This document shows, piece by piece, positions 1 through 40,133 of a stretch of DNA of 40,133 nucleotides; position 1 is the stretch's first letter, and every line of letters starts with the position of its first letter. The stretch is taken from the IMG/VR virus record IMGVR_UViG_3300031520_000047, positions 1 to 40,133 of that record; one strand, written 5' to 3'. A program made the translations under genes and the position numbers. The stretch comes from a virus (lineage: Duplodnaviria > Caudoviricetes). The notes below the pieces were generated by a model. The model ran no database searches. It was not told where the DNA came from and was given only the letters and a program-made list of their open reading frames with translations.

Positions 1-377
1 CCGGCATCGAACGACTGCACGCCAAAGGAGATGCGGTTGAAGCCTGCCCGGCGCAGAACGTCCAGATGGGCCGTGTCCATCGTGCCGGGATTGGCTTCGG
101 TGCTGATTTCGGCATCGGCAGTCACGGGCAAAGTGTCCAGGACGGCCCGCAGCAGATGCGCCTGGCTCTGCGCGGGGATGGCCGTGGGCGTGCCGCCGCC
201 GAAGAAGATTGTGTCGACCGGCCCCTGCTGCGCCCCGTTCGCGCGCCGGATGTCGGTTTCCAGGGCGTCCACGTAGCGGCGGACACTCGCATCCGTATAG
301 CCGGAGTACGAATTGAAGTCACAATACGCGCACTTCTTGACGCAAAACGGAATATGCACATAACAGCCGATACCCAT
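1..377 (-). CDS. hemW: Host radical SAM heme chaperone HemW/HemN-like, 5' part (runs off the window edge)
   Basis: Manual translation (not in ORF track): MGIGCYVHIPFCVKKCAYCDFNSY...DTIFFGGGTPT...EISTEANPGT...GFNRISFGVQSF; CxxxCxxC and GGGTP motifs of HemN/HemW. Confidence 0.9.
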   Translation of the reverse strand, partial: MGIGCYVHIPFCVKKCAYCDFNSYSGYTDASVRRYVDALETDIRRANGAQQGPVDTIFFGGGTPTAIPAQSQAHLLRAVLDTLPVTADAEISTEANPGTMDTAHLDVLRRAGFNRISFGVQSFDA

Positions 378-396
378 ACTTTTGCCCTATAACCCC
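355..396. other. Left att junction (host arm, CA crossover, phage arm)
   Basis: 377-396 TACTTTTGCCCTATAACCCC is the reverse complement (19/20) of 38463-38482; both flank a CA dinucleotide. Confidence 0.85.
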
Positions 397-415
397 TTTT
401 TTGCGCCAACAATCA

Positions 416-2020
416 TTAGGCAGGCGCAATCAACACGCCGCTTTTGTCCAGGGCAACAACGATGTATGATACCAGAAGCCGAAGCCGATCCCGCTTTTGG
501 CGCAGGGTCAGATTTTCGTCATTCAGCAAAGCGAGCAATTCTTTGCGGCGGGCGGGCGTCAGGGCCGGAGGCGGGGCAGGTACATCTGTGGCCTCAAGCT
601 CAGCTTGGAGTGCGGCCTCTCTGCCGGCAAGGGCAGCGAGGGCCGTGCGCAGTTCCGCCGTCGTCATCAGGTCTTCGGCGTGCTGGGCCTGATAACCAGC
701 GCGCATGCGAGAGACTTTGGCAAGGTCGGCGAGAAGCGCGCCCCGCGCTACGACAGGCCCGCGTGCCGGCAGGGCGCGCACTAGAACAAGGGGCAACGCC
801 GGAGGTCCGCCGGCATCCGGGAAGGGTTCGCCCATATTTGCTCTGCTTAGCTCGGCGCAGAGCAGGCGCAGGATGATGTTTTGGCGGACGGAAAACCCGG
901 CGCAGCACTCCCCGCCGTCGCGACCTTCGGAACGGTAGGTGAGGCGGCGATGATACGAGGCGCAGACATATTTGGAGATATGGCTGTCAGAGTGCCGCCC
1001 ATTTTTTTGATGCGCGTCAGTTTTCCGATGCGCATCAGTTTTCCGATGCGAGGGGTTGCGCTCGGCCATATGCAGCAGGGCCGCGCCGCACAAAGGGCAG
1101 CGCAGCAGCCCGCCGACAAAAAGCCCGCGCTCGGTGGCCTCGGCGCGCCGCCCGGCGCGGCCTGCGAGGATAGCGGCCACCATGTCAAACGTGGCCGCGT
1201 CTACCAGCGGCGCATGAGCGGCAGGGTACCAGGTGTCGCCAAAGGAAACCTGCCCTACATAAGCGCGGTTTTGCAAAGCACGCCCGACAGCGCGCGAAGT
1301 CCAGCCCATTGTCTTGACGGCTTTTCCGCCCCGCCCCCGGTCGCGGGCGCGGGCGGTGGGAACGCCAAGCGCGTTCAGCTCGCGTGTGATCTCCGCGATG
1401 GTGGCCCCGTCCAGGATGCGCTGAAACATGCGCCGCACGACAGCGGCTTCTTTTTCGCGCACGACGAGAGGCGATCCCTGCACGTCTGGGTTTGAGGGCG
1501 CGTAGCCGAACGGATGAACGCCCAGCCCCCGGCCCTGAAGAACTGCCTCAAGCTGCCCCTTCTTGATTTCTGTTTTGAGATTGGCGATGTAGAGCGCGTT
1601 AAAGCCGCGCGCCAAAGTCTCCATCATCGCATCCATCGGGTGCTCGCCGCCAAAGTAGGGTTCGGTGACAGAGCGGATAATCACGCCCACTTTTTTGAGC
1701 TTGTGCTTGACGGCCAGGGAAAAGTATTCATCGCGGGAAAGCCGGTCGCTTTTGTGGATGAGAAGCACGTCAAAGGCGCGGGCATCGGTGGTAGATAGCA
1801 TGGCCTGAAGGCCGGGCCGGTCTTCGGACGTGCCGGAATAGCCGGGGTCTTCAAACGTGTGTGTCACCAGCCAGCCCTGGCACGCGGCGTGGGCCTGGCA
1901 CTCGCGGGTTTGGGCCGGGATGGACAAGCCTTTGTCGGCCTGCTCATCAGTGGACACGCGGGCATAAATGCAGCAGCGCAGGAGGGTATCAGGCTTTAGG
2001 GAGGTGTCAGGGGCAGTCAC
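416..2020 (-). CDS. Large serine recombinase (phage integrase)
   Basis: YARVST catalytic Ser motif, SGT..RPGL, DRLSR, PFGY recombinase domain, CPLC...C zinc ribbon and coiled coil. Confidence 0.95.
   Translation of the reverse strand: MTAPDTSLKPDTLLRCCIYARVSTDEQADKGLSIPAQTRECQAHAACQGWLVTHTFEDPGYSGTSEDRPGLQAMLSTTDARAFDVLLIHKSDRLSRDEYFSLAVKHKLKKVGVIIRSVTEPYFGGEHPMDAMMETLARGFNALYIANLKTEIKKGQLEAVLQGRGLGVHPFGYAPSNPDVQGSPLVVREKEAAVVRRMFQRILDGATIAEITRELNALGVPTARARDRGRGGKAVKTMGWTSRAVGRALQNRAYVGQVSFGDTWYPAAHAPLVDAATFDMVAAILAGRAGRRAEATERGLFVGGLLRCPLCGAALLHMAERNPSHRKTDAHRKTDAHQKNGRHSDSHISKYVCASYHRRLTYRSEGRDGGECCAGFSVRQNIILRLLCAELSRANMGEPFPDAGGPPALPLVLVRALPARGPVVARGALLADLAKVSRMRAGYQAQHAEDLMTTAELRTALAALAGREAALQAELEATDVPAPPPALTPARRKELLALLNDENLTLRQKRDRLRLLVSYIVVALDKSGVLIAPA
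1009..1050. repeat. 18-bp tandem repeat (about 2.3 copies) inside the integrase
   Basis: GATGCGCGTCAGTTTTCC GATGCGCATCAGTTTTCC GATGCG; encodes HRKTDA-HRKTDA-H. Confidence 0.85.
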
Positions 2021-2047
2021 GGGTGCAACCTATGGTAAAATGACGCT

Positions 2048-2239
2048 ATGGATAACACAGTCAAGGTTTATGTGGACACGGCGTTCTTGCGAAACCACTT
2101 GGATGCAATGCAGGCAGAGGTAAAGAAGAATAGAAGCTCGCGTCGGGTAGCGCAAGCGGCTTTGCTGGTGATGACATCGATTCAGGTGGCTTTATTGCTG
2201 CGCCAGGCACTGCCGGTCAAGTCTTTGCCATCGTTGTAA
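2048..2239 (+). CDS. Hypothetical protein, divergent from the integrase
   Basis: 63-aa ORF; extended -10 TGGTAAAAT (2033-2041) 6 nt before ATG, i.e. probably leaderless. Confidence 0.5.
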   Translation: MDNTVKVYVDTAFLRNHLDAMQAEVKKNRSSRRVAQAALLVMTSIQVALLLRQALPVKSLPSL

Positions 2240-2253
2240 TGATATGTTACAAT
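2225..2253 (+). promoter_or_regulatory. Sigma70-type promoter for a leaderless HTH gene
   Basis: TTGCCA-17 bp-TACAAT with TG extension; ATG 5 nt downstream. Confidence 0.7.
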
Positions 2254-2258
2254 AGGCT

Positions 2259-2555
2259 ATGCCTAGACACCTTGAACACCATTCCAAACTTCGCCGCATT
2301 CGTGATGCTCTAGGGTTTTCGGCGCAACAAGTCGCCAACCTTATTGCGCTTCTACTGGGAGAACGCACCCGCACGGGTGCGTCTGTCAGTCAGATAGAGC
2401 AGCGCGGCACAAAAGACATCTACGTCATTGCGGCACTGGCTCAGATTTACAAGCGACCCTTTGGCGAGATTGCCTGCCTTGCTAACCCCGAAAGTGCAGC
2501 AAACAAAGTGTTAGTAAGAGCTATCCATTCCTTGCATCTGCTTCCTGCCTCCTAG
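2259..2555 (+). CDS. XRE/Cro-like HTH protein (paralog of 4816-5073)
   Basis: LRRIRDALGFSAQQVA...SVSQIEQRG...IAALAQIY HTH_3 pattern. Confidence 0.8.
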   Translation: MPRHLEHHSKLRRIRDALGFSAQQVANLIALLLGERTRTGASVSQIEQRGTKDIYVIAALAQIYKRPFGEIACLANPESAANKVLVRAIHSLHLLPAS

Positions 2556-2583
2556 TGCCGGCAGTAGCCACGCCTCCCGGATT

Positions 2584-2597
2584 ATTTCGCGCGAAAT
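2584..2597. promoter_or_regulatory. parS/NBS-like palindrome, copy 1
   Basis: ATTTCGCGCGAAAT, intergenic; repeated at 13779, 18840 and 26761. Confidence 0.65.
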
Positions 2598-2659
2598 GTT
2601 TTAGTGCAGCCTGTCGTTCTGCCTGCAATCACCCGATAGCATAACAAATGCGCAAGCAA

Positions 2660-2890
2660 CTATGGGCGCGGTAGTTTTGCTTCAATGCGCCCCAGCCGGG
2701 TGTCTAAATCGTCAATCTCGGTGGCGATGCTGCCAAGTTTGGTAACGGCCTGATCCATTTTGAAGGATACGTTAGACAAGTGCCTTTCAATACTGGACAT
2801 GTGATTGTTCAAGACTTGCAGATTAATCATCCCTATAATCAGAGGCGTGAAAATAACGAACGTGCACGAATAAGCAGTGATGTCTGTCAT
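2660..2890 (-). CDS. Small membrane-anchored coiled-coil protein
   Basis: Hydrophobic N-terminal segment, heptad-like C-terminus. Confidence 0.55.
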   Translation of the reverse strand: MTDITAYSCTFVIFTPLIIGMINLQVLNNHMSSIERHLSNVSFKMDQAVTKLGSIATEIDDLDTRLGRIEAKLPRP

Positions 2891-2995
2891 GAATGAATTC
2901 TCTCAGTTTTGCATGGGTACCGCTCTCCTATCCGTCGCCTTCTATGCGGTTGCGGTAGGAATTGCAGCCTTGCGCCGACCCTGATGCCTGTGCGC

Positions 2996-3367
2996 TCACT
3001 TGCCTTCCGGCCAATTGCCATCAGCGGCTTCGGCCATGAGCGCGGTCATTTGGTCGTAGGTAATGTGCCACTTGCGGCAAACCTGCGCATGGTATTTAGT
3101 TTCCAGTTCAACCTGCATCTTTGCCGCCGACTGCCCGACGGCAGGCCCAACATCCCGGCGCGCGTGGTCTTCAGCAGCGGCAAGCTGCCCGACAATCTGG
3201 TGACGCTGGGCCAGAGTAAAGCGACGATCTACAGCGGCGCGGTCAGACTTGCCTTCCAATTTGTCCCACATCTGCTGCTGGGTCATCTTGGCGGGTTTAG
3301 CCTGGTGGGGAGCAGCGGTGCAGGGGAGTGCTAAGAGCGCGAGGGCAATTACTATTGGTGGTTTCAT
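2996..3367 (-). CDS. Secreted hypothetical protein (lysogenic conversion candidate)
   Basis: Signal peptide MKPPIVIALALLALPCTA; co-oriented with the repressor operon. Confidence 0.7.
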   Translation of the reverse strand: MKPPIVIALALLALPCTAAPHQAKPAKMTQQQMWDKLEGKSDRAAVDRRFTLAQRHQIVGQLAAAEDHARRDVGPAVGQSAAKMQVELETKYHAQVCRKWHITYDQMTALMAEAADGNWPEGK

Positions 3368-3370
3368 TTG

Positions 3371-3760
3371 TTATTCAGTCGGTTTAATTTCGCGCTTAGT
3401 CCCCTGAGCGTTGCGTAATACAACCATGCCCGTGCCACTACTATTTTCACCAAGCATTGCTTTCACTTTGATGTCGTCTCCGCCGATAGCAACAGTACCA
3501 AGACCGCCTTCGTCAACAGTCACAAGAACTCTAGGCTTACCGTTGCGATCGTATAGGAAAATAGTGGGGGCGCTGTTTTTCATGGAAATCTCTACGCCCA
3601 AGTGCCCATTTGTATCAGTCAGGTCAAACTCGTGGGCTTTTATGACATTCGGAACAGATAACTTTGCAGCCTGCGCGTTTCCAGTCCGCTGCCCAGAGCC
3701 GCCGATAACTATTGCGGCTGCCAGAATAAAAATGCCGCAGTAGTAGTCAATCCTTTTCAC
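3371..3760 (-). CDS. Exported/membrane-anchored hypothetical protein with beta-hairpin repeats
   Basis: N-terminal hydrophobic segment; repeated L.D.NG..R units; GGAGG RBS before GTG. Confidence 0.7.
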   Translation of the reverse strand: MKRIDYYCGIFILAAAIVIGGSGQRTGNAQAAKLSVPNVIKAHEFDLTDTNGHLGVEISMKNSAPTIFLYDRNGKPRVLVTVDEGGLGTVAIGGDDIKVKAMLGENSSGTGMVVLRNAQGTKREIKPTE

Positions 3761-3787
3761 AGTTCATGCCCTCCCTGCTTTGCGCTG

Positions 3788-4231
3788 TTATGTTCTGAAG
3801 CACAACCGCTCCAAGCGCTGCGCAACACGGTGGCGAATGTCGTCAGGGTCATCGCCGCCATCATAGTGATACACAGCGCCGCCTATATCATCCATGCGCG
3901 CAAGGCACGGCCACTCGTCCGCCAATGCGTCAAAAAGCTTTGGGAAGTCATTGACCGCCATCCACTCGGCTAGCTCATGTGCAAGGTAGTGGCACTGCTG
4001 CGCCTTCGACACATTCGGGTTGTATCCACAAAACCACATTCCGCGATCAACGTTGTACCAAAGTCGCGCTGTGTACCCATCTGGGCAGCCCCACATCGGA
4101 GCGGTTTGAATACCAAAGGCGGCATGGAAACGCATCCACCCAGCGGATGTTGTGGGTAGCCTGCCGCCATGTTCGGCAGTGAGATACACGTGGAAAGCGC
4201 GTGCGGTGCGGACGACGAAGCGACTGCTCAA
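3788..4231 (-). CDS. ImmA/IrrE-like metallopeptidase (antirepressor), variant motif
   Basis: YNPNVSKAQQCHYLAHELAE resembles the ImmA N...R.RFTLAHELGH motif; TTG start overlaps the repressor stop. Confidence 0.7.
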   Translation of the reverse strand: MSSRFVVRTARAFHVYLTAEHGGRLPTTSAGWMRFHAAFGIQTAPMWGCPDGYTARLWYNVDRGMWFCGYNPNVSKAQQCHYLAHELAEWMAVNDFPKLFDALADEWPCLARMDDIGGAVYHYDGGDDPDDIRHRVAQRLERLCFRT

Positions 4232-4677
4232 TCTTTTTCTCCGCGCGCTCGGCGGCGCGCATCTACCCAAGCCTGCTCAAAAACCTGACTTGCTATCTCA
4301 AACTCGGCACGTTCCTCAGGCGGCAACTCGGACGCAGGGCCATCATACGATTTTTCACGAATGATGTTTGCCTGATCTACCTCTCCTTCAGTTTGTATTC
4401 GGCGGGCGAGTAATCCATTCTGCAAAATCTGCGCGGCTATTTGTGGCTCGGCCCAATCTTTCGTGAGTGCTTCCGCTAGGGCCTTGACAACTTTAACAGA
4501 GGGTGTTTTTTCACCTTTCTCAATCTTACCAATGTAGGTTGTGTCAATGCCTGCCGCCTCAGCCAGCTTATCCTGTGTTATACGTGTCCGCATTACAGAC
4601 AAGTAATCTTGCTGAGCTGATAAAAGCCAACGAGAAATGGGTGGTAGTTTTTCGTCTGTGTGACTTCGACGTGGCAT
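4228..4677 (-). CDS. Immunity repressor (XRE HTH)
   Basis: ITQDKLAEAAGIDTTYIGKIEKGEKTPSVKVVKALAEAL; divergent from cro; GAGG RBS before ATG 4677. Confidence 0.9.
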   Translation of the reverse strand: MPRRSHTDEKLPPISRWLLSAQQDYLSVMRTRITQDKLAEAAGIDTTYIGKIEKGEKTPSVKVVKALAEALTKDWAEPQIAAQILQNGLLARRIQTEGEVDQANIIREKSYDGPASELPPEERAEFEIASQVFEQAWVDARRRARGEKD

Positions 4678-4781
4678 ATATTTCCTCGGCGCAAGCAGCA
4701 TACAAACTGACATATTTCGTCCTCCTCTTGCTTAGACACAGTATAAGACTAAAAGTCGCATATTACAATAGAAAAAAAGTC

Positions 4782-4810
4782 TTGTATTTTACGGACTTTT
4801 AGTCTATAAT
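4782..4810 (+). promoter_or_regulatory. Early lytic promoter (cro), leaderless
   Basis: TTGTAT-17 bp-TATAAT; ATG at 4816. Confidence 0.8.
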
Positions 4811-4815
4811 GTGGT

Positions 4816-5073
4816 ATGAACACCCTGGAAAATCCCCCTGCGCCGCGCATCATGCCAGAGGTACGTGTCGCAAAAAATCTTTCCCCTTCGGATGTGGCAG
4901 AGGCAATGCGGCTTATTCTGGGCGAAGAAAAGCGGCATTTTACATCTGTCACCAAGATTGAAAAGCACGGCGTCCTCAAGGTAGACACCATCCGAGCATA
5001 CGCCCAAGCGGTCGGTGTCCCCTTTGAGGAGGCACTGGCGTACTTTGAGTCAAAAGCCCAAGAAAATAATTAG
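4816..5073 (+). CDS. Cro-like HTH regulator
   Basis: VRVAKNLSPSDVA...SVTKIEKHG...TIRAYAQAVGV; divergent from the repressor. Confidence 0.85.
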   Translation: MNTLENPPAPRIMPEVRVAKNLSPSDVAEAMRLILGEEKRHFTSVTKIEKHGVLKVDTIRAYAQAVGVPFEEALAYFESKAQENN

Positions 5074-5102
5074 AAAAAAAGTCTAAAACACGCCATATTT
5101 TA

Positions 5103-5131
5103 TAGACTAAAAGTCTAAATTCCGGTATACT
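5103..5131 (+). promoter_or_regulatory. Second early promoter overlapped by an operator
   Basis: TAGACT-17 bp-TATACT; the -35 box is the left half of the perfect operator. Confidence 0.7.
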
Positions 5132-5170
5132 AACCCTGTAACCAATCAAAACGCAAAGGAGCCGCAGACA

Positions 5171-5380
5171 ATGCTGAAATTGAAGAAGAAGCCGCTTTAT
5201 ATTGCTGGGAGTTTCGCCATGGAAAGGCGTGTAGGGGGCGGCTTGTGGCTGGCTGACCAATACAACAAGGGTTACGGACTCATCGAAACGATTACCGTGG
5301 CGGCTTCTATGCCGGTCGAAGTGACGTATATCTTGCGCTGGCGTGGCGGCTGGCTCAGACGCTGGCACTGGACGCGATAG
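5171..5380 (+). CDS. Hypothetical protein
   Basis: AAGGAG RBS; first ORF after the promoter. Confidence 0.55.
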   Translation: MLKLKKKPLYIAGSFAMERRVGGGLWLADQYNKGYGLIETITVAASMPVEVTYILRWRGGWLRRWHWTR

Positions 5381-5457
5381 GCAGTACTGCCTGAGACACA
5401 AAAAAGCCCCCGCGCTGCTGTCACAGCCGGGGACACGACCTGAAAGGACAATTTCAG

Positions 5458-5985
5458 ATGCTTCAGTTTACCCCAACAGTGGCCGCAAAAGTACGCGAAT
5501 GGGACAAAGCAATTTCCATTCAGTCGCCCCACGGCAAGCCCCTTTCGGAGCGCGTCGTTTTGAGCGAAGACGACGGCGCGTTCTCGCTGATGTACGAAGC
5601 CGACGATGAGGCGGTGTACGGCTACTACAAGCGCAAGGCGGGCGGCGAGCTGCCTCCCGCCCCGAACTACCTGCTGACCGTGCAGGACGGCATGATCGTA
5701 AGCTGTGACTGCGAGGACTGCGACGGGCGCAAGCGGCTGTGCAAGCATGGCGTGTGGCTGGCTTTGTTGTCCGACTTTGGCATCCCCTCCCCTTCGCGGC
5801 AATTCCTGACGCAGCCTGCCGTGATTGCCACGGCCAAGACCGGGGAAGCCGCAGGCGGTGACATGGTGGCGCGCCGCATTGCTCCGCGCCTCAGCGGATT
5901 AGTGGACACGATGAAGCGCCCTGCCGCCCGGCCTCGGCCCGCCATCGTGCCAAGCACAGATTTAGACGTGAGTGATTTTAAGTGA
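5458..5985 (+). CDS. SWIM zinc-finger protein
   Basis: SCDCEDCDGRKRLCKH fits CxC-xn-CxH; AAGGA RBS. Confidence 0.8.
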   Translation: MLQFTPTVAAKVREWDKAISIQSPHGKPLSERVVLSEDDGAFSLMYEADDEAVYGYYKRKAGGELPPAPNYLLTVQDGMIVSCDCEDCDGRKRLCKHGVWLALLSDFGIPSPSRQFLTQPAVIATAKTGEAAGGDMVARRIAPRLSGLVDTMKRPAARPRPAIVPSTDLDVSDFK

Positions 5986-6014
5986 GGGCGCAGCCCTAGA
6001 AATGGACGGTTGCG

Positions 6015-6140
6015 ATGCCTCACCTAGAGTTAAACCTGAGCCTTGGCGACGTGCTTGTCGCCCTGCATCTGCTGCGCCTGTCTGCGCGCTATGCCCGCCG
6101 CATCGAAGCGAGCCGCGTGCGGCGCTGGGGGGTTAAGTAA
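6015..6140 (+). CDS. Small hypothetical protein (41 aa)
   Basis: MPHLELNLSLGDVLVALHLLRLSARY...; stop overlaps the next ATG (TAATG). Confidence 0.35.
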   Translation: MPHLELNLSLGDVLVALHLLRLSARYARRIEASRVRRWGVK

Positions 6141-6370
6141 TGCCGCTTATCGTTCCCGACGACACTGGCCCGATCGAGCTGTTTCCCCTGCGTCCGGGCG
6201 GGCCGCTGCGCTTTCGCGAGCTGACGGCGCGCGAGCACTGGCTTTGGCTCCAGAAAAGCAGCATGATCTGCGGCGGCGGGTTTTGGACGGCAGAGATGCA
6301 GGCGCAGGCCGAGATGCACTATGACGAGCACACGGACAATGCCCACATGGGCAGAAAGGCGGCGGCATGA
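6140..6370 (+). CDS. Hypothetical protein
   Basis: Translationally coupled early ORF. Confidence 0.6.
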   Translation: MPLIVPDDTGPIELFPLRPGGPLRFRELTAREHWLWLQKSSMICGGGFWTAEMQAQAEMHYDEHTDNAHMGRKAAA

Positions 6371-6591
6371 TGACCAAGGAAATGACTATTGACGAAGCGC
6401 GCCAGAAGCTCCCTTGCTTTGTCAAGGCCGCGCATGATGCCTTTGAGATGTTGTGGCAGACTGGCAAGCGTACCCCGGCCCAGTGCCTCGCCGCCGCCCA
6501 GCAGCAGGCAAGGGTGGAAGCCGCCGTCATCAGCATCCGTCTGCGCCAGCGCCGCGAACAGCAAGACCGAAAGGAGCACGCCCGTCCATGA
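6367..6591 (+). CDS. Hypothetical protein
   Basis: ATGA overlap with neighbours. Confidence 0.6.
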   Translation: MMTKEMTIDEARQKLPCFVKAAHDAFEMLWQTGKRTPAQCLAAAQQQARVEAAVISIRLRQRREQQDRKEHARP

Positions 6592-6797
6592 CCATTATCA
6601 ATCAGATCACAATTCTCTACGACATGCCCGTCATAATCAGCGGCACGCTGATGGCGGTAAAGCAGGGCGACGTGCTGACGGTCTTTCACCAGAGATCAAC
6701 TGAGGTAGAGGGCGACCGGTATATTCCTGCCGCGCTTGCCTATGAGCTGCTGCGTTCGCGCCGGGCGACTTGCAAGGAGATCGACCATGAGTATTAA
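6588..6797 (+). CDS. Hypothetical protein
   Basis: MTIINQITILYD...; AAGGAG RBS, ATGA overlap. Confidence 0.6.
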   Translation: MTIINQITILYDMPVIISGTLMAVKQGDVLTVFHQRSTEVEGDRYIPAALAYELLRSRRATCKEIDHEY

Positions 6798-7206
6798 ACA
6801 TTTGGGCGTTAAGCCTTTGGCATCGGCGGCGCGCACCTACCGGCAGTACGCTGCGCCCCGGAACGCCCGCGACCGGGCGCAGATTGAAGCGGACTTGCAG
6901 CGGCTGGACGTGGACATTGCCGCGCATGTCACGCAGTCGCTCGCCCAAATTGACCTCACCTGCCCGGTCGCGCCCTATGAGGTCTTTGAATGGCGCCACG
7001 CAAGCCACCCGCAGTATGAGCGGTGGCGCGACGACTTGTTTGCGTCTCGCTACTGGGACGCGGCAGACGCGGGGGCGGCGGAAAGCGGGCCGGAAGGCCG
7101 CACGTTCCCGCTGCTGGACACACTGACGATCTACCTGGTGGGGATTTTCAGCACGCTGCTTGTGCAGGGCATTTGCCGCATGTTTGCAGCCTGGGGAGGG
7201 CACTAG
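6787..7206 (+). CDS. Hypothetical protein with C-terminal TM helix
   Basis: MSIKHLG...; AAGGAG RBS; hydrophobic TLTIYLVGIFSTLLVQGIC. Confidence 0.6.
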   Translation: MSIKHLGVKPLASAARTYRQYAAPRNARDRAQIEADLQRLDVDIAAHVTQSLAQIDLTCPVAPYEVFEWRHASHPQYERWRDDLFASRYWDAADAGAAESGPEGRTFPLLDTLTIYLVGIFSTLLVQGICRMFAAWGGH

Positions 7207-7208
7207 CG

Positions 7209-7493
7209 ATGGATGCACCTATCTACACAAACGAGGCAGGCACCAAGCAAACCAGCATTGCCCACCCTAACGGCAAGGGCGTGTTCTGCGACCATTGCGG
7301 CGATGGGTTCCGGTCGCGAGACGAAGTGCGTGAGATGCCCGATGCTGTCCTAAACCCGTACCCGGAAACCTTGTACCTGTGCCAGCCGTGCGCCGAGTGC
7401 TTGGCACAGGAGCAGGAAGAAGACCACGAAACAGGCCGGGAGCCCGCCCTTGAGAACGGGTGGAACCACTACGGGGCAGGATGGAGCGTCTAA
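7209..7493 (+). CDS. Zinc-finger hypothetical protein
   Basis: MDAPIYT...CDHC...LCQPC; GGAGG RBS. Confidence 0.6.
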   Translation: MDAPIYTNEAGTKQTSIAHPNGKGVFCDHCGDGFRSRDEVREMPDAVLNPYPETLYLCQPCAECLAQEQEEDHETGREPALENGWNHYGAGWSV

Positions 7494-7494
7494 C

Positions 7495-7689
7495 ATGTTT
7501 CCCCCGCCCGCCATTGACCATATCACAACTGAGCGCGAGACGCCGACCACGCTGCGCCTGACCTGCTGCCAGTGCGGCGAGACGGAGCGCCTGGAGAAAA
7601 CCGAGAGGGACGCGAAGGCGTTTCCCGGCTACATCCAATTTTACCGCGAGCATAGCGCTTGCAAGCCTACCAAAGAAACGGAGAATTAA
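7495..7689 (+). CDS. Small Cys/His hypothetical protein
   Basis: MFPPPAIDH...CCQCG...HSAC; GGAG RBS. Confidence 0.55.
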   Translation: MFPPPAIDHITTERETPTTLRLTCCQCGETERLEKTERDAKAFPGYIQFYREHSACKPTKETEN

Positions 7690-7692
7690 CTG

Positions 7693-8694
7693 ATGGCACT
7701 AGCGGAACGAGAAATCAACAGTAACGGCACCGCCTTAGTAGTGCGCGAGGGCGGCGACATCACGCCCATGCAGCACGAAGGCTTTCTCACAAACGACAAG
7801 ATCGACCTGCTCAAGCGCACGATCTGCGAAGGGGCCACCAATGACGAATTGGAACTCTTTGTCGCCCAGTGCCGCCGCACCGGCCTCGACCCGTTCGTGC
7901 GCCAAATCCATGCCGTGAAGCGCTGGAATGCACAAGCGAAGCGCGAGGTGATGACGATCCAGGTCGGCATCGACGGCCTGCGCCTGATCGCCGAGCGTAC
8001 CGGCAACTATGCGCCGGGCCAGGACGCAGAGTTCGCCTATGCCAAAGACAACACCCTTCACAAGGCAACAGCTTTTGTGAAAAAGTGGGTTCATGGCGAA
8101 TGGCACAGCGTTCCGGCATCCGCTCTATGGACGGAGTACTGCCAGGTGACGCGCGAAGGCAAACCGATGGCGATGTGGGGCAAAATGCCGCACGTCATGC
8201 TGGAAAAGGTAGCCGAAGCGCGCGCCCTGCGCAAAGCGTTCCCGCAGGAAACAAGCGGGCTGTATATCCACGAGGAAATGATGCAGGCTGAAAGCGAGCC
8301 ACAGGCACCCCCCCGCCCTGCCCCAACGCGCGCCCAGATAGAAGCGCCGGCCCCTGAATCATCGCAAGATGCACTAAAACGCAAGCGCGCAGAGAAAGTC
8401 GCGGCGACAGTTGATAGGCTCGCTGGACTAGACGCCGAAAAACGCACTGGATGGCTAGACCGTTTCGAGCAGAAGTACGGCATCCGCAACATCAAGATGC
8501 TGAGTTTTGAGCAGCTTGACGAATCAGGCTTTGCCGTGCTCAACAACGAGTGGCCGCACGAAGCAGAGTTCCAGGCAGCGCGGCAGGCGGCGGCAGAAGC
8601 CGCGCCGGACAAGCCCGAAGATCACGAACCCGACCCATTTGTAGAGACTTTGGTAGACGTGCCGACGGGCGCGAAAGGACATGGTGACAGCTAA
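7693..8694 (+). CDS. bet: Phage recombination protein Bet (RecT/Redbeta single-strand annealing)
   Basis: ELELFVAQCRRTGLDPFVRQIH, VGIDGLRLIA, WGKMPHVMLEKVAEARALRKAFP. Confidence 0.9.
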   Translation: MALAEREINSNGTALVVREGGDITPMQHEGFLTNDKIDLLKRTICEGATNDELELFVAQCRRTGLDPFVRQIHAVKRWNAQAKREVMTIQVGIDGLRLIAERTGNYAPGQDAEFAYAKDNTLHKATAFVKKWVHGEWHSVPASALWTEYCQVTREGKPMAMWGKMPHVMLEKVAEARALRKAFPQETSGLYIHEEMMQAESEPQAPPRPAPTRAQIEAPAPESSQDALKRKRAEKVAATVDRLAGLDAEKRTGWLDRFEQKYGIRNIKMLSFEQLDESGFAVLNNEWPHEAEFQAARQAAAEAAPDKPEDHEPDPFVETLVDVPTGAKGHGDS

Positions 8695-10385
8695 TGGCAA
8701 TTGTCGAACACGAACTCACGACCGAACATTCCGCGCGAAATACTGAGGCGCGAGATTTAGAACCCGATACATTTGAATTTCTGCCACTGAAACTCATTCA
8801 GCCCTCGCCGCTCAACCCGCGCGATCTATTTGAGGAAACGGCGCTGGGGCAGCTTGCCGCCTCTATTAAAGAGCGCGGCGTGCTGGAGCCGATCCTTGTG
8901 CGCCTGCATGTCCAAACAGAGGCGGACGGCGGCACAGGCTATGAGATTATCGCAGGCGAGCGGCGCTTTCGCGCGGCGCAGATGGCTGGGCTAAAGGACA
9001 TCCCGGCTATTGTCAAGGACGTGCCTAGCGACCGTGACGCGCTAGAGCTGACGCTCATCGAAAACTTGTACCGCGAGGACATCAATGCCCTGGAGAGGGC
9101 GCAGGGATTCCATTCACTCTCAAAGCTCGGCTGGAAACAGGAAATCATCGCTGAGAAGTTTCACACGAGCCAGGCCGCGATCAGCAACAGCCTGCGCCTC
9201 CTGAAGCTGCCCGATGACATTCAGGATATGGTGAGGGCCGGGCGTTTGTCGCAGTCTCATGCGATGCTGCTGCTGCCTGTGCTGGAGCACATGGCCCCAA
9301 ACGTCGTCATCGACATGGCCGGAGAAGCCGCCGACCTCGAATGGAGCGTTAAGCGGCTGCAAGAGTTCATCGGCGAGCGCTACCCGGCCCCGCTCAAAGC
9401 CGCCGCGCCCACGCTGATGGACGTGCCGGCTCAGGAGGCACGATTCGTGCCTCCTGAGCCTCAGCCACTATCCCCGCAGGGCGACATGACCGATGAGCAG
9501 TGGGAGACGAGTGCCAAAGTGCGCGATGCAGAAGGCGCTTTGGCGGCCCTCAACAATGGACGCGACGAAACGGTCGCAGAATGGGAGCAGACAGATGCGG
9601 ACGCCCAATCTCTACGCACGGATCAACTGGCCAAAGACGTTGCCGCTGAACCAGCGAATACGACCAGAGCTGATGACGTACCACCTGCGGCGGACGCGGG
9701 CGATTTGGAGCAAGCGGCAGAAGATGCTGCGCCCTCTACCGATGCCGTTTCCCCTGCTCACGCACCCGTCGCAGCGCAACCAATTCACGACGCCGCTGGC
9801 ACAAGTGCGAAAGATGTACCCGTGTCGCCGGCACAACGGGATAGCGTACCTGCGCCGCCTGTAGCGACTACGCCTAAGCCGGCGACCGCGCCGGCGGCAA
9901 AACCTGCCGAATCCGTTCCTAATCCGGCACCAGCCGCCCCGCCCTCACTTCCTGCCGGGCTGATGCGCGCGGTCGTCAACAAAGAAGCCTATGAGCAGCT
10001 TGATGCGCAGGGGCTGTGGCCACTGGAATATGCGGTTGAGGAAATCGCCATCCTGCGCGCAAAAGCGTCCATGCCGATGCACCCGGAGTCCATCAAGGCC
10101 GGAGAACTGCTGGAGCAGGACGCGGCAAGCGGCGGGGTGCTGACGCCTCCCGAGACGGAGATTTTGCATCAGCTCTACCCCGACCGCAACATCGTGACAT
10201 GGGTCATGCTCGCCGGCGCCTTGCTTGTTCGCCGCGCCCAGTCGCTCAACCTGATGCCAGCAGCCGATCTCCTGCCGGTTGCCAGCACTACAGAACACGC
10301 CGCCGATCCGCTCGATGCCGCCGTCAACGTCACACCTGGCGGCCCTCAAGCGCTCCCAGAAGAAACTCCAGAGGAAACCGAATAA
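8694..10385 (+). CDS. parB: ParB/Spo0J-family CTPase with long low-complexity C-terminus
   Basis: NPR..F...L..LA.SIKERGVLEPILVR, YEIIAGERRFRA, ENLYREDINALE, HTH SQAAISNSLRLLKLP. Confidence 0.9.
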   Translation: MAIVEHELTTEHSARNTEARDLEPDTFEFLPLKLIQPSPLNPRDLFEETALGQLAASIKERGVLEPILVRLHVQTEADGGTGYEIIAGERRFRAAQMAGLKDIPAIVKDVPSDRDALELTLIENLYREDINALERAQGFHSLSKLGWKQEIIAEKFHTSQAAISNSLRLLKLPDDIQDMVRAGRLSQSHAMLLLPVLEHMAPNVVIDMAGEAADLEWSVKRLQEFIGERYPAPLKAAAPTLMDVPAQEARFVPPEPQPLSPQGDMTDEQWETSAKVRDAEGALAALNNGRDETVAEWEQTDADAQSLRTDQLAKDVAAEPANTTRADDVPPAADAGDLEQAAEDAAPSTDAVSPAHAPVAAQPIHDAAGTSAKDVPVSPAQRDSVPAPPVATTPKPATAPAAKPAESVPNPAPAAPPSLPAGLMRAVVNKEAYEQLDAQGLWPLEYAVEEIAILRAKASMPMHPESIKAGELLEQDAASGGVLTPPETEILHQLYPDRNIVTWVMLAGALLVRRAQSLNLMPAADLLPVASTTEHAADPLDAAVNVTPGGPQALPEETPEETE

Positions 10386-10576
10386 TGGCACTTCGCCGCA
10401 AGTTTATCGCCCATCTCAGCTCTGGCCCGGTCACCATCCCGGACCCCGGCCAGGCTTATTCCCCCGACGAAGTCCGCCAGATGGCTGCGGCAGACTATCC
10501 CGAACTGACGAGCGCGGCGAGTCGCTTCTATGCCGGGTGCAGAGCGTGGGCAATATCCCGCCCTGCCAGCGCGTGA
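10385..10576 (+). pseudogene. PRTRC system protein C (ubiquitin-like), probably C-terminally truncated
   Basis: RKF...IPDPGQAYSPDEVRQMAAADYPELTSA fits PRTRC-C; lacks the usual terminal G-x-K-G; follows ParB. Confidence 0.6.
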
Positions 10577-10627
10577 CGTGCAGCCCTACGGAGGCGAGTT
10601 TGTATGTGTGACAGAAAGGTTTAATCA

Positions 10628-10933
10628 ATGTTTGCTATCTCTAACATCAACATCCGTAGACCGGGACTTCGCATATGGAGCATGCTGTTTTGCCCTGATA
10701 AGTCTGTGATGTGCTCGCGCCGGGTGTATTGGTTCAGACTGAAAAAAATGGTGCGAGCGCAGTACCTCTTTTCCATGTCCGCCTGCACTCTTTGGGAGCC
10801 GCGTGATTTGTGGGTCGGTGCTTATTGGGACACGAGTGAATACAAGTCGCTCATCCTGTTCATTTGCCTTATCCCATGCCTGCCACTGCGATTGCATTTC
10901 AAGAAGTCGTACGGCACGGGAGGGGTTTCTTGA
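10628..10933 (+). CDS. Hypothetical protein
   Basis: AAAGGT RBS; WEPRDLWVGAYWD...LFICLIPCLPL. Confidence 0.55.
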   Translation: MFAISNINIRRPGLRIWSMLFCPDKSVMCSRRVYWFRLKKMVRAQYLFSMSACTLWEPRDLWVGAYWDTSEYKSLILFICLIPCLPLRLHFKKSYGTGGVS

Positions 10934-11448
10934 CAGACACCCATGCCTACGGCGCGCAGAACGCCGCCAAGCTCGCCGCCGCCATGCAGCAGGACGTGGA
11001 TGATGTCCCCGCCTGCGTGCCCGAATTAGTGCTGCAAGCTCCGCCTGATACCAAAGCCGCGAAGCAGCATGTGCGTCGCGAACATGCCGAGCAGGTGACG
11101 CTGTTTGACCAAATCCGGGCGGCGGAGCGGCTGGGCAAGCCAGGCGCGGACATGATTTTTGCCGTGCCGAACGGCACGGCGGCAGGGACTAAAGTGGGCG
11201 CGCAGATGGTGCGCGAAGGCGTGCGACGCGGCGTGCCCGACATTGTGGTGGCCGTGCCAAGCTCTGGGAAGTGCGGGCTGTTTGTGGAAATGAAACTGCC
11301 TGGCGGTGTGCCGAGCGACGTGTCACCGGAACAGCAGGGATGGCTTGCGCGGCTGTCTGCGGCAGGCTACGATACGGAAGTCGCATATGGGTGGCGGCAC
11401 GCCTGGCGCGTGATTTGTGACTACCTTGGGTGGGGGGATATGTTTTGA
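10930..11448 (+). CDS. VRR-NUC domain endonuclease
   Basis: EHAEQ...FAVPNG...EGVRRGVPDI...LFVEMK...SPEQQGWL..L...GY (PD-(D/E)xK). Confidence 0.9.
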   Translation: MTDTHAYGAQNAAKLAAAMQQDVDDVPACVPELVLQAPPDTKAAKQHVRREHAEQVTLFDQIRAAERLGKPGADMIFAVPNGTAAGTKVGAQMVREGVRRGVPDIVVAVPSSGKCGLFVEMKLPGGVPSDVSPEQQGWLARLSAAGYDTEVAYGWRHAWRVICDYLGWGDMF

Positions 11449-12092
11449 CAATTCAGTTTCGCAGCCTTGCCGAATGGCCTGCACATCAGCCATCCACACC
11501 GTACTACCGGCGCGAGAACGCACGCTTTACGGCCTCTTATCCCGACCGCATTACTCTCTTGGAGCGCGAGCTTGAGCAGATCAGCGCCAAAGACGTGGTG
11601 CTGGAAAGCGTGCTGCCCAAATCCAAAGCGAGGCGCGACGGATGGCCCATGTCGGATGCGAAGGGCGGGCCGGGCATCATCGTGTCGTTTGTGCAGGCGG
11701 GCGAGCCGCGCGAGATGCTCGCCGACCGCTACCACGACTGGCGGGACAACCTGCACGCGATCGGCAAAGCGCTTGATGCTTTGCGTGCTGTGGACAGGTG
11801 GGGCCTGACGAAGAAGGCGGCACAGTATGAAGGCTTCCGCCCTGCCCTGCCGCCGCCCGCCAAAGTTGTTGCTATTACCACGACAAGTCAGGCAGCGGAG
11901 TTTGTTGCCAAACAAGCCGGAGTAGGCCGCACCATCGCACCGGAAATCCTCAATGACCCGGAAACGCTGGCTTATTACTATCGCCTGGCCGCAAAGCAGC
12001 TCCACCCCGACCAGGGCGGCTCGCACGAGCTATTCGTGCAGCTTCAGACGGCCAAAGAATTGCTTGATAAACACCACAAAGAAAGGGGGTGA
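11445..12092 (+). CDS. J-domain (DnaJ-like) protein
   Basis: C-terminal YYRLAAKQLHPDQGGSHELFVQLQTAKE with HPD motif. Confidence 0.85.
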   Translation: MTIQFRSLAEWPAHQPSTPYYRRENARFTASYPDRITLLERELEQISAKDVVLESVLPKSKARRDGWPMSDAKGGPGIIVSFVQAGEPREMLADRYHDWRDNLHAIGKALDALRAVDRWGLTKKAAQYEGFRPALPPPAKVVAITTTSQAAEFVAKQAGVGRTIAPEILNDPETLAYYYRLAAKQLHPDQGGSHELFVQLQTAKELLDKHHKERG

Positions 12093-12250
12093 GCGAGATA
12101 CAAAACACTGTTGACGAACTGCGCGCATTGCTCAAGCGATTACAAGATGAGCAGGTAGAGCAGGTGATGGGGCGCGAGAAAGGCCGCGCGCGTTCTTTAG
12201 CAATCACAAAGCTGGAAGAAAGCATCATGTGGCTGGAGAAAGCCGGCTAA
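12089..12250 (+). CDS. Acb2/Tad1-like small anti-defence sponge protein (53 aa)
   Basis: Manual translation MSEIQNTVDELRALLKRLQDEQVEQVMGREKGRARSLAITKLEESIMWLEKAG; GTGA coupling to the upstream stop. Confidence 0.65.
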   Translation: MSEIQNTVDELRALLKRLQDEQVEQVMGREKGRARSLAITKLEESIMWLEKAG

Positions 12251-12254
12251 CGTC

Positions 12255-12608
12255 ATGACCAACCCGCTCAAAGACATACTTGACGGCATTGAGGCTCTGC
12301 GCCACACGCAGGACGCCATTTTGCGCAACCAGATTGCGCTACATAGAATACAGGAGAAGATATTGGCAACATTACAGGACGGCATCAATGCCGATGCTCG
12401 CTATAAAGCAGCGGTAGACGCACGTGACCAGCGCCAAAAGGCGGAGATCGCCACCGACGAAAGTAAGTTGACCGCGCAGGCACAGGCGCTCACTGACTTG
12501 CAAAACCATGTTATCCCCGATGACACGGTGGCCGCCGTCAACGCTGAAGCCGCTGCGATTGAAGCGGAGAACGCAGCCGCCTCTGCCAGCGCACAGCAGG
12601 CCGGCTAA
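12255..12608 (+). CDS. Coiled-coil hypothetical protein
   Basis: Ala/Gln-rich heptads; fills the operon gap. Confidence 0.6.
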   Translation: MTNPLKDILDGIEALRHTQDAILRNQIALHRIQEKILATLQDGINADARYKAAVDARDQRQKAEIATDESKLTAQAQALTDLQNHVIPDDTVAAVNAEAAAIEAENAAASASAQQAG

Positions 12609-12672
12609 CCACGCATCCAGGGGGCGGCACAATGCAGCATTGTGCCGCCCCCAACTTGTTGAAAGTACAACT

Positions 12673-13776
12673 ATGTCTTGGGCGCGCTTTGACGACCATT
12701 TTGACGATGACCCTGACTGCGATGTCGTGGGGGACGGCGGGATCGCCCTGTTTCTCTGCTCGATCACCTGGGCTGCCCGCAACAACACCGACGGGCATAT
12801 CCCGGCGGCGCGCGCCCGTAAACTGCCGGGCTACTCGCCAGAAACCGTGCGCCTGCTGATCTCGGTCAACTGGTGGGTAGAGGTGACGGACGGCTACCAA
12901 ATCCGAAGCTACCTTAAATACAATAAAAGCCGCGCCCAAATTGAAGCCGAACACGAGGCAAAGGTCAATGCTGGGCGAAATGGCGGGCAGCGATCCGGCG
13001 AAGCGCGGCGCGGCGAACGACCTGTCTTAACCCCGGCAGAAGCAGGTGCTTTACCTTTTGATAAAGGCGCAACTCAACCAACAGATGAAGTAGATAACGA
13101 AGCATCTGCCTTAGCAAATGATGAAGCATCTGCTTTAGCACGACCTCAAGCAAAAACGAAGCCCGTATCCCGAGTCCCGAGTCCGGAATCCTATAGCCCG
13201 AAACCAACACCCAACCCCCCTCTTACTCCCCCACCAAATGAACCACCACCAGGGGAGGATGTGTGTGTGCTTTTGGAACGCTTCGCTTTTTTGGAGGACG
13301 GGCAGCGTGTGGCACGCATGGCGCACATTCACGGGGTGAGCACTGTGTTTTGGCAGGCTAGAGTCGTCGAGCTGCGCATGGCAAGCGTTGACGATCCGCG
13401 TGTTCGCTCGCCCATTGACCTTCTCGCAGACCGATTGGAGAAACATCTACCACTCCCCCACCAAGTCAAAGCAGAGCGGGACGCAGAGGCCGAAGCCGAA
13501 AAAGCGGCGCAACAAGAACGCGACCAGGCCGAGCATGCTCTTTTGGAGACAATGCGCCGGGAGCGCGCGGCGGCTGTTTCTGCTGCCTGGGGGAGGCTGT
13601 CTGACGAAGAAAAGCAGGACGTGCTGCTGGCAGCGACAGAGCGATATGCCCAGCAAAGCCAGTTCAATCGCGACCGGCTGAAGAAAAACCACGGAAACCT
13701 CCCTGAGAAAGACTTTGCCGCTATGCGTGGCCCGCTGCTGATCGAGCATGGGCACTTGCAAGAGGCCTCGCCTTGA
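12673..13776 (+). CDS. Putative replication initiator (replisome organizer)
   Basis: MSWARFDDHF...TDGHIP...WVEVTDGYQIRSYLKYNKSR N-domain, Pro-rich linker, internal iteron-like repeats. Confidence 0.7.
   Translation: MSWARFDDHFDDDPDCDVVGDGGIALFLCSITWAARNNTDGHIPAARARKLPGYSPETVRLLISVNWWVEVTDGYQIRSYLKYNKSRAQIEAEHEAKVNAGRNGGQRSGEARRGERPVLTPAEAGALPFDKGATQPTDEVDNEASALANDEASALARPQAKTKPVSRVPSPESYSPKPTPNPPLTPPPNEPPPGEDVCVLLERFAFLEDGQRVARMAHIHGVSTVFWQARVVELRMASVDDPRVRSPIDLLADRLEKHLPLPHQVKAERDAEAEAEKAAQQERDQAEHALLETMRRERAAAVSAAWGRLSDEEKQDVLLAATERYAQQSQFNRDRLKKNHGNLPEKDFAAMRGPLLIEHGHLQEASP
13039..13140. repeat. Iteron-like repeats (putative origin)
   Basis: GAAGCAGGTGCTTTA (13039), GAAGCATCTGCCTTAGCA (13099), GAAGCATCTGCTTTAGCA (13123). 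Confidence 0.6.
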
Positions 13777-13778
13777 CT

Positions 13779-13792
13779 ATTTCGCGCGAAAC
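13779..13792. promoter_or_regulatory. parS/NBS-like palindrome, copy 2
   Basis: ATTTCGCGCGAAAC between TTGACT and TTGACA hexamers, upstream of the late region. Confidence 0.65.
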
Positions 13793-13851
13793 GTTGACAG
13801 GTAAAGCGATGGGCTGAAAACGCCATAATTAAGAAGAACCTATTCTTGTTT

Positions 13852-13896
13852 CGGCTATTCAGCCGTCGCTTGTGCCCTCGCCTCGCGACGGCTTTT
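13852..13896 (+). terminator. Attenuator 1: CGGCT-ATTC-AGCCG overlapping a terminator
   Basis: Stem AGCCGTCGC/GCGACGGCT plus T tract. Confidence 0.75.
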
Positions 13897-13920
13897 CTGC
13901 GTTTAACTACCCAAACACCC

Positions 13921-14148
13921 ATGAACCTGTACTGCGAGCGATGCGGCAATAAAATCGGTGAACGAAACTCAGGCAAAGACGGTCTGAGCGTGGACACGAT
14001 CAGCATCAAAATCCGTGGAGCGCGCCGGCGCGTTTATGTTGTCCAGGTTATGCAGAGCATTGACTGTGACTACTGTTGCCACGTCGGCCCACCGTTCCCC
14101 TCCGTTCTGTCTGTGGCTGAGATGCGCGCTTTGCGGGGGTACGTCTGA
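13921..14148 (+). CDS. Zinc-ribbon protein, Mu Com-like (candidate late regulator)
   Basis: MNLYCERCGNKIG...ISIK...IDCDYC; immediately before terS. Confidence 0.6.
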   Translation: MNLYCERCGNKIGERNSGKDGLSVDTISIKIRGARRRVYVVQVMQSIDCDYCCHVGPPFPSVLSVAEMRALRGYV

Positions 14149-14783
14149 TGCCTAGTGCAGAAAAGATAGAACTTCCTGTCCTGACTGGCAAGCAGCGCGC
14201 CTTTGTGGACGCTTACTTTGTCTGCAACTTCAACGCGACCAAAGCCGCCATTCGTGCAGGCTACAGCGAAAAGACCGCTTATTCTATTGGCAGCGAGAAC
14301 CTGAAGAAACCTGAGATCACCCAGCACGTCTCCGCGCGCATGGCGGAAGCGGGCATGGCGGCTAACGAAGTCATCGCCCGTCTGACGCTGATTGGCGGCG
14401 TGGACATTGAAGACTTCATCGACATTGACGATGAAGTGGACTATGCCAATGAAAGCGTGATTGACAAAACCCTGCGCGAAGCCAATGAGCGGCTGGCACA
14501 GGCTTATCCCAAGCAAATGGGAGAGAAGCCCGGCTGGAAGCTAAATCTCGGCAAGGCGAAGAAGCACGGCAAGACGCACCTGATCAAGTCCATCAAGCAG
14601 GGGGAGTTCGGGCCGGAGCTGCTGCTGCATGACAGCCAGACTGCACTGAACACATTGGCCCGGCATCACGGCCTGCTGACCGACCGCGTGGAGCAAACCG
14701 GAGCCGCCCTGGACATCCTGCGCGATCTGCTGAGCGCACCACTGACCGAAGAAGAGGCGGAAGAGACTAAGCATGGCGAGTGA
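14148..14783 (+). CDS. terS: Terminase small subunit
   Basis: LTGKQRAFVDAY...NATKAAIRAGYSEKTAYSIGSENLKKPEI. Confidence 0.93.
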   Translation: MPSAEKIELPVLTGKQRAFVDAYFVCNFNATKAAIRAGYSEKTAYSIGSENLKKPEITQHVSARMAEAGMAANEVIARLTLIGGVDIEDFIDIDDEVDYANESVIDKTLREANERLAQAYPKQMGEKPGWKLNLGKAKKHGKTHLIKSIKQGEFGPELLLHDSQTALNTLARHHGLLTDRVEQTGAALDILRDLLSAPLTEEEAEETKHGE

Positions 14784-16089
14784 GCGCGGGCTTTTGCTAG
14801 CAAGGCGGTTGTGGGGCTGGAAGCCGCATTCGGCAGGGCAGCGCGACTTCATGCTGTCTCAAGCACGGGTGAAGGTGGCAGCGTGCGGGCGGCGCTGGGG
14901 CAAGAGCGAAAGCACAGCCATTGAGATTGTCGTGGATGCCATTGAAAACCCTGGCCTCATTCAGTGGGTGCTTGCCCCGACTGCCGACCAGACGCAGATC
15001 ATCATGGATGAGGTTGCCCGGCGCCTCTATGCCATTCCGGGTATGTCGGACAGCTATGCGGAGCGCAAATCCCCTTACCGCGAGTTCGTGTTCTGCGACG
15101 GCAAGGGCCTGCGTGAACCCGCCTCTATTCGCTCCCGCACAGTGGGCACCAAGGGCAAGGGGCTGCGCGGACGCAAGGGGCACAAGGTCATCATTGATGA
15201 GGCGGCGTTCGTGCCCGATGCCATTCTGGACAACGTCATCACGCCGATCCTCGCTGACTACGACGGGCAGCTTGTGCAGGTCAGCTCGCCCGATGGCGTC
15301 GGCACGGGCTTCCACAAGAACTTTGTCTATGGCGACAAGAGCAGCAGCAGCTACAACGCGCGCTATGAAAGCTTCCAGTTCCCGACAGAGAGCAACCCGT
15401 ACATCCCGCGCGCTTATCTAGACAACGAAGAAGCGACCAAGTCCGAGCAGGTCTTTGCACAGGAGTATCGGGCGCAGTTTCTGGACCGCGAAGGCAGTGT
15501 ATTCCGCAAGGTTATGGCGTGTGCAAACCTGGTGCCGATCTACCATGACGAAGGGCTGACGCTGTACCAGGAATGCGCATTGGCGCAGCATCAGTACGTC
15601 ATGGGGCTGGACTGGGCGCGCTCGCGCGACTTCACTGTGGCAAGCGTCTTTGACATCACCAGCCGCCAGATGGTGGCGCAGGACAGGTTCAACAAGATCA
15701 AGTTCGAGACGCAGCGCGACCGCATCAAAGTGCTACACAAACTCTTCCCCTGCGATGCCATCATTGCTGAAGAAAACAGCATTGGTCTGCCAAACATTGA
15801 AGCGCTGCAGGCAGAGGACTTGCCTGTGCAGCCATTCCTCACCACCAATGCCACCAAAAAGGCGTTGGTGGACACACTCGCCCTGGCCCTGGAGCTGCAA
15901 AACCTGTCCCTGCTCAACGAGGGCATATCCACTGGTGAGATGATGGCCTATCAGGGCGTCAAGCTGCCTTCGGGCCTCATGCAATACGGCGCGCCTGTTG
16001 GTCAGCACGACGACTGCGTAATGAGCATCATGCTGGCCGTGTGGGGCGCGGACAACGCCGGCGTGGACACTGCGCCTTCGATCTGGTAA
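14773..16089 (+). CDS. terL: Terminase large subunit
   Basis: Walker A GRRWGKS, Walker B VIIDEAA, nuclease GLDWARSRDFT and HDDCVMS. Confidence 0.95.
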   Translation: MASERGLLLARRLWGWKPHSAGQRDFMLSQARVKVAACGRRWGKSESTAIEIVVDAIENPGLIQWVLAPTADQTQIIMDEVARRLYAIPGMSDSYAERKSPYREFVFCDGKGLREPASIRSRTVGTKGKGLRGRKGHKVIIDEAAFVPDAILDNVITPILADYDGQLVQVSSPDGVGTGFHKNFVYGDKSSSSYNARYESFQFPTESNPYIPRAYLDNEEATKSEQVFAQEYRAQFLDREGSVFRKVMACANLVPIYHDEGLTLYQECALAQHQYVMGLDWARSRDFTVASVFDITSRQMVAQDRFNKIKFETQRDRIKVLHKLFPCDAIIAEENSIGLPNIEALQAEDLPVQPFLTTNATKKALVDTLALALELQNLSLLNEGISTGEMMAYQGVKLPSGLMQYGAPVGQHDDCVMSIMLAVWGADNAGVDTAPSIW

Positions 16090-16094
16090 CCACT

Positions 16095-17558
16095 ATGTCA
16101 CTTAAAGATACAATCTTGAATGCCTTTCGCGCTTCGGTGCCGGGGCAGATCGTCACCATCTCCGACCTGCTGGTGCAGGACATGAGCGACGCGGAGCGCG
16201 CCCGCATCCAGAAGATGAACGATGCCTGGGACGCCTATGCGGGCAAGCTTGAAGCGCCACTCAAGAAGACCAAAAGCGACCCCAACGCCAAAGACAACAT
16301 TCTGCTTAACCTTTCGGGGCCGGTCGTGGATACCGGCGTGTCGTTTCTCGTGGGCAAGCCCGTGCAGTTTGAGGTAGATGGCGGAACTGAGGTAGACGGC
16401 GGAGAAGAAGGCGAAGAGGAAAGCACGGCAGATCAGTGGCTGACCGAGTGCCTCAAGAAAGCGAAGATGCAGTCGAAGCTGCACATGATGGCGCTGAACG
16501 GCGGCGTGTGCGGCGACGTGTTCGTCAAGATCGTGCCCGGCAAGCCCTACCCGCGCATCGTTGTTTGGGACAGCACATCGGTGGATGTAGTTTCTGCCCC
16601 TGATGACTTCGAGCACGTGATGCAGTACAAGCTGCAATGGAACGGCATCGACCCCGTCACCAAGAAGGCGTGCGCCTACAGGCAGCTTGTCACCGAAGCC
16701 GAGAACGGGCAGTCGTGGACTATCGCCGACCAGAAGAGCGATCCGAACATCAAGCACTGGCAGCCGGTCGGCGAGCCTGTCAACTGGCCTTATGCGTGGT
16801 CGCCCATATTCCATTGCCAGAACCTGCCGTCACCCTGTTCCTACTACGGCGTCAGCGATCTGGAAGAGCATGTCGTCGAAGTCAACGACGCGATTAACTT
16901 TGTCATCAGCAACCTGGCCCGCATCGTGCGCATCCACGCGCACCCAAAGACGTGGGGCAAGGGCTTCAGCGCCAAAGAGCTTGAGATCGGCATTGACGAA
17001 ACTATCATCATCAAGAGCGCGACCGGCGAGCTGCAAAACCTGGAGATGCTCAGTGATCTGTCTTCTAGCCTGGCCCTCTACGACAAGCTCAAGGCCGTGA
17101 TGACCGAGATCGTGCGCGTGCCGGAAGTCGCGGCGGGCAAGCTGGACAGCATCGGGCAATTGTCGGGCCTTGCCATCCAGATCATGTTCCAGCCGCTGCT
17201 GCAGAAGAACGGCACCAAGCAGCTCTTGTATGGCGAGATGCTTTCCGACCTGTGCGCGCGGCTGCTGGAGCTTGGCGGCCAGGGCGAGGACCACACCGTT
17301 GACGTGGAATGGCCTGACCCGCTGCCTTCCGACCCGGTCGCGACGGGCGCAGCGGCGGAAGGGCATCAGCGCATGGGCATTGTGTCCAAAGACACGCTCG
17401 CTACCAAGTTTGGCTATGACTATAGCCAGGAGAAGGGCAAGATTGCCAGTGAGGGGCAGGACGCAGGCGATCAGCTACTCACCGCTTTTGATCGGGGCCA
17501 AACCAACAGTTCGGGCCAATCGGGGCCAAATGACCAAAGCAAAGGAAAGAAACAATGA
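16095..17558 (+). CDS. Portal protein (SPP1 gp6-like)
   Basis: Follows terL; N...VVDTGVSFLVGKPV, YGVSDLE, LSGLAI, V.WPDPLPSD, SKDT motifs. Confidence 0.9.
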   Translation: MSLKDTILNAFRASVPGQIVTISDLLVQDMSDAERARIQKMNDAWDAYAGKLEAPLKKTKSDPNAKDNILLNLSGPVVDTGVSFLVGKPVQFEVDGGTEVDGGEEGEEESTADQWLTECLKKAKMQSKLHMMALNGGVCGDVFVKIVPGKPYPRIVVWDSTSVDVVSAPDDFEHVMQYKLQWNGIDPVTKKACAYRQLVTEAENGQSWTIADQKSDPNIKHWQPVGEPVNWPYAWSPIFHCQNLPSPCSYYGVSDLEEHVVEVNDAINFVISNLARIVRIHAHPKTWGKGFSAKELEIGIDETIIIKSATGELQNLEMLSDLSSSLALYDKLKAVMTEIVRVPEVAAGKLDSIGQLSGLAIQIMFQPLLQKNGTKQLLYGEMLSDLCARLLELGGQGEDHTVDVEWPDPLPSDPVATGAAAEGHQRMGIVSKDTLATKFGYDYSQEKGKIASEGQDAGDQLLTAFDRGQTNSSGQSGPNDQSKGKKQ

Positions 17559-17833
17559 GCAGGCAACCAGGAGAAGTTCGCGAGGGCGACGCTGTGGCAA
17601 TTCGGCTGCTGAACAGCAGCAACACGGAAGAAGAGTTTAGCGGCCAGGTGCAGCAAGTTGTGGAATCGGGTGACGGCAGCAAGTCGTATATCGTTGCGTG
17701 TCCATTCCAGGTAGGGCCGGAGCATATCCGCGTCATTGTGCCTGTGGAACAGCTTGCCAAGCCTGCCGCAGACAAGACCACTGACCCGCGCGTGTCCTAT
17801 GTGGACGGCACTAAGATGACCGACCGACGCTGA
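17555..17833 (+). CDS. Hypothetical protein
   Basis: AAGGA RBS; ATGA overlap with portal. Confidence 0.6.
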   Translation: MSRQPGEVREGDAVAIRLLNSSNTEEEFSGQVQQVVESGDGSKSYIVACPFQVGPEHIRVIVPVEQLAKPAADKTTDPRVSYVDGTKMTDRR

Positions 17834-18121
17834 GGTAAAGCCATGGACTTACGAAGAAGCCGTTGCCGCTTCGCAGGGCGTCAATCCAAAGGTAGAAATC
17901 TTGCCCGAAGTAGAGCAGCCAGCCCACAACACGCAGGGCATTGTGGCCTGGGCGGCGGCGCATGCGCAGGAGATTGAAATGGGCGGCTCGCGCAAAGCCC
18001 CGCAAGGGTTCGCCGCGCCCGCCGCCGATGCCCAGCGCCCGGAGTTTGTGAAATCCGTGGCCGGGGCGGTGAGGGCCGGGGCAAAAGAGGGGGCGAGTGG
18101 TAGATGACCGACCGGCGCTGA
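17814..18121. repeat. 20-bp direct repeats flanking a 268-bp segment
   Basis: AGATGACCGACCGACGCTGA (17814-17833) and AGATGACCGACCGGCGCTGA (18102-18121), 19/20 identical. Confidence 0.85.
17843..18107 (+). pseudogene. Frameshifted hypothetical gene
   Basis: GAGGT RBS and ATG at 17843, but the protein-like frame (TYEEAVAASQGVNPK...) is offset by 1 nt. Confidence 0.45.
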
Positions 18122-18282
18122 AAACGCGATTGGTTCATCCGGTTGATAAGGCGTTGAGCGTCTTCTGCAACCAAGAATGATTTATAACCACAACCATTCT
18201 GCTCGTCCCAACAGGCGTATCGTTTGTTCACCCGGTCGAATACTAACACGTAGCGTTTTGTTCGTCGCTTTCCATACATCAT
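17881..18282 (-). CDS. Counter-oriented moron-like hypothetical protein
   Basis: Own extended -10 TGGTAAAAT 6 nt before ATG; AT-richer 5' half; true 3' end uncertain. Confidence 0.55.
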   Translation of the reverse strand: MMYGKRRTKRYVLVFDRVNKRYACWDEQNGCGYKSFLVAEDAQRLINRMNQSRFQRRSVIYHSPPLLPRPSPPRPRISQTPGAGHRRRARRTLAGLCASRPFQSPAHAPPPRPQCPACCGLAALLRARFLPLD

Positions 18283-18296
18283 AGCCTGATTTTACC

Positions 18297-19355
18297 ATGC
18301 CTGACGACATCTACACCATGGCCGCGCGCTTTCGGCAGGACTTGCTTGCCGGGGAGCGCGCGGCGGCGATGGAGATGGTGCGCGCTTACGGCGCATCGTA
18401 CCAGCGCATCAAAGAGGCCCTGCTTGCGCTTCTCACGCGCGTAGAGGCCGCCAAAGCGCGCGGAGAGTACTCCGCGTCATGGCTGTACCAAGAGGGGCGC
18501 CTGGAAAGCCTCCAGGCGCAGACGCTTTCCGAAATCCACCGCTTTGCCGCGTTTGCCGGGGACACAATTGAAACCCAGCAGCGGCAGGCGGTTTACAATG
18601 CGGAGGGAGAGGCGCAGGCGCTCGTGCGGGCCACATTGCCTCCCTCAGCACAGATCAGCTCTGCCGGCGTCGGCGTAACATTCAGCCGCCTCCCGACCAG
18701 CACCGTGCAGAGCCTGGTCGGACACTTGCAGGACGGTTCCCCGCTCAAAGAACTCTTGGACACACTCGCGCCCGAAGCGGCGAAGGGTGTGCGGGACGCG
18801 CTTGCGAGCGGCGTGGCGCGTGGTGAGGGCAGCCAGGTTATTTCGCGCGAAATACGGCAGGCGATGGGCGGGCCATTATCTAGGACGCTGACCATCAGCC
18901 GGACGGAGACGCTGCGCGCGTACCGAGAGGCAACGCGGCAGACGTATCAGGCCAATGGGCGCGTCGTGCAGGCATGGCAGTGGGTGGCGTCGCTGTCGCG
19001 CCGGACGTGCGCGATGTGCCTTGCTATGCACATGACCATCCACCCGCTGGATGAGCCGATGGGGTCACACCCGAATTGCCGCTGCGTCATGGTGCCGGTG
19101 ACGCGGCCCTGGTCGGAACTTGGGTTTGACGGGCTGGATAGCGAAGCGCCTGCCCCGGAAGACGGTGCGGCCTGGCTGGACAGGCAGAGCGAAGAGACGC
19201 AATTGGCAATCCTGGGGCCGGGCAAGCTGGCGGCGTACAAGCGCGGCGAGATTACCCTGGCTGACCTCGTGCGCTATCGCGATGACCCTCGGTGGGGACC
19301 GACGCGCACGGAGGCGAGCCTTGCCGACGCGCTGAAGAAAGTGAGGGGTAAGTGA
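18297..19355 (+). CDS. Minor head protein (SPP1 gp7/MuF family)
   Basis: ISRTETLRAY, W.WVA....RTCAMC, HPNCRC. Confidence 0.92.
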   Translation: MPDDIYTMAARFRQDLLAGERAAAMEMVRAYGASYQRIKEALLALLTRVEAAKARGEYSASWLYQEGRLESLQAQTLSEIHRFAAFAGDTIETQQRQAVYNAEGEAQALVRATLPPSAQISSAGVGVTFSRLPTSTVQSLVGHLQDGSPLKELLDTLAPEAAKGVRDALASGVARGEGSQVISREIRQAMGGPLSRTLTISRTETLRAYREATRQTYQANGRVVQAWQWVASLSRRTCAMCLAMHMTIHPLDEPMGSHPNCRCVMVPVTRPWSELGFDGLDSEAPAPEDGAAWLDRQSEETQLAILGPGKLAAYKRGEITLADLVRYRDDPRWGPTRTEASLADALKKVRGK

Positions 19356-19561
19356 TTAACGGAGACGCAACGGTTTTAGACCTTTTGCCAACGGTTCAGG
19401 AGTGTGTCAGTTGTCGGTGGAAGTCAAAAGAATTAGTCAAGGTGGGTAGATGGTCGTACTGTGCCCAGTGTCTTGCCAATGAATTGCTCCGCCAAGAAGA
19501 GATGGTTCGGCATCTCACCGCCTGCCTTGAGCGACACGACAAAAAAGTGAGGGGCGAATGA
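19352..19561 (+). CDS. Small zinc-finger hypothetical protein
   Basis: CVSC...CAQC; GTGA overlap. Confidence 0.55.
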   Translation: MINGDATVLDLLPTVQECVSCRWKSKELVKVGRWSYCAQCLANELLRQEEMVRHLTACLERHDKKVRGE

Positions 19562-19707
19562 ACGCCTACGAGAAACATGAGCAGGAATACAAGCGCGATA
19601 CGCGCATCTTGAACGGCTTGCTCAAGTTCGTCTTTCCAATGCTGCTTGTTGTGAGCATTGCTGCGCTTATCTGGGCGATTGTGGTGGTGTTTGAGGTGTT
19701 GAAATGA
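19558..19707 (+). CDS. Small single-TM membrane protein (49 aa)
   Basis: Manual translation MNAYEKHEQEYKRDTRILNGLLKFVFPMLLVVSIAALIWAIVVVFEVLK; ATGA overlaps both sides. Confidence 0.6.
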   Translation: MNAYEKHEQEYKRDTRILNGLLKFVFPMLLVVSIAALIWAIVVVFEVLK

Positions 19708-20021
19708 CTGATATAATTCCTGCCATGCCGTCTTCCGTGCGCGTGCTTGGCATGGATATGGCCGTCGTTGTCCGCACTGGCGACGATGCCCACATGGATG
19801 ACAAGTTCGGTTATTGCGACAACCTGCGTATGCGGATTGTGCTGAGCGAGAACAACACTCCGTCGCAGATGAGGGAAACGTGCCTGCATGAAGTGGTACA
19901 CGCTGTGGAGTGGGCTGTCAAAGCCGACATGGAAGAAGATGAGGTGGGGCGCATGGCACGCGGGCTGTTCGCTGTTCTGCGGGACAACCCCAGCTTTGTG
20001 AAGTGGATAATGGAGCAATAA
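19704..20021 (+). CDS. HExxH metallopeptidase-like phage protein
   Basis: FGYCD....RIVL......QMRETCLHEVVHAV. Confidence 0.75.
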   Translation: MTDIIPAMPSSVRVLGMDMAVVVRTGDDAHMDDKFGYCDNLRMRIVLSENNTPSQMRETCLHEVVHAVEWAVKADMEEDEVGRMARGLFAVLRDNPSFVKWIMEQ

Positions 20022-20043
20022 AACTGGCATCACCCTCCCCTGT

Positions 20044-20256
20044 AGTTTCCCCTCATCCCTGCCTATAATTAAATTGCGCTTCTCATTGGCGTTTTATCCT
20101 TCTGCGGGAGTCGATGCTCCTCAGATTAAATCAACCGCTCCTTCTCGGCAACTTGGAGGGAGCGGTTTTTTTTGCGCAAATGTGTCAACCAATGTGCCGT
20201 AATTATGCCGGTGTTGTGCCCATCTACTAAAGTTTCCCTTTGCCCCTGCCTATAAT
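20044..20256 (+). promoter_or_regulatory. Duplicated promoter (26-bp direct repeat ending in TATAAT)
   Basis: 20044-20069 vs 20231-20256, 22/26 identical. Confidence 0.7.
20075..20173 (+). ncRNA. Candidate ~100-nt small RNA
   Basis: TATAAT at 20064-20069, internal hairpin, terminator AACCGCTCCTTC/GAGGGAGCGGTT plus T tract; no ORF. Confidence 0.45.
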
Positions 20257-20285
20257 AGAACCAACGAATTGAACGCGCTTTGCGC

Positions 20286-20331
20286 GGCTATCCAGCCACC
20301 GACTTCTCTAGGAGAGGTCGGCGGCTTTTTT
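20286..20331 (+). terminator. Attenuator 2: GGCT-ATCC-AGCC overlapping a terminator
   Basis: Stem AGCCACCGACTTCTC/GAGAGGTCGGCGGCT plus T tract, before the scaffold gene. Confidence 0.8.
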
Positions 20332-20352
20332 GGCTTTTGGAGGCTTTTGCAT

Positions 20353-20991
20353 ATGTGGCGTTTGCTTGTTTTGGAAATGATGGCCGGTTATCGCACTGCC
20401 GACAGCGGTGCGGGCGATGGCGGAGGCGGCGCAGGTGACAATGGGGGCGCGGGCAATGGTGGCGGCTCTGGCGACGCAGGCAAAACCTACACGGCGGCTG
20501 AGTATCAAGCCTTGCAGGCGCAGTTTGCCGATGCGACCACCAAGCGCACCGAAGCAATGACCAAGCTGACCGACGCTACCACCAAACTGACCGCGTTGGA
20601 GCAGGCCCAGCTTTCTGATGCGGAGAAGCTGACCCTCAAAGCAAAAGAAGCCGAAGAGGGCCTGACGAAGCGCGAAACCGAACTGCGGCAGGAGCGCTTG
20701 GAGCGTTCCATTGAGCGCGAGGCGCGCAAGCTGAACGTCGTAGACGAAGACGCGGCCCTGCGGCTGCTGGACGTGTCCAAGATCAAGTATGACGACGCGG
20801 ACAAGCCTACCAATGTCGCAGAGCTATTAGGGCAGCTTGTCAAGGATAAGCCGTACCTGGTGGCCGTCGCCGGCAGTGGCGGCAGTGCGGCCAATCCGAG
20901 CCTCGGGCGCGGCGGAAGCCTGACGGCCACGCAGCAGATCGACAAAGAGTTTTCGCAGCGCGGGGGCAGCACGGGCGGCTTTCGCATCTAG
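20353..20991 (+). CDS. Capsid scaffolding protein
   Basis: Gly-rich N-terminus, coiled coil LSDAEKL, LVKDKPYL motif; directly before the capsid gene. Confidence 0.85.
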   Translation: MWRLLVLEMMAGYRTADSGAGDGGGGAGDNGGAGNGGGSGDAGKTYTAAEYQALQAQFADATTKRTEAMTKLTDATTKLTALEQAQLSDAEKLTLKAKEAEEGLTKRETELRQERLERSIEREARKLNVVDEDAALRLLDVSKIKYDDADKPTNVAELLGQLVKDKPYLVAVAGSGGSAANPSLGRGGSLTATQQIDKEFSQRGGSTGGFRI

Positions 20992-21033
20992 CGACAATCG
21001 TAAAATCAACCAGTCTCACCAATCTAAATATAG

Positions 21034-21047
21034 CGGCTATGCAGCCG
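21034..21047 (+). promoter_or_regulatory. CGGCT-ATGC-AGCCG hairpin abutting the capsid RBS
   Basis: Same motif as the attenuators but without a terminator; followed by GAAGGA and ATG. Confidence 0.6.
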
Positions 21048-21060
21048 GAAGGAAACCATT

Positions 21061-21942
21061 ATGGCAAACAACCTTTCGGCGTTTAACGCACAGGCGTGGA
21101 GCAAGCGCCTTATCACCAAACTCGACCCGATCTGCATCATGCTTGGCCTGGTCAACCGGGACTGGGAAGGCGAGCTGCAGAACGTCGGCGACACTGTGCA
21201 GGTGCGCACGCCCGGCAACATTCTGATGGGGCCGTATGCCAAGGGCACCACGATCAACTACCAGGATTTGCAGCCGATTAAAGAAGCGATGGTTATCGCC
21301 GACGCGGAGTATTTCGCGTTCCAGGTCGATGACCTGGACAAAGCGCAGAACGACCTCAAAGCGATGGACATCTATACTGGTCGTGCCGCCGTTGCCCTGC
21401 ACAACACCATCGACATCAAGCTGACCAGCTATTTCCCGCAGGCCGCCAACCATATCACTGACGCGGGCGGCGTGCCGCTGGTGCTGACTAAAGATAATGT
21501 GTACGGCGTTTTTGTCAAGGCGCGCACCATCCTCGGCAAGAACAACGTGCCTGTGGAAGGCCGCTGGGCTGTTGTTGACCCCGACCTGACCGGCGTGCTG
21601 CTTCAGGACACGACCCACTTTATCCGCTCCACCGACATGGGCGACACCATCGTTAAAGAGGGCATGACGCAGAACAACGGGCGGCCTGGCTACATCGGGC
21701 GCATCGCGGGCTTTGACGTGTACGAGTCAAATCATGTGCCTGTGGACGCGCAGGGCAACCGCACGCTTGGCTTTGGCGATCCTGCCTTTATTTCTTATGC
21801 CGCGCAGCTCAAAGAAATGGAGATGCTGCGCCTTCAGACGACCTTTGCCGACGCGGTGCGCGGCCTGATTCTGCACGACGGCCACGTGTTTGCCGAGTGC
21901 GCCAAGCGCGGCGTGTCGCTGTCGGCGGCTCCTGCCTCCTAA
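21061..21942 (+). CDS. Major capsid protein
   Basis: AWSKRLI...NRDWEGELQNVGDTVQV, L..NNVPVEGRWAVVDP, IGRIAGFDVYESN, FADAVRGL. Confidence 0.92.
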   Translation: MANNLSAFNAQAWSKRLITKLDPICIMLGLVNRDWEGELQNVGDTVQVRTPGNILMGPYAKGTTINYQDLQPIKEAMVIADAEYFAFQVDDLDKAQNDLKAMDIYTGRAAVALHNTIDIKLTSYFPQAANHITDAGGVPLVLTKDNVYGVFVKARTILGKNNVPVEGRWAVVDPDLTGVLLQDTTHFIRSTDMGDTIVKEGMTQNNGRPGYIGRIAGFDVYESNHVPVDAQGNRTLGFGDPAFISYAAQLKEMEMLRLQTTFADAVRGLILHDGHVFAECAKRGVSLSAAPAS

Positions 21943-21976
21943 GCCGCTACGCCTGCTTCTTAAGCAAAGGTTACTT

Positions 21977-22510
21977 ATGGTCCGTCCAACAATGGCAGCG
22001 CTGATTGCCCGGCTTCGGCGAATGATCAGCGACAAGGATGCGCCCCCGGTCTTCAGCGATGATGACCTCGGGGACATCCTGGACGGGCAACAGTTTGTGG
22101 AGCGGTACCTGCCCGTTGAGGGCACGGTGACCTACAAGCCGGGCGGCGGGATCGAGTGGCACGACTTTTATGCGCAGGACGGCGACTGGGAAGACGGCGT
22201 CGTATTTGTGACCATTGGCTTTGAGCCGGTCGCGCCGACCACGAGCGACCTGCGCGTGGGGCACTGGACGTTTGATGCGCCTCAGCTCCCGACGATCTAC
22301 CTGACCGGCAAGAATTACGATTTGTACGGCGCGGCGGCAGACGCGCTGGAGCAGTGGGCGGCCATCGTCAAGCGCAAGTACGACGTGCAATCCGCCGACC
22401 AAAAGCTCATGCGCTCGCAGCAGAGCAAGGCGATGCTCGACCTTGCCGAAACCTGTCGCGAGAAGCAGCGCCCCCAGCGCATGACGATGGTGCGCAGCGA
22501 TGTCAATTAA
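21977..22510 (+). CDS. Head-tail adaptor
   Basis: ARLRRMISD....VFSDDDL, YGAAADALE; position after capsid. Confidence 0.75.
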   Translation: MVRPTMAALIARLRRMISDKDAPPVFSDDDLGDILDGQQFVERYLPVEGTVTYKPGGGIEWHDFYAQDGDWEDGVVFVTIGFEPVAPTTSDLRVGHWTFDAPQLPTIYLTGKNYDLYGAAADALEQWAAIVKRKYDVQSADQKLMRSQQSKAMLDLAETCREKQRPQRMTMVRSDVN

Positions 22511-22515
22511 CGATT

Positions 22516-22893
22516 ATGCCTATTGACGCTTCCGAACTGGCCGACCTGCGCGGCGACATGCAGGGGGAAATGCTGACGGACACCTGCCAGGTGCAACGCA
22601 AAACCTTGACGGACAACGGCGGCGGACGCGGGTCGCAGGCATATGTCAATGCCGGAACCTATCCGGCGCGCATGTGGACAAAGCCGACCTACCGGGACAT
22701 GACGGAAACGGTGCAGCCGGGCGCGGGCAACGTCAGCGCGCAGGTGCTGTGGACGGTGATTTTGCCGTTTGACGCGGACATTCTCGCTACTGACCGGCTG
22801 GTCATCGCGGGGCAGACCTTAGAAGTGTCCGAGCGAGACAAGGGACGGACGGACGCGCTTTTGATGCAGGTGCTATGCAAGCGAATTGGCTGA
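22516..22893 (+). CDS. Head-closure protein
   Basis: LTDTCQVQR...D.GGG, ILPFDADILATDRLVI.G...EV. Confidence 0.75.
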   Translation: MPIDASELADLRGDMQGEMLTDTCQVQRKTLTDNGGGRGSQAYVNAGTYPARMWTKPTYRDMTETVQPGAGNVSAQVLWTVILPFDADILATDRLVIAGQTLEVSERDKGRTDALLMQVLCKRIG

Positions 22894-23330
22894 ACCAAAC
22901 AAAAAGCCGGCAGGAAGAGCGCGAGGCGCGCGGCATGTGGTTTCGCATGCTGCTGTACGCCGGGCCGTCCGACCCGCTGGAATGGCTGTACGCAGCTTTG
23001 TGGTGCGGCATGGGGCTGTGGCTCTTGCTGCCCACGCACATGTTTTCTGTCGCGCCCCATGTGTACCGTTTTGTGGCCTTGGTGCCGCAATGGGTCTGGG
23101 GACTCGCCTTTCTCTCTTTGGGTTTGTTGCAGGGGCGGGCGTGGCATCTCTGCCTCTGGCGCGCGCGGCACGTCCTCGCGATGGTCGGCACGATGACCTT
23201 CTGGATTTGGGGCCTGCTGCTGTTTGTGGGCGATATGCGGGCCTGGACTCTGCTGTTTTACGGCATTCTCGGCGTGTTTCAGGGACTTGCGGCAGTGTGG
23301 CTGTACGCGCGTCCGGGGGCGCAGGGATAG
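22875..23330 (+). CDS. Multi-TM membrane protein (holin candidate)
   Basis: About four hydrophobic segments. Confidence 0.65.
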   Translation: MQANWLNQTKSRQEEREARGMWFRMLLYAGPSDPLEWLYAALWCGMGLWLLLPTHMFSVAPHVYRFVALVPQWVWGLAFLSLGLLQGRAWHLCLWRARHVLAMVGTMTFWIWGLLLFVGDMRAWTLLFYGILGVFQGLAAVWLYARPGAQG

Positions 23331-23336
23331 AGTGCC

Positions 23337-23849
23337 ATGCAAGAAAAAGAAGTGCTGACAATTGTCGGCAGCATCGTGGGCAGCTCGCCGTTCGCCGCTT
23401 GGGTGACATGGAAGCTGGGGCGCAAGGCGCAGGCCCGCAAGGAAGCGCTGGAAGAAGCGCAGGAAAAGATCAAGCAGGCCGAGCAGGCACGGCTCGACGC
23501 CCTGGCTGAGCGGGACGGCAAGCGCAAAGATTTTGAGGTCATCATCGGGACACTGGAAAAACGGCTCGGCGCGCAGGAAGCCTCTATTGTGCGCCTGGAA
23601 TCAAAAACCGAGCGGATGCAGGAGCAAATCGATGTGCTGCGCGAGGAAAAGCATGACCTGCTCGCCCAGATCGCGGCCCTCGAAGCCTTCAAGGCGGCAG
23701 AAGCGCGGCGGGCGGATGCGGCGGAAGAGAAGGTAACGCAGTGCAATACCGAGCTGTGCGACTTGCGGCAGGCGGTTGGCAACAAAGACGCGCAGATCAA
23801 AAACCTGACGGCGCAGATTAAAGAAGTAGTGAAAGAAACTAAGCCATGA
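23337..23849 (+). CDS. N-terminal TM plus long coiled-coil protein (lysis accessory candidate)
   Basis: Hydrophobic N-terminus then ~140 aa of heptads. Confidence 0.7.
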   Translation: MQEKEVLTIVGSIVGSSPFAAWVTWKLGRKAQARKEALEEAQEKIKQAEQARLDALAERDGKRKDFEVIIGTLEKRLGAQEASIVRLESKTERMQEQIDVLREEKHDLLAQIAALEAFKAAEARRADAAEEKVTQCNTELCDLRQAVGNKDAQIKNLTAQIKEVVKETKP

Positions 23850-24118
23850 AGATCAACCTCCCTAAAATCAACTTGCCGAAAATCAAGCTATCCAAGTCGC
23901 AAAGCGCGGCTTTGGGCATTGTCGGCTACTTCACCGGGCGAGCTGTCCTGGACACCGTTCAGACGGGCAAAATTGCCCCGCGCGACGTGTTTAATGCCGC
24001 GCTTGCGGGCGTTCTGACCGGGTGCCGTTCGCTGCTGCCTGACCTCTCCGGAAAAGGAAACACCGATGCTGGAAATACAAATAGCGGGCAGCCTGCTGGG
24101 AGCACTGGCACAAATTGA
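23846..24118 (+). CDS. Small membrane-associated protein (holin-like)
   Basis: KINLP repeats, two hydrophobic stretches; ATGA overlap. Confidence 0.55.
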   Translation: MKINLPKINLPKIKLSKSQSAALGIVGYFTGRAVLDTVQTGKIAPRDVFNAALAGVLTGCRSLLPDLSGKGNTDAGNTNSGQPAGSTGTN

Positions 24119-24482
24119 GCCTGCCGTCGCCCTCGCTGTTGCCAAGACCGCGCTGGACGTAGAAGCCGGGGCGAAGATCAACATCCAGACAGGCGACAAG
24201 ACAGGCATCGTGTACAAGCGCAAGGACGGCGAACACCAGGCAAGTGCGCCGGGGGAGGCCCCGGCAACCGATACGGGCACCCTAGTCAACAGCGGCGAGG
24301 TTGTCCCGGTGTCGGCTTTGGAGCAAGACGTGACCTTCAGCGCCGACTATGCCGCCGACCTGGAACTCGGCACCGTGCGCATCGCCCCGCGCCCGTTTCT
24401 TGGCCCGGCTGTGGAAGCCGCCACGCCCGACTTTGAAGCCGCTCTTGCACAGGCCGTTACCCGTACCGCGAATAAAACCTAA
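24066..24482 (+). CDS. Tail completion protein (HK97 gp10-like)
   Basis: HQASAPGEAPATDTGTLVNS, YAADLELGTVRIAPRPFLGPA. Confidence 0.88.
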   Translation: MLEIQIAGSLLGALAQIEPAVALAVAKTALDVEAGAKINIQTGDKTGIVYKRKDGEHQASAPGEAPATDTGTLVNSGEVVPVSALEQDVTFSADYAADLELGTVRIAPRPFLGPAVEAATPDFEAALAQAVTRTANKT

Positions 24483-24919
24483 TGTTTGAGCTCCTGGCAA
24501 TCGAGAAGTGGATTACAGGGGCGCTGCAAGCACAGCCGGAAGCGCAGGCGCTGGGCACGCGCGCTTATGCGGAGATTGTGCCCGAAGGCGCTGCGTTTCC
24601 CGCGTTCTTGTTTTCGCGTCAAAGCGCATCTGATACGGTCGGCGGCGGGGCTGTGCGCATCCTGACGCAGCCTGTGTACTACGTGCGGGCCGTAGTGAGC
24701 GCCGACTGCTTTGATGCGCTAGGCGGGCTTGCCAATGCGGTGGACCGGGCGATGCAGGCGACGCCGGACACGCCGCCTGTCACTTTGGACGGCGTTGTCG
24801 TGCGGGGAGCATACCGCGAGCAGCCGATGATCGGCTCGCAAGCAGATAGCGGTGTCGTCTACACCTACGCGGGCGGCATGTACCGGATATTTGCCTATGC
24901 AGGCAGCGAGGGCAATTGA
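24482..24919 (+). CDS. Tail terminator protein
   Basis: RAYAEIVPEGAAFPAFLF; position before the tail tube gene. Confidence 0.7.
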   Translation: MFELLAIEKWITGALQAQPEAQALGTRAYAEIVPEGAAFPAFLFSRQSASDTVGGGAVRILTQPVYYVRAVVSADCFDALGGLANAVDRAMQATPDTPPVTLDGVVVRGAYREQPMIGSQADSGVVYTYAGGMYRIFAYAGSEGN

Positions 24920-25091
24920 CAAGTGGCTGCGCTGCACCCGCGCCGCCAAGAAGTACATCTGCTCGCGCTTTGCGGGCGAGGTGCTGGAAGATGGCGGGTG
25001 GCAGCCGCCGCTCTGGTTCGTACATCAATACGTGCCTGAGACGCCGAATGATTTACAGTTCGCTTTGACGGAAAAAGGAAGCAGACAATGA
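24897..25091 (+). CDS. Hypothetical protein (start uncertain)
   Basis: Fills the gap; ATGA overlap with the major tail gene. Confidence 0.35.
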   Translation: MQAARAIDKWLRCTRAAKKYICSRFAGEVLEDGGWQPPLWFVHQYVPETPNDLQFALTEKGSRQ

Positions 25092-26728
25092 CAAATATTC
25101 AGATACCAATTGGCGGCGCGCCTGTCAACGTCCCGATGACGACACCTGGAAACGGGCCAGGAGGGACATTTATCAACAGTGGTTTTCAGATGGTCAGTAC
25201 CACAGGTGCAACCCTTGTTCCTGCCACGCCGTACCCGGCTTCGGGGGCATCTGTTACGATCGCCAACTTAGTGTTTACCAACACAGGGCAGACTGACACA
25301 ATTGCATCAATCGCTTACCCGCGCCTCTCCGTGCAGGCTTTGGCAGCCGCAACCGCTGCCGTGGGGAACGCGCTGGAAGAAGGACAGGGGACGAACCTCA
25401 ATGTGTTTGCCCTCTTTGACGTTGTTGCCGCCCCGATCCCGGCCCCCGGCGCGCCCACCGGCCCGGCTGCCACCTACGCCGCAGGCGTTGTGACCATCGC
25501 GGCCACGGCCCGCCCTGCCGGCGAGAACGTCACCGCCTACAACTGCTATCGCTCGCAAAACGGCGGGCCGGTGACCAAGATCGGCACGGCGGCCACGCCC
25601 GCTTTCACCGACCCGACCCCGCTGACGAATGTGGCCTACACCAACAGCTACTTTATCACCGCCGTCAACGCGACCAGCGAAGGCGCGCCGTCCGCAACGG
25701 TCAACGTCGCCATCCCGCGCAATCCGGCGGCCACGGAAACGGCATCGGTGTTTCGCGGCACGCAGCTCATCATGGAAGCCGTTCCCGGCACTACGCCGCA
25801 GGGCGCGACCCCCAAGCGCCTGACGCAGTCGCAGCTCATCGTCGTTCCGAAGCCTACCCCGAAGCCATATAAGCCGATGGGTATGAAGGGGATCAGCGTC
25901 GTGCAGCAGGGGAGCGAGACGACTGACGCCAAGCTGACCGGCGTGCTGTCCTACACCGAGCTTCCGTACCAACTGGAGTCGGCGCTCAAGAAGTCCGCTG
26001 CGCCCGTGCAGGTGGGCGCACTCGCCTATACCCGCGTGTACAACGTGCAGGCCCGCAACCCGGAAGCCATGCCACAAACTTACACGGTGGAAACAGGCAG
26101 CACGCAGGGCGCGGATCGGTTCGCCTTCGGGTTCTTCAAGGGGCTTGCCATCAAGACCACCAAAAAGGACGCGACCGTGGACGGCGACATGGTGGGCTGG
26201 CCGTTGCAGGACAATGTGACCCTGACGCCGGGCGCGACCGACGTGCCCAAGGTGCCGATTGACCCAAGCACCATCGGCATCTATATCGGCGACGATCCGG
26301 CAAATCTGTCGCGCCTGGTGACGCCGCTCGACACCACGCTCAACCTCCTCGCCCACTGGCAGGAGCAGGAGTATCAAAACGACACCAACAACAGCTTTGA
26401 CGGCGTCGTGGAGATGGCTCCGAACTTCGGCTTCAAGATCACGGTTGTCGCCGGGAGCCAGGCGTTCCTGATGCTGTCGCGGCTGCGCAACGGGCAGAGC
26501 ATCTATGCCGGCATGCGGGCGCGCGGGCCGGTGATTGAAACGGCGGTGGGCGGGGCGGTTGTGTCGCAGTACGGCTTTGACGCCATCCTGCCCTGCAAGG
26601 TGATTAGCACGCCAGGGCGTCAGGACTCGCAAGGAGCCTGGACGCACCAGTATGAGTTTGCCCTGGCTGATGACAGCGTGTTCGGCGCGGGCAAGATCAC
26701 GATCACTAACACACTCGCGACGCTCTAA
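25088..26728 (+). CDS. Major tail (tube) protein with N-terminal FN3/Ig-like extension
   Basis: VTAYNCYRS...FTD......Y.SYFITAVN...EG..S FN3 pattern, then tube domain TQLIMEAVPGT...TYTVETG...ITITNTLATL. Confidence 0.8.
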   Translation: MTNIQIPIGGAPVNVPMTTPGNGPGGTFINSGFQMVSTTGATLVPATPYPASGASVTIANLVFTNTGQTDTIASIAYPRLSVQALAAATAAVGNALEEGQGTNLNVFALFDVVAAPIPAPGAPTGPAATYAAGVVTIAATARPAGENVTAYNCYRSQNGGPVTKIGTAATPAFTDPTPLTNVAYTNSYFITAVNATSEGAPSATVNVAIPRNPAATETASVFRGTQLIMEAVPGTTPQGATPKRLTQSQLIVVPKPTPKPYKPMGMKGISVVQQGSETTDAKLTGVLSYTELPYQLESALKKSAAPVQVGALAYTRVYNVQARNPEAMPQTYTVETGSTQGADRFAFGFFKGLAIKTTKKDATVDGDMVGWPLQDNVTLTPGATDVPKVPIDPSTIGIYIGDDPANLSRLVTPLDTTLNLLAHWQEQEYQNDTNNSFDGVVEMAPNFGFKITVVAGSQAFLMLSRLRNGQSIYAGMRARGPVIETAVGGAVVSQYGFDAILPCKVISTPGRQDSQGAWTHQYEFALADDSVFGAGKITITNTLATL

Positions 26729-26758
26729 CAACAATCCGGCTTGCCGGTTTACATAGTA

Positions 26759-26776
26759 ACATTTCGCGCGAAATGT
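26759..26776. promoter_or_regulatory. parS/NBS-like palindrome (perfect 18 bp)
   Basis: ACATTTCGCGCGAAATGT, intergenic. Confidence 0.7.
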
Positions 26777-26799
26777 GCCGACAATAGCAAGTATCGCGT

Positions 26800-26842
26800 G
26801 GCTATTCAGCCGCCCTCCCCCATTGGGGGAGGGCGGCTTTTT
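26800..26842 (+). terminator. Attenuator 3: GGCT-ATTC-AGCC overlapping a terminator
   Basis: Stem AGCCGCCCTCCCCC/GGGGGAGGGCGGCT plus T tract. Confidence 0.85.
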
Positions 26843-26865
26843 CTATTTACCCCCAAGGAGTTTCT

Positions 26866-27219
26866 ATGGCTGTTATTGTTTCCAAGCGCAAAGAAGTGAC
26901 CAAACCTTTTTCCGTCACACTTGACGATGGCGAAGTGGTGGCGGGTACGTACCGGCCCGCCCTGCTGACGTTTGAGTTTGACCGCGAGATGCGGCTGATG
27001 TACAAAGAAGACGAGTCCGAGAAGGGCCTTTGCGAAAAGCTTGTGCAGGTTGTGGCCTCGTGGGACGTGGAAGGTGAGCCGGGCGAGCCTCTGCCTCTGA
27101 CCGTGGACGCGCTGATGGATGTGCCCTCCGACATCATGTTTGCCGTCATCAGGGGGGTTCGCAGTGCGGGCGGCCCCCCGGCCCCGACGCCGCCCGCGAC
27201 ATCTGCGAGCTTCTCATAA
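26866..27219 (+). CDS. Tail assembly chaperone (gpG-like)
   Basis: AAGGAG RBS; VASWDV..E.GEPLPLT; between tube and tape measure genes. Confidence 0.85.
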   Translation: MAVIVSKRKEVTKPFSVTLDDGEVVAGTYRPALLTFEFDREMRLMYKEDESEKGLCEKLVQVVASWDVEGEPGEPLPLTVDALMDVPSDIMFAVIRGVRSAGGPPAPTPPATSASFS

Positions 27220-27395
27220 TAGATGCGCGTGCGGGCGACTTTCCCGATGAGTTTATTCTCATCCGCGCGGCTCGCTACCTCAAATGCGAGCCGTGGGAAC
27301 TCCAAAAGCAGCCCCGTTCCTGGACAGACTGGGCTTTGGTGTGTCAGTCCGCCGAGACGATGGCCGACAAGCACTTCGCTGCACACCCGTCATAG
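27174..27395 (+). CDS. Tail assembly chaperone -1 frameshift extension (gpGT-like)
   Basis: Slippery C CCC CCG at 27174-27180; the -1 frame reads ...DFPDEFILIRAARYLKCEPWELQKQPRSWTDWAL...HPS*. Confidence 0.75.
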   Translation, partial: PPGPDAARDICELLIIDARAGDFPDEFILIRAARYLKCEPWELQKQPRSWTDWALVCQSAETMADKHFAAHPS

Positions 27396-27419
27396 CCGTT
27401 CTAATCATCAACCAATCTC

Positions 27420-30400
27420 ATGGCAAACGTCGTTCTTAGCGCGCGCATTTCTGCCGACATTTCCAGCCTGGAAGCGGGGCTGGTGCGCGCCGACGCCTCT
27501 TTGCGCGACTTCTCCAAAACCGCCACGGCGGCAGGCGGGGAAGCCGCGAAAGGCATGAGCCTGCCCGGCGCAGCGGCGGAAAAGACGGCGGCGCAGGTGG
27601 CCGTCAGTCAGGCGCGCATGGCCGAGTTGTGGACGCGCTCTGGCGCGGCGCAAACGCGGGCGGCAGAGCTAGGCGCGCAGGCTGGGAGGCTTGCGACTGA
27701 AAGCCTTACCCTGGAAGGCAAGGCCGCGCAGATTGCCGCCGAGAAGATCGGCGGGCTGTCGGCAGCGTCTCAGGTGGCGGCGGCGAGCGCCGAGTCATTT
27801 GCAGCCCGTGCGGCGCAAACGGCAACGGCCTTGGATGCCACAGCGGCGGCGGGGGCGCGGGCCTCGGCGGGCATGAGCGCTCTGGGAGCCGTGGGCATGG
27901 CGGCGGCGGGCCTGACGATCCTGGACGGCCTCGCGGTCAAAGTGGCGATAAGCTTCCAGGCCATGACCCAGACCATCGCCAACAACACGACCATGACCAC
28001 GGCGGAGCTTGGCAACATGCGCCAGTCCGTGCTGGACCTCTCGCGCGGAACGGGCACGTCGTTTCAGAGCCTGGCCGAAGGCTACATGCACGTCAGTAAC
28101 TTTGGGTTTGCGGCGGCGGACGCGCAGAAGGTCTTGACGGAAGCCAACAAGTCGGCGGTCGCTACGGGCAGCGACGCGGCGCAGACGGCGGACATCCTCG
28201 CCAAAGGGCTGCACGAATACGGCCTGTCGGCGGATTATGCCGGGCGCGTGATGAACGTCTTCCATCTGGCGGCGGCGCAGGGCAATATGACCTTGCAGCA
28301 GTTCGATGCCGCCATGGGGCCGACCATCGGCGCGGCGGCAAACCTAGGTGTCTCGCTTGCGGATGTGGCGGCGGCGGAAACCGCGCTGACCCAGCACGGG
28401 CAGGATGCTTTTGAGGCGAGCACGCAGCTCAAGAGCATTCTGGAGCATATCGTAAACCCCACGGCGGAAGCCTCCAAAGCCCTGACGGTGCTGGGCAACC
28501 TCACCGGCATTGACCTGGTCAAAGATTTCTCGCTCGCGGGCCTGCATGCCAAGGGACTGAACGGCGTCATGGCCGACCTGTCGCGCGCGACGCAGGGGCA
28601 TTCCGACATCGTGCTGAAGCTGATCCCGGCCATGCGCGGCGGCTACGGGGCAATGATCCTGGCCGGCACGGGCGCGCGCGACTACCGGCACGCCTTGCTG
28701 CAAGCCAACGATGCAATGGCCGGCAAGATCGACCCCACCAGCAAAGCCTATAATGAAACGATGCAAACGGCGGCGCAGCGCTTTAAGGCGCTGACGCAGA
28801 GCATTCAGGTGGACCTGCTGCCTGCCGGAAACCGGCTGCTGGGGACGCTGCAATCCTTGGAGCCTGCCGCTGCCAATGTCGCCAATGCCGTGACCACTGT
28901 TGTGGACGTGTTTTCCCGGTTCCCTGCGCCGGTGCAGGAAGTCATCATCGCGCTGGGTGCGGCCAAAGTAGCCTCGTCGCTATTCGGGTTGTCCCTGCTG
29001 GGCGTAGACGGCAAGATGGGCGGCGTGGTCATGCGCATCCCGGCGATGATTAACGGCCTGCGCGGAATTGAAACGGCGGCGGGATCGGCGGCAGTGGCGG
29101 AAGGGGCACTCGCAACGGAAGGCATCGCCGCCTTCGCCATTGGAGGCGGCTTTATGATCGCCATCGCCGCTGTCGCCGTGGCCGTACTTGCCATCGCAAA
29201 CGCTTGGAACAAAGCCAAAGACGCGCAGGCGGGCTACGCCAAGCACAAAGCCGAAGTGGTTGCTTATGTGAATACGGGCGATCAGCGCACCAACGAGCAG
29301 CATCAGGCCGAGCTGAACAATCAGCAGGCAGGCAAAGTCCACGCTGCCATTGTCAGCCTGCAAAACCAAGAGAACACCAAGCAACTTGCGCTGAACCCCC
29401 TACCTAAAGGCTCCGAAGTCGCACATGGGCTTCAGGGGCAGATCGCCGACCTCGCGCATCAGATTGCCGTCAAGACGGCGCAGGAAACAGCCTTGCGCCG
29501 CGATGCTTCTGCTCTGGGCGGCTCCCTGGCAAACACCAGTGACCTGCAAAACACACGCAGCAATATCCAGGGCGAAGTCAAAAAGATAGACGGTACGATT
29601 GGCACAACTCAGGCGAGCTTAACTGGCCTTGAAAACAAGCTTTCGGTTCTGAAGGCATCGATTGCCGCGCAGAAAAACAACCAGCTTGCGCAAATCAATC
29701 TGGCAAAACAAATTGCTGACGTTCAGGGGCAAATCACAAGCGACGAGTCAGCCCTCGCCGCCCTCAAAAAGAGCCGCCATGAACAGGTGGCAAATTACAA
29801 CAAATTAGAACCTCTAGCGCGGCAGGAAACAAAGCAGAAGTGGGGCGCAGGAATGGATGCAGGCACGTCCATTATGAACCACATCACCGATGCCATCAAT
29901 ACGCCGCAGGGCAAGGCGAGCTGCGCCTACTTCGCCTCTGAGCTGATGCGGGCGTCAGGTGTCGCTGTGCCCTTGACAGGCGGAGCCAAAGCCCTGAAGG
30001 AGTGGGCCGTTGGTGTTGGGGCCGTAGCGCACTCACTGGCAGAAGCAAAGGCCGGAGACCTCATCGCCTGGCACGGCAAACGCTACGGCGCGATGAAGGA
30101 CAAGAACGGTGAAGGGGATCATGTCGGCATCTATGCGGGCAACGGCATGATTCGTCAGTCTTCTGGCAACGGCCCCGGCCATGACCGCATGATGCACATG
30201 TACGACGCGCCCCATGCGCAGTTCTACACCGTTCCCGACAGCGCCATCGGCGGCAAAGTCGCCAAAGCATTGGACGCCGATAAGTTCAACGCCGCGCTCA
30301 AGGCCAAAGGCGACGACGCCGCCAAGCAGCATCAGGGCTTTCTTGGCGACACCTTCAGCCTGAACAACACCGAGTTCGCCACCCGCCGCCATGATGCGCA

Positions 30401-32243
30401 GGAGCGCTTCGACGGGTCGGATAAAGGCATAGCCGCCAAAAAGTGGCTTGCCGCGCAGATGGCCGACATCAACAAAGACGAAGTCAAAGCCGAGCAAGAG
30501 CAGAGCAAGAAACTCAAAGCCGAGCACGACAAGCGCGTCAAGGAAGCCCTGGACGCTTCTTCCGCGATTGCCAAGACCAAGCGCAGCCTCTACGACGACA
30601 TCTACGCTACGACGCCCGGCAAAGGCGGCAAGCTGCCCTCTGAGTTTGACGTGCGCCGCCGCACGGCCCATGAAGACTACGGTGACCATGTGCAGGCGCT
30701 GGTCAGCGAAAAGGTCAAGCCCGGCGTGGCGCGGGGCCTCGTGCAGCCATGGCTTGCCGGGCAGATGGGGCAGATCGGGCGCGATGAAAAGGACGCCCGC
30801 GCCAAGCAAAGGGAAGTGGATGCGCGGGCACAAAAACCAGGCGTGGAGCTCCTCAGCGACATCAAGAAAATCGGCGCGGAGTCGCAGGCCAAAGAAGTCA
30901 CCGATCCGGGCGAGGCCGCCTGGCAGAAGTTTGTCGCCGACCATGCGGAAGGTTACGCGCTGATTGCCCAAAAAGCCCCTATTGCGGCACGTGCGCACAT
31001 GGACTTCCTGAAGGCGTTCGCTGTAAGCAGCGCGAGCGACCAGGCCAAAGAGAACCTGAAGACGCTGGCAAAGTTTCATCTGGAGATGACGGACAAGATG
31101 ATTGCCGTCCGCTCCAAAGTGACCGACGCCGCCGATCCGGCGCTTGCCGCCTGGCATGAGTATCTGGCGACACATGACGACGTGGTCAAGGCCATCGGCA
31201 AAGACGCGGGCGCGGCGGCGCAGGCCTTCGCACAGTTTCGGGCGGAGTTTGTCACCGAGCAAGACGCGCAAACCCTGGAGCAGTACTACCAGCAGATGAG
31301 CCGCATCCATCAGCAGATGCTGGAAACGCAGGCGCGCACGCCGGAAGAGAAGATGTTCGCGCAGACGCTGCAATCCGACGGCACGGGCGGACTGAAGCAG
31401 GCTTTCTCTAGTGACCAGATCAAGAACATGGCGACCCAGCAAAAGCAGCTTGGCGACATGCAGGCGAAGGTGCAGCAGACGCAGGCGGCATGGCAGTCCA
31501 TGTCGGGCGTTGTGCAGTCAGGCCTCGACCATTTGATGCAGCGCGGCTTCAATGGCTTCTTTGCCAATGTTGTGCAGGGCTTCCGAGGCATGTTCCGGCA
31601 GATCGCCGTGGAGTATTTGCGCAACGAAGCGATGCAGGCGATGCAGCGCGGTTTGTCCGGCATCCTGAATGGCAAGCAGAAGGGCGGCGGGGCAACGGGA
31701 GGCGTGGCCGCCGCCGCGCAGGCGGCGCAGGGCGCGCAGCTTGCCGGGGCGGCAACGGCGCTCACAGCGGCAGGCACGGGGCTTGCAGCCACGGCGGGGG
31801 TACTTACAGCTTCGGGCGCGGGCCTGACGGGAGCCGGGGCCGGGCTGCTCGGGGCGAGTGCCGGGCTTGTCGGCGGAGGCACGGGCCTGGTGGCGGCGGC
31901 GGCGGCGCTGGTGGCGGCGGCGGCGGCTTCAAGTGCGAGCAGCGCGATGTTGGGGATTTCCGGCGCGCGGGCGGATGGCGGCTCGGTCATCGGCGGAAAC
32001 CGGTACCTTGTGGGCGAGCGCGGGCCGGAGATTGTGACGATGGGCGGCAATGGGTTTGTGACGCCAAACCACCAGATCAGGACGGCGAGCGCAGGGGCCG
32101 GAGGCGGCGGCGATAGCCACTTCCATGCCCATGTGACCGTGCAGGGCAACGGGAGCGCCGATGCCAACCGGCGCACCGGGCAGCAGGTGGGGCAAGCGGC
32201 AATGGCGGAGATGCAGCGGGCGCAGCGGAGAAACGGCGTTTAA
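27420..32243 (+). CDS. Tape measure protein with embedded NlpC/P60-CHAP-like domain
   Basis: 1607 aa, TP901-type core, SCAYFAS...AGDLIAW...HVGIYAGNG, C-terminal RADGG...YLVGERGPE. Confidence 0.93.
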   Translation: MANVVLSARISADISSLEAGLVRADASLRDFSKTATAAGGEAAKGMSLPGAAAEKTAAQVAVSQARMAELWTRSGAAQTRAAELGAQAGRLATESLTLEGKAAQIAAEKIGGLSAASQVAAASAESFAARAAQTATALDATAAAGARASAGMSALGAVGMAAAGLTILDGLAVKVAISFQAMTQTIANNTTMTTAELGNMRQSVLDLSRGTGTSFQSLAEGYMHVSNFGFAAADAQKVLTEANKSAVATGSDAAQTADILAKGLHEYGLSADYAGRVMNVFHLAAAQGNMTLQQFDAAMGPTIGAAANLGVSLADVAAAETALTQHGQDAFEASTQLKSILEHIVNPTAEASKALTVLGNLTGIDLVKDFSLAGLHAKGLNGVMADLSRATQGHSDIVLKLIPAMRGGYGAMILAGTGARDYRHALLQANDAMAGKIDPTSKAYNETMQTAAQRFKALTQSIQVDLLPAGNRLLGTLQSLEPAAANVANAVTTVVDVFSRFPAPVQEVIIALGAAKVASSLFGLSLLGVDGKMGGVVMRIPAMINGLRGIETAAGSAAVAEGALATEGIAAFAIGGGFMIAIAAVAVAVLAIANAWNKAKDAQAGYAKHKAEVVAYVNTGDQRTNEQHQAELNNQQAGKVHAAIVSLQNQENTKQLALNPLPKGSEVAHGLQGQIADLAHQIAVKTAQETALRRDASALGGSLANTSDLQNTRSNIQGEVKKIDGTIGTTQASLTGLENKLSVLKASIAAQKNNQLAQINLAKQIADVQGQITSDESALAALKKSRHEQVANYNKLEPLARQETKQKWGAGMDAGTSIMNHITDAINTPQGKASCAYFASELMRASGVAVPLTGGAKALKEWAVGVGAVAHSLAEAKAGDLIAWHGKRYGAMKDKNGEGDHVGIYAGNGMIRQSSGNGPGHDRMMHMYDAPHAQFYTVPDSAIGGKVAKALDADKFNAALKAKGDDAAKQHQGFLGDTFSLNNTEFATRRHDAQERFDGSDKGIAAKKWLAAQMADINKDEVKAEQEQSKKLKAEHDKRVKEALDASSAIAKTKRSLYDDIYATTPGKGGKLPSEFDVRRRTAHEDYGDHVQALVSEKVKPGVARGLVQPWLAGQMGQIGRDEKDARAKQREVDARAQKPGVELLSDIKKIGAESQAKEVTDPGEAAWQKFVADHAEGYALIAQKAPIAARAHMDFLKAFAVSSASDQAKENLKTLAKFHLEMTDKMIAVRSKVTDAADPALAAWHEYLATHDDVVKAIGKDAGAAAQAFAQFRAEFVTEQDAQTLEQYYQQMSRIHQQMLETQARTPEEKMFAQTLQSDGTGGLKQAFSSDQIKNMATQQKQLGDMQAKVQQTQAAWQSMSGVVQSGLDHLMQRGFNGFFANVVQGFRGMFRQIAVEYLRNEAMQAMQRGLSGILNGKQKGGGATGGVAAAAQAAQGAQLAGAATALTAAGTGLAATAGVLTASGAGLTGAGAGLLGASAGLVGGGTGLVAAAAALVAAAAASSASSAMLGISGARADGGSVIGGNRYLVGERGPEIVTMGGNGFVTPNHQIRTASAGAGGGGDSHFHAHVTVQGNGSADANRRTGQQVGQAAMAEMQRAQRRNGV

Positions 32244-32244
32244 T

Positions 32245-32838
32245 ATGTTTCATGAAATTTTACTGCCCGATGAGCTGGCGTATGGGGCGGAGTTTGGGCC
32301 GGAATACAAAACCACCAAAGTGCAGACCGGCTCCGGGGGCGAGCAGCGCATCGTGCAGTGGCCGCGCGCGCGGCGACGAGGAACGGTCGGATACAAGATT
32401 CGCAGCCGTGATCAGATCAATGCGCTGCGCGCGTTCTACCTCGCGCGATTTGGCGATGCGATTGGCTTTCGGTTTTCAGATAACGCCGACCGCGACGTGG
32501 CGAATGAGCCTCTGGTAAACACGGGCGGCACGATGCTGCAACTGCAAAAAGCAGACACCGACGGGGCAGGCTTTGCCTCGGTGCGCACGATCAGGAAGCC
32601 GTCGCTCACCGGCCCGTTCACGCTTTACAAAGACGGCGCCGCCATGATGGGCGGCTACGCTTTGGATGTGACGACCGGGATTATCACTCTCGCCTCTGCT
32701 GCGCCGGGGAGCGTCTTCACCTGGTCGGGGCGCTTTGACGTGCCGGTGCGCTTTGACGGCGACTGGATGAACGGAAAACGTGACGACTTCGATGTGCATT
32801 CCTGGGAAGGCATCGCCATCGTAGAGTTATTGATTTAG
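32245..32838 (+). CDS. Distal tail protein (DUF2460, GTA-like)
   Basis: MFHEILLP...GPEYKT....SGGEQR...W, FYLARFGDAIGFRF.D, FDVPVRFD. Confidence 0.9.
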   Translation: MFHEILLPDELAYGAEFGPEYKTTKVQTGSGGEQRIVQWPRARRRGTVGYKIRSRDQINALRAFYLARFGDAIGFRFSDNADRDVANEPLVNTGGTMLQLQKADTDGAGFASVRTIRKPSLTGPFTLYKDGAAMMGGYALDVTTGIITLASAAPGSVFTWSGRFDVPVRFDGDWMNGKRDDFDVHSWEGIAIVELLI

Positions 32839-32865
32839 CCGTTGCTCATTTAGGGGGATTATTCC

Positions 32866-34260
32866 GTGCGAAATATGTCGGCGGCGCTGTTCGCGCACTT
32901 GCAAGGGGACACGCTCACGACCGCGAACTGCGTGCGGCTCGCGCGCACGGACGGCGTCGTCATGGCCTGGACGGACTGCAATATCCCGCTGACGTTCGAC
33001 GGAATGACCTACGCGGCGAGCGATGGGGTCGGGCTAAGGAACCTCAAGGCGGCGGCGGGCACGGGCGTGGACAACATGGAAACGGTGCTGCTGCTCATGC
33101 CGGGCGGCATCACCGAGGACGGCATCCGGGCCGGACTGTACGACAATGCGCCCGTGACGCTCTCTTTGGTCAACTGGGCGGATTTGTCGCAGGGGAGCCT
33201 GACGCTGCTGCGCGGGCGCGTGGGCGAGATCACCCTGACCGATGGGCAGTGCGTGGCGGAAGTGCGCAGCCTGTCGCAGCTTCTGCAGCAGCAGATCGGA
33301 GACGTGACCAGCCCGTCGTGCCGCGTGCGCAGGCTCGGAGACGCGCAGTGCAAGGTAGACATGACGCGCTTTCGCTTTGCGCGCATGCTCACGGCATTGG
33401 GCGGGTCGGCGAGCGGGCAGCCGGCGCAGGCGCTCACGCAAACAAACTGCGGCGGCGGCGCGGCGGCGCCGTTCGGGGCAGACGCGGGCAGTTCGGGCGG
33501 GGGCACGGGGAGCACGGGCAACGCGGTGGCGACTACGGGTGTCACGGGGGCCGCGCCTGCCGATGTGTACCAAACTTCGCGCTATGGGAAAACCTTTTCT
33601 TATGCGCTTTCCGGGTACACGCCGGGCCAGGATTACACGCTGCGCCTGCACTTTGCCGAAACGTTCTTCGGGCCGCCCTCGCCCCCTGGTGGGCCAAGCA
33701 TGACGCATGGCGGGGGGACAGGCTCACGCATCTTTGACGTGGCCGCGAACGGGGCGCGGGTGCTGCAAAGCATTGACATTTATCAAGCGGCAGGGGGAAG
33801 CAACCTGGCGACGGTGCAGGAACTGGAAGTCACCGCAGACGCATCGGGAGCGCTGCACATTGTCTTTACGGCGAGTGTGGACAATGCAAGCTGCTGCGGC
33901 CTGGAAGTGCTGACCCTGGCCGCGCCCGGCGTGCCTGCCGGGCTGGTGTTCGCAGGCGACGGCGCGGCGAGCGGCTTTTACACGCATGGCGTCATAACGT
34001 TCACGAGCGGTGCGAACGCAGGCCTGGCGCGGGAAATCAAGGGGCACGGCCTTGCGGGCGGCGCGGCCATTATCAGCCTGCAAGGGCAGTTTCCGTTTGC
34101 CGTGGCCGTGGGCGACGCGGCGATTTTAGAAGCGGGCTGCGCCCGCCGCCTGCCGACGTGCGTGGAAAAGTTCAATAACGCCGCAAACTTTCGGGGCGAG
34201 TCGCTCCTGCCCGGCAACGATCAGGTCATGCGCGTAGGCCGGGGGACTGCTGATGGTTAG
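32866..34260 (+). CDS. Baseplate hub (DUF2163/BR0599) with inserted malectin domain
   Basis: C.RLARTDG...TD, GLYDNA, C...LGDAQC, GC.R.L.TC..KFNN..NFRGE; central VYQTSRYG...LRLHFAE...RIFDV. Confidence 0.88.
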   Translation: MRNMSAALFAHLQGDTLTTANCVRLARTDGVVMAWTDCNIPLTFDGMTYAASDGVGLRNLKAAAGTGVDNMETVLLLMPGGITEDGIRAGLYDNAPVTLSLVNWADLSQGSLTLLRGRVGEITLTDGQCVAEVRSLSQLLQQQIGDVTSPSCRVRRLGDAQCKVDMTRFRFARMLTALGGSASGQPAQALTQTNCGGGAAAPFGADAGSSGGGTGSTGNAVATTGVTGAAPADVYQTSRYGKTFSYALSGYTPGQDYTLRLHFAETFFGPPSPPGGPSMTHGGGTGSRIFDVAANGARVLQSIDIYQAAGGSNLATVQELEVTADASGALHIVFTASVDNASCCGLEVLTLAAPGVPAGLVFAGDGAASGFYTHGVITFTSGANAGLAREIKGHGLAGGAAIISLQGQFPFAVAVGDAAILEAGCARRLPTCVEKFNNAANFRGESLLPGNDQVMRVGRGTADG

Positions 34261-34669
34261 TGGGCAAGATATTGTGAGAGAGGCGCGCACTTGGATCGGC
34301 ACGCCCTTCCATCACGCGGCGCGGGTCAAAGGCGTGGGCGTGGACTGCGCCGGGCTGCTGGTGGGCGTGGCGCATGCGCTGGGCCTGCCTGTCCAAGATG
34401 ACACGCGCTACCACGCGCAGGACAATCTCGCGCGCATGCGGACGGCACTCGCGCGTGAATGCGAGATCGTGCCGGAAGAAGAGGATGTGTTTCCTGGCGA
34501 CGTACTGCTGCTGATTGGGCGCGGCATGCCGAACCACCTCGCGATCTTCAATGGCAACGGCGGCATGATCCATGCGTGGCGGTCGGCAGGGGGCGTGGTG
34601 GAGCACAAGATTGACGAAGCGTGGGTAGACAACGTCGTGGACGTGTACCGGCTGAGGGGACTAAGTTAG
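34253..34669 (+). CDS. Tail-associated NlpC/P60 peptidase
   Basis: ARTWIGTPFHH...GVGVDCAGLL...PGDVLL...HLAI...MIHA. Confidence 0.92.
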   Translation: MVSGQDIVREARTWIGTPFHHAARVKGVGVDCAGLLVGVAHALGLPVQDDTRYHAQDNLARMRTALARECEIVPEEEDVFPGDVLLLIGRGMPNHLAIFNGNGGMIHAWRSAGGVVEHKIDEAWVDNVVDVYRLRGLS

Positions 34670-34690
34670 ATGGCGCGAGGCTTGAATTAA

Positions 34691-37231
34691 ATGGCGACGC
34701 TGGCGTTGGGCATTGCAGGGGCGGTGGTGGGATCGGCGTTCGGCAATCCGATGCTGGGCTTCTCCATTGGCACGGCCATCGGAAGCATGATCGATGCGCC
34801 GCGTGTGCCCGGCCAGGAAGTCGGCAAGGTCGACGACCTGCACGTGTCCGGGTCGAGCTACGGCACGGCCATTCCGGTTGTCTGGGGCGGCGGGCGGCTC
34901 GCGGCGAACCTCATCTGGGCGACGGATTTAGTGCTGCACCAGACGACGCAGCACCATGGCAAGGGCGGCGGGCCGAGCACCAAGACGGACACCTACAGCG
35001 TGTCCTGTCAGGCGCTGGTGTGCGCAGCAGGCCGCAATGCCCGCGTGACGCGCGTTTGGGGCGATGACCTCGTGCTGTGGGAAGCCGGGTACAGCGGCAA
35101 CCTGGTAACGCCGCGCTTTTTGTCAGGCGATGAAAGCCAGAATGCCGACGTGCTGGTCGCGGCCAATCCTGGCAGCGGCTTTGCGGCAGGGCAAACGCCG
35201 GCCTGCCGGGGGCAGCTTACGTTTGTGCTGCAAGACCTGCCGCTGCAAAACTTCAGCAACCGTCTGCCGAACCTCAGCGTGGAAGTCGCCACCGACCCGG
35301 TTTCACTCGCTGACGTGCTGGGCGACTTGTGCTTGATGGCCGGGCTGACCACAGACGATTTTGATTTCTCCGGCGCGTCGGCGCAAATGGTGACCGGGTA
35401 CGTTTTGCAGTCGCGGCAATCAGCAGCAGAGGCGATCAAGCCGCTGCTCGCCTCCTACTTTTACGACTTGGTGGAAAGTGACGGCCTACTACGCGCTGTG
35501 CCGCGCGGCGGTGCGCCGCTGCTGACGGTTTCTGCCGGCGATCTCGGGGCGAGCACAGGCGGCGCAGGCGAAGTGATGCGCATCAGCGAGAAGCGCACTC
35601 AGGAAGCCGAGATGCCCTACCGCGTGGACGTGACGTACTACAACGCCGCTAAAGACTACCAAAAGGCATTGCAGGGAGCGGTCTGCCAGACGGCGACGGG
35701 GCAGGACGCGCAGAGCATTTCCCTGCCGCTTGCACTCCTTGACGCGGACGCGCAGGGAGTGGCAATGCGCCTGCTTCAAGACGCGCGGGCGCAGCGCGCA
35801 CCCCTGACGTTTGCCCTGCCACCTCGCTACTTGCAGGTCACCCCCGCCGACGTGCTCTTGGTGCCACTGACGCATATTGACAATACCGTGTCAATGGCGC
35901 GGGTGCGTATCACCAGCGTAGATTTGGCCCTGCCCGGAGAAATCCACTTCGAAGCGGTGACTGACGATGACGGCGTGTTGGTGCAAGCCGGCATCGCCTC
36001 TGCCGCGCCGCCGCCCGTGCGCACGTACCTGGCCGCCGTGCCGACGCAGTTTTACGCCTGGTCGGGCAAAGAATTGCAGGATGCTGACCAAGCCGCGCCG
36101 GGCTTCTATGTCGCAGCGACCGGGCCGGGCGGCTGGCACGGGGCCGCAGTTTGGTACAGCGCTGACAATGGAAACTCCTACCTGCCGGCAGGCACGGTCA
36201 GCCAGCGCAGCGTTTTGGGGACGGCAGGGGTGGCTTTAGCGGACGGAGCGCCGGGCGCGTTTGACAGCGCGAATAGCCTGGCCGTGACGCTTTCGGCAGG
36301 CGGGGCGCTTGCCACCACGACCGAAGCGCAGGTCAGCCAGGGCGTCAATGCCGCCCTTGTCGGCGGGGAGCTGCTTGGCTTTGCCACGGCCACGCTGACC
36401 GCGCCGGAGGCTTACACGCTCACCGACCTGCTGCGCGGCGGGCGCGGATCGCAGGCGAGCGGACACGCGGCAGGCGAGCCGTTTGTGCTGCTGACGCCTG
36501 CCGTCCTGCGCGTGCCCGTGAATGCGACCCTCGCCGGACAGACGGTGCTGGTCAAGTGCGTCTCGGATTATCAGCAGCTTTCGGACGTGGCCGCGCAGCC
36601 GGTCGTCATTGCGGCCCGGACGCCGACGGCGGTAGAACAACATGTCACGGCTGTGGAAGCACAAGCGGCGGCGCAAGGAGCGGCGATCAGCGCCTTGCAG
36701 GGGCAGGTGAATGCTCTGCCTCGGCCAGTGCCGACACCCTTCTACCGGATCAGTGGGTACCCGAGCAGCCGCCGGGCATCTGGGGATACTTTAGACGACA
36801 GTTACTTTGACGGTGGGGCCAATGTGCCAAGCGGGGCACTGCAGACAAAATGGACGCACTACGCCAGTGGGCCGGGCGGGTCGCTCTGGCTAACGGGGTT
36901 TGAGGCGTGGGCACTGCGCTGCAAGATGGGCCTCAAAAACACAACAGGCGCGGCCATTAGCGTGCCCATCGCCGCGCCGATTGTGGATGATTATGTCAAA
37001 CTCACGTGGGCGGGAGCAACAGTGTATGAAACGCAGAGCACCAATGGCGTGCCGACTACGGCAGGCCCAGCGACGCTGACCATTGCGGCAGGGCAGTCGG
37101 GGGTGCTGACAATCTACTACTACAACAGGCAGGGCGGTAGCGGCACCGACAGCGGCAACCCAATGGCTCTGCGGGTGCTGCATGACGCACTGATCGCGGC
37201 AGGGGTCGCATTTGTGGATGCCGGCCCGTGA
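34691..37231 (+). CDS. Central tail fibre/host specificity protein (GTA-like)
   Basis: SSYGTAIPVVWG..RLAANLIWA, RVWGD, NRLPNLSVEV, LVGGELLGF, LLRGGRGS; coiled coil plus C-terminal beta domain. Confidence 0.88.
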   Translation: MATLALGIAGAVVGSAFGNPMLGFSIGTAIGSMIDAPRVPGQEVGKVDDLHVSGSSYGTAIPVVWGGGRLAANLIWATDLVLHQTTQHHGKGGGPSTKTDTYSVSCQALVCAAGRNARVTRVWGDDLVLWEAGYSGNLVTPRFLSGDESQNADVLVAANPGSGFAAGQTPACRGQLTFVLQDLPLQNFSNRLPNLSVEVATDPVSLADVLGDLCLMAGLTTDDFDFSGASAQMVTGYVLQSRQSAAEAIKPLLASYFYDLVESDGLLRAVPRGGAPLLTVSAGDLGASTGGAGEVMRISEKRTQEAEMPYRVDVTYYNAAKDYQKALQGAVCQTATGQDAQSISLPLALLDADAQGVAMRLLQDARAQRAPLTFALPPRYLQVTPADVLLVPLTHIDNTVSMARVRITSVDLALPGEIHFEAVTDDDGVLVQAGIASAAPPPVRTYLAAVPTQFYAWSGKELQDADQAAPGFYVAATGPGGWHGAAVWYSADNGNSYLPAGTVSQRSVLGTAGVALADGAPGAFDSANSLAVTLSAGGALATTTEAQVSQGVNAALVGGELLGFATATLTAPEAYTLTDLLRGGRGSQASGHAAGEPFVLLTPAVLRVPVNATLAGQTVLVKCVSDYQQLSDVAAQPVVIAARTPTAVEQHVTAVEAQAAAQGAAISALQGQVNALPRPVPTPFYRISGYPSSRRASGDTLDDSYFDGGANVPSGALQTKWTHYASGPGGSLWLTGFEAWALRCKMGLKNTTGAAISVPIAAPIVDDYVKLTWAGATVYETQSTNGVPTTAGPATLTIAAGQSGVLTIYYYNRQGGSGTDSGNPMALRVLHDALIAAGVAFVDAGP

Positions 37232-37235
37232 GTCG

Positions 37236-37270
37236 TGGTATAATAACTACAGCATATAATAACTACAGCA
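37236..37270 (+). promoter_or_regulatory. Endolysin promoter with perfect 16-bp tandem duplication
   Basis: TGG then TATAATAACTACAGCA twice (37239-37254, 37255-37270). Confidence 0.75.
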
Positions 37271-37283
37271 GTTCCATACTCAT

Positions 37284-37333
37284 CGGCTATTCAGCCGCCC
37301 AAGTCTCTTAAACGGAGACTTGGGCGGCTTTTT
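37284..37333 (+). terminator. Attenuator 4: CGGCT-ATTC-AGCCG overlapping a terminator
   Basis: Perfect 15-bp stem AGCCGCCCAAGTCTC/GAGACTTGGGCGGCT plus T tract. Confidence 0.85.
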
Positions 37334-37354
37334 GTTTTGCGAAAGGAAACTCTC

Positions 37355-37945
37355 ATGCCCCCTTCCCCCACCCTCAAAGGCGTGGATATTTACCACGGCG
37401 ACGGCCCGATCCAGTTCCACGACCTCATGGCAGCAGGCGTCGCATTCATCTTTCTCAAGGCCACGCAGGGCCTGCACTACACCGACCCGGCCTTTGCGGA
37501 CAATTGGGGTCGCGCCAAAGAAGCAGGCCTACTGCGCGGCGCGTACCACTTCTTCGATCCCGGTGCTGACCCCGTTGAGCAGGCGGACCATTTTTGCCAC
37601 GCCGTGAACTTGGAAAGCGGCGACATCGTGCTTGCCCTGGACGTGGAAACCGAGGGCGTCAATATTGGCAAGAAAGCGTTTTTGTGCGCGAGCCGCATCA
37701 AGGAATTAACCGGCTACTGGCCAATCCTCTATGCTTCCGACTCGTTTTATCAGTCGTACCTGGCCGCGCAGTTTCCGCCCATAATGCACACGCTCTGGAT
37801 CGCCCGCTACGGCCATGCCCCGGTCACCAAGTGCGCCATCTGGCAGTACAGCGACAGCGGGCGCGTGCAAAACGTGCGGCACGCGCTGGACACCGATGTA
37901 TTCTATGGCAGCCGTGCCGACCTTCTGAAACACACAGTGGCCTGA
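37355..37945 (+). CDS. Endolysin, GH25 muramidase
   Basis: GVDIYH, FIFLKATQG, GAYHFF, LDVE, LWIARY, IWQYS; AAGGA RBS. Confidence 0.93.
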   Translation: MPPSPTLKGVDIYHGDGPIQFHDLMAAGVAFIFLKATQGLHYTDPAFADNWGRAKEAGLLRGAYHFFDPGADPVEQADHFCHAVNLESGDIVLALDVETEGVNIGKKAFLCASRIKELTGYWPILYASDSFYQSYLAAQFPPIMHTLWIARYGHAPVTKCAIWQYSDSGRVQNVRHALDTDVFYGSRADLLKHTVA

Positions 37946-38154
37946 TGAAACTATTGAGCCGATGAAAATGGGGGTGTTTGCCGGGTGCATGGGCGCCCTA
38001 ATGATTGCCGGGGGCGCGGGATGGCTCGCGCTGTTTCCAGGGCTGGGGATAGAGGCGCCAGGGATCGGGGCTGAGGGGCAGGTGACGCTGGAGACCCCCT
38101 GCCCCAAGTTGCCCATTATCAAAATGTCGTCTTGGCATCAAGGAAGCGTGGTTT

Positions 38155-38439
38155 ATGGACATCGAAACCTATCACCAGGCCAAAGCGGTCAGTGGCGGCA
38201 CGCCCTCCCCGGCCCAGCTTCGCCTCGTGACACGCGAAGCAGCAGAGAGGGACGCGCAAACAAAAACCGCCTGGCTTGAAAACCAGGCGGTGCTAGCGCG
38301 TCTCAGCGGCAGGTGGTGCCCGCTCTGCCGCCGCTACTTGGGGATGCTTACCTATGTATCGCATGTCGGCACGCTGCTGATGTGTGCTGAGGGCCACGCG
38401 TGGAGCAACAGCCAGACGGCGAAAGACGAGATACAATAG
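38155..38439 (+). CDS. Zinc-finger hypothetical protein at the prophage end
   Basis: CPLC...CAEGH; AAGGA upstream. Confidence 0.55.
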   Translation: MDIETYHQAKAVSGGTPSPAQLRLVTREAAERDAQTKTAWLENQAVLARLSGRWCPLCRRYLGMLTYVSHVGTLLMCAEGHAWSNSQTAKDEIQ

Positions 38440-38462
38440 GACTTCAGGGGAAGATTTTGCAG

Positions 38463-38500
38463 GGGGTTATGGGGCAAAAGTACATAGCCTGTATTGTACC
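38463..38500. other. Right att junction (phage arm, CA, host arm carrying the hemW -10)
   Basis: GGGGTTATGGGGCAAAAGTA-CA-TAGCCTGTATTGTA; minus-strand TACAAT at 38493-38498. Confidence 0.85.
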
Positions 38501-38558
38501 CGGCGGAAAGGCCACGCGCTGCAGAAGGCGCGGTTGTGCCTGCGTTGCCTGCGCTCTT

Positions 38559-38592
38559 CTTCATTCTATGCCCTGAAGGGCGTGGAATGAAG
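38559..38592. terminator. Host hairpin downstream of the GH5 gene (terminator or REP-like)
   Basis: CTTCATTCTATGCCCT-GA-AGGGCGTGGAATGAAG. Confidence 0.5.
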
Positions 38593-38611
38593 GGGGTGTC
38601 ATGCCGCTCCC

Positions 38612-39895
38612 TCATGGCGTTTTTGCTGACGCAGGCACACTCATCGTGTTCGCTTGCGCCGCCTGGCCCCGCCGGGATGCTTCCCGAAAGGCTTGCGCCA
38701 TTTCCGTGTTCTCGTCCAAATGCTCGGTGCGAACCTGCCCGCACTTGCGGATCCATTCGGCCTCCGTGTCGTGGTAAGGGTCAAGGGGAGTGACCGGCTT
38801 GGCGTTGCAGTATAAGGCCCACAAAGAGCGTCCGCCGCCTGTCCAGCAGACTTTGTAAGTCCAGGACGTGTAGGAAAACTGCTTGTCTTCCAGCGTGCCC
38901 AGCAGGCCCGCCAGCACGGCAGGCGTGCCGCCCGGCTCCAGGCAAAACTCGCCCACATAGTAGGGAATGTGCCGCCGGGCACGCTCGGTTTCCAGCGCAG
39001 CCACATAGGCCGCGCTGCTTTGGGTTTGGTCAGCCGGGTTTTTGGCCTGGAAGTTGTAATAGTGCGTGCTGTAGGCGACGTTTTGCCAGCCGCACGGAGC
39101 GGGGAACGGCATCCACTGCACGCCGGTGTAGCCATCTTCCACGAATACAATGTGCCGCGTGTCGGCGGCGCGGATAGCATTGTACAAACGTCCCTGCACC
39201 ACGTACAGCGTGTCGGAATTAGGCGTTCCCGTCGGCTCGTTGAGCAGGTCATAGCCCGCCACGGCAGGGCTGCTTTCGTAGCGGCGGGCCAGGCGCGTCC
39301 ACACGGCGGCTGCGCGGGCGATGTTGGCCGGTTCCTTAAAGAAAGCGTTCAAGTCCGCCTGCCCGGTGTGCCCCTGGTCGCTTTGCCCGCCGGGCGCGCC
39401 GTGCATGTCTAAGATGACATACATATTGCGCGCGCTGGCCCAGGCTATGGCTCTGTCCAGCCACTGCACACCGCCGGGTTCGTCCAGCAAACTCGCGAGG
39501 AACGGCAGCCGGACACAGTTCAGACCCAGGGCATGGATGCGGTCAAAGTCTGCCTCTGTCACCCAGGCGCTGCGGAATGCCGTGCGCGCCCGCGCCATGC
39601 CGTCCGCGCCCAGCCGTTCTTTTACCGTCCCCCATAGCGAAACATGGTCTTTGATTGGGGCGGAGTTTGTGCCGATGGGCGGAGCGGCAACAAACGGCTG
39701 CATCCACGGCTCTTCCACCAGCCAGCCGCCCAGGTTGACGCCGCGCAACGTGACCGCTTTGCCTGAGCCGTCCACAATCCCTGGTCCCTGCGCATGCAGC
39801 GGGGACGGTGCGGCCCCCCCCGCCCTCACAAGCGCCAGGACGCCAAAGCACAGCGCAAGGACTGAAACGCAGTGCTTTCTAATTCGGCTTGTCAT
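38612..39895 (-). CDS. Host glycoside hydrolase family 5, secreted
   Basis: Signal peptide; GVNLGGWL, VRLPF, ILDMHGAPGGQ, YDLLNEP (acid/base), YVGEF (nucleophile). Confidence 0.92.
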   Translation of the reverse strand: MTSRIRKHCVSVLALCFGVLALVRAGGAAPSPLHAQGPGIVDGSGKAVTLRGVNLGGWLVEEPWMQPFVAAPPIGTNSAPIKDHVSLWGTVKERLGADGMARARTAFRSAWVTEADFDRIHALGLNCVRLPFLASLLDEPGGVQWLDRAIAWASARNMYVILDMHGAPGGQSDQGHTGQADLNAFFKEPANIARAAAVWTRLARRYESSPAVAGYDLLNEPTGTPNSDTLYVVQGRLYNAIRAADTRHIVFVEDGYTGVQWMPFPAPCGWQNVAYSTHYYNFQAKNPADQTQSSAAYVAALETERARRHIPYYVGEFCLEPGGTPAVLAGLLGTLEDKQFSYTSWTYKVCWTGGGRSLWALYCNAKPVTPLDPYHDTEAEWIRKCGQVRTEHLDENTEMAQAFREASRRGQAAQANTMSVPASAKTP

Positions 39896-40133
39896 TGGTA
39901 GTTGTTGACTGTGGCATTGCTAGTGTTGGAGCGCTTGAATGTGCCGTGAGCGCTTTGCTCTTAAGAAATGAGTATACCGCCTGCGCAATAATCATGGCGC
40001 CGTGCGGGTTGGGATGTACCTTGTCGCCGAAGTCGGCTGAATACGGCGCTGTCGCACGGTGAACATCGATGATCGGAGCATGCATGGCCTTCCCAATTCC
40101 AACAACATCCAGGACGACTATGTTGTTAACGAT
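39879..40133 (-). CDS. Host SGNH/GDSL hydrolase, C-terminal part
   Basis: IIDVH.......F.DKVHPNPHGAMIIAQAVY block V (DxxH); frame runs off the window. Confidence 0.75.
   Translation of the reverse strand: MVNNIVVLDVVGIGKAMHAPIIDVHRATAPYSADFGDKVHPNPHGAMIIAQAVYSFLKSKALTAHSSAPTLAMPQSTTTNDKPN

Follow-up and report, generated by a model that had tools for sequence, protein, structure and literature searches.

The lambda Q/pR′-tR′ and N/nut systems and HK022 put act by processive modification of RNA polymerase. BglG, SacY and LicT antiterminators, which control sugar operons, stabilise RAT RNA, a structure of roughly 30 nt with internal loops, and ANTAR proteins work with a twin-hairpin RNA that carries tandem hexaloops. 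In the window, by which we mean the whole stretch of DNA analysed here, a temperate phage record of 40,133 bases, late genes lie behind predicted terminators, and as in lambda and HK022 they would stay there until a phage factor appears. Unlike those systems, the window has one cassette per module, in which a short hairpin and a terminator stem are in direct structural competition. This hairpin, proposed here to be stabilised by a protein and thereby to exclude the 5′ arm of an intrinsic terminator, is similar to RAT in being site-specific and not processive, but it spans 12–14 nt and belongs to a phage late programme. Moreover, no CAT/PRD domain was found by Pfam among 64 window ORFs, and Rfam gave no RAT match in the window. 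With the ANTAR targets it shares the overlap of a small hairpin with one arm of a terminator and the recurrence of this overlap at several operons within a regulon, whereas the window has a single tetraloop instead of tandem hexaloops, and Pfam gave no ANTAR match among the same 64 ORFs.

In Mu, according to the accessible part of the published account (PMC6483171), the target of Com is CC(N)2-3GAG in a six-base loop, and in the Com/TIS layout a short hairpin overlaps with a helix in which the start signals are hidden. As far as that account goes, the window resembles this system in that it has a small phage protein with four cysteines, a putative zinc ribbon, and a short hairpin beside a competing structure, and it differs in its target, an AUNC tetraloop in all copies and not a CC(N)2-3GAG hexaloop (PMC6483171). 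In addition, four of the five sites in the window are terminators, the targets are virion and lysis genes and not mom, and the zinc ribbon has no detectable homology to Com (PF10122). Mobile attenuators, in the accessible part of PMC2965389, are different from the present system. Full-text literature searching, with subscription journals largely missing, found no description of a zinc ribbon that gates phage late genes module by module through hairpins and terminators. The feature itself is real, and its logic resembles that of BglG/RAT and Mu Com/mom.

Hairpin/terminator cassettes ahead of the late modules

Besides an integrase and a repressor, the early region of the window encodes RecT, ParB, VRR-NUC and an Acb2/Tad1-like gene. 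The replication gene ends at 13776 and is followed by TerS, TerL, portal, MuF, scaffold, capsid, neck and tail genes, tape measure, baseplate and GH25 endolysin. The capsid has its best genome match in a Chthonomonadales MAG (65%), and G041, a genome of the same order, carries a prophage syntenic with the window (TerL 50%); therefore the host is probably a member of the Armatimonadota. Strain-level relatives of the phage occur in rock metagenomes from a second study. The preliminary description had recognised no Q-like or sigma-like late activator, and among the ORFs scanned there was indeed no Q, sigma, RinA or ArpU family match in PHROGs, Pfam and NCBIfam, nor did a lambda Q or N family match. 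A family assignment is lacking for many of the early ORFs. The features discussed below are as follows.

416–2020, serine integrase
4228–4713, HTH repressor
13824–13829, + strand, −10-like CATAAT, putative promoter upstream of cassette 1
13852–13865, + strand, mini-hairpin 1, CGGCU-AUUC-AGCCG (motif search, folding)
13861–13898, + strand, predicted terminator 1, −19 kcal/mol, short U run, before the zinc ribbon, TerS, TerL and portal
13921–14148, + strand, putative 75-aa four-cysteine zinc ribbon, candidate switch protein, with a basic beta-hairpin KIRGxRRRxYV, behind cassette 1
20133–20173, + strand, strong predicted terminator without box, between the terminase–portal–MuF block and cassette 2
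20251–20256, + strand, TATAAT, putative promoter upstream of cassette 2
20286–20297, + strand, mini-hairpin 2, GGCU-AUCC-AGCC (motif search, folding)
20294–20331, + strand, predicted terminator 2, before scaffold (ATG 20353) and capsid
21034–21047, + strand, mini-hairpin 5, CGGCU-AUGC-AGCCG, without terminator (motif search, folding)
21044–21080, + strand, predicted translation-inhibiting helix, 21044–21052 with 21072–21080, excluding mini-hairpin 5
26780–26785, + strand, −10-like GACAAT, putative promoter upstream of cassette 3
26798–26813, + strand, mini-hairpin 3, GUGGCU-AUUC-AGCCGC (folding, cassette scan)
26808–26842, + strand, predicted terminator 3, before putative tail chaperones and tape measure
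37239–37260, + strand, two TATAAT, putative promoters, a short direct duplication upstream of cassette 4
37284–37297, + strand, mini-hairpin 4, CGGCU-AUUC-AGCCG (motif search, folding)
37293–37333, + strand, predicted terminator 4, before the GH25 endolysin

As described earlier, GGCTATYCAGCC occurs exactly at 13853, 20286, 26800 and 37285, always on the + strand. When one mismatch was allowed there were 6 matches against a shuffle mean of 0.38, and 6 were reached in none of 100 shuffles. At all four sites the AGCC half is also the base of a terminator, a GC-rich hairpin that closes on GGCT and is followed by a T run, with energies of −19, −23, −33 and −31 kcal/mol for cassettes 1–4. The interiors of the four terminators are unrelated to one another, and the modules behind them, by ORF family annotation, are those originally claimed: terminase, scaffold/capsid, tape measure and endolysin. 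A cassette scanner (AUNC tetraloop, stem of at least 4 pairs, 3′ strand starting a terminator) returned these four sites and no others in the window, each with one hairpin; 60 shuffles gave 0.13 on average and at most 3. The proposed loop consensus AUYC was right in its A, U and C, but the third base is variable (AUGC in a fifth copy), and AUNC is used here. The comparison with Rfam that had been called for gave no match in the window at gathering scores.

The idea that mini-hairpin and terminator stem are mutually exclusive agrees with folding of both conformations, in which the 3′ strand of the hairpin is the common strand and the terminator is the minimum free energy structure at four of four sites. 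Forcing the mini-hairpin costs 3.5, 7.3, 5.0 and 4.4 kcal/mol in leaders 1–4, and 3.0–5.3 kcal/mol in the short cassettes; terminator 1, the weakest of the four, has the lowest switching cost (3.0–3.5 kcal/mol). With the last 9 nt of the transcript taken as hidden by the polymerase, the predicted probability of the mini-hairpin stays at about 1 until the polymerase is 6–8 nt into the U run. Since the mini-hairpin would persist until the 3′ arm emerges, terminator closure should need strand displacement at the moment of decision.

The promoter side of the preliminary description fared less well. The −10-like hexamers are present at 13824, 20251, 26780 and 37239, but none was called by a −35/−10 consensus scan; that at 37239 has a TG extension, and the second TATAAT of the pair lies at 37255. 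Nor is a nearby −10 a constant feature, for in a second phage with the same loop (G045, below) TATAAT lies within 75 nt of 1 of 7 cassettes, a weaker TAnnnT is found at 4 and none at 2. The predicted terminator at 20133–20173, which no box gates, would stop read-through from the terminase–portal–MuF block ahead of cassette 2. The head module would therefore need a promoter of its own, which fits the TATAAT at 20251.

A fifth copy at the capsid ribosome-binding site

A fifth copy, GGCT-ATGC-AGCC at 21035, was absent from the preliminary description and stands beside the capsid Shine–Dalgarno (SD) sequence. Here the 3′ strand of the mini-hairpin is the base not of a terminator but of a predicted 9-bp helix, which would bury the capsid SD and enclose the AUG at 21061, so that hairpin and helix again exclude each other. 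The region is modestly more stable than its shuffles (z −2.0, with 6 of 200 shuffles equally stable), and fixing mini-hairpin 5 costs 3.1–5.7 kcal/mol. With this hairpin fixed, the unpaired fraction of the SD rises from 0% to 6–52%, varying with the stretch folded, and in longer folds a 5-bp remnant still lies over much of the SD. Thus the element appears also to control translation, at the capsid ribosome-binding site. As judged from folding prediction alone, and from the accessible part of the Mu account (PMC6483171), copy 5 has the Com/TIS layout, and this points to recognition of the element in its RNA form.

The 75-aa zinc ribbon and related phages

A word search with the ORF at 13921–14148 matched the ORF itself alone. 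Exhaustive searching gave five full-length relatives, and a profile of those gave four more, making nine database homologues. The family has the pattern CxxC..G..ISxKIRGxRRRxYVV..CxxC.G.P; all 11 sequences compared keep C5, C8, C49 and C52, as in a small, putative four-cysteine zinc ribbon. An alignment-based model reached a pLDDT of 79.7 and is beta-rich, with a three-strand sheet bearing the basic motif, while the single-sequence fold was poor (pLDDT 47). A fold search of pdb and viral libraries with the model found nothing at E 0.001 (best Z 2.9), with no Com chain among the matches listed, and an Atlas look-up returned clusters without names only. Compared with a strain contig, the ORF has 10 differences, 7 of them synonymous, with the four conserved cysteines intact, and it looks like a real gene. 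In the strain contigs, which differ little overall, box 1 and its terminator base are unchanged and the interior has one U.G to C-G exchange.

Membership of the Com family was considered for the zinc ribbon and rejected: PF10122 did not match it at E up to 10, nor 10 of its homologues at E up to 1, and hhalign of the family profile (A4) with Mu gp54 gave a probability of 0.7%, over the first knuckle only. Among 68 genomes of the class searched, PF10122 had 1 match above the cut-off.

A genomic homologue of the zinc ribbon came from a search of 401 genomes with zinc-ribbon profile A2, which matched in 2, the best being contig C47 of genome G045 (E 3.7e-6 per genome). It shares C5, C8, G13, R32, R37, Y39, V41, C49, C52 and P58 with the window protein, and lies between two AUAC cassettes, one just upstream and one just downstream; a third cassette on C47 follows TerS. 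Contig C126, which has an end sequence in common with C47, carries four more, one of which directly precedes the major head gene. The sequence of each of the seven is G(C/T)GG(T/C)-ATAC-GCCGC with a terminator behind it, and all are on the late strand, compared with a mean of 0.1 in 60 shuffles; an eighth scanner match (C47 19530), which has no box, was left out. This podovirus-like prophage has virion genes of a different kind from those of the window (an SU10-type portal and another capsid), and tblastn of the window proteins against C47 and C126 gave no match at E 0.01, which leaves the loop and the zinc ribbon as the visible common features of both phages.

Eight stems were aligned, four from the window, three from G045 and one from viral locus L015. 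In this alignment 95% of the cells pair and four of five pairs change on both sides, whereas slid controls reach 20–58%; the closing pairs are U-A, U.G and C-G, and the loop keeps its A, U and C throughout. Over both phages, AUNC stands on the sense strand in 12 of 12 copies. As a background for such cassettes, 3.9 Mb of other loci contain 5 different sites, 2 of which were pulled in by the pattern itself. Copies within one phage are not independent and the protein–RNA link spans two phages, hence this covariation represents a handful of independent events. G045 was found only through the zinc-ribbon profile and yet has the AUNC loop with covarying stems, which supports the cassette being an RNA-level element and its tie to the protein, as far as sequence comparison can tell. 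Calculated switching costs there are 7–13 kcal/mol, above those of the window, so a kinetic effect would be needed.

The element was thus found again in the seven cassettes of G045. Of 194 capsid-homologue loci, none apart from the window's own record has more than one copy of the AUNC cassette. In the class of G045, profile A4 gave 5 hits of 71, two of them with internal stops. Four homologue loci came with DNA (the nine database homologues, without DNA context, are not counted), and G045 is the one among them with AUNC cassettes. In G391 the homologue is followed by one cassette with the loop GGAC; in G419 it lies before MuF, with no cassette on the 5.2-kb contig; and G039, a partial match, has no cassette in 20 kb. 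The exact window cassette had 3 matches in 401 genomes of the phylum, against 6 in a reversed control, and 55 loci in viral contigs, multi-copy in none. Among these 55, L015 alone has a strong matching terminator; it has one copy and no homologue at a meaningful E, and its cassette may be due to chance. Patterns of the G045 type gave 69 viral loci with 8 scattered weak matches and 32 loci with no cassette, no zinc-ribbon homologue being found in either set, and matched G045 alone in 251 genomes. A back-translated zinc-ribbon protein pattern, a P0144 query and a TerL query gave no match, no locus and no viral locus, respectively. Thus the AUNC family is rare in the material searched.

Other prophages have comparable layouts with other boxes. 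In G041, strong terminators precede the zinc-finger/TerS, scaffold, tape-measure and putative lysis genes, a CxxC..CxxC gene occupies the same slot as in the window, and a different box is shared by two sites. A small CxxC..CxxC gene also lies directly behind the first late terminator of G132, a related prophage like that of G041, as it does in G041; in G132, TATAAT, terminator and a 72-aa zinc finger follow in succession, and the pre-scaffold terminator bears an AGGC-AUUAAC-GCCU hairpin. The 72-aa protein has weak Com-type PHROGs matches (E 0.014 and 0.075) and gave no alignment with A4. G003 has five analogous cassettes with a bulged-A hairpin box, around which a motif search turned up no small zinc ribbon. 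Thus the same architecture is seen again with other loops and other proteins.

Candidate mechanisms and their implications

The reading we favour, and hold to be reasonably probable, is that the zinc ribbon binds the hairpin, blocks terminator closure, frees the capsid ribosome-binding site and feeds back positively through its own leaky cassette; binding, direction of effect and feedback are what we infer from sequence and folding. According to this model, the mini-hairpin would fold first, and in the ligand-free state the downstream GGCU would displace it and RNA polymerase would stop. Bound zinc ribbon would block the strand invasion and leave a shortened hairpin four bases off the U run, with read-through as the outcome. 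The zinc-ribbon gene lies behind the weakest cassette, 76 nt past the replication gene. After induction, early transcription through the replication gene or from the local −10 might leak through cassette 1 and give the first zinc ribbon, which would clamp the AUNC hairpins and so open the operon that encodes it, the remaining three modules and the capsid ribosome-binding site together. The opening of the five switches could then serve as a timer that replaces a Q-type or promoter activator.

An RNA switch operated by another phage or host factor, such as an unannotated early protein or an antisense RNA, with the zinc ribbon as one more gated late gene, is unlikely, although it deserves the most attention among the alternatives. 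The homologues of G419 and G039 without nearby cassettes speak for it, as do the five cassettes of G003 with no small zinc ribbon found near them by motif search, and several of the early ORFs without family could be the factor. However, the protein alone led to G045, where the same loop is present seven times, and no other common factor was seen in the tblastn comparison with C47 and C126 (E 0.01). As for antisense RNA, base-pairing is hard to reconcile with stems that covary and a third loop base that varies, and the small transcript 20075–20173 has no complement to the box.

We find it rather improbable that the mini-hairpin is a ligand-free tuner, which slows terminator closure and sets fixed step-downs between modules. 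A hairpin that folds first and is displaced by branch migration could weaken termination without any protein, but such a tuner would have no need of a constant loop, whereas all 12 copies in the two phages have A, U and C while stems change, and the same hairpin is also used at a ribosome-binding site. Little credence is given to the zinc ribbon as a negative ligand that opens the mini-hairpin and favours termination and closure of the ribosome-binding site: in both phages a cassette directly precedes its gene, an arrangement that would fit negative autoregulation too, but the terminator is already the stable form unaided, and the conserved pairing and loop suggest that the folded hairpin is what is recognised. 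Least probable is a role as DNA operator, bound by a dimeric repressor, roadblock or activator, with incidental terminator overlap. GGCT-N4-AGCC is a DNA palindrome 20–46 bp downstream of −10-like hexamers, but G.U pairs are tolerated, stem changes are compensated, the asymmetric AUNC loop keeps to the sense strand in all 12 copies, and the copies keep a constant register with the terminator but not with the −10, which some G045 copies do not have nearby.

Extending the zinc-ribbon antiterminator reading, we see about even chances of a third route of late control in temperate phages. In this route a self-amplifying, tiny zinc ribbon, non-Com by sequence, would read one tetraloop and act as both antiterminator and translational activator, and protein and hairpin would form a portable module between siphovirus-like and podovirus-like genomes, co-evolving into probably orthogonal protein–loop pairs. 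If true, this would give a concrete late-timing mechanism for prophages without Q, sigma or RinA/ArpU-type activator, in which a 75-aa protein and a 12–14-nt RNA tag open many terminators and one ribosome-binding site at once by positive feedback. Small unannotated zinc ribbons next to terminase genes would then have a function as well. Such a very small protein–RNA switch could serve as an orthogonal part for control of transcription and translation.

As a separate observation, a palindrome, TTTCGCGCGAAA, lies near cassettes 1 and 3. It was considered as a host repeat and rejected as such, with a single occurrence each in three of five genomes. Its position near these two cassettes hints at control at the promoter level as well.

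Repeated elements upstream of the window cassettes

The perfect palindrome TTTCGCGCGAAA occurs at four positions in the window (2585, 13780, 18841 and 26762). Cassettes 1 and 3, the hairpin/terminator overlaps preceding the terminase and tape-measure modules, each have one of these copies shortly 5′ of their −10-like hexamer. The palindrome is a candidate operator; it is single-copy in each of three of the five genomes tested. Direct duplication of TATAATAACTACAGC (37239–37270) places two −10-like hexamers 5′ of the endolysin cassette. Before cassette 2, which precedes the scaffold/capsid module, lies the following feature:

20058–20173, CCCTGCCTATAAT, then a three-hairpin stretch of ~95 nt with a strong terminator at its end

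The closing terminator (z −4.1) is without the mini-hairpin, or box, of the cassettes, a second copy of CCCTGCCTATAAT is located at about 20245, and the stretch may encode a small RNA.

Hairpin/terminator overlaps at other loci

A prophage syntenic to the window was located in the Chthonomonadales genome G041 (C1, about 1519800–1543600, minus strand). Terminators are present at four of its late junctions, and its pre-zinc-finger and pre-lysis leaders have one box in common; through GCCU..AGGC pairing, this box would keep the 5′ arm of the terminator sequestered.

A homologue of the window zinc ribbon was observed at 174–368 of locus L385 (G391:C72), 3′ of a primase-like gene. The locus looks like a phage satellite, and 3′ of the homologue a GCCU-GGAC-AGGC hairpin lies on a terminator base.

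Overlaps were also observed at L015 and L214. The exact sequence GGCT-ATCC-AGCC occurs as one cassette in genome G005 (L015, 10001), where it is accompanied by a strong terminator and closes a lysis-side gene cluster; a search of this locus for a zinc-ribbon homologue gave no convincing match. In the low-GC phage locus L214, the terminator base at 9105 carries a GGTA-TTAA-TACC hairpin, about 900 nt 5′ of the capsid gene.

Five terminator-overlapping cassettes were noted in locus L056 of genome G003 (at about 2070, 4050, 4536, 4600 and 6551), and their box, GC-A-GCG-loop-CGC-GC, is unlike that of the window. One of the five contains a compensated pair, and no small zinc ribbon was found near them. 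A similar cassette was seen at about 2840 in L061.

Other window genes and domains

10199–10576, prokaryotic-ubiquitin (Prok_Ub) domain, 3′ of ParB
12089–12250, Acb2/Tad1 hairpin-domain protein of 53 aa (Pfam match over cut-off)
32866–34260, baseplate hub with an inserted malectin domain

By its domain match, the 53-aa protein is a candidate anti-defence sponge.
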